From the IMG/VR virus record IMGVR_UViG_3300031857_000055, positions 1 to 64,000 of that record: a stretch of DNA of 64,000 nucleotides; one strand, given 5' to 3'. Source of the DNA: a virus. A program made the translations under genes and the position numbers. Positions 1 through 64,000 of this stretch are shown one piece after another (position 1 is the stretch's first letter; every line of letters starts with the position of its first letter). A model generated the notes under the pieces. It was not told the origin of the DNA and ran no database searches. It saw nothing but the letters and a program-made list of their open reading frames with translations.

Positions 1-871
1 TCGGGATAAGTGACATTTCTCGTATGTTGTGCTTTGGAATCAATGTCTCACGAATGAAGTTAGCTTCTTCGTATGAGATATCAATATCAAGATGCACTCT
101 AACACTACTCTTAGGAAGAAGCAAGCCTTCTGGGTTATCTAGTATGTCACTAAGCTTATAGACACGAAATAGTGGTTGCCCAGGCCATGCGTGAAACTCA
201 GGCTCTTCGCCCCATTCAAGAATCATCATACCACGAGCATCGTCGCCCGCATCTGCATAGTTGTGAGGGAAAGCGTTTCCGATGTACCAAATGTTGTTAC
301 GTGCTTGACGCTTGTGGAAGTGACCGCTGAATACTTTCTCAAAGCCAGCTAAGTCATTGTCGCTCACATCACCGTGATCGGGCATCTGAACCATAGCATT
401 CATGTAGAATGCAGGAAGCTCAAAGTGACCAAACAAATACTTGCCTGAAAGCTTAGATAGCTTCTTATGATCTTCACCGACTAACCAAGGAGCAATGACT
501 ACCTCATCTTGAATGAACCAGTCATTAACGATTGTTACGTTAGGTAGATGCTTCGCCCATTCAACACTATGAACATCACGCTTGTCTCTATAATAGAGGT
601 CGTGATTGCCCGGAATGAAATAGACATGCTCAAAACTATTGTTTAGCTTTTCTAAAGCACGAAGACCAAACTGCATAGTTTGAATATTGATACTTGCTCT
701 ATGGTGATTGTAATCACCTAAGAAAAAGCAAGTTTCGCAATTTTCTTCTTTTGCTTTCTGAATAAACCAGTCAACAAAGTCTGAACAATCTTGGTTATGT
801 TGTACACTGTTAGACTTAAGTCCAAAGTGAATGTCGGTGAAGACTGCTGCCTTCTTGAATAGAGTTGTCAT
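1..871 (-). CDS. gp47: Recombination endonuclease subunit (T4 gp47 / SbcD-Mre11 family metallophosphoesterase), 3' end outside the window
   Basis: Not in the ORF track. My translation from ATG at 871 reads MTTLFKKAAVFTDIHFG...FLGDYNH...IPGNHD...FGHFE...SGHFH...YIGN, the calcineurin-like phosphoesterase motifs. It lies next to gp55 as in T4-like phages. Confidence 0.93.
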   Translation of the reverse strand, partial: MTTLFKKAAVFTDIHFGLKSNSVQHNQDCSDFVDWFIQKAKEENCETCFFLGDYNHHRASINIQTMQFGLRALEKLNNSFEHVYFIPGNHDLYYRDKRDVHSVEWAKHLPNVTIVNDWFIQDEVVIAPWLVGEDHKKLSKLSGKYLFGHFELPAFYMNAMVQMPDHGDVSDNDLAGFEKVFSGHFHKRQARNNIWYIGNAFPHNYADAGDDARGMMILEWGEEPEFHAWPGQPLFRVYKLSDILDNPEGLLLPKSSVRVHLDIDISYEEANFIRETLIPKHNIREMSLIP

Positions 872-878
872 ACTTTAA

Positions 879-907
879 CTTATACAAGTTATGGACGTAA
901 AAAGCAA
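879..907 (-). promoter_or_regulatory. Sigma70-type promoter for gp47 (TTGCTT-17 bp-TATAAG), probably leaderless transcript
   Basis: Minus-strand -35 at 907-902 and -10 at 884-879 with a 17-bp spacer. The ATG lies 7 nt after the -10 and there is no Shine-Dalgarno. Confidence 0.55.
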
Positions 908-920
908 ACAGTTTGGTGAC

Positions 921-1817
921 CTAATCTGCAAGTCCTTGACCCAACTTCTTGCCGCTCATTTGGCGACTGAAACTTGGGTTGAACCCGTTCATTTCTAAGA
1001 TATCATCACGAATGTTTTGGCTTCGCTTTTCGGTATTCAATACTCTACAGAAGCTATTGTTTACTGCTGCTGTGTAGTATGCGAATGGATTAGCACTCTT
1101 TGCTTCATTGAATCTAAGACCAACATAAGTCAACTGTAGAATAGCACTTGCTTCCATCTCGTCACGGTAAGTATAACCTCTCCAGTTGAACTTCATCGAA
1201 TACTTCTCACAAAGCATCATATACATTCTTGCTAACTTGTTAGTGATTTGTCCATGATCTTTGTTGAAGTGACCGTTCTCCATACCACCTTCCCAGTGAC
1301 TCTTGCCAACGCAGATGAATGAGTTAGTCTCGTCTAACTTGTAGTGTTGGAAAGGAGGAAAGTTGACCTTAACGTGAACCATATCGTCAACATCTTTCTT
1401 AGTGGTCTTATCTTCTAAATCGAAGAAGATATCTTCATCATCATCTTCAAAGATAAAAATATCCTTGGCTGTTTTTTTCTTGGTTGTTTTTCTAGGTTGC
1501 TTCTGTGACATTGGAACATGATCCCAAGTCATCACACGAAAGATCAAATCTGTAGTTGGAATATCTTCGGCTAATACTTTTTCGCCGGTTTCTTGAGTTA
1601 GCCTAGTTGCTCTTGTTTCTTTTGCCTGTTGAATCTGAGCCGGCTTTAGTGCATATTCTAAACTAGTTGATAGTTCGCTTTCGGGCATATCAATGATAAT
1701 ATCGTATCTATGATACTCTGGATCAACGAATGAACAATAACTGTTCTTACTTTTATGAATTTCTTTTAGAATGTCTTTGTTGTTTAGGTAATTAATCTTT
1801 TTTGGTTTAGCGGCCAT
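921..1817 (-). CDS. gp55: Late-transcription sigma factor (T4 gp55 family) with a large internal insertion
   Basis: N-terminal NYLNNKDILKEI and C-terminal NWRGYTYRDEM...FNEAKSANPFAYYT...SFCRVLNTEKR match gp55 motifs. Start moved to ATG 1817 because AAGGA lies upstream and the -10 box overlaps the longer ORF start. Confidence 0.88.
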   Translation of the reverse strand: MAAKPKKINYLNNKDILKEIHKSKNSYCSFVDPEYHRYDIIIDMPESELSTSLEYALKPAQIQQAKETRATRLTQETGEKVLAEDIPTTDLIFRVMTWDHVPMSQKQPRKTTKKKTAKDIFIFEDDDEDIFFDLEDKTTKKDVDDMVHVKVNFPPFQHYKLDETNSFICVGKSHWEGGMENGHFNKDHGQITNKLARMYMMLCEKYSMKFNWRGYTYRDEMEASAILQLTYVGLRFNEAKSANPFAYYTAAVNNSFCRVLNTEKRSQNIRDDILEMNGFNPSFSRQMSGKKLGQGLAD

Positions 1818-1839
1818 TGTTATTCCTTTTAGAACGAAC

Positions 1840-1869
1840 ATTATACTAACACCGTTGTAAATTTACAAC
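1840..1869 (-). promoter_or_regulatory. Sigma70-type promoter for gp55 (TTGTAA-17 bp-TATAAT) overlapped by a perfect 16-bp palindrome
   Basis: -35 at 1868-1863, consensus -10 TATAAT at 1845-1840, and palindrome GTTGTAAATTTACAAC at 1854-1869. Confidence 0.7.
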
Positions 1870-1901
1870 AGTTTAGGGTAAAAAATCACCAAATTTTCAG
1901 C

Positions 1902-1909
1902 GATAAATA
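1902..1909 (+). promoter_or_regulatory. Putative gp55-dependent late promoter (GATAAATA)
   Basis: Resembles the T4 late box TATAAATA. It is intergenic, upstream of AAGGA and ATG 1943, and the same box recurs before many structural genes. Confidence 0.7.
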
Positions 1910-1942
1910 CATGTAGACTAAATTATTTATCAAGGAAAAAGT

Positions 1943-3484
1943 ATGGCTACTTATCAGACAGGCGGTGGAACTTCAACACGGGTAGAGGCACGCTCCGTAG
2001 TTTTTACCTTATCGGGCGGGAAATCGTTTGAATATCGCTCCGGTAGCACCCCTGTAAATAGTGAGTTTGCCGCAGAAAGCCTAAGAGAACAAGTAACCCA
2101 ATATATTGCACAACTCCAAGCAGCAATTGCAAATACAAGAGACCCAGCCAGACTTTCTGCACTACAAGCGACACTTAATCAATCTCAAGCCGCCCTTCCA
2201 TTACTGACTCCGAATGGGGCTGTGTCTCGCCAAATTACGCAAGATAACAACGCTTCACGAACACCTATCCCGCCGGTTGTTGAGGTGCCGCCAACACCCC
2301 GCACCCCAACTCCCCCACCTGTAACAGCTCCTGCGCCAGTATCTACACCGACACCCGCACCTGCTCCGACCGCACCTCGTCCAGTCACCTCACCAACTCC
2401 GATAGTACGAGTTGACCCCAACGACTTCATTGGACCCGAACCAGTAAGAGCACCTGCACCTGCACCGGTAACAACACCAACGACTACAACTACGCCAGCC
2501 CCAACGCCAGTAACGGCTCCTCCTCCCATTGATTCAGAATTAGCAGGATCTCCGGAGTTTCAAGCACAGACACAATCGGCTCCTGCAACAGTAACCGACG
2601 AACCAATAGCGGTTACTACTCTTGGTGACGAGGCATTAGCCGCACCAATATTTGACCAAGCTGAATTAGAGGAATTTTCGGCGGAACTTGCGGTCGCTTC
2701 CCGAGAAGCAGTACTATCACAAGTTCCGTATGACGCTAGAGCAGATTGGAGAGTTAGACTTGCGCTATCAGATGATCCTAGCGTAAATTATCTTTATAAA
2801 GCGCCTAATCCCGGCATTCTTAAACCGTTAAACGCTACTAGTGGAGTAATATTCCCGTATACTCCACAGATTAATGTCACTTATTCGGCTAACTATAATC
2901 CGACTGACTTAACACACAGTAATTATAAAGTGTATCAATATTCCAATAGCTCAATTGATTCAATAAGTATTACAAGCGAATTTACAGCACAGGATGAGTA
3001 TGAAGCAAATTATCTGTTAGCAGTGATTCATTTCTTTAGAAGTGCTACTAAGATGTTCTATGGACAAGATCAAAATCCAAGAAGAGGTACACCACCTCCC
3101 CTATGTTACATATATGGTATGGGTAGCTATCAATTTGCAGGTCAACCATTAGCGATATCAGGGTTTACTTATAACTTACCAAATAATGTAGACTATATAC
3201 AAACATCTATGGGAGGTCGCAACCCATCAACCGCGGCTGCTACTACCCCTCCAGACAGAACTGCGGGTACTGGAGCAGCCCCAGGAGGAGTACCACCGCC
3301 TCCCCAATTCGCCCCGATTGCAGAACCCGGTACAATTTCTTGGGTACCTAGCAAAATTCAGTTAAGTATTAGTTGTGTGCCGATGATGAGTAGAAATGAA
3401 GTGTCAAATGAATTTAGTTTTGAAAAATATGCAACAGGTTCACTACTTAATGGGGTAGATACATACCGCGGAGGATTTTGGTAA
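1943..3484 (+). CDS. Baseplate tail-tube initiator/cap protein (gp48/CIS-tube-like) with Pro/Thr-rich N-terminal linker
   Basis: C-terminal VIFPYTPQI...SIDSISITSEFTAQ...HFFRSATKMFYG...GTPPPLC motif typical of tube-initiator proteins, directly followed by a gp53/LysM gene. Residues about 105-215 are P/T/A-rich. Confidence 0.65.
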   Translation: MATYQTGGGTSTRVEARSVVFTLSGGKSFEYRSGSTPVNSEFAAESLREQVTQYIAQLQAAIANTRDPARLSALQATLNQSQAALPLLTPNGAVSRQITQDNNASRTPIPPVVEVPPTPRTPTPPPVTAPAPVSTPTPAPAPTAPRPVTSPTPIVRVDPNDFIGPEPVRAPAPAPVTTPTTTTTPAPTPVTAPPPIDSELAGSPEFQAQTQSAPATVTDEPIAVTTLGDEALAAPIFDQAELEEFSAELAVASREAVLSQVPYDARADWRVRLALSDDPSVNYLYKAPNPGILKPLNATSGVIFPYTPQINVTYSANYNPTDLTHSNYKVYQYSNSSIDSISITSEFTAQDEYEANYLLAVIHFFRSATKMFYGQDQNPRRGTPPPLCYIYGMGSYQFAGQPLAISGFTYNLPNNVDYIQTSMGGRNPSTAAATTPPDRTAGTGAAPGGVPPPPQFAPIAEPGTISWVPSKIQLSISCVPMMSRNEVSNEFSFEKYATGSLLNGVDTYRGGFW

Positions 3485-3798
3485 TGGCAATTCAATCAAC
3501 ATACCCGCGCACGAGTCCGTATTATAACACTCCTGTCGTTGACAACAAGTTTTTAGACATTACAACCTATAGACCTATACCATTTAACCCGCAGGACGTA
3601 TTCATGACTGTCACACCGGTTTATCAGTTTAGACCTGACCTGTTAGCGTATGACTTGTACAATGATGCTAGATTATGGTGGGTATTCGCTGCCCGTAATC
3701 CTAACTTATTGGGACCAGACCCATACTTTAACATGGTAGCGGGCCTACAAATTTATATCCCCACACAAAACACACTACAGAGAGTATTGGGAATTTAA
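3484..3798 (+). CDS. gp53: Baseplate wedge protein, LysM-like (T4 gp53 family)
   Basis: RPDLLAYDLYNDARLWWVFAARNP...GLQIYIP motif. TAATG coupling with the upstream gene places the start at 3484. Confidence 0.8.
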   Translation: MAIQSTYPRTSPYYNTPVVDNKFLDITTYRPIPFNPQDVFMTVTPVYQFRPDLLAYDLYNDARLWWVFAARNPNLLGPDPYFNMVAGLQIYIPTQNTLQRVLGI

Positions 3799-3824
3799 TT
3801 ATTATATGACGGATTATATTTTAA

Positions 3825-6773
3825 ATGACTACTAAAACCGTAAATCTTGGCAACATTAGAGTAGTATATACGATTCACGATGACCGCGGCTTCGGCACAG
3901 GATTAGCATATGATGTGGAAGTATACACCCGAGACGGCACTTTCTTAGCTAGGGGCTACACCTATGGCAATAATGGTTCGTCATCCGCAACAATATCCTT
4001 AGCAATATCGGAACTACAAAGAGTCAGCGCCACCCAGCCCGACGCTAATGATGCTATTTCATACCTTTCGGCAAACGGGGCAAGCGAACTCAACAGTTTG
4101 GCAGCAAGTTTGGAAGTTCCCTCGCCGCCGGCAACCCCCACAATTGATAATACCGCTGCACCAGCTAATGCCGCCCCAACCGGTACTAACACTTTGCAAG
4201 GTACAGCAAGTGATGACAGCGGAGCACAACCAACAACCCCTGCATCAGTAGCTACCGAAGCAGCTGGAACTTCTGCTGATCCGCCGCCAACACCAATCTT
4301 ACCAGGCGGTGCACCAGCGCAGCCCGGAACTGAAAGAGGAGATGCAGCCGGCACTACCCCTTCACCAAACAGTGCAGGTAGCCCTCCCTATGATAATGAA
4401 ACCTTTACTAGGGTAACCGAAGCACCGATCACAACCCCAGGTGGAAGGCCAGGCAGACGACTTAAAAATCCACTTGGATCATTAGCAAGTTACACTTATC
4501 AACTAAGTTTATACATGGTTACTGCATCGGCATACGAGGCATTTGTTGCTGGTGGAAGACGTAACATAAACTTATACTCAGAAGAATTAGCACCCAGTGC
4601 TACTACTCCTGAACAACGTGAGGAAGTCGCAAGTAACGGGGCATTTCTAATAGCACAAAGCGGTGGAATCGGAGGATCTGATCGCCGAGCTCCAGAATTT
4701 AAGTACGATTATTACATTGATAACCTATCATTTGAATATCAGATTGCCAATAATGGAACCGGCGCAGCAGTACCTAATATTAATTATAAATTTCAAATCA
4801 TTGAACCATATGGATTCTCGTTCTTAACTCAGCTTAGACGAGCTAAAGACGCAATGGAAAATTCGGCTAAGGGTAAACCATTCCCTAGAGATCCACTAAG
4901 ACAATTCTTTATATTGGGAATTAGGTTTCTTGGATGGGATCAGGCAGGAAGACAGATTCTCGGTAATGAGGTATTTGATGGGAATCCTATTGACCCTTCC
5001 GCGCCCGGCACTGGCGCGCTATTTGAAAATTTCTATGACATATCTATCAATACTATGAAGTTTAAATTAGATGGTAACGCCAGTGTGTATAATATTGATG
5101 CATCAGCAGCGAACATATCAACAACTATCAACATGCGAAAAGGTATGGTACCTCAGGGTGTAACAGTATCGGGTTCTACGGTAAGAGATTATCTTTCTGG
5201 TCCTAATGGACTTTTTACTCAACTAAACAAACAACAGCAAGACTTAGTTAATAACAACACTATCTCTAAACCCATTGTCTTTAAAATTAACTGGTTGGGA
5301 GACGCAGAGAGTATTGCAAACTCAAGTATACTTTCCGAATCTAGAACCGATAGAGCTGCCGAAACAAGTAGCACTGCGGAATCCACCACAGAAGTTAATC
5401 CAGAGACTGAAACTAGAGCAGCGCCTAATAATAACTCAGTGAATTTAGGTATTACAAATATACCTATCGTTCAGGCTATTGAGCAGATTATTTCCATGAG
5501 CAAATACCTACAAGATTCTATTGCTTTTAGTTATACCGACAGTACTGAAAACAACCCAGAAACTGCTGCTCCTGATATAGTAACAAGTCCTGATAAAAAA
5601 TTTACTTGGTTTCATATTAGCCCAGAAATATCTAACGTTGATTGGGACCCAGACATAAATGATTGGTCGTATACGATTACCTACACAATTCAAACCTATC
5701 TTGTTCCGGCGATAGACAATCCTTTTGTAAACAATAATACTCCATATTATGGTCCGCATAAAAGATATGATTATTGGTACACCGGACAAAATACTCAAGT
5801 TTTAAAGTTTGAGCAAGAAATTAATACTGGTTATACAAGTATTGTTACTGCCGGTAACCCGCCCAGAATATCTGATTCTAATAATACTGCTAATGGGACT
5901 GGTGGTGCCGCAGGTGGAGCTGGCGGTACCGCAGGTGGAGCTGGTGAAACCCCGGCAGCATCACCTTCACTCACAACAACTACTACTAATACTACATCTC
6001 CTATTAATAGTGATGGTGCTGGCGGAACCCTCAGCATGGAAGCAATTAATAGTGTTAGAACAACATTATATGATCCTGCTAGCTATGTAACTGCAAAAGT
6101 TGAAATATTGGGAGATCCTGATTTTCTTATGCAGGCATCCCCTGCATTAAATGAAGCTATTGCCAATAGCAACAATAGCAGCAACACCGCCGGGTTTAAT
6201 AGATTTTATCAAAACAACAACGACTTTACTATTAGTGCAAACGGCGGACATGTATTTTTTGAAATTGATTTCAAAGAAGCGGTTGACTATTCTGTAGGTG
6301 AAGTTAATGAACCATTTGCAGATGGTAAAGGAGTTACAGGTAAAGGCGGCACTTTATCAATTAATGATAGTATTAATATCATAAACTACCAAGACGGCGT
6401 TAGTGATAAAATCAACGGAGTGATATTCACTCTTAAATCAATTACTAATAATTTTAAAAACGGTTCTTTTACCCAAACCCTAGATGCATTCAATCCGTTC
6501 TTGTTCGGTGATTTAAGTAGGGTTCAAACACCGGGAGCGCAGCGTGAACCAACCGCTAATGTTGCTGCTACTACTGCTACTCCGCCGGCTACAGGTGACG
6601 GTGCAGCTACGGCTGCACCGGTCGCAAGGTCTAATCCCGGACTCCGGCAAGACCCGCCTGCTCCGGCAGCAAGACCGGCCGCTGCACCGGCACCGGCCCT
6701 TACTGCAAATACCCTTTTCAATCGCGGGCCATATGCTGATGGTTATCGCCTACCGGCTCCCCCAACAACATAA
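3825..6773 (+). CDS. Putative baseplate hub protein (gp27/VgrG-N-like) with low-complexity linkers
   Basis: Position between gp53 and gp5, motifs NPL..ASYTYQLSL, IIEPYGFSF and VEILGDPDFL, and P/A/T-rich segments at both ends. Family assignment is inference from synteny. Confidence 0.55.
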   Translation: MTTKTVNLGNIRVVYTIHDDRGFGTGLAYDVEVYTRDGTFLARGYTYGNNGSSSATISLAISELQRVSATQPDANDAISYLSANGASELNSLAASLEVPSPPATPTIDNTAAPANAAPTGTNTLQGTASDDSGAQPTTPASVATEAAGTSADPPPTPILPGGAPAQPGTERGDAAGTTPSPNSAGSPPYDNETFTRVTEAPITTPGGRPGRRLKNPLGSLASYTYQLSLYMVTASAYEAFVAGGRRNINLYSEELAPSATTPEQREEVASNGAFLIAQSGGIGGSDRRAPEFKYDYYIDNLSFEYQIANNGTGAAVPNINYKFQIIEPYGFSFLTQLRRAKDAMENSAKGKPFPRDPLRQFFILGIRFLGWDQAGRQILGNEVFDGNPIDPSAPGTGALFENFYDISINTMKFKLDGNASVYNIDASAANISTTINMRKGMVPQGVTVSGSTVRDYLSGPNGLFTQLNKQQQDLVNNNTISKPIVFKINWLGDAESIANSSILSESRTDRAAETSSTAESTTEVNPETETRAAPNNNSVNLGITNIPIVQAIEQIISMSKYLQDSIAFSYTDSTENNPETAAPDIVTSPDKKFTWFHISPEISNVDWDPDINDWSYTITYTIQTYLVPAIDNPFVNNNTPYYGPHKRYDYWYTGQNTQVLKFEQEINTGYTSIVTAGNPPRISDSNNTANGTGGAAGGAGGTAGGAGETPAASPSLTTTTTNTTSPINSDGAGGTLSMEAINSVRTTLYDPASYVTAKVEILGDPDFLMQASPALNEAIANSNNSSNTAGFNRFYQNNNDFTISANGGHVFFEIDFKEAVDYSVGEVNEPFADGKGVTGKGGTLSINDSINIINYQDGVSDKINGVIFTLKSITNNFKNGSFTQTLDAFNPFLFGDLSRVQTPGAQREPTANVAATTATPPATGDGAATAAPVARSNPGLRQDPPAPAARPAAAPAPALTANTLFNRGPYADGYRLPAPPTT

Positions 6774-6787
6774 AGAGACTATGAAAT

Positions 6788-9700
6788 ATGCCAGTTGACA
6801 GTTTTAAACCCCGCGGAACGAACAAACTTAATAGACCGACCCGTGACGGCGGCGGCTCCAAAAATTACCCAATTATCGGGATAGTGAAAAACAACATTGA
6901 TGCTAATCGTTCCGGAAAAATTTGGGTCGCACTACAAGATGGCAAGGGTCCCACTAATCCTAATTCACGAAGTGGCTGGACACAAGTACAGTACTTATCT
7001 TCATTTTTTGGCGTAGTACAAGCCAATGGCGGAGCAAATGATTTAGGGTCATACACAAATAATTCTAGTTCATACGGGCATTGGCAAGCCCCGCCCGACA
7101 TTGGTACTGAAGTAGTATGTATTTTTATTAACGGTGATATTAACAGAGGGTTTTATATCGGGGCCATTCCCACTCCCCAAACATTGCAGATGGTTCCTGC
7201 TATCGGGGCAAGAGATGTTGTTACACTCAATGAGGGGGAAGCTTCTGGATTTGGCGGAGCCACTAGACTGCCCGTAACTAACATTAACACCAATAATACA
7301 AACGTATCGAACAGCAACGAATTTTTAGATACTGCTAGACCAGTGCATAGCTACGCTGCTAGTATCATGCAACAGCAGGGTATATTAAGAGATCCTATTC
7401 GCGGTCCCATTAGCTCAAGTGCTAGTAGAGAACCAACAAGTAGAGTTGGGTGGGGAGTTAGTACTCCTGGACGACCCATATATGAGGGCGGATATACAGA
7501 CGAAACTCTACCCGACAATTTAGAACAAGGTAACGCAGAACGACTTAATGTTATTGCACGAAGAGGCGGTCACAGTATCGTTATGGATGACGGTGACATT
7601 ATTGGGCGTGATCAATTAATTCGTATTCGCTCTGCACTGGGCCATCAGATTATGATGAGTGACGATGGACAAACATTATCAATCTTACACAGTAATGGAC
7701 AAAGCTATATTGAATTAGGCAAAGAAGGTACTGTAGACATATTCAGTACAAATAGTATTAACATGAGAACTCAGGGTGATTTTAATATTCACGCTGACAG
7801 AAATGTTAATATACATGCTATGGAGAACTTTAATCTTCAAGCGAAAAACATTCATACTAATAGTGACGAAATAACTAAATCCAGAGCAGGCAAAGAATAT
7901 TCTATCACTGCATTAAACAATTTTACTGTAAAGGCAACTGCTGCAATTGCAATGTTGGCCGGTGGTCAAGCAAGCATGGTGGCAGGTGCAGAAGCATTTG
8001 TTAACGGTGATAAAGTTAATTTGAATAGTGGTAGCCCAGCATTACTACCGCCTGATGTACCTATCATTCCTGTAACAGCCCAGACAGATACATTGTTTGA
8101 TGAAGGTGTGGGTTGGGCAGCAGCACCCGCTAGACTATTATCTATCGCTTCACGAGCACCAGCACACTATCCTTGGGTCAATGCAGGTATGGGCGTTGAC
8201 ATAAGAAATAGTCCAAACGCTGCTGATAACTTGCCTGCTCCGTCATCGCCTCCGGTACAGCAATTAAATGCTCAAGCAGAAGCAACTAGACCCACTCCTC
8301 CCGCAGTAGCTACCGTAGCATCGGTTCCGCCTGTTCCAGCGTCTTCACCCACATTGGGTGCAGGTACAACGAACGCCGTACTTGCATCAACTGCAACAGC
8401 AGCAGCAGAAGGTCCAGCCGCCGAAGCAACTGCTGCTGGAGCAGGGGTAGTCAAGAAGCCAGGCAGTTCATTAATTTCAGGAATCAATAGTGCATTGAGG
8501 GTTGCTGCTGCTGTGGGCGGCGGCATTGCCGCAATTAGACAGCTAACGAGCGCAAGTTCTGCGGGTCAAGCACTAATAGCAGTCGGATCATTTGGGCAAA
8601 GTGCCGATCAACTGGCACGTTCTGGTGTGTTGAAGCCTGGTTCAGAAAGTCTTGTTAATGGATTAGCTAGTGCAGGAAAAACACTCACCAATACTCTTCC
8701 CGCATCAGTGTTTACTGGTAGAGCCGGAGCTGAGACAGTAGAACAATTAGCAGCAAACCCTGACGCACAAGCAACAGCAGCAGTCAACTTAATGACCACT
8801 GCTCAGCAGGAATTAACGCAAGCAGGCGTAATTAATGGTAGTGAATCAACAACTCAAACTGCCGGGCTAATAGCGGCTGCTAGTACTTTGGGCACCGATG
8901 CTGTTGTTGACGCAGTAAAGCAATCTTCTACAGCCACAGAAGCAGTGGAAACTGCGACAACTAATCTCACCGCAGCAGCCAGTGCAGTCGGTATCCCGGC
9001 AGCAGCGACCGCGGCAGCTGGAGCAAATCTAGTAAACAATGCAACGGCATCTGCCACAGCATTGGCAGGCGCTGCTGCTGGAGCAAAAAATGTTGCCGGC
9101 GCTATTGGAGCAGGTATATCAGCAGCTAAACTGGCTGATAGCTTAGGTGGATTGGGAGGAATAGCAAATTCTCTCAGGGCGCTGGAAGATGCAAACAGCG
9201 CATTAACTGGACTATTAGATTCAGTTAAGGGTATATCAGGATCTGCATTTAGTGCAGTCAAAGATGGATTTGGTAAATTAGAAGCCGGTGTACCACAAAA
9301 CTTGTCAGAAATTGCTAAAGAAAAAGCTGCTAAAACCGCTGTCACTGAGAATCTTCCAGGATCGCAGCCGGCATTTGCTAAGAGCTTGTCTAGCCTAGTA
9401 ACAAAAGCAGGCGATGCATTTAACAAGGCAGCTAAGTTATCCAGCGATCTTAGTAATTCAATTAATAGTGTGGTTGGTCCGGCCGGACGAGCATTATCAG
9501 GCGTCGCAGGAGCCGCTACCGGTGCTTTAGGAGCCGCTACTGGCGCCGCAGGAACTATTACTGGCGCTGCAGGAACTATTACTGGCGCTGCAGGAGCTAT
9601 TACTGGAGCAGCCGGTGCTGTTACCACTGCGGCCGGTGCTGTTACTAACGCAGCAGGTGCTGTGAATAGCATCACTGGTAACGTCAGTAATCTAACTACT

Positions 9701-10987
9701 GCTATCGGTGAGGTCACCGGACCTCCAGGCATTGCGGCAATTACTGCTGCCCCCGCCGTACCCGGAACCACTAATATTACTACTACACTGTCTTCAATTG
9801 CTGATGTATCATCCGAAATTGGTACTCTTCCCAACACGATTGGTGTAAGCACTGTTAATAATGCGATAGTTATTTCAACTTCAGCAGACCAATTAGTAGC
9901 GGAAGGAACTGGTGCAGTCAATGCAATTAGCGATTTAGCCAATGCAGGCAACAACTTAGAAAATGCCGGGCAACAAATCACTACACTGATTGACTCAACT
10001 ACAGGCAATGGTGTAGATAATTTGGCAAATAATATTAGCGGTGCAGTTGACAACATTAACAGCTTAGCAGGAGGAGCAACGTCACTTAAGAACGGCTTGT
10101 CAGGTCTAGCTAATGCTGCTAAGAAGGCACAGGGAGGCGGACTTGCTGCTAGAGCATCTGCACTGGCTAGCGGGGTAAGTAATTTGCCAGGCGGAATCAA
10201 AGCCTTCTCCAGTGTGTTAGATAAAGCAGATGAAGCTGCTAATCAGATACCAGGTACCGGTCAGTTAACAGGTCTGATGAATGATTTGCAGACGGGAGTT
10301 AAAAATGGACTTGGCAGTGCTACATCAACCCTAACTTCAGCAGGTAATGCATTGAATGCAGCTTCATCTGCATTGAATACAGCAAATAGCATAGTAGGAG
10401 CAGCAGGTGATACAACAGCGGCATTGGGTAACTTAAGTTCAGCAGCCAGCAAAGCGGGCGGACTCACTTCGGCTATTGCAAGTAAGCTTCCAATAGGACA
10501 GGTTACTCAGCTACTAACATCTGTGAGTGCTTTGGGCGCTGGCGGAGCAAGTCCTATCAGACTGCCTAGCTTGGGAGTCAACACGACAAACAGAGACGGC
10601 ATTACTGCCCAAATTAGAGGAGTATTGGGTGATGCTAGAATTCCAATACCAAATCTGTTAGGAGACATTATAGGTGATGCTATTGACAGTATAGAAAAGA
10701 GGGCACGTACTTTAAGAGAAGAAAGACGCCGAATTCAAGCACAACTTGACACTGCAAAGGAAGAAGAAACCGCAGCAGGTGATGCATTCATTGTTGCATT
10801 TAATACTCTGCCAGCCGGCGACCCAAGTATTGCTGCACTAGAACAGAGGTATCAGGAAGCAACAACTAAAACTCAAAATTTAGTACGAGAACTAGCAAAT
10901 GTAGGCAAACGTCCAAGAAAAGCTGCACCAGCGACAGACCCAGCTGCTGCTGGAACGCCCCCGGCCGGTACCGGAACTACTACGTAA
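6788..10987 (+). CDS. gp5: Baseplate central spike protein (T4 gp5/VgrG-like OB-fold plus beta-helix) with an about 900-aa Ala/Gly-rich C-terminal extension
   Basis: GIVKNNID..RSGKIWV and PPDIGTEVVCIFINGD..RGFYIG (gp5 OB fold), then GHSIVMDD, GHQIMMSDD and SYIELGKEGTVDI beta-helix repeats. It is followed by gp25 and gp6. Confidence 0.85.
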   Translation: MPVDSFKPRGTNKLNRPTRDGGGSKNYPIIGIVKNNIDANRSGKIWVALQDGKGPTNPNSRSGWTQVQYLSSFFGVVQANGGANDLGSYTNNSSSYGHWQAPPDIGTEVVCIFINGDINRGFYIGAIPTPQTLQMVPAIGARDVVTLNEGEASGFGGATRLPVTNINTNNTNVSNSNEFLDTARPVHSYAASIMQQQGILRDPIRGPISSSASREPTSRVGWGVSTPGRPIYEGGYTDETLPDNLEQGNAERLNVIARRGGHSIVMDDGDIIGRDQLIRIRSALGHQIMMSDDGQTLSILHSNGQSYIELGKEGTVDIFSTNSINMRTQGDFNIHADRNVNIHAMENFNLQAKNIHTNSDEITKSRAGKEYSITALNNFTVKATAAIAMLAGGQASMVAGAEAFVNGDKVNLNSGSPALLPPDVPIIPVTAQTDTLFDEGVGWAAAPARLLSIASRAPAHYPWVNAGMGVDIRNSPNAADNLPAPSSPPVQQLNAQAEATRPTPPAVATVASVPPVPASSPTLGAGTTNAVLASTATAAAEGPAAEATAAGAGVVKKPGSSLISGINSALRVAAAVGGGIAAIRQLTSASSAGQALIAVGSFGQSADQLARSGVLKPGSESLVNGLASAGKTLTNTLPASVFTGRAGAETVEQLAANPDAQATAAVNLMTTAQQELTQAGVINGSESTTQTAGLIAAASTLGTDAVVDAVKQSSTATEAVETATTNLTAAASAVGIPAAATAAAGANLVNNATASATALAGAAAGAKNVAGAIGAGISAAKLADSLGGLGGIANSLRALEDANSALTGLLDSVKGISGSAFSAVKDGFGKLEAGVPQNLSEIAKEKAAKTAVTENLPGSQPAFAKSLSSLVTKAGDAFNKAAKLSSDLSNSINSVVGPAGRALSGVAGAATGALGAATGAAGTITGAAGTITGAAGAITGAAGAVTTAAGAVTNAAGAVNSITGNVSNLTTAIGEVTGPPGIAAITAAPAVPGTTNITTTLSSIADVSSEIGTLPNTIGVSTVNNAIVISTSADQLVAEGTGAVNAISDLANAGNNLENAGQQITTLIDSTTGNGVDNLANNISGAVDNINSLAGGATSLKNGLSGLANAAKKAQGGGLAARASALASGVSNLPGGIKAFSSVLDKADEAANQIPGTGQLTGLMNDLQTGVKNGLGSATSTLTSAGNALNAASSALNTANSIVGAAGDTTAALGNLSSAASKAGGLTSAIASKLPIGQVTQLLTSVSALGAGGASPIRLPSLGVNTTNRDGITAQIRGVLGDARIPIPNLLGDIIGDAIDSIEKRARTLREERRRIQAQLDTAKEEETAAGDAFIVAFNTLPAGDPSIAALEQRYQEATTKTQNLVRELANVGKRPRKAAPATDPAAAGTPPAGTGTTT
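9501..9670 (+). repeat. 21-nt tandem repeat encoding heptads (TGAAGTI-type) within gp5
   Basis: ACTGGCGCTGCAGGAACTATT and degenerate copies in tandem, giving the protein ATGAAGTITGAAGTITGAAGAITGAAGAVTTAAGAVTNAAGAV. Confidence 0.85.
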
Positions 10988-10995
10988 ACTAAATA
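10988..10995 (+). promoter_or_regulatory. Putative late promoter (ACTAAATA)
   Basis: TAAATA box in the short intergenic gap, followed by AAGGA and ATG 11012. Confidence 0.55.
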
Positions 10996-11011
10996 TTAAA
11001 AAGGATAATTT

Positions 11012-11461
11012 ATGGCAACTTATTTAGGATTCAGTACGATAAATGCGTGTAACCCAAAAACAACGAATGCTACCTCAGGTAGTGCTGGCGGCCCGGGCGG
11101 AATCCGCGAAGGTATCTCATGGGGAAATAAATTTAGTCTCGTTGATGCCCAATTAGTAGTACAAGATTTTCTCAATGCGTTGAATATACGATTAGGTACC
11201 AAAGTGGGTCAGCCCGGATATGGTACAAGACTCTGGGACTTTATTTTTGAACCAAATACTCCAACTACACGAATTGATATTGAAAATGAAATACGACGAG
11301 TAGCCAGTCAAGACCCTAGACTTCAACTTGCAGAGCTGGTATCCTATACATACGATAACGGAATACTATTAGAAATACAGTGTGCAATACTGCCTTTCAA
11401 TCAACCAATTGCTGCAAAAATTTCTTTGAACCGAGCGACACAAACAGCCACTTTACTATAA
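11012..11461 (+). CDS. gp25: Baseplate wedge / sheath initiator (gp25 family)
   Basis: DFLNALNIRLGTKVGQPGYGTRLWDFIFEP...DPRLQL matches the GPW/gp25 signature. Confidence 0.9.
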   Translation: MATYLGFSTINACNPKTTNATSGSAGGPGGIREGISWGNKFSLVDAQLVVQDFLNALNIRLGTKVGQPGYGTRLWDFIFEPNTPTTRIDIENEIRRVASQDPRLQLAELVSYTYDNGILLEIQCAILPFNQPIAAKISLNRATQTATLL

Positions 11462-11479
11462 AATCTGGTTTTTTTCTAT

Positions 11480-11487
11480 GATAAATA
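11480..11487 (+). promoter_or_regulatory. Putative late promoter (GATAAATA)
   Basis: Intergenic box identical to that at 1902, upstream of GAGAG and ATG 11509. Confidence 0.7.
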
Positions 11488-11508
11488 TATTATCAATAGA
11501 GAGAAACT

Positions 11509-14500
11509 ATGGCAACAAGTTCAAGACAATCAGCACTATTTGGCCCCAACGACTGGAAAACCATTTACCAGACGTTCAACCAAGCAGACTTCCGTAGCTA
11601 TGACTACGAAACCCTACGTAAAGCATTCATTGACTACCTACAAGTAAATTATCCAGAAACATATAACGACTATGTTGAATCAAGCGAATTTGTTGCCTTG
11701 CTTGACGTTATTGCCTTTATGGGTCAAGGTCTTGCTTTCCGCAATGACTTGAATGCTCGTGAAAACTTTATTGATACCGCCGAACGCAGAGACAGTGTTG
11801 TTAAGCTTGCCAATCTTGTGAGCTATACTCCAAAAAGAAACATTGCTGGCCAGGGCTATCTAAAAGTCACGAGTATTAAAACTACTCAGAACCTAAATGA
11901 TCTTAACGGATTCAATCTAAGCAATGTTCCTGTATTATGGAATGACCCTGCTAACCCCAACTGGTTAGAACAGTTCAACACGATCATCAACGCTACCTTA
12001 GTAGATACACAGAGAATCGGTAGACCTGGCAACGTTAGTGAAATCGCTGGAGTAAACACCAGCGAATATAGCATACAGATTGCCCCTAATAATCTACCTA
12101 TCGTACCTTTTACAAGTTCGGTTGGTGGCATCAACATGAACTTTGAATTGTGCAGTGTGTCCAGCTTAGACAGCGAATCAATCTACGAAGTTCCTCCTGC
12201 TCCTAACGGCAGATTCAATATGTTATATCGTAATGACAAGTTAGGATTTGGTAGCCCCGAAACAGGCTTCTTCTTCTACTTTAAGCAGGGCAATCTACAG
12301 ACATTTGACTTCTCGTTGCAGCAGCAAATCAGCAACCAAAATATTGATATTGATATTCAGGGAATTAACAATTCTGATACATGGCTATACAAGATTAATC
12401 AAGATAACACAAGAGACCAGTGGCGTCAAGTAGAAAATGTTTATGCTAATGCTTCACTACAAGGCAATAGTTCATTCAAGCAGACATTTTCCGTAAGCTC
12501 ACGTTTCAACGATCAGGTCACCTATGTATTTGGCGATGGCGTATTCAGCGAAATCCCTGTCGGAAACTTCAGAGCATATGTACGTGCTGGCAATGCACTC
12601 ACCTACACTATCTATCCTTCAGACATGAATGGCTTGTCAGTGACATTCACTTATATTTCTCGTTTGGGTAGAGCAGAAACATTAACTGTTGGTCTAGCGT
12701 TGACCCAGACAGTAACGACTGCTCAGGCAAGAGAATCACTTGCAAGCATTAAGCAACGTGCGCCTACTCGTTACTATACACAGAACAGAATGGTTAATGG
12801 CGAAGACTACAACAACTTCCCATATACACTGTACAACTCAATTGTCAAGAGTAAAGCAATTAATAGATCAAGCGTTGGCGTCAGTAAAAATCTTGACTTG
12901 CTAGACCCTACTGGAAAATATTCTAGCACAGTAAGTTATGGCAATGACGGTGCATTGTATCAAGACGATGCCGACGGTAGCGAAAGCTTAACAATTAATA
13001 ATACCAGTGATATCATTGCATTCTTTACTGGTGAGCTAACTAATATATTGACGCTAAACAAAGCCACACAATACTATATTCAGAACTATCCAAGATACAC
13101 CGTAACTGATCAGAATACTCCTGCAAATGAAATAGTGTATTGGAGAACTAGTACCGTAAATGCAGACAATGAAACAGGTTATGTCTACACAGTAACCGGT
13201 TCATTAGAGCAGCCCACAAGCGTTGGTGTATTCAGCACTACTAATTTGAAATACATGACCACTGGTGCTATCGTTAAATTTACTGCACCCTCAGGTTTCT
13301 ATTTTGACCAAGACAATAGACTTGTAGCAGGTATTCCAGGTTCGGGCGACAGCACATTTATTTGGACTACTGTTCTAAATGTAGTAGGCGACGGCTCAAA
13401 CAACAATCAAGGTAGCTTCGCTAATGGAGCTGGTCCTATCAGACTTAGTGGCTATGTCCCTAATGATGTTATTGTAAGCACTATCATTCCTGTGTTCGGT
13501 AACATTATTCCTAGAGAAATAATTCAAGAGGCAGTAATCAGAATTGAACTGAATCAAGAATTTACATTAGTGTTTGATAACTCGCTACTAATCAATCAGT
13601 CACGCTGGTCTATTAAAAAGATTACTGACCCCAATTGGTTCGTAAAGTTTACCAGCTTAGGTAATAATAGATACACTGTAACATATAGATCATTGTCTTA
13701 CTATTTTGGAAGTGTCTCAGACACAAGATTTACTTTCGCTAAAGACGAATTAGTATACGATCCGTTTACTGGAAAGATTATTCAAGATAATGTTACGGTA
13801 TTGGGAATTAATACAGCACCCTCATCTACTACTGCGATCGGTAAGAACACTGAGATTAATATTGTTGGACAAACAGTTGAGAGCGATGGATACGTAAACG
13901 ACTTTGAAGTTGAAGTTGCAGCAACGGATGTGAACAACAATCAGTTGATTTTAAATCCGGACTTCTTTAATGAGATTACAGGTTTCGTAACGGGTAACAA
14001 TAATTTTGGTATATATGTTTTCTTTGAGACTGTACAGGATCCAATCAACCTCACCAAAGAGTTCATTATTCCTACCAGCTCAGTACGATTCCAATATCCT
14101 ACTCAAACACAGATTGAATTAGTGAAGTATGATTATCCAGTTGGACAATTGTTCTATGCAACTAGTGAAAATAAATTCTATAAAACAGTTCAGGATCAAA
14201 CTGTAACTACTATTGTCTACGATTTAGTAGAACAGTTTAATTATAGTGTGAAGTCAGGAAGACAGGGCCTGAGCTATCAGTACAAGCATAATTCAAACAA
14301 CACTAATAGAATTGATCCGGCAACTACTAACATTATTGACTTATATGTTGTCACATTCAGCTACTATGAACAATATCAGAGATATATTGTTGACACAACA
14401 AATACTATTCCTGAACCGAATAGACCAACAATTACTGAGTTGTCTTCGCAGTACACTCAATTACAAGACTATAAAATGTTGTCGGATTCTGTAATATTAA

Positions 14501-14883
14501 ATAGTGTAGAGTTCAAACCATTGTTTGGTCCTAAAGCAGTACCGGCACTGAGAGCGACAATTAAAGTAATTAAAGACAGTACAACAAATGCGAGTGACAG
14601 TGAAGTGAGAAGTGCAGTGCTAGCCGCAATGGATCAATATTTCAATATTAATAATTGGAACTTTGGTGATACCTTCTACTTCTCAGAACTTAGTGCATAC
14701 TTACACGCCGAATGCGGAGACTTGATTAGCTCTGCTGTATTAGTACCGAATGACCCCTCAATGAGGTTTGGAGACTTGTATGAAATAAAATGTAGACCTT
14801 TTGAAATTTTTGTAAACGCTGCTACATCAAATGATGTATTAGTAATACCCGCGCTCACACCCGACGAATTACAGATAAGATAA
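11509..14883 (+). CDS. gp6: Baseplate wedge subunit (T4 gp6 family)
   Basis: DYETLRKAFIDYL, ARENFIDTAERRDSVVKLA..VSYTP, VFGDGVFSEIP and ESLASIKQRAP..Y..QNRMV..EDY are gp6/BaseplateJ motifs. It follows gp25. Confidence 0.9.
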   Translation: MATSSRQSALFGPNDWKTIYQTFNQADFRSYDYETLRKAFIDYLQVNYPETYNDYVESSEFVALLDVIAFMGQGLAFRNDLNARENFIDTAERRDSVVKLANLVSYTPKRNIAGQGYLKVTSIKTTQNLNDLNGFNLSNVPVLWNDPANPNWLEQFNTIINATLVDTQRIGRPGNVSEIAGVNTSEYSIQIAPNNLPIVPFTSSVGGINMNFELCSVSSLDSESIYEVPPAPNGRFNMLYRNDKLGFGSPETGFFFYFKQGNLQTFDFSLQQQISNQNIDIDIQGINNSDTWLYKINQDNTRDQWRQVENVYANASLQGNSSFKQTFSVSSRFNDQVTYVFGDGVFSEIPVGNFRAYVRAGNALTYTIYPSDMNGLSVTFTYISRLGRAETLTVGLALTQTVTTAQARESLASIKQRAPTRYYTQNRMVNGEDYNNFPYTLYNSIVKSKAINRSSVGVSKNLDLLDPTGKYSSTVSYGNDGALYQDDADGSESLTINNTSDIIAFFTGELTNILTLNKATQYYIQNYPRYTVTDQNTPANEIVYWRTSTVNADNETGYVYTVTGSLEQPTSVGVFSTTNLKYMTTGAIVKFTAPSGFYFDQDNRLVAGIPGSGDSTFIWTTVLNVVGDGSNNNQGSFANGAGPIRLSGYVPNDVIVSTIIPVFGNIIPREIIQEAVIRIELNQEFTLVFDNSLLINQSRWSIKKITDPNWFVKFTSLGNNRYTVTYRSLSYYFGSVSDTRFTFAKDELVYDPFTGKIIQDNVTVLGINTAPSSTTAIGKNTEINIVGQTVESDGYVNDFEVEVAATDVNNNQLILNPDFFNEITGFVTGNNNFGIYVFFETVQDPINLTKEFIIPTSSVRFQYPTQTQIELVKYDYPVGQLFYATSENKFYKTVQDQTVTTIVYDLVEQFNYSVKSGRQGLSYQYKHNSNNTNRIDPATTNIIDLYVVTFSYYEQYQRYIVDTTNTIPEPNRPTITELSSQYTQLQDYKMLSDSVILNSVEFKPLFGPKAVPALRATIKVIKDSTTNASDSEVRSAVLAAMDQYFNINNWNFGDTFYFSELSAYLHAECGDLISSAVLVPNDPSMRFGDLYEIKCRPFEIFVNAATSNDVLVIPALTPDELQIR

Positions 14884-14886
14884 GTA
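14879..14886 (+). promoter_or_regulatory. Putative late promoter variant (GATAAGTA), leaderless
   Basis: One mismatch to GATAAATA. ATG 14892 lies 5 nt downstream with no Shine-Dalgarno. Confidence 0.45.
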
Positions 14887-14891
14887 CATAT

Positions 14892-17800
14892 ATGGCACGC
14901 ATTAGAACACTAAATTTTCTTCCGGAAATTTTCCAAACACCCACCAACAGTCAGTTCCTCTCGGCTACACTTGATAGACTCGTAAGCAATCCTTCGTCAA
15001 CTCGTGTACAGGGATATGTTGGTAGCAAATTTGGTTCGGGAATTAATGCGCTTGATTATTATGTCACAGAGCCAACCAAAACTCGTGCAGATTATCAATT
15101 AGAACCAAGCGTGGTGTTTACAAAAGCAGAAGAAGAAATTGCTAATGATTTTATTACATACCCGGGCATAATTGATTCGCTCAAACAACAGGGTGCTATT
15201 ACTAATAACAACGATAGATTATTCAACAGTCAAATCTACTCATGGGACAGCTTCACTAATCTAGATAAGTTGGTCAACTATTATGAATACTACTGGTTAC
15301 CAATTGGTGCCCCAGCAGTTACAGTTGCTCCCAGTACTGTATTCATCAACCAAGATTATGTTGTCACTGACTTCCCTAATAGCTATGAAATCAGCGAAGT
15401 CGGATCAGCGATTGGAACAGGAACGAATCCTACAATCTCAGTGATTCGCGGTGGCACATATAGATTTGAAGTAAATCAAACTTCACAGTTCTGGATTCAG
15501 ACTGAGCCAGGTACTAGTGGATTTTCTCCCACACAAGAAAATCTACCTACAAGAGAAGTATTTGGTGTGGATAACAACGGTACTGAAGTAGGCATCGTAA
15601 CATTCAACGTCCCATTCAAGAATGCACAGGATCAATTTGTTTTCCCTGGCAACAATATGGTTGACGTAATTTGCAATATTCCGTTTGATCAGGTTAACGG
15701 TAGAAATCTGTATACGATTAATGACCCTGCTACAGGCGTAATTTATCCCGGACTAGATAATATTGACGGTGTGACTGGCTTAGAAGGCCTAAGAATACTG
15801 TTCTACGACACCGGAGTACCAGATGAGCAAGGATTCGTCTCATCGTATTATGACAGCACAACTTATGACGTAAATGATCCGTCCTTTACAGAACCTAAGA
15901 CTGTCACTGTCGGTAGCACTAACGCTAGTGGTAATAGATTATCAATGGCATCGGGCTTCACTACAGATGAACTAATTCCTAATCAAACTGTAACCTTTAG
16001 TGGAGTGCTATTAGGTGGCATCGTTGAAGGTCAAGTATATTTTGTAAAAGATATTATCAACTCAACCGACTTCACTATTTCCGAAGACCTTGAAGGTGAT
16101 ACTGTAACTGTATTTTCTCAGTCAGGCGCCAACATGATTGTTAACATCAATCAGGGCCAGTTTCAGAATGGATTTAACACTGTAGTAAGTGAGAACTTCT
16201 ACAGAATTCAGTATGTAGGTGATCCCGATAATCCTATTATTAGACTGTTACCTGATGGTACTATTCCTAATAATGAAAAGATTTCTCCGAGATTCGGTGA
16301 CCAATACATCAGTAGATCGTTTTACAGAAATAATTTAGGTGTTATTAGTATGATACCTATTATTACTGCACCGCTTGATGTGTTGTATTATCAAGATGGA
16401 ATCAATCCAAATAAAGTCGGCGTAATTAAAATTAATGATTCTGACATAGACAACTTTATTAATATTGAAACAGAAATCTTAGGTAGAACAACTTACACCT
16501 CACCTAACGGCGTACAGTTCACGAATGGATTGAAGGTTCAATTTGATGGTAACGTCTTCCCTAATTCATATCGCTCAGGCGAATATTATGTTGAGGGCGT
16601 AGGTACAGCAATAGAATTGATTCCGGTCAGTGAATTAATTGTTCCTGAGAAATTCTCTAGAGGAGACTTCATACCATACGATACTGTAGGCTATGACGAC
16701 ACTGATTATGATATTGAATTGTTTGTTCCAATTGACCCCGACTATATCACTATTACAAGAAATAGCATCAGCAAGAATGCATGGTCAAGAAGCAACAGAT
16801 GGTTCCACATTGACGTTATCAATGCCACTGCACAGTATAATGATAATCCAAATATCTTGACAGAATATGCGACTCTTGACAACAAAGCTAAGAGACCAAT
16901 CATTGAGTTTTATCCTAACTTAAAAATGTTTGATGCAGGTACTCAAGGTAAGAGACCAGTTGACTTCTTTGATACTCGTGCAACAGATGCATTGTCTCAG
17001 GTTGCAGGGTTAAACAATTATTTCCCTGACGTAGAAACCTATACTGGCAACACTGCTGTAGTTGCAAGCACACCAACTGTCATAGTCAATGTAGTATCCA
17101 TGGAGCTGGGTAAAACATATGAGCTTGTCAACGTTGATGACACTATACAAGATTCATGGAATGAGTTAGCAGGAACGTTGGGCGTTACGTATTTTCCGGG
17201 TGACAAAATCGTATGTGTTAAAGACGGAAACGATCTCCTAGTTCCTGGCACCGGTACTGGACGCTTAATAGATGATCAGACAACTGTAACTGTTCCGTCA
17301 GACGATGTTACTGGGGTATTCCAAATTGGGATGTATGTCGGTGACGTATTAAATATTATACCTACTAATGCACAGATTATTAATCTCACTGATGACGGGA
17401 CAACGACCACTCTCACTATCAATTATCCGTTCCCACAAGACATTGTTGGCGGAACAACATCAATCGTTGGTACTGACACTACAGTAAGCAACTATTCTGT
17501 TTTCCCTGGATCAAGAATTATTTTCTCTAACGATACCGACGAAGGTACAAAGCATAAGATTTACGTTGTAGATATCGTTGTTACTACTTTAGGTGGTAGT
17601 CCACAGATTGTGTTGATTGAAGCTGAAGACACTAATGTTGAAGTAGATCAGCAGGTTGTCATCACGAGAGGCTTCACCGAGCAAGGTAAAACATTCTATT
17701 TTGATGGCATTGAATGGCTACAAGCACAGCAGAAAGTAACTGTTAATCAGGCTCCTCTATTTGATGTGTTTGACGATAATGGTATAAGTCTTTCAGACAG

Positions 17801-20800
17801 CACAGTTTATAATAGTACAAGCTTTACTGGAACTACGCTTTTCTCATATGGTATTAATCCATTAACAGTTGACGATCCTATCTTAGGTTTCCCTGTAAGA
17901 TTCACTGATGTAGGCAATATCGGAGATATTAGCTTTGACGTTACTATCAATTCTGATACCTTTAACTATGTGCGCGGTATTGAATCAATAACACAGCAAG
18001 TAAATACTGGTTACGTACATAACTATATCAATAGAATTGAATTTGCTAGAGAATTGGGCTGGGTAACAGCAGTAGAAAACAGTGTACAGTATCAAGAATT
18101 CAACTTCAGATATAATGTTGCTACCCCAACAACTCAGTTTGTTTGTGATGTTGCTGCGTTACCTGAAGTAGAATTTGACAGTGTAGGTTGGCCAAGAGTA
18201 AAAGTATATAACAATAACAAGTACCTAGAACCAACTGATTACACCGTTGAAATATTTGATACTGCTACAAGAATTACCTTAAACAGTGCACCTGATGTAG
18301 ACACCGTAATTCAAGTATTGCTTCTGAGTGATCAAGTCAGTCAGAGCGGATTCTATCAGATTCCTGACAACTTGAACAGCAACCCATTCAACGAAGACTT
18401 GACTGTAGCAGATTTGGGTGACATTCGCAATCACTATCAAGATATCTTTGTCAATGCACCAAACACTACTGGTGATATCTTTGGCTCAAATAACTATAGA
18501 GACTGCGGTGACTTAACCCCATATGGTACTAAGATTATTCAGAACAGTGCTTCAATGGTACTACCGGGTGTGTTCTTACGTAAAACAAAATATGACCTAT
18601 TAAACGCATTGATGTTTACGAGCAATGAGTATGTCAAGTTCAAGCAACTATTGGTTGACACTGTACAAAATACCCAGTTCACTATTAGAAACACCCCAGC
18701 AGAAATTCTTGACGAAGCTATTGAGCAGATTGCAGCGAGTAAGAGTGAGATTAGCTCATTCTACTGGTCAGACATGCTGCCAAATAGATCGCCGCTAGCG
18801 GTAAATACATATAACTTTAATAGCAACACCGACGTAACTCGCTATCCGTTGAGCAAAGTTTATAATTTTGAATCAGCTAACTATGACAGCGTATTAGTAT
18901 ACTTGAACAGAACCGTCAATAACAATCTAGTACAAAGACAGCTCCTAAGAAATGTGGACTACACTATCAGTGCTGATAGCCCAACTGTCACCGTTACTTT
19001 AGATTTGGTACCCGGCGACCAAATCATAGTTAAAGAATATAATCAGACATATGGATCATTTGTTCCTTATACTCCGAGTAAGCTCGGACTCTATGCTTTG
19101 TACGAACCTAGTGTTGTATTAGACAGCAATTATTCTACACCTACATATTTCATTAAGGGACACGACGGATCATATACAAAGCTATATGGTACCTACATTC
19201 CTCAGACTGACACACTTTTAGACTTCAGAGACCAAACACTATTGGAATTTGAAAAGAGAGTTTACAACAACGTTAAGCTAAGCACAGAAGTTCCAATCAA
19301 GTTCTATGACGTATTGCCTGGCTTCTTCAGAGACAGTGACTATTCATATGATGAATGGTTGCAGATGTATTCAACTAATTTCTTGAATTGGGTTGGTCAG
19401 AACAGAATTGATTACAAGACTCAGTTCTTTAATAGAAACAACGAGTTCACCTACAACTACACTAACTCAAGCAACAAGTTGACCGGCGAGCAAATCCAAC
19501 AGGGTTATTGGAGAGGCGCATATCAATATCTATATGACACTACTACTCCTAATCTGACCCCATGGGAAATGTTAGGGTTCGCTAACAAGCCTACTTGGTG
19601 GGAGGAGCGCTATGGTCCCGCTCCATACACAAGCGACAACTTAGTATTGTGGGGAGACCTTGAATCAGGTAGAGTATATTCAGCAGATGGCACAAGTGTT
19701 ATTGTTCCTGAAGTAGCTCGCCCTGGACTTTTAGATATTATCCCTGTCAATTCAAATGGCAATTTGCTAAGTCCATTGAATAGCATCGTGGGGACTTATA
19801 ATGCAAATACTTTCCAGAAAGATTGGAAAGTAGGTGATGATGGCCCGGCTGAACTTAGCTATCGTCGTAGCTCAACATATCCGTTCGACGTTATCAAGTT
19901 GTTTGCAATGACAAAGCCTGCTGAGTTCTACAACTTAGCAGTTGACCTAGACAACTACAAATACAATGCTGAGTTTAATCAATATTTGGTAAACAACCGT
20001 GACCACTTGATTATCAGTGATGTTGAAATTTACGGTGATGGTATTGCTAAGACCAGTTATATTAACTGGATCGTAGACTATGAAAAGCAGTTTGGAGTAG
20101 ATACTACTCAAGAAATCAAACAAGCATTGCGTAATCTAGATGTTAGATTGGCATATCGTCTTGCAGGCTATAGTGACAAGACGTTGCTTAAGTTCTATGT
20201 TGAAAAGGGTTCACCAAATACTGCCAACGCATCATTGTTGATTCCTGACGAAAGCTATCAGGTTCTTCTTTATGATAACCAGCCATTCGACAAGGTAGTT
20301 TTCTCTAGCGTAATCATTCAGAAAACTGTTCAAGGTGGATTTACTGTTTTTGGCAATTCACAGTCCTTTGCTTACTTTATAATTAAGGCACCTGTTAATA
20401 GCGGTAGAAGCGAACTTGTTACTGTATTAGATAAGACAGTAAAATTAGCAACTGATTATTCATCTAAGGAAGTACTCGTCCCTTATGGCACAACCTTCTA
20501 CAGCATACAAGAAGTTGCACAATTCCTAATGAGCTACAACGCATACCTAACAGACAAGGGTATGAAGTTTAATGAAGTACAGGCTGGTACCGAGATCAAT
20601 TGGGAATTGATGGTACAGCAGTTCATGTATTGGACTCAGATGGGCTGGGAAGACGGAAGCTTGATTACATTAAATCCTGCTGCCAACGATCTTGTCTTTG
20701 ATAAAGAAGGAAGCATTGTTCAGCCGCTAACCATCCAACAGCAGAACTTCATTCTTAACCAAGACCTGTACCCTATTCAGATTAATACTCTTTGCGTGAA

Positions 20801-23800
20801 TCGTGACGGGACATACTTCAAAGTTCACACACTGAACGAAGGCGATAGCATGTCCTTCGCACAATTCAACGTGAGTAACTTTGAACATGGTATTGTGTTC
20901 AACAACACCACACTATTCAATGACGTAATCTATAATCTTGTTACTGGATTAAGACAAAACAGAATTACGTTGCGCGGAACTAAGACCAGCGAGTGGAACG
21001 GAACCGTAGACGCTTGGGGCTTTATCATTAACCAAGACAACGTAAAAGAGTGGTCAAAGGATGTTAAGTATCCAAAGGGTTCAATCGTTCTCCACAAGAA
21101 CAAATATTACACTGCACTAAGATTGTCAGAACCATCAACTGTCTTTAACGACCTTGATTGGAAATTAATCAACTATGAAGATGTGCAGAAAGGTCTGTTG
21201 CCTAACTCAGCGACTCGTTCGTTTGAAAGCACACTATATTATAACTGCAATGAAGCTAACCTAGAACAGGATGCTGATCTATTATCGTTCTCTTTGATCG
21301 GCTATCGTCCAAGAGATTATCTCGCATTAGCAGACTTGACAGATATTACCCAAATCAATGTCTACAAGAACATGATTAAGAACAAGGGTACTGTTAATGC
21401 GGTAACTGCATTTGACGGCGTTAACTTGCCTCAGGGCGGCATTGAATATGAAGTTTATGAAAACTGGGCAATCAAGTCAGGTGACTATGGTGGTTTGCTA
21501 AGTCAAAACTTTGTAGAGTTTAGGGTTGACCAAAATCTTTTGACCGGTAATCCAAGCATTGTATCATTGACCAATGGCGTCTACACTGAAGGCTCTCAGC
21601 AAGAAGTGCCTATCTATAGTTTGTTTAATTACGGTGATACTATTACTGATCCAAATGTATTGGCAGTAACCACTGACCCATATAATAATCTGTATCCATC
21701 AGCCGGTTATGCTAACTTTAACGATGTGAAAATGTCGTCCTTCTACTACGGCGGATTGCCTAATGGAGTCAACAAGGACGGTATAGTCGTTCCTATTCAG
21801 AATTTCTATGTAAGAGACTATCTATGGTTAGCAAGCTTTAAAGAAAAGTGGGGAATCTTTTCTTGGAGTCCGATCGGCGAGGTAGTTGAAGTAGCTGCGA
21901 ACTTAAACAACACTGCGACAGTGACGTTTAGTAAGCCGCACAACCTAAAGAATCTAGATCCAATTGCAATCGTCAACTTCAGCACGAATGTAGACGGCTA
22001 CTACATTGTAACACAGGTTGTTAACTTGAATCAAGTAATAATCAACTTGAGTATTTCTAATATCGGGTCAGAAAGTATCACTGGTTCAGGCGTAGGTATG
22101 TTTATCTACAGTCAGCGAGTAGCACAGCCAGGCGATATCAATACTCTACCTCTATTGGAAGCAGAGTTCAGCAAGAATACTGTCTGGGTAGACGAAAACA
22201 CTGACGGTGGCTGGGCAGTATATAGAAAAGGCATCAACTACGCTAGACAGGGTGAACTATCCACAACTACTTCAAGTACATTTGGTAATAGTGTTGCATT
22301 TACTGAATCTGCTGGTTACTTGGTCGCCGACTCAGCGAATGGAGTAGTATACAGATACTATTATAAAAATTCTAATTACGACCTAGCTGAAACTATTACC
22401 AATGACACCAGTTTTGGTGAGAAGATTGTACACAATGATAACACATTCGTTATTTCACAACCTACTACTGATCCTACTGTATACATATATGCATGGAATG
22501 ATACTGCTTTAGCAAACGAGTTGTTGCTAACTCAAACGATTGCTGCACCGATGGGAGTGACCGATTGGGGAAGTGAATTAGCTATTTCCGGCGATGGTAA
22601 TTGGGTCTATGTTTCAGATACGTTGAACACTCAAGTATATGTTTACAGAAAGAATAATCAAGAATTTTCTGCTGGTTATTTTGTCCCAACACAAACATAT
22701 GTAATTACTGAGTTGGGTACTACTGACTTTACTGCAATTGGTGCAATTGAAAACAGTGTTGGTATTACTTTTGAAGCAACAGGAATAGGATCTGGTACTG
22801 GTACAGCAATCAATGCTACATACGAATTAGTAAACATAATTGAAAATCCTGACATAGTGACGGCCGGTTCATTTATTATTGGAGAAGAATATAAAATTGC
22901 TTCATTAGGAAATACTGATTTTACATTAGTTGGCGCAGCATCAAATAATGTAGGGGTAGTATTTACTGCTACTGGCCCTGGCACTGGGACCGGAACTGCA
23001 TCAGCACAAAGCAACGGTTTTGGTACTGCAATCTCTACCGATTTTGACAGTGATTGCTTGTTCATCGGCGCACCCAACAAAGACTATAGCGTAAGCGTAA
23101 CTAATTGGGGAGAAGTTTACTTCTACCAACGTTCTGTGCAAAACTTTGAATCAACTGCTGTATCTACGTTAACGCAGCCGCAATTCTTTGCATTAGGATG
23201 GACACCTGATACTGCAACTAAAGCGGTAACAGCTACCTCTGACAGCACTGACAGAATCACATTGGCGAACGTATCTGGAATCAGTGTAAATGATGCTATT
23301 ACTTTTGTGGGCACCGGTCTAGCCGGAACAGATATTATTGCATACAAAACATATTATGTAGCCGGTATATCCGGTAGTGCTATTACTATTAAGGAATCAA
23401 GATCAACTAATGCTATAGTTCAACTATCTACCGTTTCGAGCATTTCTAATGCGACGGCTCACGTTCAAAGTGAATTGCTGCTCGTAAATGTCAACGGACG
23501 TATGGTTCAGGACAACAACTATGCAGTCGTAGGTAGTTCATTAGTATATACTGGTTCACTAAATGCAGGAGACATTGTAGAAGTCAGTGGTAACGATTTT
23601 TATAATGTTCAAACGTTCAACGCTGCTTCTAATAGCGCAATCAACATTCAATTTGGGTATGATTTGGACGTTACACGACAAGCATCTGAACTATTAATCG
23701 GTAGCCCATATGAAATTGACTCTGAGAATAGAGAAGGTTTAGTATATAGATTTACTAATGGTGGTGCAAGATTTGGTATTGTAGTAGGTGAGAATCAATG

Positions 23801-26800
23801 CTTCCTATCAACAACCCGCAGCGTTTTAATCAACGGGTATCAAGTCACATTGGCTGCTGGTACTGCCGCTGCCGTCGCCAATCAAATCGTAAATTCACGA
23901 GTACCTAATATTACTGCATCTGCAACTACAGACAATAAACTTATCATTCAAGTAGTTGATCCAAACTTAGCAGAAATCAATAATAAGTTGATGGTCACTG
24001 CATTTGATACTGCTACTTTAGATGAATTGGGTATCAGTGTGTATTCACCTACTCAAGTAATTCCCTGCCCTCACAAAGAAGGCCCAACTGAGTTTGGTAA
24101 GACAATTAAGTTTAACCAGTTTGATTCAGTTGTAATTGCTGCCCCTGCAGGTCCTAACTTTGTAGCCACCACATTTGACTTCACCGATGACGAGAATCTA
24201 GATAATGACACGGTGTTTGACAACAATGCAACCAGATTCCTTGAAGACTATCCTAACGCCGGCGCAGTCTACATGTTTGACCTGTTGACAAACAATAACG
24301 GTAGCTTGTTGAATCCGGGTGCATTCGTATACGCTCAGCCTTCTAACAGCGCAACTTTAGATTTTGTCATCAATCCGTACTACGGCGAAGCTGTTGACTT
24401 CTACGACAACACAGTTATTGTGGGTGCTCCTAACCAGATAATCAATCCATCGCAAGTAGGACAAGTAACAACATTTGTTAATGCAACTGGCGTGAGAAAC
24501 TGGTCAGAGTTCCGTCAAAGCGCACCAATCGTAGATATTAACAAGATTCAAAACACCCAGTTGTTTAGTGCAAGCACAAATAATACCCTAATAAATCTTG
24601 ATTACATGGATCCGTTGCAAGACAAGCTATTGGGTGCGATAAGAGAAAACATTGATTATGTTTCACCGGAAGATCCTGCCAGATACAACGTTGATCCACT
24701 AAACATATCTGCTAATACATGGGGAAGTCAACAGGTAGGAAAAATCTGGTTCAATACATCAACCGTCAGATTCGTAAACTATCATCAGAATGATGTAGTT
24801 TATAATAGTGAGTATTGGGGAACAGTGTTCCCAGGCTCAGATATCTCAGTATGCACCTGGGTAGCCAGTAATGTTCTTCCCGGTCAATATCAGGGACCTG
24901 GAACTCCTATTGACGCTACAAAGTATGCAGTCGGTAGTAGATTGAATGCGTCTAACATCGTTACCCCAGTTTATTATTTCTGGGTAAGAAATAGCGGTCT
25001 AATCGTTAAAGAGCGTGAGAAGACCCTATCGGACGCAGTTCTTGCTTCATACATTGCAAATCCACAAAGTTCAGGCATTGCATATATGGCACCTCTGTTG
25101 CCTAATACTTTTGCGCTGTACAACTCAGCAGAATATATCAACGATGCTGATAGTGTTTTCCATATCGGATTTGCTACTAACCAAGACACGGATGTTCCAC
25201 ATAACGAATTTAAGTTAATTCGCCAGAACTTCCCTGATGACTTCTTACCAGGACTGATGCCAGGTGAACGGCCATTCTCTCTATATGCAAGAATGCTTGA
25301 TAGTTTGTCAGGAACTACTATTAGTGGGGAGATCGTACCTAATCCGTTCTTGCCATTAGCAGTACAGTCAGGCGTATTAGCAAGACCAAGACAAAGCTTC
25401 TTCTACAACAGATTTGAAGCACTAAAGAACTACTTGACATATGCTAACGCAGTTCTTGTACAGTATCCTATTACTGAAATAAAGCCGGACATTTCGTTCG
25501 CTTTCGTTTCAGATGAATTTTACAATACCGCAGATTATTGGGAATACATCAACTGGTGGGCACCTGGTTATAACAATAGCACAAGAGCTTTTGTGCAGGT
25601 ACCGCTATACGCTGACTTAGCAGAGCTTGTAGTAAATCCAGACACTCTTGTTAAGGTGGATAACAACGGTACCGGCTCATTTGAAATCTATCGTTATGAC
25701 GGCGAAGGAGTTTGGACACGAGTTGGTCTAGAAAACGGAACAATCCAATTCAGTAGTGCATTGTGGGAGTATGCTAAGTTTGGCTTAGGATACGGAAACG
25801 ATTTCTATGATACTATACCATACGATGACTATCCAAGTGAAGCAACAAGAAATATCATTCGCCTCCTAAACGAGCAAATCTACACTCAGGAGTTGTTGAT
25901 TCACAGAAATAAGAGTCTAATTCTACTCTTAGAGTATATCCAAACGGAAACGATAGAGTCACAAAATTATTTGCCTTGGCTTTCTAAAACATCATTGATG
26001 GATGTATTCCACACCGTTCGTGAACTAAGACCGTTTGAAGTATTCAAGAGCGACAACGTTGAATTCTTAGAAGGTTACATTAACGAAGTTAAACCTTATC
26101 ACGTAGTCCTTAAGGAATTCTTAGTCAAGTATGATGGTATGGAAGTCTATGACGGAAACTTCACTGACTTTGATGTTCCCGCAACATATAATAATAATTT
26201 TGATCAGTACATAAGCCCGCAGCTTGTATTCACTGACCCTGATAATGAATATACGTATGATGAGAATTCACCAATCTGGTCTACTGCGCCATACACTCAG
26301 TGGTATCAGAATTATGGTTTGTCATTGACTGGACAAGAAAACTATCTCATAACTACACTAAAATCATATATGGATTTGGGGTCTAACGTAATGCTTGTAG
26401 ATAACGCTAGCGGATTCCCATCCAATGGCGTCATACAGATTGATGGCGAAATAATTTCTTATGCGTTTGTTGACAGAAACTTAAATCTGTTGGGAGGCTT
26501 GTCAAGAGGTCTTAACAACTCACAAGTGTCAGAACATATTCCTGACTCAGATATCTTCATTGATTTGCCTGCGGTGGTAGTGTTGGATGAAGGTTCCGGC
26601 TACACTCAAGTACCAAAAGTAATAGCACACGTTGATACTACATTGTATCCGGCACCTAGAAAAGAAGCAATACTACAAGCAGTGATGAGCGGCGGCAGAG
26701 TAAGTTCAGTTCAAGTTATTGATCCGGGCGCGGGCTATGTTGTTCTGCCTGAAATCAAAATTGACTCAGCATACACTATCTTGTTCTCCGACACAGACAT

Positions 26801-29800
26801 TAACGCAAGCCTAAACACAATTAATATCAATGCTCCTTTCCTTAGAACAGGTGAGATAGTTAAATTCAATAGTGGTACCGGTGGAGCAAAGCCAACTAAT
26901 CTTGTAGACGATTCTTGGTACTACGTTGGCGTTCTTGAATCACTGCCCTCAGTAATCATAGCTCTCTATACTAACTATAGTGATGCAGTAAAAGATCAAA
27001 ATAGAATTAATATTGCACCTGGTTTAGCTTCTGATGATATGTCGCTTTCTCCGGGCGCCAGAGCTTCAACTATCACAAGCTCAGCACCTACCAGAGAAAA
27101 TAATATCACGCTACGTTTCGACAGAACTACCTATAATTCTCAAGTTATTGATTGGGAATCAGGAACATTCTATGGTGCATTCTTTGCTGGTACCTACTAT
27201 AACAGCGACAAGATATCAAGTTCTGCCATCACGCTAGAAAATACTGAGCCAGATATCAACACTATCTTAGCAAGTGCCCAGGGCGTAGCACTACAAATTA
27301 GTGATGTTACTGATGAAGAGGAACTTGTTTGGTCTGCATTTACTCGTTATGTCAGCGAAACTTCAGCCATTGACAACTCAATTAGTTTGGTCCCGCAAGA
27401 TGGAAATAACCCTGACTTGTCAGAATTAGAACCTAATGCTTCAGGAACCACAATAGGTTTCTATATCGGAATGCCTATTAAATTCATTGGTACTGTAATC
27501 GGTGGCCTATCAGAAGGTGTAACATACTATGTTTCTGAAATTATTGATGAAATCAAGTTCTGTGTATCAGATACTATATCAGGATCCACAAGGGTACTTA
27601 ATAACGGAACAGTAAACGCACCACTACTTGAGTGCTATACAGGAAATATCAACGAAACTGTTATAGTTTCAGTTGAATATCCGGGTATTATTGAAGCAAC
27701 ACAAACTCAAAGCGTTACCAATGCTATCACGGTACCACTATCACCGGTTGGCACAGGGGGAACAATTGGTTTCTATACTAATCTTCCTGTATTCTTTACT
27801 GGTAACGTGTTCGGCGGAATAATTGAAAACTTTAATTATTACGTGACCTCTGTAATTGATAATCAGACATTTACAATCAGTGAAACACAAAACCCAGTGA
27901 CTACCACTGTCACTCAAACTAAGGCCACTGGAAACATTCTGGTTGTTGGATCCATTAATGGAATTTCTAGAAATGACCCAATCATCATTACTTCGTTGAC
28001 CGGCGGATTAGCTCTTAGCGGAATAGTTGCAGGTAAAACTTACTACGTAAGTCAATTTATTAGTCCGACTGAAATTACTATTTCTGAAGTGGTCAACGGT
28101 CCTGTGTTAGTTGTTTCTAATAGAGTCGGTACGGCTGTTCTCACTAACCAAAAGGATACAGTCAAGCTAACAAATGCAACCGGTTCAATGACAATGAACG
28201 TTTCTCTACCGGTAAGTCCAGGACAAGTTGACGGGCAGCTATTCACACTGTACCAAACTTCAGGGCAGTTTACCGATATTGCTCCTTCAGGTGCTAACTA
28301 TTCAGACCTAATTGACAGACAAATTAGAGCTACAATTGGAACAGTGAACAAGATTGCTATCTCTGAAAACGATGGCGGAACATTTAACTTCTATGTGAAC
28401 ATGCCAATTCAGGTACTACAAAATGTGGGCGGTCTAACTACCGGTACAACATATTATATCACTGAATATTCAGGAATGGTTGATCCGTTAAATAGTGAAC
28501 TTACACTACCTAACATTCAAGTTGAAGTTACTAACTCATCAGATATCGGAAACGTATTGACTTGCACAGTTGATCTTCTCAGAGGGTTCGATGGCACTGA
28601 TTCACTTTACGAAAAAATGCCTATTACGTTCCAAGGCACTGGTTTAGGTGGAATCGTAATTGATCAAGAATACTATGTAAAAACTATAGTAAGTGCTACA
28701 CAATTTACTGTTAGTGAAGTAGTTGATGGGCCTGTCAAAGTATTAACTCTCGCAAACGGCCTCATGGTTGGCACCGGCGACCCCTACATCAAGGTTTCAA
28801 CGTCAAAGGGAGGTTCAGCGGTTTCACTGACAGACAACAACAGTGCTACTTCTTCATTTACACAGTTTATTACAGTAGACCCAGTGTTTGACCTTTCATA
28901 TCTGTTAGGCGGATATAACGCTATTATCTCTACTCCGGGTGAAGGGTTTGCAATTAGCAACACTATCTTAATTCCAGGAACAGCGGTTGACGGAACTTCA
29001 CCGGCTAATGACATATTGTTGACAGTGAATACCATAGACGAAGATGGTGGCATCACATCAGTAATTCGCTCAGGAACTCCACCAAGCGTTGCAAATCAGT
29101 ACTACATGCAAGTCCGTTCAACAAACACACTTGCGGTGTATAAGAACAGCCTATTAACAATTCCAGCAACTCCTGCTGAATTTGATTATGTAGGTTACAC
29201 TACTGCAACTGTAACAGAAACCCAGGCATCAACTGATATTATTACCGTAAACAGCACAGCCGAATTTGCGGTTAATGATGCAGTAGTATTCACAGGTGAT
29301 GTTACTGGCGGAATGAACTTAGGTCAAACTTATTACATTCTAGACAACGGAAACTTCACTGCCACAACACTACAGATCAGTGATACTCCCGGAGGAAGTG
29401 TAATTCCTCTAAGCACTGCAACGTCACAGAATTATTCAATGGCTAAACTAGGAAGTGTTGCGTTTCTTCCGGAGCCATTCTTCTTCAATCAAAGTATTGT
29501 CAGGTACAACAACCGCGTATATGTTTGCGTAGTATCTAATAATGATGACGAGTTCATCTTTGGTAAGTGGGAACTTCTAGACAGCGGCGACCGTAGATTG
29601 AACGCAATGGATAGAGTCATTGGTTACTATCAGCCAACAAGCAACATGCCTGGTGTTGATCTACAGCAACTATTTGAGGGTACTACATATCCCAACCCAA
29701 CCTATCAGGGCAACAACTTTGACCCGAACTTACAGTATGGTGTTGATACTATATTGACCCCGCTTCCATTCTATCCTAGCGAAGTCGATATCAGCGGCAT

Positions 29801-32800
29801 TGTTTGGAACGGTGATAACTATTTGGCTAGTGCTAACTTGCCAGGATACAACGCTATCTTGACGAGTGAGGACGGCGAAACATGGACTATCAATCAGTTA
29901 ACAAATAACAATATTAATACTACGAGCATTTCGCAGTTGAATGGGTTCTATTTCTTAACCTCAGCTAACCCAACTGTTCCGCTTCTCAGAAGTGTTAATG
30001 GTGTAGCATGGTCTGCGGTATCATATTTTGTACCATTTGGAACAACTGAACTGGAGTTACAAAATCTCGCAGCACTGAACATCCCTTCGCTGTCACTAAA
30101 TGATGTTGCATACTGCACGATCGGTGATGCATGGGTATCAGTAGGTAGAAACATTTTAAGAAGCGAAGACGGAATTGTTTGGAGAGAGTTGACTGAGTTC
30201 AACCCTTCACTTGAATATGAACTTAATGCGGTATCATCTATAACAGGTGCAAACTGCCAAGGTTTGGTAGCAGTAGGTAAAGGTAAACAACCAGACTACT
30301 CAACCGGCGTAACACAACTTGTGCCGATTGGCTTGATTTTCTATAGCCAAAATAGCGTCAACTGGAATCAAATTCAACCCCTCACTGATAAAGGCCTCTA
30401 TGGTGTGTCAAGTGACGGAACTACTGTGATTGCAGTGGGCGAACGCCAAGTAATCTACTATACTCAAAATGGTTTTGACTGGGTAGGACTTAATGAAGTA
30501 GGATGTGTGTTTGTTGATAGCATCAACAATTACCTCAACGTCACTAACACTGCTGGGTTTAATGATGGATCGCTAGGAACTCCAGTAAGATTCAATCGTT
30601 CATTCTCTACTATAGCAGCAAATACCACTTACTATGTCAGGGAAATAATTTCATCTACTCAGGTAACACTATCTTCAACTCTTGATGGTAGCGTACTTAC
30701 CCTTTCAAGTGCCTCTGTTCCTGAAAATACAAGAATGTTTGTATACGATGCAAGTGACCCAATTCCAGCTACACTAAACGACATTTTGTATGCAAACAGT
30801 CTTTGGATTACGGTAGGTGATGAAGGTACTATCAAGACCTCAACAGACGGTATCGTTTGGGAAACTCGCACCAGCAACACTACTAACAACTTGAACAACG
30901 TTACATATAACGAAGATCAAGGCGTGTTCGTTGTAGTAGGAGAAAACAACACAATCCTAACAAGTGCTGATGGCATCAGTTGGGAAGAGACTTCAGTGTT
31001 TGATCCTATTGTACCAGTATATGATGTGAAGGGTGCAAACTTCCAATTCGGATATGCACCGGAAGAATTAGTAGCAGGCGTTGTAAGCGACAATCTCGCA
31101 TTGATTGTAAACACCAGACCAGGATCTAACTGGCCTGTTGTTGAATACGGACACACTGGATTCAATGTCAACTCTATTGAAATAGCACCAACTTTTGGAG
31201 AACAGGTAGAATATAGCTTTGCGAACTTAGTAAATGTTCCGGTAACACTTAGAGTGCAGGTTATTAATGGCACCACTGAGTTGGGAACTACTCTATCACC
31301 TGATGCTTATACTATTGATTGGATAAACAAGAAAATCATATTAGATCAGGCAATTAGTTTCTCTCCGAGACTTGATAAACTAAGAATTGATGTATACGAA
31401 GCAGGCAATGGCGATCAGCTTGTGAAGGCAAGCACGGATACTTATCCTATCATTACTGATAGCGACTTTGGTTTCAGAGAAATCAATCTACCTTGTAACT
31501 ACAGTGCTACTATCTTTGAGGGTGGTGGCGCTCTAAGACCCGGCACTGATAATGTGAACGTTAGAGTCTTTGAAACTGAATCTGTCACAAATCGTATTTT
31601 CTGCGATGAGGTAGCAGACTTCATCATTAACAGTCCGATATCATTCCAAGGTGTTCCGTTCGGTGGCTTGCAAGAAGAAACTGTTTACTATGTCAAGACA
31701 ATAAGCTTCGCAACCAATGCAATCACTGTGTCTACAGTTTTTGATTCATTGACCGGCATAGCTGGACCAACTACTGAGTTGACAGACGATACAGGCGAAA
31801 TGTTTGCAAACATTCAGAATGGTGTAGCTGCTGTTTGGACAGATCCACTCGTAGAACACAATGGCGAGAAATTAGTGTTTGGTGGTATTGGTCTCGTTAC
31901 TAGATCAAAATCTAGCAACAACGCACTGACCACTGGAACTACAAGCGGATTGATTGTTGGTACTCCTATCACCTTTGGTCAGGCTTCATTTGGCGTATTA
32001 GTACCCTTCCAAAGATACTATATTCAATCAATCATTGACGGTAACGAATTTACTATTTCTGAAACACAGGGCGGGCCAGTTCTAGCTCAGGATGATTTCG
32101 CAGGAACTACTACATTCGTGACTAATGATTACTCAATTGGACTTAGAAATGGTAATAAGGCAAAGTTAGTATTTGCAAACAATACCTTTACTAACGATGT
32201 TGACTATATATCCTTCTCAATCTTTGGCGAAACACAGCCAGCGCAGTATGGTTATGCTGTTCCGGAAACTCAGTATTACGCAGGAAATGGTTCAACCAGT
32301 CTATTCCAGTTAGCTAACTTTGTAGGCTTAGATAACCCACAAAATGCGATTGTGGAAGTGAACGGTGTTAGACAGACTATATCACAGTATACGATTGACG
32401 CTATCGCCAACACAATATTGTTTGATAGTCCTCCTCCCGCAAACTCAGTGGTTGCGGTAACTACGTACAACGATACATTAAGACAATACCTAACCAGTCA
32501 GTATGACATTACTGGTAACCCAGGTTCTTCGTTGCTTAACCTAACAGTTATAGAAACAGTAAACGAGCTAGGAACATATGACCAAGACGCTCCGGTAGTT
32601 CAAACATATGACCAAGATACTCCTGTTATTGTTCTCTATGATGAATTCTTGAACTATCTAACTTTGGGACCAGGCGATGACACCAGTGTATTGAATGTTA
32701 ACGATTCATTGCAGTTCAGCGCACCAACATTAGGCGGAATTGTTGCAGGACAAACCTATTATGTTCTTCAAATTCTTAACTCTACCGACTTCGTAATTTC

Positions 32801-34538
32801 TGAAGAAGTAGGGGGAACTCCTTTTGTAGTGTCTGATGATACTGGGTCAATGTCACTGTTGGCAAACGGATTGACGGTTGCGCCTATCGCAAATATCAGT
32901 AATAGTTTGACTCCGCCGATAGCTATTAGCAACGCAACAAGCACAACCGCAGGATCTCCTAATCAAATCACAGCAGATAGCACTACTGGATTTATCGTAA
33001 ATCAACCAGTTCAGTTCTTTGGCACATCATTTGACGCCAACATTAGAACAGACGGTGTTGTATACTTTATTAGAAGTATTGTTAATAGCACTACGTTTAC
33101 TATTAAAGACGCTGCCGGTACCCAAATTGTGACTGTTGGTGGTTCAGGCAATATGCAAGTTGTAGTGGGCGGACAGCCCAGTGTGCGTGTAACTACCTCA
33201 ATTGAGCATAAGTTTGTAGAAAATACGTTAATTAGAATTGACGGTACAACTGGTTCAGTTCAGCTTAATAATAACACATATTATGCTAAGATCATTGACC
33301 CACTCACATTTGATATCTATAATAGTCCATATGATTCTTCAATTACTGCGGTAAATGATCCCGTAACTACTATTGAAGCGTATATCAGTGGCGGCTATAC
33401 ATGGCGTCAGGGTCTATTCTTCATCAGCACTACTACAGCCACTGCTACTACTGAAGCATCACCCGATGACGATTATATAACTGTAGCTTCTACTGACGGT
33501 CTGGTTTCTGGAACTCCAGTATACTTCAGTGAAATTGAAACATCAAACACTGATATTAACGGAGATCCTACTCCGCTAATGGGAGGCTTAACACAGGGTA
33601 CACTGTATTATGTGAAGGACATTGTTAACTCTACTAGATTCACTGTGTCTTCAGTGAGATATGGTCCTGCTGTTAGCTTAACCGACGATTCCGGAAGAAT
33701 CAACGTAACTCAGTGGTCACAAGAAAATGTTGATAGAATGTATGTAACAATCAACGGCTATCGTGTTCCGTCATCTAAGCTCAAAGTCAATGACTTCAAC
33801 GAAGTCAGCATTTTGTCAGAGATTGTCCCCGGTGATAGAGTCATTATCTCAAGTATGATACCAACTGCAACTCCTAATGAGGAAATATACATCAATTTTG
33901 TTAACAATGTTGGGGACGCTGAAGTTTACAGAACCAGTCCAGAAATTACAACTTGGGTAACCGAAACTGTATATCCTTTAGCAACAGAAATCTTAGTCAA
34001 CGATGTTACTAAGCTAACTCGCCAGATAGTGCAGGAAGTCACAACTCCAGCTCCAGCTATTGCTGACGGATTCTACTATATAGGATTAACCGCAGACAAG
34101 AACTTGATTGCTAATGTTAGAATCTTCAACAAGACTACACTAAACTTCATACCACAAGAAGCAATCAGTGTTGCTCTTATTGATTTGTCTCCTAATGTTA
34201 AGATTGCGCCCGGAGTCTACATTACGGAGGACGATGAGTTGACTATCACTACCCTAGAAGGTAACTTAGTCTATATCAACGGCGAACAGATTAGATTCAA
34301 TAAGGTAGACTTTGATACTAATGCGTTGCAAGAAATTAGTAGAGGCGTGAACGGTACTGGTACACAAACTATCATACCTGCTTACTCTCCTGCATATGGA
34401 CTGTTGTCGATAAATCAACTACCTAATGTGTTCTATGATCAGACTTGGAATTCCAACAAATATAACACCGTTGAAGGGGATCCGTTGCAGATTAGCGACA
34501 CTATTCCTGCTCAATTCCTAATTGATCCGGCTAATTAA
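14892..34538 (+). CDS. Giant 6548-aa baseplate wedge / fibre-platform structural protein (gp7-position), multi-repeat
   Basis: Uninterrupted ORF after gp6 starting RTLNFLPEIFQT. It has about 15 copies of a GGxxxGxxYYVxxIxxxTxFT(I/V)SE domain, FG-GAP-like repeats, Asp-box repeats and a CBM5/12-like motif. Confidence 0.8.
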   Translation: MARIRTLNFLPEIFQTPTNSQFLSATLDRLVSNPSSTRVQGYVGSKFGSGINALDYYVTEPTKTRADYQLEPSVVFTKAEEEIANDFITYPGIIDSLKQQGAITNNNDRLFNSQIYSWDSFTNLDKLVNYYEYYWLPIGAPAVTVAPSTVFINQDYVVTDFPNSYEISEVGSAIGTGTNPTISVIRGGTYRFEVNQTSQFWIQTEPGTSGFSPTQENLPTREVFGVDNNGTEVGIVTFNVPFKNAQDQFVFPGNNMVDVICNIPFDQVNGRNLYTINDPATGVIYPGLDNIDGVTGLEGLRILFYDTGVPDEQGFVSSYYDSTTYDVNDPSFTEPKTVTVGSTNASGNRLSMASGFTTDELIPNQTVTFSGVLLGGIVEGQVYFVKDIINSTDFTISEDLEGDTVTVFSQSGANMIVNINQGQFQNGFNTVVSENFYRIQYVGDPDNPIIRLLPDGTIPNNEKISPRFGDQYISRSFYRNNLGVISMIPIITAPLDVLYYQDGINPNKVGVIKINDSDIDNFINIETEILGRTTYTSPNGVQFTNGLKVQFDGNVFPNSYRSGEYYVEGVGTAIELIPVSELIVPEKFSRGDFIPYDTVGYDDTDYDIELFVPIDPDYITITRNSISKNAWSRSNRWFHIDVINATAQYNDNPNILTEYATLDNKAKRPIIEFYPNLKMFDAGTQGKRPVDFFDTRATDALSQVAGLNNYFPDVETYTGNTAVVASTPTVIVNVVSMELGKTYELVNVDDTIQDSWNELAGTLGVTYFPGDKIVCVKDGNDLLVPGTGTGRLIDDQTTVTVPSDDVTGVFQIGMYVGDVLNIIPTNAQIINLTDDGTTTTLTINYPFPQDIVGGTTSIVGTDTTVSNYSVFPGSRIIFSNDTDEGTKHKIYVVDIVVTTLGGSPQIVLIEAEDTNVEVDQQVVITRGFTEQGKTFYFDGIEWLQAQQKVTVNQAPLFDVFDDNGISLSDSTVYNSTSFTGTTLFSYGINPLTVDDPILGFPVRFTDVGNIGDISFDVTINSDTFNYVRGIESITQQVNTGYVHNYINRIEFARELGWVTAVENSVQYQEFNFRYNVATPTTQFVCDVAALPEVEFDSVGWPRVKVYNNNKYLEPTDYTVEIFDTATRITLNSAPDVDTVIQVLLLSDQVSQSGFYQIPDNLNSNPFNEDLTVADLGDIRNHYQDIFVNAPNTTGDIFGSNNYRDCGDLTPYGTKIIQNSASMVLPGVFLRKTKYDLLNALMFTSNEYVKFKQLLVDTVQNTQFTIRNTPAEILDEAIEQIAASKSEISSFYWSDMLPNRSPLAVNTYNFNSNTDVTRYPLSKVYNFESANYDSVLVYLNRTVNNNLVQRQLLRNVDYTISADSPTVTVTLDLVPGDQIIVKEYNQTYGSFVPYTPSKLGLYALYEPSVVLDSNYSTPTYFIKGHDGSYTKLYGTYIPQTDTLLDFRDQTLLEFEKRVYNNVKLSTEVPIKFYDVLPGFFRDSDYSYDEWLQMYSTNFLNWVGQNRIDYKTQFFNRNNEFTYNYTNSSNKLTGEQIQQGYWRGAYQYLYDTTTPNLTPWEMLGFANKPTWWEERYGPAPYTSDNLVLWGDLESGRVYSADGTSVIVPEVARPGLLDIIPVNSNGNLLSPLNSIVGTYNANTFQKDWKVGDDGPAELSYRRSSTYPFDVIKLFAMTKPAEFYNLAVDLDNYKYNAEFNQYLVNNRDHLIISDVEIYGDGIAKTSYINWIVDYEKQFGVDTTQEIKQALRNLDVRLAYRLAGYSDKTLLKFYVEKGSPNTANASLLIPDESYQVLLYDNQPFDKVVFSSVIIQKTVQGGFTVFGNSQSFAYFIIKAPVNSGRSELVTVLDKTVKLATDYSSKEVLVPYGTTFYSIQEVAQFLMSYNAYLTDKGMKFNEVQAGTEINWELMVQQFMYWTQMGWEDGSLITLNPAANDLVFDKEGSIVQPLTIQQQNFILNQDLYPIQINTLCVNRDGTYFKVHTLNEGDSMSFAQFNVSNFEHGIVFNNTTLFNDVIYNLVTGLRQNRITLRGTKTSEWNGTVDAWGFIINQDNVKEWSKDVKYPKGSIVLHKNKYYTALRLSEPSTVFNDLDWKLINYEDVQKGLLPNSATRSFESTLYYNCNEANLEQDADLLSFSLIGYRPRDYLALADLTDITQINVYKNMIKNKGTVNAVTAFDGVNLPQGGIEYEVYENWAIKSGDYGGLLSQNFVEFRVDQNLLTGNPSIVSLTNGVYTEGSQQEVPIYSLFNYGDTITDPNVLAVTTDPYNNLYPSAGYANFNDVKMSSFYYGGLPNGVNKDGIVVPIQNFYVRDYLWLASFKEKWGIFSWSPIGEVVEVAANLNNTATVTFSKPHNLKNLDPIAIVNFSTNVDGYYIVTQVVNLNQVIINLSISNIGSESITGSGVGMFIYSQRVAQPGDINTLPLLEAEFSKNTVWVDENTDGGWAVYRKGINYARQGELSTTTSSTFGNSVAFTESAGYLVADSANGVVYRYYYKNSNYDLAETITNDTSFGEKIVHNDNTFVISQPTTDPTVYIYAWNDTALANELLLTQTIAAPMGVTDWGSELAISGDGNWVYVSDTLNTQVYVYRKNNQEFSAGYFVPTQTYVITELGTTDFTAIGAIENSVGITFEATGIGSGTGTAINATYELVNIIENPDIVTAGSFIIGEEYKIASLGNTDFTLVGAASNNVGVVFTATGPGTGTGTASAQSNGFGTAISTDFDSDCLFIGAPNKDYSVSVTNWGEVYFYQRSVQNFESTAVSTLTQPQFFALGWTPDTATKAVTATSDSTDRITLANVSGISVNDAITFVGTGLAGTDIIAYKTYYVAGISGSAITIKESRSTNAIVQLSTVSSISNATAHVQSELLLVNVNGRMVQDNNYAVVGSSLVYTGSLNAGDIVEVSGNDFYNVQTFNAASNSAINIQFGYDLDVTRQASELLIGSPYEIDSENREGLVYRFTNGGARFGIVVGENQCFLSTTRSVLINGYQVTLAAGTAAAVANQIVNSRVPNITASATTDNKLIIQVVDPNLAEINNKLMVTAFDTATLDELGISVYSPTQVIPCPHKEGPTEFGKTIKFNQFDSVVIAAPAGPNFVATTFDFTDDENLDNDTVFDNNATRFLEDYPNAGAVYMFDLLTNNNGSLLNPGAFVYAQPSNSATLDFVINPYYGEAVDFYDNTVIVGAPNQIINPSQVGQVTTFVNATGVRNWSEFRQSAPIVDINKIQNTQLFSASTNNTLINLDYMDPLQDKLLGAIRENIDYVSPEDPARYNVDPLNISANTWGSQQVGKIWFNTSTVRFVNYHQNDVVYNSEYWGTVFPGSDISVCTWVASNVLPGQYQGPGTPIDATKYAVGSRLNASNIVTPVYYFWVRNSGLIVKEREKTLSDAVLASYIANPQSSGIAYMAPLLPNTFALYNSAEYINDADSVFHIGFATNQDTDVPHNEFKLIRQNFPDDFLPGLMPGERPFSLYARMLDSLSGTTISGEIVPNPFLPLAVQSGVLARPRQSFFYNRFEALKNYLTYANAVLVQYPITEIKPDISFAFVSDEFYNTADYWEYINWWAPGYNNSTRAFVQVPLYADLAELVVNPDTLVKVDNNGTGSFEIYRYDGEGVWTRVGLENGTIQFSSALWEYAKFGLGYGNDFYDTIPYDDYPSEATRNIIRLLNEQIYTQELLIHRNKSLILLLEYIQTETIESQNYLPWLSKTSLMDVFHTVRELRPFEVFKSDNVEFLEGYINEVKPYHVVLKEFLVKYDGMEVYDGNFTDFDVPATYNNNFDQYISPQLVFTDPDNEYTYDENSPIWSTAPYTQWYQNYGLSLTGQENYLITTLKSYMDLGSNVMLVDNASGFPSNGVIQIDGEIISYAFVDRNLNLLGGLSRGLNNSQVSEHIPDSDIFIDLPAVVVLDEGSGYTQVPKVIAHVDTTLYPAPRKEAILQAVMSGGRVSSVQVIDPGAGYVVLPEIKIDSAYTILFSDTDINASLNTININAPFLRTGEIVKFNSGTGGAKPTNLVDDSWYYVGVLESLPSVIIALYTNYSDAVKDQNRINIAPGLASDDMSLSPGARASTITSSAPTRENNITLRFDRTTYNSQVIDWESGTFYGAFFAGTYYNSDKISSSAITLENTEPDINTILASAQGVALQISDVTDEEELVWSAFTRYVSETSAIDNSISLVPQDGNNPDLSELEPNASGTTIGFYIGMPIKFIGTVIGGLSEGVTYYVSEIIDEIKFCVSDTISGSTRVLNNGTVNAPLLECYTGNINETVIVSVEYPGIIEATQTQSVTNAITVPLSPVGTGGTIGFYTNLPVFFTGNVFGGIIENFNYYVTSVIDNQTFTISETQNPVTTTVTQTKATGNILVVGSINGISRNDPIIITSLTGGLALSGIVAGKTYYVSQFISPTEITISEVVNGPVLVVSNRVGTAVLTNQKDTVKLTNATGSMTMNVSLPVSPGQVDGQLFTLYQTSGQFTDIAPSGANYSDLIDRQIRATIGTVNKIAISENDGGTFNFYVNMPIQVLQNVGGLTTGTTYYITEYSGMVDPLNSELTLPNIQVEVTNSSDIGNVLTCTVDLLRGFDGTDSLYEKMPITFQGTGLGGIVIDQEYYVKTIVSATQFTVSEVVDGPVKVLTLANGLMVGTGDPYIKVSTSKGGSAVSLTDNNSATSSFTQFITVDPVFDLSYLLGGYNAIISTPGEGFAISNTILIPGTAVDGTSPANDILLTVNTIDEDGGITSVIRSGTPPSVANQYYMQVRSTNTLAVYKNSLLTIPATPAEFDYVGYTTATVTETQASTDIITVNSTAEFAVNDAVVFTGDVTGGMNLGQTYYILDNGNFTATTLQISDTPGGSVIPLSTATSQNYSMAKLGSVAFLPEPFFFNQSIVRYNNRVYVCVVSNNDDEFIFGKWELLDSGDRRLNAMDRVIGYYQPTSNMPGVDLQQLFEGTTYPNPTYQGNNFDPNLQYGVDTILTPLPFYPSEVDISGIVWNGDNYLASANLPGYNAILTSEDGETWTINQLTNNNINTTSISQLNGFYFLTSANPTVPLLRSVNGVAWSAVSYFVPFGTTELELQNLAALNIPSLSLNDVAYCTIGDAWVSVGRNILRSEDGIVWRELTEFNPSLEYELNAVSSITGANCQGLVAVGKGKQPDYSTGVTQLVPIGLIFYSQNSVNWNQIQPLTDKGLYGVSSDGTTVIAVGERQVIYYTQNGFDWVGLNEVGCVFVDSINNYLNVTNTAGFNDGSLGTPVRFNRSFSTIAANTTYYVREIISSTQVTLSSTLDGSVLTLSSASVPENTRMFVYDASDPIPATLNDILYANSLWITVGDEGTIKTSTDGIVWETRTSNTTNNLNNVTYNEDQGVFVVVGENNTILTSADGISWEETSVFDPIVPVYDVKGANFQFGYAPEELVAGVVSDNLALIVNTRPGSNWPVVEYGHTGFNVNSIEIAPTFGEQVEYSFANLVNVPVTLRVQVINGTTELGTTLSPDAYTIDWINKKIILDQAISFSPRLDKLRIDVYEAGNGDQLVKASTDTYPIITDSDFGFREINLPCNYSATIFEGGGALRPGTDNVNVRVFETESVTNRIFCDEVADFIINSPISFQGVPFGGLQEETVYYVKTISFATNAITVSTVFDSLTGIAGPTTELTDDTGEMFANIQNGVAAVWTDPLVEHNGEKLVFGGIGLVTRSKSSNNALTTGTTSGLIVGTPITFGQASFGVLVPFQRYYIQSIIDGNEFTISETQGGPVLAQDDFAGTTTFVTNDYSIGLRNGNKAKLVFANNTFTNDVDYISFSIFGETQPAQYGYAVPETQYYAGNGSTSLFQLANFVGLDNPQNAIVEVNGVRQTISQYTIDAIANTILFDSPPPANSVVAVTTYNDTLRQYLTSQYDITGNPGSSLLNLTVIETVNELGTYDQDAPVVQTYDQDTPVIVLYDEFLNYLTLGPGDDTSVLNVNDSLQFSAPTLGGIVAGQTYYVLQILNSTDFVISEEVGGTPFVVSDDTGSMSLLANGLTVAPIANISNSLTPPIAISNATSTTAGSPNQITADSTTGFIVNQPVQFFGTSFDANIRTDGVVYFIRSIVNSTTFTIKDAAGTQIVTVGGSGNMQVVVGGQPSVRVTTSIEHKFVENTLIRIDGTTGSVQLNNNTYYAKIIDPLTFDIYNSPYDSSITAVNDPVTTIEAYISGGYTWRQGLFFISTTTATATTEASPDDDYITVASTDGLVSGTPVYFSEIETSNTDINGDPTPLMGGLTQGTLYYVKDIVNSTRFTVSSVRYGPAVSLTDDSGRINVTQWSQENVDRMYVTINGYRVPSSKLKVNDFNEVSILSEIVPGDRVIISSMIPTATPNEEIYINFVNNVGDAEVYRTSPEITTWVTETVYPLATEILVNDVTKLTRQIVQEVTTPAPAIADGFYYIGLTADKNLIANVRIFNKTTLNFIPQEAISVALIDLSPNVKIAPGVYITEDDELTITTLEGNLVYINGEQIRFNKVDFDTNALQEISRGVNGTGTQTIIPAYSPAYGLLSINQLPNVFYDQTWNSNKYNTVEGDPLQISDTIPAQFLIDPAN
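22670..23005 (+). repeat. Two tandem copies of an about 45-aa module (YxIxxLGxTDFTxxGAxxNxVGxxFxATGxGxGTGTA)
   Basis: Direct comparison of YVITELGTTDFTAIGAIENSVGITFEATGIGSGTGTA with YKIASLGNTDFTLVGAASNNVGVVFTATGPGTGTGTA. Confidence 0.85.
32574..32633 (+). repeat. 30-nt tandem duplication (TYDQDAPVVQ / TYDQDTPVIV)
   Basis: ACATATGACCAAGA occurs at 32574 and 32604. Confidence 0.8.
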
Positions 34539-34540
34539 GA

Positions 34541-34548
34541 GATAAATA
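34541..34548 (+). promoter_or_regulatory. Putative late promoter (GATAAATA), leaderless
   Basis: Box immediately after the giant gene's stop, with ATG 34554 5 nt downstream. Confidence 0.7.
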
Positions 34549-34553
34549 AAGAA

Positions 34554-34700
34554 ATGAATACTAATATATCAACCAGTTCTACTAAAAAGGTTACTGAAAA
34601 AAAGCCCAACGAGATTGGTGGCTTCCACTTTTCCTCTGGAATTAAGATTTTTGATCCAGTAACGAAAGAAGTTCTTCTACAAAAGAGAGGCGACAACTAA
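34554..34700 (+). CDS. 48-aa small protein resembling the N-terminus of the downstream gene
   Basis: Not in the ORF track. It reads MNTNISTSSTKKVTEKKPNEIGGFHFSSGIKIFDPVTKEVLLQKRGDN, fills the gap exactly, has a late box upstream and is TAATG-coupled to 34700. Confidence 0.75.
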   Translation: MNTNISTSSTKKVTEKKPNEIGGFHFSSGIKIFDPVTKEVLLQKRGDN

Positions 34701-35320
34701 TGTCTATCATCAACTTATCATATAAGGTAGAAGGCTTCCTCAAGATTTATGACCCTAACAACGGGGAAATTTTTGTAGATAAGAAGAACGCCATCAACTA
34801 TGAGAATATGTCAGTAGCAATTGCTGATACATTGAGCAGTAGAGGATACGGTGAAATCTATCAGATGGCATTCGGTAACGGCGGAGCTAGTGTTGATCAG
34901 ACTGGCGTGATCACATATCTGCCACCTAACGTAACTGGTCAAAATGCTGCATTGTACAATCAGACTTATGCTAAGATCGTAGATGACACAAGCGTATTCA
35001 ATCTTGATCCTACACGTAACAAGATGACTGTCCTACACACGACAGGCACCGTGTACTCAGATATTCTGGTTCAATGTCTATTAGACTACGGTGAGCCAGC
35101 TGGACAGGCAGCATTTGATAACAGTACTCAAACAGATTCAACGTATGTATTTGATGAATTAGGACTATTAGCCAACTATGGTACGGACAATAACGGTAAT
35201 GTAATAACCAGACTACTGACTCACGTTATTTTCCATCCAGTACAAAAGTCACTGAACAGACAAATACAAATTGATTACACCATTAGAATTCAGAGTCTAA
35301 CTAATTTGGTAACTATTTAA
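34700..35320 (+). CDS. Putative baseplate / tail-fibre attachment protein
   Basis: MAFGNGG, FDELGL and LLTHVIFHPVQKSLNRQIQIDYTIRI motifs, located between the baseplate and fibre genes. Confidence 0.6.
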   Translation: MSIINLSYKVEGFLKIYDPNNGEIFVDKKNAINYENMSVAIADTLSSRGYGEIYQMAFGNGGASVDQTGVITYLPPNVTGQNAALYNQTYAKIVDDTSVFNLDPTRNKMTVLHTTGTVYSDILVQCLLDYGEPAGQAAFDNSTQTDSTYVFDELGLLANYGTDNNGNVITRLLTHVIFHPVQKSLNRQIQIDYTIRIQSLTNLVTI

Positions 35321-35333
35321 GGGAGCGCAAGAA

Positions 35334-37574
35334 GTGTCGTATAGTATTTTCAGAACCAATGGTTCACTTTTAACAACTATTCCGGACGGTACGGTTAATA
35401 CTACCAGCACTCCTTTAAGCTTGCCAGGTAGAAACTATGCAAGTTACGGGCAAATCGTAGACACCAATTTTGTCCATCAACTAGAAAACTTTGCTAATTC
35501 TACTCCACCGCCTGATGCACTGCGCGGCCAGCTATGGTACAACACCACTGCAAATGTATTGTATATTTGCCCGTCAGACGGCGAGTCAAATGTTGCATTA
35601 TGGGTTCCTATTCTAACACCAAATAATATTAGCAATATCTCAGTTGTAAATCTTACTGCATCGGCTAATATATCAGCAAACAACGCTACTATTACCAACA
35701 ATGCAAACGCTAATGCTATCTCTACCAACTACTTAACAGTCAACGTTCAAGCAAACATTTCTAATGCAAATGTTACTGGAAATGCAGTAGTTGCAAACTT
35801 ACGAACAGTAAACGTAACAGCTGGTTCAAATACCATCACCGGTACTTTAACTGGTGCCTGGACAGTAAACGGAGACGCAACAGTTAGCAGCGTTGCAAAC
35901 ACTGCTTTGTATGTTACCGGAGGTAATCTGGTTGTTAGCACCGGTATAAAGACTAACAACTATCTGTATGCTAACGGTGTCGCCGTATCATTTGACGGTA
36001 CATATACTAACAGTAACGTAGCAGCTTACTTACCTACTTATGAAGGAAACGTAGGCAGCCCAGGTGGCAACGCAGTATTTAATGGCAGAACACTTAATGC
36101 TGGATCAAACGTAACAACAGGCACAATCAACGGTAACTGGACACTTTCCTCAGGTTCACAAATCAACGGTCTATCAGGTATTGCAGGTGCTAATGTTACA
36201 GGAACAGTTGCTAACGCTACATATGCAGTAAGCGCAGGCTCAGCAGGAAGTGCTACAACTGCCGCTACAGTAACAACAGCAGCACAACCAAATATCACTT
36301 CAGTCGGTACATTAACCGGCCTTAACGTATCAGGTAACGCAAACTTTACCGGTCAGCTAATAAGTTTGGGATCAAACGGTAATGTAAGCATCACTGGCGG
36401 CGCAGCCGGTCAAGTATTGTCAACAAACGGTTCAGGCGGACTAAGCTGGGTATCGGCAGCGGCTGCTCAAACTGCAATTACTGTTACTGCTAACGCTCAG
36501 CCAAACATCACAAGTACAGGCACACTCACTGGCCTTAACGTTTCTGGAAACGCATCATTTACTGGTGCTAACGTAAGTTTAGGAGATGCTGCTAATCTAA
36601 AAATTAATGGCGGTTCGTCAGGACAGCTTCTAACGTCACTTGGTTCTGGAACCGTAGCTTGGCAAACAGCCGAGACTGTCATCCCATCCGGAACCAGAAT
36701 GTTATTTGCTCAAACTAATGCTCCTACAGGATGGACAAAGCAAACTTCAAGCGACAACGCTGCATTAAGAGTCGTATCAGGCACTGCCGGAACAGGCGGC
36801 TCTGTCAACTTTACGGCTGCGTTCACTTCACAATCAGTGTCTGGTACAGTGGGAAGCACTACTGCCGGAGGGACGGTCGGCAATAGCACTATCAGTGCAA
36901 CTGTAGGTGACACTGCTGTTTCAGGCACCGTGGGTTCTACCGTAGCAGAAGGTTCAGTAGGGTCTACTTCTATAACTGCAAGCATCGGTGAAACTGCGGT
37001 ATCAGGTTCAATAACATCGGCTACTGCTGGCGGCACAGTAGGGACCAATACTATTAGTGCAAGCATCGGAAACACTGCGGTATCAGGAACAATAGACGAA
37101 ACTACGGTTACTGGAACTACCAATAGCAATTTCACCGGAATTACCCTAAACATAATTAACTCAGAGCAAATTGAGAACGAGCAAAATCAGTTTTGGGTTT
37201 ATCGTTATGCAATAAATGATCCAGGACACAGCCACACGTTTTCTGCTGCCCCACACAATCACACGTTCTCATCACCGTCCCACTCTCACGATTTCACTCA
37301 GTCGGCTCACGGTCACACATTTGCTGGATCGCCTCACAGCCACAGCTTCACTTCGCCAAATCACACTCACGGATTTACTCAGACAGCGCACAATCACACA
37401 TTTGCTGGATCCGCACACACCCACTCATTCTCGTCACCAAACCATACTCACTCCTTTAGTCAGTCAGCGCACACTCATACCTTCACCGGTGATTCCCATA
37501 ATCACACATTTTCGGGAACGGACATTAACTTGGCTGTTAAATACGTAGACGTTATTATTGCACAGAAAGATTAA
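35334..37574 (+). CDS. Long tail fibre with collar domain and His-x-His metal-binding needle (T4 gp37-tip-like)
   Basis: GTG start with GGGAG. ENFA...GQLWY anchor, two AQPNITSxGTLTGL repeats, collar IPSGTRMLFAQTNAPTGWTK, and 11 HxH motifs at 9-aa period. Confidence 0.85.
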   Translation: MSYSIFRTNGSLLTTIPDGTVNTTSTPLSLPGRNYASYGQIVDTNFVHQLENFANSTPPPDALRGQLWYNTTANVLYICPSDGESNVALWVPILTPNNISNISVVNLTASANISANNATITNNANANAISTNYLTVNVQANISNANVTGNAVVANLRTVNVTAGSNTITGTLTGAWTVNGDATVSSVANTALYVTGGNLVVSTGIKTNNYLYANGVAVSFDGTYTNSNVAAYLPTYEGNVGSPGGNAVFNGRTLNAGSNVTTGTINGNWTLSSGSQINGLSGIAGANVTGTVANATYAVSAGSAGSATTAATVTTAAQPNITSVGTLTGLNVSGNANFTGQLISLGSNGNVSITGGAAGQVLSTNGSGGLSWVSAAAAQTAITVTANAQPNITSTGTLTGLNVSGNASFTGANVSLGDAANLKINGGSSGQLLTSLGSGTVAWQTAETVIPSGTRMLFAQTNAPTGWTKQTSSDNAALRVVSGTAGTGGSVNFTAAFTSQSVSGTVGSTTAGGTVGNSTISATVGDTAVSGTVGSTVAEGSVGSTSITASIGETAVSGSITSATAGGTVGTNTISASIGNTAVSGTIDETTVTGTTNSNFTGITLNIINSEQIENEQNQFWVYRYAINDPGHSHTFSAAPHNHTFSSPSHSHDFTQSAHGHTFAGSPHSHSFTSPNHTHGFTQTAHNHTFAGSAHTHSFSSPNHTHSFSQSAHTHTFTGDSHNHTFSGTDINLAVKYVDVIIAQKD
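37227..37505 (+). repeat. 27-nt period repeat encoding 11 HxH nonamers
   Basis: HSHTFSAAP HNHTFSSPS HSHDFTQSA HGHTFAGSP HSHSFTSPN HTHGFTQTA HNHTFAGSA HTHSFSSPN HTHSFSQSA HTHTFTGDS HNH. Confidence 0.9.
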
Positions 37575-37582
37575 GGTATTGT

Positions 37583-37915
37583 ATGAAGTTAGAACCCGGA
37601 AAATTTTGCCCACTGATTAAGAAAGACTGTGTAGGACTACAATGTTCATGGTTTACATTAGTTAGGGGCACGCATCCGCAGACGGGACAAGAAGTTGATG
37701 AATGGGGCTGTGCAGTAACATGGTTGCCGGTCTTGATGATTGAAAATAGTCAGCAGCAGCGACAAACAGGTGCCGCAGTTGAAAGTTTCAGAAACGAAGT
37801 AGTTAAGTCGGCTGAGAAAAGTCAGCATTTGATAGCAGCAGACCTTCAACATCGTATAGAGGAATCTAGAAGAATACAGACGCTACCTTATAGCGATACA
37901 GCAAATAATACATGA
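37583..37915 (+). CDS. Cys-rich fibre-associated protein (possible assembly chaperone)
   Basis: CPLIKKDCVGLQC...WGC followed by a helical QQRQTGAAVESFRNE segment, with AAGGT upstream. It directly follows the fibre gene. Confidence 0.65.
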   Translation: MKLEPGKFCPLIKKDCVGLQCSWFTLVRGTHPQTGQEVDEWGCAVTWLPVLMIENSQQQRQTGAAVESFRNEVVKSAEKSQHLIAADLQHRIEESRRIQTLPYSDTANNT

Positions 37916-37921
37916 TAAATA
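37914..37921 (+). promoter_or_regulatory. Putative late promoter (GATAAATA)
   Basis: Same box, upstream of GGAG and ATG 37945. Confidence 0.7.
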
Positions 37922-37944
37922 TTCGTACACGGAGAAATTTTTAA

Positions 37945-39183
37945 ATGGCATATACAATAGTTAAAAGCGATGGTACAGTACTTACCACCATTCCAGATGG
38001 TACGATAGATACTACCAGTACCTCTCTTGGATTACCAGGAAGAAGCTTTTCCGGTTATGGACAAGCTCAAGACACAAACTTTGTTCACTTAACAGAAAAT
38101 TTTGCTTCTTCTACTCCTCCTCCTAATCCTATTAGAGGTCAGCTTTGGTACAACACAACTACTAACACGATGCTTGTGTGTCCAGCAGACGGAGAAGCAA
38201 ACGCAGCAGCTTGGTTAGCACTAACTTCAACATCAAGTGGTTCTACTACTACATTCGGTAACATTTCAGTAAGCGGGTCAATCACAACTTCTGAATTGAC
38301 AGTAGACAATGAAATTTCAGCCGGCTCAATATCAACCGACTCATTGACTGTTACTAATGACGCAAACATTGCTAATGCTACTCTATCGGGAACTACCACA
38401 ATTGCAAGCACTCAAACAGCAATTATTACAACAGGCGCAGCCGCTACAAACGGTAGCTTGACAGGAACTTGGACAGTATCCGGTAATGGTGTAGCTAATA
38501 GTGTTAACGGAACTGCTCTTTGGGTTACAGACGGTAACCTTGTAATTTCAGGCGCAGGTAGTATCGGTATACGAACCGATAACTATATGTACGCAAACGG
38601 AGTATCCATTCCACTAGGCGGTACATATGGTAACAGTAACGTAGCAGCATACTTACCAACATATGCAGCAAACATCGGCCCCGTAGGCGGCGCAGCAGTG
38701 TTTAATGGTAGAACTTTATCTACTGGTGCAAATACAACTACTGGTAACATTACAGGTAACTGGTCATTAACTGCTGGCTCACGCCTCAACGCTACTTACG
38801 CTGACCTTGCAGAACGTTTCGCAGCAGATGAAGTGTATGAACCAGGTACTGTAGTAGAATTGGGCGGCGAAAAAGAAATCACAATTGCAAAAGATGAACT
38901 GTCAGAGAAGATATTCGGTGTTGTTTCAAACACTGCTGCCTACTTGATGAACGCTGGTGCCGGTGACGATGATACTCACCCTGCAATTGCGCTTGCCGGA
39001 CGAGCTTCAGTTAAAGTTGTCGGCTCTATTAAAAAGGGTGATAGACTTGTAAGCGCCGGAAATGGAGTAGCAAGAGCAGCCTCTGAAGCTGAAGCAACTG
39101 CGTTCAACACTATTGGTAGATCATTAATAAATAAAGATACAGAAGACGCCGGCATTATTGAAGCCGTTGTTATGATAAGATAA
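37945..39183 (+). CDS. Short tail fibre with C-terminal intramolecular chaperone / autocleavage (peptidase G2-like) domain
   Basis: N-terminal about 280 aa paralogous to the 35334 fibre. C-terminal YADLAERF...YEPGTVV...GVVS..AYLMN...IALAGR..VKVVG.IKKGDRLVS...IGRSL. Confidence 0.8.
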   Translation: MAYTIVKSDGTVLTTIPDGTIDTTSTSLGLPGRSFSGYGQAQDTNFVHLTENFASSTPPPNPIRGQLWYNTTTNTMLVCPADGEANAAAWLALTSTSSGSTTTFGNISVSGSITTSELTVDNEISAGSISTDSLTVTNDANIANATLSGTTTIASTQTAIITTGAAATNGSLTGTWTVSGNGVANSVNGTALWVTDGNLVISGAGSIGIRTDNYMYANGVSIPLGGTYGNSNVAAYLPTYAANIGPVGGAAVFNGRTLSTGANTTTGNITGNWSLTAGSRLNATYADLAERFAADEVYEPGTVVELGGEKEITIAKDELSEKIFGVVSNTAAYLMNAGAGDDDTHPAIALAGRASVKVVGSIKKGDRLVSAGNGVARAASEAEATAFNTIGRSLINKDTEDAGIIEAVVMIR

Positions 39184-39198
39184 TAATAAGGATTTAAG

Positions 39199-40152
39199 AT
39201 GGCCTACGCTCAATTCGCTACAATAGATGCAGCAGACTTTAATACGCTCGTAGGTGGCAACCCCACTACGACTGTTAATACGCTAAACGCAACTTGGGCA
39301 GTAGGTGGCGGCGCCGCCGGTTACGGACAGACTGCTGTAGCAAACGTTGCTGCAGGAACTAATATTCTGGCAAGCACTCAGTGGGCATCACTCGTCTCTA
39401 ATACAGCAAGTGCAGCATCGCATCAAGGGTCTAGTATTACAAGCGTCTCTACTCCGGTTGCGGGCGGGGTAATTACATTCAATGCAGCTATTCCTACTAA
39501 CTTGACAACTATCTATACCAATAGACTAAATGCAGCGGCACAAGGTTCATCTACAAACAACACAGCTACTAGAGGTACTACTTGGTCAAACCAATTGACA
39601 TTCACTCACACTGCTACATTTGCTAACGGTAACGCTGCTCGCTATTTCTTCAATGCTGGTGGTCAAATTAGAATGACTGTATCACATCCTAGCGGTACCG
39701 GAATTAATCTATTGTTTAACAATTTGGCAAGTAACGTAGGCACAGTAGTAATGTCTGCCCCTACATCAGGATCAGTATCTATTGCCGGACTATCATATAA
39801 CGGAATAACTAAAATAGGCGGCGGCGGAAACGCTCCTACTATTTCTCAGAATACTGGTTACTATGCGTTGACTACAGCTAATGCCAACGTATTCACTCAG
39901 ACTGCAAGTACAGGTCCAAGTGGGTATCTATCATCGTTCATTCGTTTCATCGTTCAGAGTAACGGTACGCAGGGTTCTAACGGTGACGCTGGCTCAGTAA
40001 TCACTGTTCACACTGTCTGGGACGAAATTCCAGACGGGTTAGTAGTAGCAAGTGGTTCTGCAACTACTATGACACTCACCCCTCCTGCAACTACTAACAT
40101 TGCTAACACTTGGGGCGCAGTCACGTTAACCGGTACTGTTACTGGTTCCTAA
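39199..40152 (+). CDS. Putative virion structural protein (fibre-tip / adhesin candidate)
   Basis: T/A/G/N-rich 317-aa protein with ARYFFNAGGQI, following the fibre genes, with AAGGA upstream. Confidence 0.55.
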   Translation: MAYAQFATIDAADFNTLVGGNPTTTVNTLNATWAVGGGAAGYGQTAVANVAAGTNILASTQWASLVSNTASAASHQGSSITSVSTPVAGGVITFNAAIPTNLTTIYTNRLNAAAQGSSTNNTATRGTTWSNQLTFTHTATFANGNAARYFFNAGGQIRMTVSHPSGTGINLLFNNLASNVGTVVMSAPTSGSVSIAGLSYNGITKIGGGGNAPTISQNTGYYALTTANANVFTQTASTGPSGYLSSFIRFIVQSNGTQGSNGDAGSVITVHTVWDEIPDGLVVASGSATTMTLTPPATTNIANTWGAVTLTGTVTGS

Positions 40153-40178
40153 CTTTTTTAATCGCATAGGGGTATCCA

Positions 40179-40186
40179 TCTAAATA
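40179..40186 (+). promoter_or_regulatory. Putative late promoter (TCTAAATA) heading the enzyme cluster
   Basis: Intergenic TAAATA box followed by AGGAG and ATG 40203. Confidence 0.6.
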
Positions 40187-40202
40187 CTCTTAGGAGTTTA
40201 CG

Positions 40203-40508
40203 ATGGATACTAAAACCTTAATTACCGAAGCAAAAGCTCGTTTTGCTCACAACTCAGCAAAAGATTATCTAAAAGAAAAGTACAATGCAAAGCTATTAGT
40301 AGCAGAGCAGGGTGGTCTATGGCGTGCTGACAAAGAAACTATCTCTTTCTTAACAGCATTCTTGAATGAAGAAGTCGTTCTCATGGATACGTTTGACAAT
40401 CCAGTAAAGGTTAATAGACAAGACCTTAAAGACAAGTTGTGTGAAACTTATTATAGAGTGATGAACGAATGGCACAATGAGTGGAAAGAGCTTGAAAGTA
40501 AGAGATAA
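40203..40508 (+). CDS. Hypothetical protein (weak resemblance to DUF4376-like fibre-associated proteins)
   Basis: Strong AGGAG RBS and a GGLWRAD...LMDTFDNPVKV pattern. The family resemblance is from memory only. Confidence 0.6.
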   Translation: MDTKTLITEAKARFAHNSAKDYLKEKYNAKLLVAEQGGLWRADKETISFLTAFLNEEVVLMDTFDNPVKVNRQDLKDKLCETYYRVMNEWHNEWKELESKR

Positions 40509-40509
40509 C

Positions 40510-40683
40510 ATGACCGAACTGGTATACGATTCAGATAACGGCATCATCGCATTAGCATTACAAATGTACGTTCACTACGCTACTGAAATGGGCGGCGATC
40601 AGCATTTGATTGACAGAGCAGGTGAACTAGAGTTTATCTTTAAGAATAAACCTACAACAGAAAGATACGAGTGGCCAGAATGA
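40510..40683 (+). CDS. Small hypothetical protein (57 aa)
   Basis: MTELVYDSDNG...YEWPE fills the gap and overlaps the next start by ATGA. Confidence 0.55.
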   Translation: MTELVYDSDNGIIALALQMYVHYATEMGGDQHLIDRAGELEFIFKNKPTTERYEWPE

Positions 40684-41486
40684 CTCGTGGCGTAATACTA
40701 TTTGCCTTTAATAGTCCCAAATACAATTACTATGATATGGCTAAACATACTGCAAAGCGTGTTGAGCATTTCTTAAAGTTGCCTGTTACGTTAGTAACAG
40801 ATGACGATTCTATGCCTAAAGACGAGTACGAACTTTGGGATAAAGTAATAAAAATCAAACCGGACAAGAATAACTTTCGTGACTGGGGTATGTGGATCAA
40901 TAAGGGCCGCTATATGGCATATGAATTAAGCCCGTATGACGAGTCACTATTGTTGGATGTAGACTATATCATCAACTCAAACAAACTACTAACCTTATTT
41001 GATATTGACACAGACTTTTGCTGCCACAATAGAACTAATTTCTTAATGAATGTTGGTGCAGCACAAGAACTACTAAGCGCATATAGTTATGAAACACTAT
41101 GGGCTACTGTTGTGAAGTTCCGCAAGTCTAATCGTGCAGAACAAATTTTTAAATGTTTAGAAATGGTACAAAAGAACTATGAACACTACGCCAACATTCA
41201 TAATTTTATCGCCCCTGTATATCGTAACGATTATGCTCTTACTCTCGCCCTTCGCATTGCTAACGGCCATAGTAGTGATTCCCGCGATGTTATTCCTTGG
41301 GATTTATTGCACGTTGGAAAAAACACGCAAGTTTATCGTGATGGTGATGACCAGCTCGGCACAGAGTATACGGTCATGTTTGACAACTGGCAACGGGGCA
41401 AAATAAGAAAAGAGTATATCACAATCAAAGACCAAGACTTCCACGTGATGGATAAAGAAATATACGTGGAGATGATTAATGAATAA
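40680..41486 (+). CDS. GT-A fold glycosyltransferase (GT8-like)
   Basis: RGVILFAFN, SPYDESLLLDVDY (DxD), RNDYAL and FHVMDK motifs. Confidence 0.7.
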   Translation: MTRGVILFAFNSPKYNYYDMAKHTAKRVEHFLKLPVTLVTDDDSMPKDEYELWDKVIKIKPDKNNFRDWGMWINKGRYMAYELSPYDESLLLDVDYIINSNKLLTLFDIDTDFCCHNRTNFLMNVGAAQELLSAYSYETLWATVVKFRKSNRAEQIFKCLEMVQKNYEHYANIHNFIAPVYRNDYALTLALRIANGHSSDSRDVIPWDLLHVGKNTQVYRDGDDQLGTEYTVMFDNWQRGKIRKEYITIKDQDFHVMDKEIYVEMINE

Positions 41487-42237
41487 AGGCTTTGTCATTA
41501 TGGCGCAGGGACTTGACTATGAAGTTTGCGCCGATGTTCTTAAGGATAGCATATTAAATGTGATGCCTGATGCTAACGTAACAATCATTACTACTGATAT
41601 GCTTCCATATGGCGATCAAGCTCCCGACACTGATTGGAAGCTACAGAATGATTGGCAAGTATACGAAGCAAGCCCTTACGAGTATACTATCAAGCTTGAA
41701 GCTGATATGTATTTGCCAAGGTCAATTGAATATTGGTGGGATGTACTACAGAATAGAGACTTAGTAGTAAGCACTACAATCAGAAACTTCAAGCAAGAAA
41801 TATCGGATATCAAAGCATATCGTAGATTCATTACTGACAACAATCTACCTGATACTTATAACGCTATTACGTATTTCCGCAAGAGTGAATTAGCAGAAAA
41901 GTTCTTCAATATTGTGCGTGACGTATTTGAGAATTGGGCTGAGTATAAATCTGTTCTCAAGTGTAACGTTGATGAGATTTGTACTACAGACTGGGCTTAT
42001 GCTATCGCTGCACACATCCTGGGTGAAGAGAATACTACGCTACCTCAATTCAAAGAAATGTCAATGATTCACATGAAGCAATTCATTAATGGTTGTCCTA
42101 CAGAGAAATGGACAGACAATTTGATTTATGAGAAGCTTCCGCACACTTTCAGAATCAATACTATTCCGCAATTGTATCCATTACACTACCATGTAAAAAG
42201 CTTAGCCAAAGAAATCAAGGGGAATAACAATGGATGA
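41479..42237 (+). CDS. GT-A fold glycosyltransferase (GT8-like), paralogue of the upstream gene
   Basis: KGFVIMAQ, SPYEYTIKLEADM (ExD), TTDWAYAIA, IHMK and LHYHVK motifs. Confidence 0.68.
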   Translation: MNKGFVIMAQGLDYEVCADVLKDSILNVMPDANVTIITTDMLPYGDQAPDTDWKLQNDWQVYEASPYEYTIKLEADMYLPRSIEYWWDVLQNRDLVVSTTIRNFKQEISDIKAYRRFITDNNLPDTYNAITYFRKSELAEKFFNIVRDVFENWAEYKSVLKCNVDEICTTDWAYAIAAHILGEENTTLPQFKEMSMIHMKQFINGCPTEKWTDNLIYEKLPHTFRINTIPQLYPLHYHVKSLAKEIKGNNNG

Positions 42238-42550
42238 AGTAATTGTTATTTGGGAAAGTCAGAAGGTTGACAAGCCAGAGTTTAGGCTGTATTATGATGA
42301 CAAGGGCTGTGTTATTAACTACACATGTGAACCTCATGAGGGTAACTATATTGTTATTGATGCCCTAACATTTGCTGAGGCTAGACCCGACATTAAAGTT
42401 ATTGACGGGAAGATCATTAAAAATCATTTTGGTTCAGTGATGAGTAAACTATGCAAAGACACTGAGGGTGTTCTTTGTGAGGTTGAAGACATAAGCATTA
42501 TCACTGAAACTGACGGACAACATTGGAAATTAAAAACTTATGAATTATGA
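42230..42550 (+). CDS. Hypothetical protein
   Basis: 106-aa ORF overlapping both neighbours, with GGGG upstream. Confidence 0.65.
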   Translation: MDEVIVIWESQKVDKPEFRLYYDDKGCVINYTCEPHEGNYIVIDALTFAEARPDIKVIDGKIIKNHFGSVMSKLCKDTEGVLCEVEDISIITETDGQHWKLKTYEL

Positions 42551-43490
42551 TGACATTGTAGATATCGCAGACCTAGACTGCATCTATCTAAGCTATGACG
42601 AACCTCAGAAAGAAGAATTCTGGATCAAGATTAAGAACATGGTTCCGTGGGCTAAGCGAGTAGACGGAGTTAAGGGTAGTGATGCTGCACACAAGGCAGC
42701 AGGAGAAGCAAGTGAGACAGAACGTTTCATTCTCATTGACGGCGACAACATGCCGGACGAAGACTTCTTCAATCTACAGTTAGACTTTACAGGATTAGAT
42801 GAAAACTACAAGTTAGCGCAATATCGTTGGAGAGCGGTCAACGCAATCAACGGTCTGCGTTATGGCAACGGCGGTATGAGTTCTTGGACTAAGACTTATG
42901 TTGCCAACATGAAGACCCATGAGACAAGTGACGGAAGTGATACAACAGCGGTTGATTTCTGCATGGATTCTTCAGATAATCTATACTGGGCAATGCACGA
43001 TTGCTACTCTACAACGTATCCTAACTACACTCCCTTCCAAGCGTGGAGAGCAGGATTCCGTGAAGGTGTCAAGATGGTGCTTGATCGGGGTGCAAAGCCC
43101 AGTATAGACGAATTTCGTGAACGAGTTGCTGGACGCAATCTAAACAATCTTACTATTTGGCATAACGTTGGCGCAGATGTAGAGAATGGTCTTTGGGCTA
43201 TCTATGGTGCAAGATTAGGCACGCATATGACCATGCTTACTGATTGGAATTATCGTGATGTTGCAGACTTTGACAACTACCCTGCATTGTGGGACAAATA
43301 TAAGCACAACAATCCAGTCCTTAGTGCTGGGTTTATCGGAGAAGAACTTGAGAGTAAGTTAGGATTACCAATGTGTACTCTTGATGCTGAACAGTCTAAG
43401 TTCTTCAAGCGCCACTATAATTCAGACAAGTATAACATGGGTCCTCTCGTTAAGGAGATGGACGTAATCCGCAGAATTGAAGGATGGTAA
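42540..43490 (+). CDS. GT-A fold glycosyltransferase-like protein (GT2-like)
   Basis: LSYDEP, RVDGVKGSDAAHKAA, FILIDGDN (DxD), YGNGG and QAWRAGFREGVK motifs. Confidence 0.65.
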   Translation: MNYDDIVDIADLDCIYLSYDEPQKEEFWIKIKNMVPWAKRVDGVKGSDAAHKAAGEASETERFILIDGDNMPDEDFFNLQLDFTGLDENYKLAQYRWRAVNAINGLRYGNGGMSSWTKTYVANMKTHETSDGSDTTAVDFCMDSSDNLYWAMHDCYSTTYPNYTPFQAWRAGFREGVKMVLDRGAKPSIDEFRERVAGRNLNNLTIWHNVGADVENGLWAIYGARLGTHMTMLTDWNYRDVADFDNYPALWDKYKHNNPVLSAGFIGEELESKLGLPMCTLDAEQSKFFKRHYNSDKYNMGPLVKEMDVIRRIEGW

Positions 43491-44887
43491 TGTCAGAATC
43501 AGAAACAGACAGAATTAAAAGAATCCGCGACTTTATTGATGTGAACACTACGCCTACATTCTGTTTGGCTAAGTGGCAGCATGTCACAATGTATCTACAG
43601 TCGGGTGAGACACACTCTTGCTATCACCCAAAGCCGCACAAGATTCCATTAGCTGAGTTAAAAGATAACCCAAGTGCATTGCATAATACGATGCACAAGA
43701 AGCTTGAGCGTAAAGAAATGCTTGAGGGGAAGAAGCCAGAAGGCTGTCAATATTGCTGGAACATTGAAGAAATGGGCCCTGACTATATCAGCGACAGACA
43801 TATTCGCAACGCAAGTATTTTTACAAAGGAACGCTATGAACAAGCCAGTAAGGGAGCCTGGGACCAAAACATCAACCCAGAGTATTTGGAAATTAATTTT
43901 GGTAACGAGTGTAATTTTAAATGCGGCTATTGCCATCCGAAATATAGTACAAGATTCTACAAAGAAATAGAAGACTTCGGTCCTGTTGAGAACGTAAAGA
44001 ATCATCGCTGCGATGTTGACTGGATGAAGCTATTTCAACGTGAAGAAGAAAACCCGTATGTTGATGCTTTCTGGGAATGGTGGCCTGAGCTACGCAAGAC
44101 ACTAAACATCATGCGTGTTACCGGTGGCGAACCCACACTGCACAAGTCAACATGGACACTGTTAGATAAGATTGATGAAGACCCAATGCCCTGGCTTGAG
44201 CTTAACATCAATAGCAATCTCGGCACTAAGAATATTCTTATTGATCGCCTTGCCGTCAAAGTAAAGAAGCTGGTAGACGAAAAGAAAATTCGTGCATTCA
44301 AGCTGTTTACAAGCATGGACACATGGGGTGAACGTGCTGAGTATATTCGCACTGGTCTTGAATTAGAGCTATGGGAAAAGAATTTTCACACCTATGTTCA
44401 AAAGAGTGAAAGCCCCATCACATTCATGATCACGTTCAACATCTTCTCAGTGACGAGCTTCAAGAGCTTGCTTGAGAAGTTCTTAGAGTGGCGCAGACAA
44501 TATGGCTGGGATGAAGAACGCAAGCAGCATATCATTCGCTTTGACACGCCGTATCTACGTGAGCCTATTCAATACGATATGAACATTCTTCCTAAGGAAC
44601 AGTTCATGCCCTACATGTACGAGTCATTGAAGTTTATGGAAGACAACTTAGATGACACTCGTGCAGACGCCTTCAGCACAATTGAATATGAAAAGTTCAA
44701 ACGAGTTGTTGACTATATGGCAGAAACAGTGTATAGTGAAGACAAGCTAATTGAAGGTCGCAGAGATTTCTATAATTGGTTTAATGAATTGGATGATCGT
44801 CGTGAGAATGATTTGTTGACTGTCTTCCCAGAAATGATGGATTTTTATAAATTATGTCAACAAGTAAATTTGACGAACCCTCTCTGA
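43490..44887 (+). CDS. Radical SAM enzyme with N-terminal twitch/SPASM-like domain (1)
   Basis: FCLAKW...HSCYH...GCQYCW, then CNFKCGYC (CX3CX2C), TGGEP and AEYIRTG. TAATG coupling sets the start at 43490. Confidence 0.9.
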   Translation: MSESETDRIKRIRDFIDVNTTPTFCLAKWQHVTMYLQSGETHSCYHPKPHKIPLAELKDNPSALHNTMHKKLERKEMLEGKKPEGCQYCWNIEEMGPDYISDRHIRNASIFTKERYEQASKGAWDQNINPEYLEINFGNECNFKCGYCHPKYSTRFYKEIEDFGPVENVKNHRCDVDWMKLFQREEENPYVDAFWEWWPELRKTLNIMRVTGGEPTLHKSTWTLLDKIDEDPMPWLELNINSNLGTKNILIDRLAVKVKKLVDEKKIRAFKLFTSMDTWGERAEYIRTGLELELWEKNFHTYVQKSESPITFMITFNIFSVTSFKSLLEKFLEWRRQYGWDEERKQHIIRFDTPYLREPIQYDMNILPKEQFMPYMYESLKFMEDNLDDTRADAFSTIEYEKFKRVVDYMAETVYSEDKLIEGRRDFYNWFNELDDRRENDLLTVFPEMMDFYKLCQQVNLTNPL

Positions 44888-45114
44888 GAAATAGAAAATG
44901 GGAGTGCATTGGTATGGATATGCCTAGCCAAAATGCCGTATATAATATCCGTGCGCAAGAAATCAGAGATTGGATTGAAGAACAACCGACAGTCATGTGG
45001 GCGCAGTATGGTATAGATGAGATTTACGAGGGTAAACCTATATCTGCAATGTTTGGGCAGAACTATGTCTTTACAGAAGAAATGGAGGCGTGGTTCACGT
45101 TAAGATGGGTATGA
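44854..45114 (+). CDS. Small hypothetical protein ending in WFTLRWV (start uncertain, 44854 or 44914)
   Basis: Fills the gap between two radical SAM genes and is ATGA-coupled to 45111. Confidence 0.6.
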   Translation: MSTSKFDEPSLRNRKWECIGMDMPSQNAVYNIRAQEIRDWIEEQPTVMWAQYGIDEIYEGKPISAMFGQNYVFTEEMEAWFTLRWV

Positions 45115-46373
45115 ATTTAACAGATAAAGCAAAGAATAGCAAAACTTTTTGTGTGTATCCCTGGATACACATTCATACCAGTCCAATGGGAGCTATTGCA
45201 CCATGCTGCATAGGGGCGTCGGTGTCAAACACCGATTTAGCCGACGAAGTAAAAGGAAAACGTCTTGATGATTTAGTAAATCATGACAGAATCAAGCAGT
45301 TACGGTTAGACATGCTTGCAGGAAAAAAATGTAGTGAATGTAAAATCTGTTATGAATTAGAAGATGCAGGGGTTGATAGTTTTAGAGTAACGGGCTTGAG
45401 AGAATATCCTGAGGTCGCTGAGGAATTAGTAACTGACACTAATATAGATGGATCACTGTCTAATTTTGAAATGCGTTATTTTGATATGCGCTTTAGTAAC
45501 ATTTGTAACTTCAAGTGTAGAACTTGCGGTCAAGAATATAGCAGTCAGTGGGAACAAGAAAATCTACGAAACAACGTATCATATGCAAGGATGTTTTCTA
45601 AAGGTGCCGAAACTGAATTACTTGAAGATGTGTTAGAACAAGTACCCAACTTTGAAACTGCGTATTTTGCAGGCGGTGAACCTCTGATTACCGAAGAACA
45701 TTATATTATCCTAGAAGAAATGATTCGTAAAGGTAAGACTGATGTGGCATTGCGGTATAATACTAACATGAGCAATATTAAATTCAAGAACAAGGATTTA
45801 ATGTCTCTTTGGAAAAACTTTAAACATGTTAATGTATCTGCGAGTATTGATCATTACGGTGAGAGAGCAGAATATATTAGGCATGGTACTAACTGGTCAG
45901 TTGTAGAAGAAAACTTAAAGATAGCTAAAGAATCAGCCGTGGTTAACTTATCCTTAAATACTGTTCTGAGCGTGTTTAACTTTTTTACCATTGACTCTTT
46001 TTACAAGTATATGCACCACGCTAACATCTATACTAAAAATAGTCCGGAATCAACATTATACTGCATGACCTCGCCTGATCACCTGGCATGTCATTGGTTG
46101 AATCCAGAACATAAACTTATAGGGAATGAGAGCTTAAGTAGAGCAATAAATTTTATGGAACAAGAAAATTTCCGAGAAGGTCACATCCGACATATCAAAG
46201 CAGCATTAAATTGGTCGTGCTCCAAAGACACTTCTGATAACATAGACGGGAGTGGTTATACTAACGCTATCAATTTCAGAAATTCTATTGAGGAACTAGA
46301 CAAGATCAGGGGAGAATCATTTGAGAAGGTATTTCCTGAATTGATTCCAATATTGGAATCTACATATGAATAA
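45111..46373 (+). CDS. Radical SAM enzyme with N-terminal twitch/SPASM-like domain (2)
   Basis: FCVYPWIH...APCC...ECKIC, CNFKCRTC, AGGEP and YNTN motifs. Confidence 0.92.
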   Translation: MNLTDKAKNSKTFCVYPWIHIHTSPMGAIAPCCIGASVSNTDLADEVKGKRLDDLVNHDRIKQLRLDMLAGKKCSECKICYELEDAGVDSFRVTGLREYPEVAEELVTDTNIDGSLSNFEMRYFDMRFSNICNFKCRTCGQEYSSQWEQENLRNNVSYARMFSKGAETELLEDVLEQVPNFETAYFAGGEPLITEEHYIILEEMIRKGKTDVALRYNTNMSNIKFKNKDLMSLWKNFKHVNVSASIDHYGERAEYIRHGTNWSVVEENLKIAKESAVVNLSLNTVLSVFNFFTIDSFYKYMHHANIYTKNSPESTLYCMTSPDHLACHWLNPEHKLIGNESLSRAINFMEQENFREGHIRHIKAALNWSCSKDTSDNIDGSGYTNAINFRNSIEELDKIRGESFEKVFPELIPILESTYE

Positions 46374-47595
46374 AGACTTTCTCTTAAACGATAGCAAGAC
46401 ATTTTGCATGTTCCCGTGGGTGCATTTAAATGCGACGCCTAAGGGTGACGTATATCCTTGCTGTAGTAATGACTATACAGACCCAGTTGGTAACACTAAG
46501 AATAATTCATTAGAAGAAATCTTTAACAGTCCAAAGATGAAAGAATTACGCTTGGATATGTTAAACGAGCGTAAAAATAAGATTTGCGACTTCTGCTATA
46601 AGCACGAAGAAGCTGGCCCGTATAGTTTCCGTAACTATAGCAAAGAACACTTTGGCAAATACTTTGATGAAATTGTACCCACCACACAAGATGATGGTAC
46701 TGTTGACGAATTCAAGATGAGATATTTTGATATCAGATTTAGTAACATTTGTAACTTTAAGTGCAGAACCTGTGGGTCAGAGTTTAGCTCTAAGTGGGGC
46801 GAAGAAATGCGCAAGAACTACGACCCTAATCATCCCGTGTTAATTCACGTTGATGATAATCGTGGCACAGTTCTTGATGAAGTGTTAGAGCATATTGAAC
46901 ATATTGATCTTGCATACTTTGCGGGCGGCGAACCACTCATCACTGATGAGCATTATACTATGCTTGAGGCAATGATTCGTAAGGGCCGCACTGACATTAC
47001 TCTACGCTATAACACAAATGCAAGCAATATCAAGTATAAAAAGCATGATGTACTTGATTTATGGAAGCATTTTAAAAAGATTGAACTAAGCTGTAGCATT
47101 GATCACTATGGCGAACGTGCTGAGTATATGCGTAAAGGAACAGACTGGGGAGTTGTAGAAAGCAATTTACTTACATTCCGTGAATTGGATTATGTTATCT
47201 TTCAGATGAATACTGTTTTCAGTATCTACAACTACCTCACTATCGGAGACTTTTATCAATATCTTAAGGATAAGAACATCGTGAGAACAGAAGATTGGTA
47301 TCATTCGCTCTATCTTGCCGTACATCCTAATTATTATTGTGCTAAAAGTCTCCCTAAAGAATTAAAAACAGTAGCAGGTGAAAAAGCATTAGCCTGGGCT
47401 AACGCTAATATGGACGACAAGACTTGTGTACCAAGACTCGTGGTAGATGCAGTGAACTTTGCGAACGATACCGATCAGTGGGGCGAAGTCAGAGACAAGT
47501 TCTTGATGCATACTAAGTCAGTTGACAGAATTAGAGGCGAAAACTTCTGGGAAACCTTCCCCGAATTAAATAGATTACAGGATTTATATGAATGA
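46366..47595 (+). CDS. Radical SAM enzyme with N-terminal twitch/SPASM-like domain (3), close paralogue of (2)
   Basis: FCMFPWVH...YPCC...CDFC. RFSNICNFKCRTCG and SIDHYGERAEY are shared verbatim with gene (2). Confidence 0.92.
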   Translation: MNKDFLLNDSKTFCMFPWVHLNATPKGDVYPCCSNDYTDPVGNTKNNSLEEIFNSPKMKELRLDMLNERKNKICDFCYKHEEAGPYSFRNYSKEHFGKYFDEIVPTTQDDGTVDEFKMRYFDIRFSNICNFKCRTCGSEFSSKWGEEMRKNYDPNHPVLIHVDDNRGTVLDEVLEHIEHIDLAYFAGGEPLITDEHYTMLEAMIRKGRTDITLRYNTNASNIKYKKHDVLDLWKHFKKIELSCSIDHYGERAEYMRKGTDWGVVESNLLTFRELDYVIFQMNTVFSIYNYLTIGDFYQYLKDKNIVRTEDWYHSLYLAVHPNYYCAKSLPKELKTVAGEKALAWANANMDDKTCVPRLVVDAVNFANDTDQWGEVRDKFLMHTKSVDRIRGENFWETFPELNRLQDLYE

Positions 47596-47714
47596 ACGAA
47601 AAGAAGTACTGTCCCCCATTATCATTGACCACTCAGTGGGAATTTTGGGCTTGGATTTATAATATGAAGCGAAATGACAGTGCAAGGTTCAAGAAGAAGA
47701 AACAGTATGATTGA
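47592..47714 (+). CDS. 40-aa Trp-rich basic peptide
   Basis: Not in the ORF track. It reads MNEKKYCPPLSLTTQWEFWAWIYNMKRNDSARFKKKKQYD, with AGGA about 9 nt upstream, an ATGA overlap with the previous stop and an 8-nt overlap with the next start. Confidence 0.55.
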   Translation: MNEKKYCPPLSLTTQWEFWAWIYNMKRNDSARFKKKKQYD

Positions 47715-48984
47715 CAAGAATAAAGTAGAAAAGTTAGTTACAGAAGGTAAGCATTTTTGCGTGTTGCCTTGGGTGCATTTTCATGCATGGCCCGATAAGC
47801 GAGTAATGCCTTGCTGCGTTGCTGACAGTAACATGCCGGTAGCTCAAATTGAGGGCGATCAATCTATTATTGAAATGATGAACAGCGACCGCTACAAGGA
47901 AATTCGTGCGGCGATGCTTGATGACATTGAAGTTCCTGAGTGTAAGCGTTGCTTTGACCTTGAGCTTATGGGTACATGGACTATGCGCCAGAGTCATAAT
48001 AAGCGCAGAGGTCAAGACTATGTAAACTACATTGCTGAGAACACACAAGAAGACGGTGCGCTCTCAGAGTTTGAAATGAAGTACATGGACATTCGTTTCA
48101 GCAATCTATGTAACATGAAGTGCCGTAGTTGTGGCCCAGACTGTTCAAGTCAGTGGGCGCAAGAGTTTGTTGACAAGCGTGGAAAACAAATGTGGGAAGA
48201 ATACTTCCCTAATCGTAAAGTAGTCATCAACAATAACGATGACCAAAAGTTTATGGTTAAGTTAAAGCCATATCTTGCAGACGTTTCAGAAGTATACTTT
48301 GCTGGCGGCGAAATTATTATTACGCCAGAGCATTATGAATGTCTTGATTATTGGGTTGAAAATGGTCAGGCAGATACTATTGAATTAAACTATACTACTA
48401 ATTTCTCAACATTACATGGATATAAAGACAAGAACCTACTTGAATATTGGAAGAAGTTCAAGAATATTCAAGTGTGGGCGTCATTAGATGCACACGGTGA
48501 TCTAGCCGAATGTATTCGTAAGGGCACTGATTGGGATAAGATCGTTGCTAACATTAAGAAGTTGAAGGAAGAACTTCCTCACGTACAATTGAGCATTACG
48601 CCTACTATTAGTATTTGGAATATCTTTAAGTTCCCTGACTTCTTTGACTACATGGTTGAAAACAATTTGCTGGATCTAACGATTAGTCCAAGATTTAATC
48701 TTGCGACTAGCCCATGGTATGCTAATGTCATGATTCTTCCTAGACATGTAAAGAACAGATTAGTTGAGCTTTACCGTGTTTATCAGAACAAGTACGGCAA
48801 AGATAATATGGATATTTATAATGGCTTCAAGATGATTATCTATAATCTAAGCGTAGGCGACGAAAACAAAGGAGGCATTCTGGAGTTCAAGCAGTTCAAT
48901 GACGAGCTGGATCAGTTTAGAAATGAGAAGTTTGAAGACCTTGTTCCGGAGATTAAGGAAGTGTACGAGTGGGCCGCAAGTTAA
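47707..48984 (+). CDS. Radical SAM enzyme with N-terminal twitch/SPASM-like domain (4)
   Basis: FCVLPWVH...MPCC...ECKRC, CNMKCRSC and AGGE. Start MIDKNK chosen by comparison with the paralogues. Confidence 0.92.
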   Translation: MIDKNKVEKLVTEGKHFCVLPWVHFHAWPDKRVMPCCVADSNMPVAQIEGDQSIIEMMNSDRYKEIRAAMLDDIEVPECKRCFDLELMGTWTMRQSHNKRRGQDYVNYIAENTQEDGALSEFEMKYMDIRFSNLCNMKCRSCGPDCSSQWAQEFVDKRGKQMWEEYFPNRKVVINNNDDQKFMVKLKPYLADVSEVYFAGGEIIITPEHYECLDYWVENGQADTIELNYTTNFSTLHGYKDKNLLEYWKKFKNIQVWASLDAHGDLAECIRKGTDWDKIVANIKKLKEELPHVQLSITPTISIWNIFKFPDFFDYMVENNLLDLTISPRFNLATSPWYANVMILPRHVKNRLVELYRVYQNKYGKDNMDIYNGFKMIIYNLSVGDENKGGILEFKQFNDELDQFRNEKFEDLVPEIKEVYEWAAS

Positions 48985-49931
48985 TTGCAATTGAGGCACC
49001 TGAGCAATATCTTGCTATTACATGGCAGGTAAACAATTTCTGCAACTTCCGCTGTAGTTATTGTAACCCTGGCAACTGGGCAGGCGAAAATCCTAACAAC
49101 GGTAACCTAGATATCTACATCAATAATCTCAAGGCGATCATTGACAAGTATCTTGATATAGGATATAAAAACTTTAAGTTCTTTTTCAGCGGCGGAGAGC
49201 CTACAGCTTGGAAGAACTTTATTCCTATCTGTGAATTTCTAAATGATTACGTATCATGTACATTAGCAGTCAATACGAATCTAAGCAGACCATTAGCCTG
49301 GTGGGAAAAACATCACCATTTATTTGATGACGTTGTTGCAAGTTATCACGTAGAGTTCGCTAAGAAGGAACGCTACGAAGAAAACAATATCTTTCTATGC
49401 GACAAAGTAAACTACTTGTCAACTAAAATGTTATTACACGATGAGAGATTTTGGGAAGTAGTTGAGTTCGGCAATCATCTAAAGACAGTGATGCCTAATT
49501 ACTTTATTGAGTGGACTCCGCTGTTTGACGAAATGACTGTCAACGCTGGCCCCTGGAAATATGCTGATCCGTTGAAAGAACAGTTTGTACGTGAGAACAC
49601 GATTGAAATCAAGCAGACACTACCTAAGCCCAATAAAAGATGTGAGACAGTCAGCTACAGTAGATATGATGATGGTTTTGTCACACCGACAAATAGCAAT
49701 CAAGTAATTGTAGATGGCGAGAACTTCTTTAGTGGCTGGAAATGCAACGTGGGCGATAGTATCTTCATTAGCCCTAATGGTCAAGTAAGCTTAGCAAGCT
49801 GCGGGCAAGGCGGCGTAGTAGGCCATATTTTAGAAGACATAAGTAAAGTAGGGCCCAAGCAAATCACATGCTTCAAGCAGCATTGTCATTGTGGCACCGA
49901 TATCATCATTCCCAAATTTAAGGTAGACTAA
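48969..49931 (+). CDS. Radical SAM enzyme with C-terminal twitch/SPASM-like Cys cluster (5)
   Basis: CNFRCSYC, SGGEPT, NTNLS, and C-terminal WKCNVG...ASC...TCFKQHCHCGTD. Confidence 0.9.
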   Translation: MGRKLIAIEAPEQYLAITWQVNNFCNFRCSYCNPGNWAGENPNNGNLDIYINNLKAIIDKYLDIGYKNFKFFFSGGEPTAWKNFIPICEFLNDYVSCTLAVNTNLSRPLAWWEKHHHLFDDVVASYHVEFAKKERYEENNIFLCDKVNYLSTKMLLHDERFWEVVEFGNHLKTVMPNYFIEWTPLFDEMTVNAGPWKYADPLKEQFVRENTIEIKQTLPKPNKRCETVSYSRYDDGFVTPTNSNQVIVDGENFFSGWKCNVGDSIFISPNGQVSLASCGQGGVVGHILEDISKVGPKQITCFKQHCHCGTDIIIPKFKVD

Positions 49932-51259
49932 TGGAAAAGACTAAAGTAGTATATAGTTGGATTGGACCAAGAGGTCCCATATGGAATACTGAGTTACCTA
50001 ATGTGTACTCTTTTGCATGTGTTACCTTCGAAGGCCAAACGAACAGCACTAAGTTTAACGCTGATGACACCTGGCTATCATTTTTTAGTCACGGCAAAGA
50101 CATGTTTGAAATGTATCCTTCTCCTGCTATTGAAGAAAATGATGACAGACATTTTATTATCCCCTTCTCACTTGTATGGAGAATCAACTTTGAAAGTTAT
50201 TTCTTAGGTAGAACAGGACTTCTGGAGTTTGCTCACACGCCATGGCACTTAATTAATCTGGTGCGTGAAAAGAATGGTTATATTTTGATTGACTACAGTG
50301 TAGAAGCATTCTTAGAGCATAGACACATCAATGCACTACATGCTTATTTTGGACAAATACATAATATACCATTGCACAAGATCATTTATTTGACCGGCAC
50401 GGTTAATGCTAAAGAAATTTATGATGAATATTGTTTAGTGAAGAACATTCCCGATACTCCCGAGAATCGTTTAACTATTGTACCATATGCAGCGTCACAG
50501 CATATATTCAGACCAAACCTCGAAGAACATCCCGAACCTGAATATAATACAGAGATAGTTCCGGAAAAGTTATTCTTATCATGGAATCGTAGATATAGGC
50601 AGCATAGACTTGAGCTTGCACCAATTCTTGAGCTACACAATGTAGTTGAGAGAAGTTATATTAGCTTCAGTAGATCACATATTGAAAATCCATCATTAGA
50701 CTTCTTAAATGAAGCCAGCTCACTGTCGTTACATAATAGATTCAATGATTTAGGAATAACTCGTGAAATCGTAGAACGATTTTATAATAGACTTCCATTA
50801 GTATTAGATGGAGAAGACGAAATTGTACAAATGTGTCAAGACCATGATAACGTATCAAGACCTTATTATCAGAATAGTTTGATCAGCTTGATAACTGAAA
50901 CGAACTTTTACAATGTTGAAGGAACATTAACTGAGAAAAGCTTTAAGCCCTTCAAAGAAAAGCATCCATTCATATTAGTAGGGGCATTTGGCTGCTTGAA
51001 AGCTATGAGAGATTTGGGCTTTAGAACATTCGGAGAATTTTGGGATGAGAGTTATGATACAATTCAAGATCCTACTCTGAGAATGAAAGCTATTGCTAAA
51101 ATTATTGAGCAAATGAGTCATTGGTCTAACGAGCAAATATTAGAGTTTAGACGCAATGTTAAACCAATATTGGATCATAACTATCAAGTATTAAAAAATA
51201 GTAGCCGCAGACACATAGTTGAAAAAGTACATCATATTGTGCGAGGAAGCGATGCGTAA
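49931..51259 (+). CDS. GT-B glycosyltransferase-like protein, GT10/fucosyltransferase-like motif (a)
   Basis: FLSWNRRYRQHR, SLITETNFY...LTEKSFKPF..KHPFILVG and GFRTF..WDESYD. The TEK...P..+G spacing recalls the GT10 motif. Confidence 0.55.
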   Translation: MEKTKVVYSWIGPRGPIWNTELPNVYSFACVTFEGQTNSTKFNADDTWLSFFSHGKDMFEMYPSPAIEENDDRHFIIPFSLVWRINFESYFLGRTGLLEFAHTPWHLINLVREKNGYILIDYSVEAFLEHRHINALHAYFGQIHNIPLHKIIYLTGTVNAKEIYDEYCLVKNIPDTPENRLTIVPYAASQHIFRPNLEEHPEPEYNTEIVPEKLFLSWNRRYRQHRLELAPILELHNVVERSYISFSRSHIENPSLDFLNEASSLSLHNRFNDLGITREIVERFYNRLPLVLDGEDEIVQMCQDHDNVSRPYYQNSLISLITETNFYNVEGTLTEKSFKPFKEKHPFILVGAFGCLKAMRDLGFRTFGEFWDESYDTIQDPTLRMKAIAKIIEQMSHWSNEQILEFRRNVKPILDHNYQVLKNSSRRHIVEKVHHIVRGSDA

Positions 51260-52232
51260 GACAATATTAGTATGTGGGGCGGGTGGTTTTATTGGAAATT
51301 ACTTAGTAGACAGTTTAAAAAGTCAAGGACATTATGTTGTTGGCACTGACTTAAAGAAGCCAATATATAATGAAACTTCAGCAGATGAATTCTATATTAA
51401 AGATTTGAGAGACAAGGATAATGTAGACTATCTATTGTACCTGCACAATTATGACGAAGTATATCAGTTAGCTGCTGACATGGGTGGTGCAGGATATATC
51501 TTTACTGGCGAACACGATGCCGATATCATGCACAACTCAGTTACTATCAATTTGAATGTATTACGAGCAATGATTAAATCAGGGTGCAAGAAAATATTCT
51601 ATAGCTCAAGTGCATGTATGTATCCAGAGCATAATCAACTTGACCCCGATAATCCTATACTGAGCGAAGACAGTGCATACCCTGCTAATCCAGATAGCGA
51701 GTATGGTTGGGAGAAGCTATTCAGCGAACGACTATACATGACTTATGCTAAGAACTATGGCATGGATGTTCGTATCGCACGTTTTCATAATGTGTTTGGA
51801 CCCAATGGAAGCTGGAACAACGGCAAAGAAAAAGCGCCAGCCGCACTATGTAGAAAAGTGGCACTTGCTGATGACAACGGTGAAGTAGAGATTTGGGGTC
51901 CGGGTAATCAGACACGAAGCTTTCTATACATTGATGAGTGTATAGAAGGCATCCATCGTATCATGAATAGTGATTACGATAAGCCCGTCAATCTCGGCAG
52001 TGAACGCATGATTAGCATCAATGACCTTGTGTTACTGATTGCCAGTTTAACTAATAAGAAAGTCACTATCAAGAACGTTGACGGGCCTCGCGGCGTCATG
52101 GGTAGAAAGAGTGACAACAGACTGATTCAAGAAGTCACTGGCTGGAAACCACACGAAGATTTAGAGACAGGTTTAATCAAGACATATCGCTGGATCAATG
52201 AACAGATCATGTTGGGTAGAATAGATCAATAA
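51252..52232 (+). CDS. GDP-mannose 3',5'-epimerase-like NAD-dependent epimerase
   Basis: GAGGFIG, LAADMGG, YSSSACMYPE, EYGWEK and RFHNVFGP..W..GKEKAPAALCRK closely match the plant/bacterial GME pattern, including the catalytic Cys, Tyr and Lys. Confidence 0.9.
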   Translation: MRKTILVCGAGGFIGNYLVDSLKSQGHYVVGTDLKKPIYNETSADEFYIKDLRDKDNVDYLLYLHNYDEVYQLAADMGGAGYIFTGEHDADIMHNSVTINLNVLRAMIKSGCKKIFYSSSACMYPEHNQLDPDNPILSEDSAYPANPDSEYGWEKLFSERLYMTYAKNYGMDVRIARFHNVFGPNGSWNNGKEKAPAALCRKVALADDNGEVEIWGPGNQTRSFLYIDECIEGIHRIMNSDYDKPVNLGSERMISINDLVLLIASLTNKKVTIKNVDGPRGVMGRKSDNRLIQEVTGWKPHEDLETGLIKTYRWINEQIMLGRIDQ

Positions 52233-53299
52233 TGTCTCAATCTGTATACGTTGTTCATCATAGTCAACAATACAATAATTACCAATGGGAAAAAGAAATT
52301 GCAGAAATTAATTCTATAAACCCGGACGTAGTATTGTGTTTTTGTTTAGAAGAATTTGACGTTAAGTACCTCTTTAGAAATTTTTTTCCTAAAGTAAGTG
52401 AATGGGCAGTAGCAAACAATAAATTAGTAAAAGTATTGGTATCTAACCCAGATAATATAGAATTGTTTCCTAACGTCATTACAGAAAGTACATTTGGATT
52501 TTATTATGCAATGATAGGAGTAGTTCACGCTGCTATTGCAAATAAGCAAGAAGTCACTCCCGTGTTATGCGATAAAGTGTTTACTTGCTACAACAATAAC
52601 CCTAAGTATGAACGAGCCTTGCTTATAGAGGAATTAGCAAAGCGACATTTAATGCAGCACGGTCTTGTTACTTTCTTATATCCTGAGGAGGTACAAAGAA
52701 GTTATGATTCAACGGAGTTTGCAGGGTGGCAATATCACGATGGAACTAAGCTTGTAGATGAATATGACTTTGAATTAAATTCTCGCACTGAGTTTAGACC
52801 AGACGTATTACCTAAAAGTTACCTCAGGGGCTTTGTTGATTTAGTATCAGAAAGCAATGTCAGACCTAGTGAGTTCTTCACTACAGAAAAGACAGCTAAA
52901 CCAATTGCTACGTTAAAGCCCTTTATATGTTTGGCTAATCCCGGCTATCATAAATTCTTAGTAGAAGAATATGGTTTAGAGCTATATGATGAATTATTTG
53001 ACTATAGCTTTGATGAGGAAACCGATTTAACTAAGCGAATTTCTATGATCGCGGACAACATAGAAAAGGTAGTACGATGTTATGATGACGATTATAAACT
53101 TTCTATCTATGAAAAGCTGTTTCCCAAACTGTTGATAAACAGACAACGTTTTGTGGACTATGGTTCAAATAGAAACAAAATGATGATTCACACAATTGAA
53201 CATGTTGTAACTAATAATTACACAGTATACGGAAGCGAGACAGGCCTCAATGAGGTCAAAACTCTCATAGAAAACTATAAAAAGGAAAACTGGTTGTGA
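52232..53299 (+). CDS. GT-B glycosyltransferase-like protein, GT10-like motif (b)
   Basis: FTCYNNNPKYER, VDLVSES...FTTEKTAKPI..LKPFICL and ELFDYSFD motifs. Confidence 0.55.
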   Translation: MSQSVYVVHHSQQYNNYQWEKEIAEINSINPDVVLCFCLEEFDVKYLFRNFFPKVSEWAVANNKLVKVLVSNPDNIELFPNVITESTFGFYYAMIGVVHAAIANKQEVTPVLCDKVFTCYNNNPKYERALLIEELAKRHLMQHGLVTFLYPEEVQRSYDSTEFAGWQYHDGTKLVDEYDFELNSRTEFRPDVLPKSYLRGFVDLVSESNVRPSEFFTTEKTAKPIATLKPFICLANPGYHKFLVEEYGLELYDELFDYSFDEETDLTKRISMIADNIEKVVRCYDDDYKLSIYEKLFPKLLINRQRFVDYGSNRNKMMIHTIEHVVTNNYTVYGSETGLNEVKTLIENYKKENWL

Positions 53300-54162
53300 A
53301 CAAGTATATAATTGGATTGGGCTGTAGTTGGACACAAGGCGAAGGCGGCTACCCTGAACATATTTGGGAACAGTATAATGGTCGCCCGCAAATCAGTTTG
53401 CGCGGGCATTGCGACTATCATATACGACACTATGAACATGAGAACAGTTGGGTAAATGTACTGTGTCGTGATCACTTTCCTGACTACACGCCCATGAATC
53501 TAGGCGTCAAAGGTATCGGCAATCGTGCTGCAATTGAGCAATTATATTTCTGTGATAGAGTAGACTTTGATAATAGTGAAGTCATTATAGTATTAATGCT
53601 TAGCGGCTTTGAGAGACTGGACTTACCCGCTACATACTGCGACGGCGATCAATTAGACGATGGATATAGTAACGGAGATTATCGTCACTATAAATGGAAT
53701 ACAGCTTGGCCCCACGATTCTGCAAATCTGTTTTGGAAAGCATATGCTAAAGAACTATACTCAGAAAAATTCGTTGCTGTTGGACAGTTGTTAGCATTGT
53801 TACACCTGCAAGATTTCTGCAAAACACACAATTGTAAACTAATAGTTGCTAATGCGTTTAATCAACGTAATCAGGGTATACTTGAATATCTGAAGGAAGA
53901 AACCAAATCACTATTTGACAAGTTTGACTGGAGTACTTACTTACACAATACTACAGACTATGTTGCATTCGTAGAGAAATTAGTTGAGTTAGATGGCATC
54001 ATACCAAGGGATCAATGGCAAAGTTTTCATCAAGCATATTTTAACAGAACATGGCCAGCAAAATATCTTACAAATTGCGAAGGCGCACACCCTACTATTG
54101 ACGGATACAAAGTAATTGCAGCCGAGCTTGCAAAGTTCATTAAATACAAGAACTATGCGTAA
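53296..54162 (+). CDS. SGNH/GDSL-like hydrolase or acyltransferase (a)
   Basis: Block I GLGCSWTQG, block II NLGVKGIGN and C-terminal AHPTIDGYKVIA. Confidence 0.7.
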   Translation: MNKYIIGLGCSWTQGEGGYPEHIWEQYNGRPQISLRGHCDYHIRHYEHENSWVNVLCRDHFPDYTPMNLGVKGIGNRAAIEQLYFCDRVDFDNSEVIIVLMLSGFERLDLPATYCDGDQLDDGYSNGDYRHYKWNTAWPHDSANLFWKAYAKELYSEKFVAVGQLLALLHLQDFCKTHNCKLIVANAFNQRNQGILEYLKEETKSLFDKFDWSTYLHNTTDYVAFVEKLVELDGIIPRDQWQSFHQAYFNRTWPAKYLTNCEGAHPTIDGYKVIAAELAKFIKYKNYA

Positions 54163-56086
54163 GAGAAAAATAAGCTTTGTCAACCCCAATTTTAATCAGG
54201 GTCCCAAAGAATTTAATGCCTATTATTTACCATATACTTCCGCAGTATTGTGGGCGTACGCCAGTCAATTCGAACATATCAGTACTCATATTGAGTTGGG
54301 TGAGTTTATTTGGCATAGAGAACCTATTGAAGACGTAGTTGAAAGATTAAAAGACCACGACATTGTTGCTCTATCTACGTATATTTGGAATAGAAATTAT
54401 AATCATGTATTAGGCCGCTCTCTTAAATTAGCTAATCCAGATATGCTGATTATTAGCGGCGGCCCAGAACCTCCCATTACCAACCCCAACTTCTTTGAGC
54501 TATTCCCTTATATTGATATCTGTTCTATTCAAGAAGGTGAGAAATCGCTGAAGGCTATTTTAGAACATTATTTGGAAGGCAACACTGACTATACAGATAT
54601 CAAAGGGTTGTTAATCAACGTCGATGGTAAAGCAGTCAACACGGGTAATCCAGATCGCATTAGTGACCTTGATACTATCCCCAGCCCATATCTCGTTGGC
54701 ATGTTTGACCACTTGTTTGAGAAGCATCCTGAAGTACGATGGAACGTTACATTAGAAACTAATCGCGGCTGTCCATATATGTGTACCTTCTGCGACTGGG
54801 GAAGCCTCACATATAGCAAAGTCAAGAAGTTTGATGAGACACGAGTATACAAAGAGCTTGAGTGGATTGGACAGAAGGGCTGCGACTTTGTAAGTATCAC
54901 TGATGCAAACTTCGGTATCTTCCCTGAGCGTGATATGGCTATCGCCCGCAAACTTGTCGAAGTGCAGCAACAGTATAGCAATCCAAAAGCTTACACAATA
55001 TCTTGGGCAAAGAATCAAAAGAAAGAAGTAGTTGACATTGTTAAGATGTTGATATATGAAGGCGGTAGCAAGATTGGTCTTAATCTCTCAGTACAGAGCA
55101 TGGACGAGCATACATTAGAGGTAATCAAGCGTAAGAATCTTGACACTAATAAGATTGAAGAAGTCTTTGATATGTGTGAAGAAAACAATATTCCATTATA
55201 CACTGAGTTGATTCTTGGCTTGCCCGGCGAAACAATGGAAAGTTGGAAAGAGAATTTCTATAGACTGTACAAGGCAGGCAACCACACTGGCATCACTATC
55301 TATCAGGCACAGTTGCTTGAGAACGCCGAAATGAACTTGACCCAACGTGAAAAATATCAACTGAAGGGTCAGATTGTATATGACTATCTGGTAGGAACAT
55401 ATAACGAGCATGAAGTTCGTGAGGGTATTGAAGTTGTTACTTCAACCATTGATTTGCCTATTGACAAAATGAATGAGGCACAAGTATTCAGTTGGTTTCA
55501 AAATACATTTCACATTAATGGCATCACTAATTACATTAGTCGTGTGCTATATAAAAAGTATGGCATTGAGTATAGCCAGTTCTATACTGACTTGCTTGAA
55601 TATATTAAGACGGATGAGTGGCTCAACAGTGAAATTGAACGTATCAGTGAGCATTATTTAAATTGGAATACTGAGGGCGCAATTGATCACGTTCCTATTC
55701 AGGGAATTGAAATTCATGGCTGGAACTTAGTGCATAGTACTATCATTAACTTAGCTAACCTAGATATGCACGACCATGTATTCAATGTGCTTGAAGAATT
55801 CTTAAAGACTACATACGAATTCTTACCTGAATCATTACTAAATGATTTAATGATGGTGCAAAGAAACTATCTAATCAAGTATAATGGCATACAATCATAT
55901 CCTAGAATAGTAGAACTTAAGCACGATATCTTTGGTTACGTACAGAATATGACTGAGTTAGACAGTGCTGCAACATATCACTTTGACTTCCCTGAAGACA
56001 AAACTATGTCACTAAGACAGTTCTGTGAGCAGATTTTCTTTGCAAGACGTAGAAACTTTGGAAAAGCATGGGTAACTAAATTATGA
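54155..56086 (+). CDS. Cobalamin-dependent radical SAM enzyme (a)
   Basis: B12-binding-type N-terminus (ALSTYIWN, SGGPE, QEGE), ETNRGCPYMCTFCDWG, ITDANFG and ELILGLPGET. Confidence 0.9.
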   Translation: MRKRKISFVNPNFNQGPKEFNAYYLPYTSAVLWAYASQFEHISTHIELGEFIWHREPIEDVVERLKDHDIVALSTYIWNRNYNHVLGRSLKLANPDMLIISGGPEPPITNPNFFELFPYIDICSIQEGEKSLKAILEHYLEGNTDYTDIKGLLINVDGKAVNTGNPDRISDLDTIPSPYLVGMFDHLFEKHPEVRWNVTLETNRGCPYMCTFCDWGSLTYSKVKKFDETRVYKELEWIGQKGCDFVSITDANFGIFPERDMAIARKLVEVQQQYSNPKAYTISWAKNQKKEVVDIVKMLIYEGGSKIGLNLSVQSMDEHTLEVIKRKNLDTNKIEEVFDMCEENNIPLYTELILGLPGETMESWKENFYRLYKAGNHTGITIYQAQLLENAEMNLTQREKYQLKGQIVYDYLVGTYNEHEVREGIEVVTSTIDLPIDKMNEAQVFSWFQNTFHINGITNYISRVLYKKYGIEYSQFYTDLLEYIKTDEWLNSEIERISEHYLNWNTEGAIDHVPIQGIEIHGWNLVHSTIINLANLDMHDHVFNVLEEFLKTTYEFLPESLLNDLMMVQRNYLIKYNGIQSYPRIVELKHDIFGYVQNMTELDSAATYHFDFPEDKTMSLRQFCEQIFFARRRNFGKAWVTKL

Positions 56087-57183
56087 TTATAAATCAAGAC
56101 AACATATTATATTACGGAAACAGCGGCCCCGAACTTAGACTACAAAGTTCATTGTTTAATATCAGAGACTTCAGTGATACAGACTATTGGTATATTGATT
56201 TCTTTCACGGTGAAGCACTTAAGGATGTGCATCAACATCTTCCCGAAGATGTACTGAATCGAATTCGTTTGGGTAGCGTTACATTAATATTGAACAATAG
56301 TCACGAAGCATACCATGATGTTGTAGAATATATCTATTTGTATTTGGTAGATGGTCTTAGTATTCCGGCTCAGCACATTACACTATTGAGTGAGAGTGCT
56401 ATTATTAATGAAGAAGTCAAGACAATTGCTAATAAGTATAATCTACCTGAAATAAAAACTGAGTGGCTTAGAATATTTGAACACAACATTCATGTTGCTA
56501 CTACCAAAACATTGAACACACTACAAGAAAAAGAATACACTAAAAAGTTTCTGAATCTAAATCGCAGATGGAGACCGCACAGGCCATTGTTTGTGGCATT
56601 GCTCAAGATTAATGACCTATTAGATCAGGGTTATGTGAGTATGGCTCCAGCAGATGACAATCAAGATTGGGAGAGAGCGTGGGACATGATTTCATATCTA
56701 GAGCCTGACTTGATCCCGCATAAAGATAATCTTGCTACTATTCCTGATTTATATCTGGATACTCGTGAAATGCATATCAATCAAGTGGCGTTGACTGACA
56801 GCACCGATCAATATTATCTTGACTCATATTTCAGCATTGTATCAGAGACAAACTTCTATAAAGAATATGGCCCAGGATTGTTTCTTAGCGAAAAGGTATT
56901 CAAGCCTGTCAGCAGAAGGCATCCTTTCTTAGTATTAGCTCGTCCACATACTATCAAGAAATTCAACGAGCTTGGCTATCGTAGCTTTAGCGAAATAATT
57001 GATGAGTCATACGATAATGAGTTTGATGACCGCAAACGAATGATGATGGTTCTTGAAGAAACTAAACGTCTCTGCAACCTAACAGTTGATGAGTTGAAAC
57101 ATTTCTTAAAGGTGGCAAGAGAGATAACACTACACAACTACCTACTACTCAGAAACAAAAGAAACTTTATTACAAAATTATGA
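56083..57183 (+). CDS. GT-B glycosyltransferase-like protein, GT10-like motif (c)
   Basis: KFLNLNRRWRPHR, FSIVSETNFY...FLSEKVFKP...HPFLVL and GYRSF..IDESYD motifs. Confidence 0.55.
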   Translation: MIINQDNILYYGNSGPELRLQSSLFNIRDFSDTDYWYIDFFHGEALKDVHQHLPEDVLNRIRLGSVTLILNNSHEAYHDVVEYIYLYLVDGLSIPAQHITLLSESAIINEEVKTIANKYNLPEIKTEWLRIFEHNIHVATTKTLNTLQEKEYTKKFLNLNRRWRPHRPLFVALLKINDLLDQGYVSMAPADDNQDWERAWDMISYLEPDLIPHKDNLATIPDLYLDTREMHINQVALTDSTDQYYLDSYFSIVSETNFYKEYGPGLFLSEKVFKPVSRRHPFLVLARPHTIKKFNELGYRSFSEIIDESYDNEFDDRKRMMMVLEETKRLCNLTVDELKHFLKVAREITLHNYLLLRNKRNFITKL

Positions 57184-57959
57184 ACCTAGATTTAACAAAA
57201 TACAAGAGGCTGTTTACATTTGGATGTAGCTTTACAAACTACAGATTTCCTACCTGGGCGCATATACTTAGTAAGTCTATGCCTGACTGTGAGTTTCATA
57301 ACTTAGGCAGAGGCAGCGGAGGCAACCTGTTCATTGCAAATAGAATCACTGAGGCTAATAAGAAGTTCAAGTTCTGTGAGACTGATTTGGTTATAGTAAT
57401 GTGGTCTACGTTATGCAGAGAAGATAGATTTGTAAACGACAATTGGGTATTGGCTGGCAACATCTTTACGCAAGGGTATTACGATGACAAGTTTGTAAAG
57501 AAGTTTTGTGATCCAGTTGGTTATCTTATTAGAGATTTATCCTTGATTGAATTGTCTAAAACATATCTGAACAGTTTGCTATGTGACAACTATATGATGC
57601 TGAGCGTTCCATTCACTAATCAGATTGTGGAAGAAACAAAGACTACAACTGATGTATTAGCAACATACCGGGATCTTATCAATAGTTTCCCTGCATCAAT
57701 GTTTGAGCTTGAAATGAATAATTCGTGGACTAACGATGTGATTTATAGAATGTCTGATGGTCAAGTTCAAGTAGATTATCATCCGACTCCAATGAACTAC
57801 TATAACTATTTGACCAAGCTCGGCTTTGCTCTAAATGAGGATAGTAAGTTATATGCATTGGAAAGCGACAAGACATATAGGACCGTAGAATCCATTGAGC
57901 AACTACAAGCATTATTCTATGAGGAGTATGACTTCTTCACTACAAAAAACATGTGGTGA
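57180..57959 (+). CDS. SGNH/GDSL-like hydrolase or acyltransferase (b)
   Basis: FGCSFT, NLGRGSGGN, CREDRF and DYHP motifs. Confidence 0.7.
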   Translation: MNLDLTKYKRLFTFGCSFTNYRFPTWAHILSKSMPDCEFHNLGRGSGGNLFIANRITEANKKFKFCETDLVIVMWSTLCREDRFVNDNWVLAGNIFTQGYYDDKFVKKFCDPVGYLIRDLSLIELSKTYLNSLLCDNYMMLSVPFTNQIVEETKTTTDVLATYRDLINSFPASMFELEMNNSWTNDVIYRMSDGQVQVDYHPTPMNYYNYLTKLGFALNEDSKLYALESDKTYRTVESIEQLQALFYEEYDFFTTKNMW

Positions 57960-57968
57960 AATGTGTCC

Positions 57969-57976
57969 AATAAATA
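57969..57976 (+). promoter_or_regulatory. Putative late promoter (AATAAATA), leaderless
   Basis: Box in a 23-nt intergenic gap, with ATG 57983 6 nt downstream and no Shine-Dalgarno. Confidence 0.6.
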
Positions 57977-57982
57977 GTTGCA

Positions 57983-58780
57983 ATGTTAGATTTAAGCAAA
58001 TATCGTCGTTTTTTCGCATTTGGCTGTAGCTTTACATCATACAAGACACCGACCTGGGCTGATATCGTAGCTAAAGAAATGCCAAATGCAGAGTATTATA
58101 ATTTTGGACAAGGCGGTGGCGGCAATCTATTCATCAACAATCGTGTAGCTCAAGCTAATTTAAAATATAGTTTCAATGAACATGATTTGGTTATGATCAT
58201 GTTTACTACCGTATGCAGAGAAGATCGCTTTCTTAATGGTAGGTGGGAGTCGCACGGAAATGTATTTAATCAATCTTTTTACAGTAAAGAATTCGTAAAG
58301 AACTATTGCGATCCGGTTGGCTATCTTGTTAGAGATGCTGCACTAATTGAGATGACTACGGGTTATGTGACAAATTTGCCATGCACTACGAAATTTTTGT
58401 CAATGGTTGACCTATCACTGGAAGCTGGGTTATTAACTGAAACTGCAAGCATAAACAGTGACCGTGCTGCTGTTACTAAGATAAAAAAAATATATCGTGA
58501 TAAAATGAAATTTCCGGCAGTAATCAATAATGGAGAAGTCAGTTTCAAAGGCGTAGAACTTATTGATAAATTTGGTAAGTTATTTAAAGACGGTCATCCA
58601 CTGGCTGACGATTATGCAGAGTTCTTACATAGCATTAACTTCCCTATCACTGAGCGGGGACTATCATATGTTGAAGAAGCGATGACTAAACTAAAAAATG
58701 CAAAAACCTGGGACGATGTTAGAGCATCATTTCCAGACATAAGGCAGCATCAAGAATATAGAAACAGAAGCGTAATTTAA
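57983..58780 (+). CDS. SGNH/GDSL-like hydrolase or acyltransferase (c), tandem paralogue of (b)
   Basis: FGCSFT, NFGQGGGGN, CREDRF, CDPVGYL and DGHP motifs. Confidence 0.7.
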   Translation: MLDLSKYRRFFAFGCSFTSYKTPTWADIVAKEMPNAEYYNFGQGGGGNLFINNRVAQANLKYSFNEHDLVMIMFTTVCREDRFLNGRWESHGNVFNQSFYSKEFVKNYCDPVGYLVRDAALIEMTTGYVTNLPCTTKFLSMVDLSLEAGLLTETASINSDRAAVTKIKKIYRDKMKFPAVINNGEVSFKGVELIDKFGKLFKDGHPLADDYAEFLHSINFPITERGLSYVEEAMTKLKNAKTWDDVRASFPDIRQHQEYRNRSVI

Positions 58781-58792
58781 TAGGAAAAATAT

Positions 58793-59983
58793 ATGAACAA
58801 AGTAGCAATGATCGGCGTTGGCAAACTAGGACAAGATTGCGCCGAAGTTATGGCAACAAAGTATGATGTTGTGGGGTACGATATTGAGCCTAGAAACCCC
58901 GGCTTTCCAATGCGAGATACGATTAAAGAAGCAGTTGAAGATAGAGACATTATCTTTATTGCTGCGCCTACTCCACATGACCCAATGTATGGGGGAGAAA
59001 CTCCCACGAGTCATTTACCTAATAAAGATTTTGACTATACGATTGTCTCAGAAATCTTGGATGAGGTTAACAAGTATACCAATCAGAATCAATTAGTAGT
59101 TTTGATTAGCACTGTGTTGCCTGGCACTGTACGTAATATCTTAAGACCTAAAATCACTAACGCACGATTTATCTATAACCCATATCTTATTGCTATGGGT
59201 ACAATCAAGTACGATATGGTTAATCCTGAAATGATTATCATTGGTACAGAAGATGGTACTGCCACAGAAGATGCATTAGAATTAGTTAATTTCTATGTGC
59301 CATTAATGCAGAACAATCCACGATATGAATTGGGCACCTGGGAAGAAGCAGAGTCAATTAAAATCTTCTACAACACCTTTATTAGCACGAAAGTTGCATT
59401 AGTCAATATGATTCAGGATGTTGCCGAACGCAGCGGTAATATGTGTGTTGACGTTGTAACTGGAGCACTAGAACGTTCTACGCAGCGTATTTTGGGTCCG
59501 GCATATATGAAGGCTGGTATGGGAGACGGCGGCGCATGTCACCCTCGTGACAATATCGCATTGAGATATCTTGCTGAGAAGCTTGACTTAGGGTATGATC
59601 TATTTGATAGTATCATGCGGGCACGAGAAGTGCAAGCAGAAAATATGGCTAAAGCATTGTTGAAGTATGGTAAGAACGTAACCATCATCGGCAAGGCATA
59701 TAAGCCAGGAGTGCATTACACAAACGGTAGCTCAAGTATGCTGGTTGGATACTATGTTGAACAACATGGTGGAAACATCAACTACTATGATGAACACACT
59801 GGCGACTTAGATTTGGCCGAAGATTGGACTGAAGTCTATCTGATCGGTTACTGGGATGACTATGTAGAGGAATTAAAGTTCAGTGATGAGAACATTGCGA
59901 CTGTAGTTGATCCCTGGCGCAGATGGACAACTGATAGATGTTCAGGTCACGTAGTACATTATGGTAACTCTAGGAAGCAATAA
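58793..59983 (+). CDS. UDP-glucose/GDP-mannose 6-dehydrogenase family protein
   Basis: GVGKLG, FIAAPTP, ISTVLPGT, YNP, AESIKIFYNTF, GMGDGGACHPRD (catalytic Cys) and GKAYKP motifs. Confidence 0.92.
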   Translation: MNKVAMIGVGKLGQDCAEVMATKYDVVGYDIEPRNPGFPMRDTIKEAVEDRDIIFIAAPTPHDPMYGGETPTSHLPNKDFDYTIVSEILDEVNKYTNQNQLVVLISTVLPGTVRNILRPKITNARFIYNPYLIAMGTIKYDMVNPEMIIIGTEDGTATEDALELVNFYVPLMQNNPRYELGTWEEAESIKIFYNTFISTKVALVNMIQDVAERSGNMCVDVVTGALERSTQRILGPAYMKAGMGDGGACHPRDNIALRYLAEKLDLGYDLFDSIMRAREVQAENMAKALLKYGKNVTIIGKAYKPGVHYTNGSSSMLVGYYVEQHGGNINYYDEHTGDLDLAEDWTEVYLIGYWDDYVEELKFSDENIATVVDPWRRWTTDRCSGHVVHYGNSRKQ

Positions 59984-61140
59984 TGGATCTGTCAAAACAT
60001 GATGCATATAGATATCCGGAATATGATGACTACATGAAATTGCTTTGGCAAAATTATTGGCCAAATAACATTCATCTATTTGATAAAGTAAGACACATCT
60101 ATGCCGGTGCCCATGCATCTATGAGTTTCAAATGGAGACCAATCGAATCTATTATTGAAGAAATAAAAGATTTCTATCAATCAGGCATAAGAATATTTTT
60201 CTTTGAATGCTTGACTGAGGGTGTTATCATTGATGGCATTGAAAAGATTGCTAAGGTAGCACTACACTTTTCAAACTTTCCCGATATCAAATTATTCTAT
60301 TGGTCAGGAGATTACACAGCAGAAAAACATGTTAACAAGCATTTAGGTAGTATAGGCATACCTAAAAAGTTCGCTGTAATCGGTACCAGTCACCTAGAAC
60401 TAACGGGCAAAACATATCCGCCATATGATAAAGATTATGCCGTTGGACCTAGAGAAAAGAAGTTTCTATGCTTTAACAAAGTCCATCGCCAGCATAGAAT
60501 TGACTTATTAGAGTACGTAGTTACTAACAATCTATTGGATGATAGCTATTATTCATTTGATTGTAGCGAAGATAATTTAGAACTATTAGTTAACGATATC
60601 AACTATCCGGGCATTAGATCAATAAAAGATCGTATCCCACTAATATTGAACAAAACACCGGAACGTGATAATCCGGTCAATATCATTGAAGACGATCACA
60701 AATATTTTGAAAACACATATTTTAGTGTAGTAACCGAAACGTTATTCTATCGTGACCCCATAGCACCTAAGCAAAGATTAATGATGCATGTTCCCGGAAC
60801 TTATCCCGGAAGATTCGTTACTGAGAAAACATTTAAGTGTATTGTAATGAAGCACCCCTTTGTTGTTTTGGGTCCATATAAGATGTTAGAGTTCATGAAG
60901 TCAAGGGGTTATAAAACTTTCAGCCCTTTTATTGATGAGAGTTATGACGATATTGAGAACGATGACGAAAGATTACTTGCTGTCGGTAACGAAATTAAAA
61001 GACTATGTAATCTAAGCGAAGACGAATTGGTAAGATTCACCGAGTTTGCTAAACCTATCGTAGAACACAATGAGAATGTTGTTCGCAATGTTACCGATTT
61101 CACTACTATTAATAATTTAGGCGACTATATAACTGTGTAA
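59983..61140 (+). CDS. GT-B glycosyltransferase-like protein, GT10-like motif (d)
   Basis: KFLCFNKVHRQHR, YFSVVTET...FVTEKTFKCI..KHPFVVLG and GYKTF..IDESYD motifs. Confidence 0.55.
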   Translation: MDLSKHDAYRYPEYDDYMKLLWQNYWPNNIHLFDKVRHIYAGAHASMSFKWRPIESIIEEIKDFYQSGIRIFFFECLTEGVIIDGIEKIAKVALHFSNFPDIKLFYWSGDYTAEKHVNKHLGSIGIPKKFAVIGTSHLELTGKTYPPYDKDYAVGPREKKFLCFNKVHRQHRIDLLEYVVTNNLLDDSYYSFDCSEDNLELLVNDINYPGIRSIKDRIPLILNKTPERDNPVNIIEDDHKYFENTYFSVVTETLFYRDPIAPKQRLMMHVPGTYPGRFVTEKTFKCIVMKHPFVVLGPYKMLEFMKSRGYKTFSPFIDESYDDIENDDERLLAVGNEIKRLCNLSEDELVRFTEFAKPIVEHNENVVRNVTDFTTINNLGDYITV

Positions 61141-61143
61141 ATA
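61136..61143 (+). promoter_or_regulatory. Putative late promoter (TGTAAATA)
   Basis: TAAATA box spanning the previous stop, followed by GGGAG and TTG 61167. Confidence 0.5.
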
Positions 61144-61166
61144 CTACACGATATAGGGAGCAACAC

Positions 61167-63431
61167 TTGGATTTTAATCTAAAATCACTGGCTAAAAAAG
61201 AATTAAAGCCTAATGAAAGACCAACTGAGGACGTTGGTGATCTTCGTCACCGCAGCATGATGGAAGCAATTGCTCCTTATGCTAAAGACGTTGTGGTCAA
61301 TGCAAAGAATTTGACACCGGTCTACGTAGATTATAAGACCCGTGATACTAAGATGGTTCTTGTATTATGTCCGGAATGGAGCCCATACATGCCTCCGTTC
61401 AGTCTTGCAAGACTGAGTGGTGTTGCAAAGGCTTCTGGGTATGAGACACATATCATGGATTTAAACGTTAAGGCTTATAACGCATACCGTGATGATTGGC
61501 AACCTAACAACAAGCTACCATTTAGATTGTGGGACCCATCAAGCTCATGGCACTGGCTAGGTGACACTTACATGAATGATATTCATCCTGTACTTGAGCC
61601 TATTCTAAGCGCAGCAGTAGATGAAATCATTGAAATGAATCCTCAAGTTGTTGGGTTCAGCGTGTATTATATCAGTGAGGAACCCACTAAGTGGATGGCT
61701 CAAGAAATTAAGAGACGCAATCCAAACATTCTCATTGCAGTTGGTGGCCCTAACGTACACAAGAGCTGGTTTGATATTCGTCCTTACTATGATTATATCA
61801 TCGTAGGCGAAGGTGAGCAGAATCTACTCGTAATGCTTGATGAAATTGAAGAAGGCAAGCGCCCTTTTCCTGGTCAGCCCAGAGTGCTGACACAGCCTGA
61901 GAATCAACGTATCAACATCAATGGTCTGCCTATGCCAGACTATGAATCAATTGACTTCTCACTATACGAAGTGCCTAATGGCGTCAACAGTGAGATTAGC
62001 CGCGGCTGTACTGCTAAGTGTACGTTCTGTGAAGAAACACACTTTTGGAAGTATCGTCAACGTCAAGCAGTTGACTTAATCACCGAAGTTGAATGGCTAT
62101 ACTATAACAAGGGCACCGACGTTATTTGGTTCATTGATAGTCTTATCAACGGCAACATCAACGAGCTTAGAGCGTTTGCACTTGCACTAAAAGAGAAGGG
62201 ACTTAAGGTTCGCTTTACTGGATATGCCAGACACGACGGTAGAATGACATTAGAATATCTACAAGACTTAGCTGACGGTGGATGCATCATGTTCAATTTC
62301 GGATGTGAATCAGCATCGCAGAAAGTACTTGACGATATGCACAAGGGCGTTACTATTGCAGAAATGGAGCAGAACTTCATTGACTGCAAGAAGGTAGGTA
62401 TTTGGTGCGCTACTAACTGGATTGTTGCATTCCCCACAGAAGACTTCCAAGACTATAGCGACACCATGACGTTTATGTGGCGTATGCGTAACAACAATGT
62501 TAACAATATGGGATTGGGAGTAGGATATGGATTAGGCCCCGAAACAATCGTGGGGCAGAATCCACACGCATATAATATCAGCTTCCATAAGTATCAGGGA
62601 CACTGGATCAGTAAAGACTTAGCAATGGGCGGACCTCATGTCATGACTCGTGTTAAGAATATTCATATTTGGCTGGACTTCTTTAAAAATTGTACAGATG
62701 TTCCGATTGGCTACCCTATTAGGCATAATCTAGAAAAAGAACATTATAAGATTAAACTCAATAACCCAAATCTACAGAAAGAAATGGCATATGAAAAGTT
62801 TGACTATAACATCATTCCTCCCTTAGGAGATAACAATCCTTTTGCCAATCAGTTAGTCAATGAAATGTGGCCCTTCTTTAGAAATCTGTGGAGAGCTAGG
62901 GGAGGTTACGAAGCAGAAATTTACTTCAACCCTGAGATAGACTTGAAAGAGTTCGGAACTCAGTATGGTCCAGGTCAGTACTGGGCAACGTTTAAGTTCA
63001 AGATTACTGATGAGGGTCAATGGAACGCTCACTTCAATATCAAGTTTGAACAGGTTGACAATCCTCTAGATGATCGTGAACGTCCACCCGAAGGTCGTAA
63101 GGGTCCTTTCTATGCGCAGGACTATTCACGATTGCAATCCAATACAGTAAAGAGAGCCAGAAAGCTTGCTAAGCCTACTTGGAGTAATCAAGAAGGTAGA
63201 TCAGGACAAGACTTTGCTGACTTGCTTGACGAAGAAGCATATTTGAACGCTACCATTGACTTTAGCTTTCACTTAGATTGGCAGGGTTCAGGTGACTGGA
63301 GCGATCATGAAAAGTATCGTGTTGATGTAAGTAGCACATCACGAGACATTATTCCAGAAAAGGAAAGTGACACCGGATCAGATATTGTGTCTAGTATTTC
63401 ATTGGATAGTATAAGGCGTAAACCAAAATGA
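61167..63431 (+). CDS. Cobalamin-dependent radical SAM enzyme (b) with long C-terminal extension
   Basis: TTG start with GGGAG. PPFSLARL, VVGFSVY, VGGPN, GEGE, SRGCTAKCTFC, FIDSLING and FGCES motifs. Confidence 0.9.
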   Translation: MDFNLKSLAKKELKPNERPTEDVGDLRHRSMMEAIAPYAKDVVVNAKNLTPVYVDYKTRDTKMVLVLCPEWSPYMPPFSLARLSGVAKASGYETHIMDLNVKAYNAYRDDWQPNNKLPFRLWDPSSSWHWLGDTYMNDIHPVLEPILSAAVDEIIEMNPQVVGFSVYYISEEPTKWMAQEIKRRNPNILIAVGGPNVHKSWFDIRPYYDYIIVGEGEQNLLVMLDEIEEGKRPFPGQPRVLTQPENQRININGLPMPDYESIDFSLYEVPNGVNSEISRGCTAKCTFCEETHFWKYRQRQAVDLITEVEWLYYNKGTDVIWFIDSLINGNINELRAFALALKEKGLKVRFTGYARHDGRMTLEYLQDLADGGCIMFNFGCESASQKVLDDMHKGVTIAEMEQNFIDCKKVGIWCATNWIVAFPTEDFQDYSDTMTFMWRMRNNNVNNMGLGVGYGLGPETIVGQNPHAYNISFHKYQGHWISKDLAMGGPHVMTRVKNIHIWLDFFKNCTDVPIGYPIRHNLEKEHYKIKLNNPNLQKEMAYEKFDYNIIPPLGDNNPFANQLVNEMWPFFRNLWRARGGYEAEIYFNPEIDLKEFGTQYGPGQYWATFKFKITDEGQWNAHFNIKFEQVDNPLDDRERPPEGRKGPFYAQDYSRLQSNTVKRARKLAKPTWSNQEGRSGQDFADLLDEEAYLNATIDFSFHLDWQGSGDWSDHEKYRVDVSSTSRDIIPEKESDTGSDIVSSISLDSIRRKPK

Positions 63432-64000
63432 ATGATATAGTTGATAAGTTTGAAAAGCTGATTGCTAATTTTTATGGTGCACCATATGCAGTAGCAACAG
63501 ATTGCTGCACTCATGCCATTGAGTTGTGCTTGCGAATTGAAAAGCCGGAATATCCTATCAACTGCCCTACTAGAACTTACATAAGCGTACCCATGACATT
63601 CATGAAACTTGGAATGGAGTGGCAGTTTGACGATTATGATTGGGAAAATTACTATCACATAGGATGCACGAGCATCATTGATGCCGCAGTGTATTGGAAA
63701 CCTCGCGGGTATGTTCCTGGCTCAAAAATGTGTCTCAGCTTTCAGCACAAGAAACATTTGAGTTTGGGTCGCGGGGGCATGATCTTATTAGACAACTATG
63801 ATGATTATGTAACTCTCAAAAAAATGAGCTATGATGGAAGAATCCCTAACACACCTTGGGCAGAACAAGACATTGATACTGTCGGCTATCACTATTACAT
63901 GACTCCCGAAACCGCACAGACAGGCATCTATCGTTTTTGTGCAGCAGAAGTAAAAGAACCTCGTAAATGGTCATCACAAGATTATCCTGACCTATCAACA
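63428..64000 (+). CDS. DegT/DnrJ/EryC1/StrS-family PLP-dependent sugar aminotransferase, compact form, runs off the window
   Basis: Not in the ORF track. My translation gives MNDIVDKFEKLIANFYGAPYAVATDCCTHAIELCL...TYISVP...IIDAA...CLSFQHKKHLSLGRGGMIL...GYHYYMT. ATGA-coupled to the previous gene. Confidence 0.88.
   Translation, partial: MNDIVDKFEKLIANFYGAPYAVATDCCTHAIELCLRIEKPEYPINCPTRTYISVPMTFMKLGMEWQFDDYDWENYYHIGCTSIIDAAVYWKPRGYVPGSKMCLSFQHKKHLSLGRGGMILLDNYDDYVTLKKMSYDGRIPNTPWAEQDIDTVGYHYYMTPETAQTGIYRFCAAEVKEPRKWSSQDYPDLST

Follow-up and report, generated by a model that had tools for sequence, protein, structure and literature searches.

The 106.5-kb fragment whose first 64 kb form the window analysed here derives from an uncultured, Rak2/Atu_ph07-like jumbo phage with a genome of ~360 kb. 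On the plus strand, which carries all features given below from position 37914 onwards, a run of ORFs that mostly overlap by a few bases extends from position 40203 to the window end and starts directly 3′ of the fibre-like genes 35334, 37945 and 39199. The first-pass annotation had described this region as more than 23 kb of co-oriented, overlapping genes directly behind the fibre genes, which was fully borne out, and the gene content it had claimed turned out to be real and nearly as described. The extent had to be revised: the cluster continues for ~6 kb past position 64000 to contig position ~69.9 kb and thus spans ~30 kb with 31 genes in one orientation. The accompanying interpretation, a late-expressed pathway making rare sugars for virion proteins, was supported in part.

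Among the upstream genes, 37945..39183 encodes F2, a tail fibre or spike protein whose C-terminus is an intramolecular-chaperone domain according to Pfam (Peptidase_G2 IMC, E 2.7e-7). F2 shares its N-terminal 280 aa with the product of 35334, and its gene is located directly 5′ of the cluster in relatives, too. The following gene (39199..40152) encodes F3, a Thr/Ser/Ala/Gly/Asn-rich protein that is fibre-like by composition (T 16.7%, A 13.9%, G 12%, S 9.8%, K 0.3%), matches no family, has homologues in 53 loci and is a candidate glycan acceptor. A weak terminator-like hairpin with a T-run (40128..40147; 8 pairs, 3 of them G-C) lies at the end of the F3 gene, and the T-run 3′ of the F3 stop codon is conserved among relatives. 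Late boxes had also been reported in the first-pass annotation. The T4 late box TATAAATA is absent from the whole plus strand; the claim stands instead for TAAATA, which is ~20-fold enriched upstream of ORF starts, with 10 of the 25 plus-strand sites falling into the 2% of the sequence just upstream of such starts. Upstream of fibre gene 37945 we found the late-type promoter box GATAAATA (37914..37921), and TAAATA occurs 25-35 nt 5′ of the start of this gene in all distinct relatives (38-40/38-40). The first cluster gene has a conserved TAAATA box 22 nt 5′ of its start (40181..40186), the same as that at the fibre and baseplate genes; it is present in 44/44 distinct sequences upstream of 40203 homologues, in the form atcTAAATAc followed by GGAG. 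Another TAAATA box at 61138 precedes the B12 radical SAM gene 61167, and a gene for a gp55-like late sigma factor is located at 921-1841. From the promoter motif, late expression of the cluster is predicted.

The first part of the cluster encodes two small conserved proteins, here called a (40203..40508, 101 aa, median identity 65%) and b (42230..42550, 106 aa, median identity 53%), each found in 52 loci and each lacking a family match, and three GT-A-like proteins. Two of the latter, 40671..41486 and 41479..42237, are GT8/glycogenin-like paralogues of each other (hhalign 99%); the former has no Pfam match and invariant residues D96 and D98, and the profile of the latter aligns with glycogenin-1 (GT8) over residues 2-101 with an E of 0.004. 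The third, 42540..43490, has an invariant DGD motif, and its fold matches include the GT-A structures of Mimivirus R655 and PBCV-1 A64R. The earlier count of three GT-A transferases is upheld at the level of fold and profile.

These genes are followed by a core of radical SAM genes. Four encode N-terminal-twitch enzymes of the NF033640 family, namely a divergent first paralogue (43484..44887, 311 bits) and the products of 45090..46373 (358 bits), 46366..47595 (379 bits) and 47674..48984 (362 bits), all well above the cut-off of 170 bits. In 45090 the SPASM domain (residues 21-87) lies N-terminal to the radical SAM domain (residues 134-292), and in 46366 the invariant cysteines are C14, C33, C74 and C77 plus C129, C133 and C136. 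A fifth enzyme, 48969..49931 (Pfam Radical_SAM), has a CX3CX2C motif (invariant C25, C29 and C32) and carries its Cys-rich, twitch/SPASM-like domain, with the invariant residues C259, C278, C301, C306 and C308, at the C-terminus. Hence, the five twitch/SPASM enzymes of the first-pass annotation were recovered, four by the family model and one by its cysteine motifs, as were its two B12 radical SAM enzymes, both of class B and both with the Pfam B12-binding and Radical_SAM domains. The one at 54116..56086, a probable methyltransferase, has a KedN5-like model as best NCBIfam match (246 bits, under the cut-off of 700), and the one at 61167..63431 a RiPP C-methyltransferase-like model (104 bits, below cut-off); both score far under every curated subfamily cut-off. 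Among solved structures, viperin is the nearest relative of the N-twitch family (E 5e-4), and the BtrN twitch domain gives a very weak match (E 0.64). Together with the low B12 scores, this leaves the comparison with BtrN, NeoN, GenK and MoeK5 that had been drawn initially as an analogy only.

We found no characterised member of NF033640 in the literature. In bacteria the family is found in Bdellovibrionota, Flavobacteriales and Hyphomicrobiales, often in multi-copy arrays, and its neighbours there are mainly other radical SAM genes, with GT1/GT2 transferases in 5/112 and PqqD, a peptide-recognition domain, in 3/112 neighbouring ORFs. Because these bacterial homologues are not clearly located in sugar loci, and PqqD is encoded near some of them, the substrate of the core may be a protein or peptide. 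The five twitch-type and the B12 enzymes would then modify residues of the fibre or other virion proteins, by epimerisation, C-methylation and cross-linking as in proteusin/RiPP maturation, and the transferases would glycosylate the same protein. Peptide maturation is the most frequent role of SPASM and twitch enzymes, the core lies directly after fibre genes, and the nearest model of 61167 is of the RiPP type. However, every RiPP-type score is far under its cut-off, and the twitch family has its closest solved relatives among enzymes acting on nucleotides, in line with its MoaA-type matches in NCBIfam. Moreover, in the phage cluster neither a PqqD or RRE domain nor a Cys- or Gly-rich precursor-like ORF was detected, and the conservation of the small ORFs 40203 and 42230 resembles that of enzymes. 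We therefore regard a protein target of the radical chemistry as distinctly unlikely.

The genes downstream of the core mainly encode GT-B, sugar-nucleotide and tailoring enzymes. The proteins 49931..51259, 52232..53299, 56083..57183 and 59983..61140 are paralogues, linked by blastp between 59983 and 56083 (4e-32), 49931 and 59983 (1e-28) and 49931 and 56083 (7e-23), with the divergent 52232 joining through its C-terminal motif region, to which the similarity is confined (2e-8 to 56083, 5e-7 to 49931). According to its structure model (pLDDT 82), 56083 is a GT-B glycosyltransferase. The four had been called GT10-like; paralogy and GT-B fold are supported, and membership in GT10 is not established because many other GT-B families match as well as GT10 enzymes in the fold comparison of 56083. 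The matches include LmbT, MshA and BshA, and the T4 DNA glucosyltransferases reach the same Z as protein glycosyltransferases. Two enzymes of sugar-nucleotide metabolism were confirmed: 51219..52232 matches the GDP-mannose 3,5-epimerase PDB 2C59 over residues 16-331 (phmmer, E 2e-92, 313 bits, versus 99 bits for the next family), and 58793..59983 is an NDP-sugar 6-dehydrogenase by the N-terminal and central Pfam UDPG_MGDP_dh domains (151 bits to TIGR03026, slightly below the cut-off of 190). As a bona fide GDP-mannose 3,5-epimerase by sequence, the former is predicted to yield GDP-L-galactose or GDP-L-gulose, which supports a soluble sugar-nucleotide and glycosyltransferase pathway starting from GDP-mannose.

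Three proteins had been annotated as SGNH enzymes: 53296..54162 (type a; invariant G9-C10-S11, G75-N76 and H265), 57180..57959 (type b1; G15-C16-S17, G48-N49, D199 and H201) and its paralogue 57983..58780 (type b2; 39% identity, E 4e-64). Their invariant G-C-S, G-N and D/E..H blocks agree with this assignment, and Pfam, NCBIfam and PDB sequences gave no match for any of the three. The C-terminal block of 53296 aligns to block V of TesA (DGIHP) with an hhalign probability of only 5%, and in the Atlas 57180 falls into viral clusters only. The presumed DegT aminotransferase, 63428..64000 with its ORF end at contig position 64018, matches the family (Pfam DegT, 47.7 bits) at half size (196 aa against 360 profile positions), and this short form is conserved in relatives with 55-62% identity. 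Beyond the window, the same locus (L001) encodes a methyltransferase (contig 64015-64869), a StrB1-like amidinotransferase (64841-65827), a 568-aa protein with a fifth GT-B paralogue as its C-terminal half (65849-67555), an SGNH-like protein (67552-68301), which brings their number in the whole cluster to four by motif evidence, and a NodU-type carbamoyltransferase (68409-69902) with both NodU/TobZ-type domains. The homology of the amidinotransferase to StrB1 (PDB 1BWD; E 2e-65, 225 bits) extends over the full length.

The amidinotransferase, the DegT-like protein, the carbamoyltransferase and the B12 and twitch radical SAM enzymes form an aminoglycoside-like set, and the GT-B fold matches to LmbT, MshA and BshA point in the same direction. 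The product might thus be placed off the virion, either as a free oligosaccharide released at lysis and aimed at the host, competitors or grazers, or as a glycan passed to the machinery of the host for remodelling of the infected cell's surface. We consider this unlikely, if less so than a protein target. Among the cluster ORFs, Pfam revealed no enzyme for cyclitol formation, no exporter and no resistance gene, and the amidinotransferase block belongs to the variable part and is missing from one complete relative (G001). None of the 31 cluster genes encodes a membrane segment, no 19-residue window reaching a Kyte-Doolittle value of 1.6. PF02397, PF00953, PF01943 and PF00483 are absent from four relatives with a completeness of 92% or more, and lipid-carrier glycosyltransferases, Wzx flippases and sugar nucleotidyltransferases are lacking in the near-complete relatives. 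The lack of membrane proteins, flippases and nucleotide kinases noted initially was thereby confirmed, the last by the failure to detect any nucleotide kinase or DNA-binding domain in the cluster.

Across 45 related IMG/VR loci, gene order is almost constant from the fibre genes through the GT-A genes to the radical SAM core, and 26 different gene orders were counted in the 8.7 kb that follow. The linkage of cluster and fibres, claimed before from the window, holds in every relative reaching that far, including both complete genomes of 360 kb, which share the order baseplate, giant structural protein, fibres, cluster and 2000-aa repeat protein at 45-90% identity. Even two distant marine contigs (L134 and L135, 27-50% identity) keep fibre, GT-A, radical SAM, GT-B and dehydrogenase genes together. 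In cultured phages that carry distant homologues, Vibrio phage K566 among them, no fibre gene is annotated nearby, most genes there being unannotated.

This fixed place between structural genes, together with their promoter box, argues against a product off the virion, and also against hypermodification of the phage DNA with complex sugars as a defence against restriction and CRISPR, as in T-even phages. Genes for DNA modification usually belong to the early or middle classes and are located with the replication genes. Known thymidine hypermodification involves radical SAM and PLP enzymes, types that are present here. Variable transferase sets are furthermore typical of DNA-glycosylating phages, as noted by Pyle et al. 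(2024; cited in PMC12619734). On the other hand, five relatives, four of them near-complete, each have one thymidylate-synthase-family gene (345-360 bits, canonical ThyA-like), and a second, hydroxymethylase-like copy was found in none of the five; nor does the cluster offer a nucleotide kinase or a DNA-binding domain. The initial judgement that DNA hypermodification fits less well is borne out insofar as the single ThyA-like gene weakens it, and we rate it as very improbable.

The best reading, which we hold tentatively and as little short of probable, is that a cytoplasmic pathway tailors glycans for virion proteins; position among structural genes and the shared promoter box suit a virion component better than a free or host-surface product. 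The acceptor would most likely be a virion protein, with the adjacent fibre proteins as probable candidates. In such a self-contained pathway, host nucleotide sugars would be converted into rare sugars and transferred stepwise onto a soluble acceptor. The epimerase and the dehydrogenase, the latter forming a uronic acid, would rebuild nucleotide sugars, and the GT-A trio would provide the acceptor with a conserved core sugar. The five twitch-type enzymes could perform C-H chemistry (oxidation, epimerisation, C-C or C-X bond formation) on the nucleotide sugar or the attached sugar, and the two B12 enzymes C-methylation. O-acyl groups may be added or removed by the SGNH-like proteins, and amino, guanidino, methyl and carbamoyl groups may come from the DegT-like protein, amidinotransferase, methyltransferase and carbamoyltransferase. 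The variable block would give each phage a lineage-specific glycan, comparable to bacterial O-antigen loci and the fibril glyco-clusters of Megavirinae.

With T4-type DNA glucosylation the cluster shares soluble phage GT-B enzymes using host nucleotide sugars, but it differs in genomic position and promoter type and in lacking a hydroxymethylase candidate. The amidinotransferase, the NodU/TobZ-type domains and the class B and twitch-type radical SAM enzymes are shared with aminoglycoside tailoring (StrB1, BtrN, GenK/GenD1, TobZ), whereas cyclitol synthase, exporter and resistance gene are not. The phage radical SAM proteins fall outside the BtrN, GenK and KedN5 subfamilies, with scores far below the cut-offs, and in 4/5 enzymes the auxiliary-cluster domain is N-terminal, in contrast to the aminoglycoside tailoring enzymes. 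The four window proteins assigned to NF033640, a sequence-defined family, share the invariant four-Cys N-terminal domain and CX3CX2C motif, while bacterial members are not found in the glyco context of the phage. In the literature outside the giant-virus papers, we found no report of radical SAM, B12 radical SAM, amidinotransferase or carbamoyltransferase genes in a virus glycan cluster. The glycosylation systems of mycobacteriophages reportedly consist of a few transferases, whereas the present cluster is ~10 times larger and adds sugar-nucleotide rebuilding and radical chemistry. As described by Freeman et al. (2023), cited in PMC12619734, their cytoplasmic transferases, encoded like those here beside structural genes and with no membrane machinery, decorate capsid or tail proteins. 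Particle attachment is demonstrated in giant viruses and is a prediction for the phage cluster. A close parallel is seen in the Megavirinae (Mimivirus, Moumouvirus, Tupanvirus), which likewise possess host-independent virus clusters combining nucleotide-sugar pathways with glycosyltransferases; their fibril glycosylation clusters comprise 6-33 genes, vary in content from clade to clade and yield rare sugars of bacterial type (PMC10117803), compared with 31 genes, arranged as a conserved core plus a hypervariable block, in a tailed phage of a bacterial host.

The source record is a linear IMG/VR contig of 106,541 bp, estimated to be 29% complete, of which the window covers bases 1-64000. Its structural proteins show distant similarity (~29% identity) to those of Agrobacterium phage Atu_ph07, of PA5oct and of Rak2-like jumbo phages, with zero matches to cultured phage genomes at the nucleotide level (megablast, 20 kb query). 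Virion proteins, the baseplate hub, wedge proteins and then the fibre-like ORFs 35334, 37945 (F2) and 39199 (F3; ORFs are named by their start position) lie upstream of the cluster. Directly after the baseplate wedge genes we noticed an ORF of 6,548 aa (14892-34538, + strand) that scores 707 bits to PHROG 10938 ('virion structural protein'), is 45-58% identical in complete relatives and has no internal repeats detectable by self-BLAST. The first-pass annotation had described more than 23 kb of co-oriented sugar and radical SAM genes up to position 64000; this gene set is present and continues past the window end, up to a 1,996-aa protein; it totals ~29.7 kb and 31 genes, or ~8% of a 360-kb genome. 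The members beyond the window include a methyltransferase, a full-length StrB1-like amidinotransferase (contig 64841-65827), a 568-aa protein with a GT-B domain in its C-terminal half, a fourth SGNH-like protein and, as the last cluster gene, a NodU/TobZ-type carbamoyltransferase. In relatives the genes 40203 and 40671 abut or overlap, but here 162 nt (40508-40671) lie between 40203 and the predicted GTG start of 40671, and a different true start or a small deletion may be the cause.

The predicted GDP-mannose 3,5-epimerase was recovered as ORF 51219, which aligns over residues 16-331 with Arabidopsis GME (2C59, 313 bits) and scores 308 bits to 8SG0, while the next best match, a UDP-xylose synthase, reaches 99 bits. 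The NDP-sugar dehydrogenase corresponds to 58793, according to both Pfam and NCBIfam. For the DegT aminotransferase (63428), the Pfam match (47.7 bits, cut-off 19.8) and a PLP-lysine motif of the SFxxxK type (SFQHKK) stand, but the two-domain architecture of about 360-400 aa of a full DegT fold-type-I enzyme does not, since the ORF has 196 aa, aligned at profile positions 26-98 and over a second short stretch. This gene (window 63428-64000; 428-1018 of L001, the stretch of the same contig that reaches beyond 64000) is about half as long as a normal sugar aminotransferase, and its length is kept in relatives. The amidinotransferase scores 225 bits to PDB 1BWD over residues 8-327, and the catalytic cysteine motif GGCFHC can be read near its C-terminus. 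Together with the DegT-like and carbamoyltransferase genes, it could speak for an aminoglycoside-like small molecule as the product; however, a Pfam search of the ORFs that lie between 40203 and contig position 69902 found no cyclitol-forming enzyme family (2-deoxy-scyllo-inosose synthase or inositol-phosphate synthase), neither an exporter nor a resistance gene was found, and the amidinotransferase block is dispensable, being missing from one of the two complete relatives (G001). Because cyclitol synthase, exporter and resistance gene are absent, we consider such a product less probable.

Thirteen unassigned ORFs had no match in Pfam (E up to 10) or NCBIfam (E up to 1) and nothing useful in PHROGs, and an all-against-all comparison sorted the Pfam-less ORFs into GT-A-like, GT-B and SGNH-like families and small proteins. 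One GT-B family comprises 49931, 52232, 56083 and 59983, joined by the 568-aa protein through its C-terminal half. In an AlphaFold model of 56083 (pLDDT 82), all 50 top VIA matches were GT-B enzymes and the Foldseek probability was 1.0, and as modelled this protein is clearly a GT-B glycosyltransferase. Thus, of the claim of four GT10-like transferases the GT-B fold holds, but the GT10 name is unproven because GT10 fucosyltransferases tie with GT4-type enzymes, protein O-glycosyltransferases and T4 DNA glucosyltransferases among the fold matches. Two of the GT-A-like proteins, 40671 and 41479, are paralogous to each other, and their profile match to glycogenin (GT8) is weak; PDB profile searches returned no match for 40671, for the third GT-A-like protein 42540 or for the GT-B and SGNH-like families, and the ESM Atlas yielded only unnamed viral clusters for 42540 and 57180. 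True SGNH enzymes carry their catalytic Ser, Asn and His in blocks I (GDS), III (GxND) and V (DxxH), and both SGNH-like families (53296; 57180/57983) have invariant G-C-S, G-N and D/E..H blocks. These motifs agree with the three SGNH proteins reported before, but the assignment has no statistical match behind it: HMM and PDB sequence searches gave none, and hhalign against E. coli TesA placed block V correctly for the 53296 family at a non-significant probability of only 5% and gave nothing for the 57180 family. The gene content as first described is confirmed, with the GT10 label one of fold only and the SGNH label one of motifs only.

Five tandem radical SAM genes were found by Pfam and NCBIfam where five twitch/SPASM enzymes had been proposed. 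Four of them belong to NF033640, the N-terminal-twitch radical SAM family (43484, 311 bits; 45090, 358 bits; 46366, 379 bits; 47674, 362 bits; curated cut-off 170 bits), and in all four the Pfam SPASM/twitch match lies N-terminal to the Radical_SAM match. An alignment of 10 diverse NF033640-type members shows the invariant cysteines C14, C33, C74 and C77 and, after them, C129, C133 and C136 (CX3CX2C). The fifth, 48969, falls outside the family (34 bits) and shows the usual domain order with five invariant C-terminal cysteines. The two B12 radical SAM enzymes, 54116 and 61167, were borne out as well: both match PF02310 and then PF04055 above the cut-offs, which is the class B architecture of an N-terminal B12-binding domain with the radical SAM domain after it. 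Their suggested likeness to GenK-type C-methylases was not upheld, as both score far short of all curated subfamily cut-offs, those of GenK, KedN5 and PhpK included (best NCBIfam subfamily scores, KedN5 246 bits with a cut-off of 700 and rSAM_ocin_1 104 bits with a cut-off of 282). The nearest solved relative of the N-twitch enzymes is viperin (E 5e-4), and the BtrN twitch domain was matched very weakly. Among bacteria, the NF033640 family is represented in Bdellovibrionota, Flavobacteriales and Hyphomicrobiales, often by arrays of up to seven copies, and 112 neighbouring ORFs included 14 radical SAM, 4 ABC transporter, 3 GT2, 3 PqqD and 2 GT1 genes. This neighbourhood has no sugar signature and hints at peptide substrates in some cases. 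In MAG contigs of the predatory lineages Bdellovibrionota and Bacteriovoracaceae (L097, L104, L118, L167, L169), each array holds 4-7 NF033640 paralogues; some arrays include B12 radical SAM genes, with PqqD-domain and ABC-transporter genes nearby. Distant radical SAM homologues also occur in Ralstonia phage RsoM2USA and Vibrio phage K566, in regions annotated almost entirely as 'hypothetical protein', which offered no clue to function.

With one radical SAM protein as query, we retrieved 126 related IMG/VR stretches and 3,265 metagenome proteins. Two relatives are complete, with terminal repeats (360,683 and 364,247 bp), and both run from the baseplate through the giant protein, the fibres and the cluster to the carbamoyltransferase, the repeat protein and the GNAT, MoxR and VWA genes. 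This is the gene order found here, and the proteins are 45-90% identical. Across 45 full-length loci, the block of F2, F3, the small conserved protein 40203, 40671, 41479, the small conserved protein 42230, 42540 and the radical SAM array varies almost solely in radical SAM copy number, and the next 8.7 kb present 26 gene orders built from the same families. Even in marine contigs of only 27-50% identity, binned as 'Rickettsiales' and phage-like in content, fibres, GT-A genes, radical SAM, GT-B and dehydrogenase genes are kept together. Loss of the linkage to tail genes in relatives had been named beforehand as grounds for rejecting the interpretation; given the conserved order of fibres and cluster, the linkage holds throughout the clade. 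In the complete relative G001 (L093), the core, elsewhere compact, is interrupted by extra DNA between the homologues of 43484 and 46366 and between other core genes; ~2.8 kb of it follow the first radical SAM gene. This DNA is matched by none of the window's proteins and may represent mobile elements or additional genes. In two contigs of a MAG labelled Rickettsiales MED657 (L134, L135), fibre genes, GT-A trio, radical SAM and GT-B are arranged as in the phage, and two of a MAG labelled Haliscomenobacter (L111, L174) carry 41479, 42230, 42540, radical SAM and GT-B homologues plus the carbamoyltransferase at 61-62% identity, without a fibre-gene match. The four contigs probably come from jumbo phages and were mis-binned; they may point to hosts.

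The late boxes proposed earlier required a change of motif. No copy of the strict T4 late box TATAAATA lies on the coding (+) strand, and its single match is on the - strand, but conserved TAAATA boxes were found upstream of ORFs; the clade consensus differs from TATAAATA at the first positions. The longer form GATAAATA occurs four times on the + strand, three times 29-41 nt upstream of structural genes and once in the gap after the giant ORF, ~160 nt before 34700. TAAATA occurs 25 times in 83 kb, and 10 of the 25 sit in the interval 10-45 nt 5' of ORF starts, which accounts for 2% of the sequence. The box stands ahead of the first cluster gene in all 44 distinct relatives (in the context atcTAAATAc, then GGAG) and ahead of the fibre gene 37945 in 38 of 38; internal core genes never have it, while 49931, 58793 and 61167 in the variable block often do. 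The (G)ATAAATA or TAAATA boxes at 1902, 11480, 34541, 37914, 40181, 57969 and 61138 (+ strand) are probable late promoters, and scans for sigma-70 promoters and terminators stayed at or below shuffle expectation. The TAAATA pattern thus makes the cluster a transcription unit with the promoter type of the fibre and baseplate genes, and its late expression can reasonably be predicted from the gene for a gp55-like late sigma factor (921-1841, - strand).

Glycosyltransferase genes that are contiguous with structural genes and come without membrane machinery are a feature of virus-encoded virion glycosylation systems, and this is the arrangement seen here. As had been stated, none of the cluster's proteins contains a segment hydrophobic enough to count as transmembrane. 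Four relatives of 92-100% completeness lack genes for polyprenyl-phosphate glycosyltransferases (PF02397, PF00953), Wzx flippases (PF01943) and sugar nucleotidyltransferases (PF00483); therefore host nucleotide sugars and a soluble acceptor must serve the pathway. This speaks against a surface polysaccharide run by the phage, and because these near-complete relatives lack such genes, we rate an Und-P- or Wzx-dependent host-surface route lower, in line with the earlier judgement that host-surface remodelling fits less well. The same judgement had been passed on sugar hypermodification of DNA, as in T-even phages: each of five relatives searched (four at least 92% complete) has one PF00303 gene, which at 345-360 bits is probably ThyA-like, and a second copy as a candidate dCMP or dUMP hydroxymethylase is absent from all five, weakening that alternative. 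A glycan on a virion protein is the best fit to the position, the promoter type and the conserved core with its variable block. The interpretation as a whole has partial support: the case for a late-type, fibre-linked, cytoplasmic glycan pathway is a good one, and attachment to the virion and radical chemistry on sugars are inferred. It is possible, rather than probable, that a widespread clade of uncultured 360-kb phages carries, on its fibres or on another protein of the particle, a coat of lineage-specific glycan built from L-configured, uronic, C-methylated, guanidino and carbamoylated sugars, with the N-twitch radical SAM family acting on nucleotide-bound or protein-bound sugars.

Just past the cluster, the 1,996-aa protein (L001:6911-12901; contig 69911-75901) carries ~18 tandem repeats of ~67 aa with the unit W.IP..VD...FDFSWxPDPxxPPYIYxFGxQW...GATExKY, and has a C-terminal domain homologous to the GT-A-like 42540 without its DGD motif. 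It has no Pfam or PHROG match, its homologues range from 1,544 to 3,330 aa, and it could act either as an acceptor that varies in repeat number or as a glycan-binding protein. On its 3' side (L001:14073-19291; contig 77073-82291) lie genes for a 692-aa GNAT-domain protein, a MoxR-type AAA ATPase and a DUF2201 metallopeptidase/VWA protein, all three kept in the complete relatives.

The cluster is present in at least 126 viral contigs, and metagenomes contain more than 3,000 homologues of one of its enzymes; the cluster therefore represents an abundant biosynthetic system that has so far gone unrecognised; literature searches found no published description of such a cluster. If the phages do coat their virions with such radical-SAM-modified sugars, no glycan pathway of a virus would have relied on radical SAM enzymes before this one, and NF033640 would gain a first function, for whose assignment the nearby GDP-L-galactose/GDP-L-gulose, uronic acids and transferases offer a genomic context. 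The hypervariable tailoring block beside the fibre genes suggests a role of glycan diversity in phage-host or phage-predator interactions. Glycosylation of particles by virus-encoded enzymes is established in giant viruses and a few mycobacteriophages; to our knowledge, virion glycosylation by a phage's own genes is not known from jumbo phages, and none has been reported with radical chemistry. The 'moraphage' lineage, with genomes of up to 307 kb, is different from this clade, and its description does not mention radical SAM (PMC12619734). The StrB1-like amidinotransferase described here stands outside antibiotic pathways. The fibril glycosylation clusters of the Megavirinae are clade-specific (PMC10117803), and the conserved core with its variable block, as read from the genes, is their parallel in this jumbo-phage clade.
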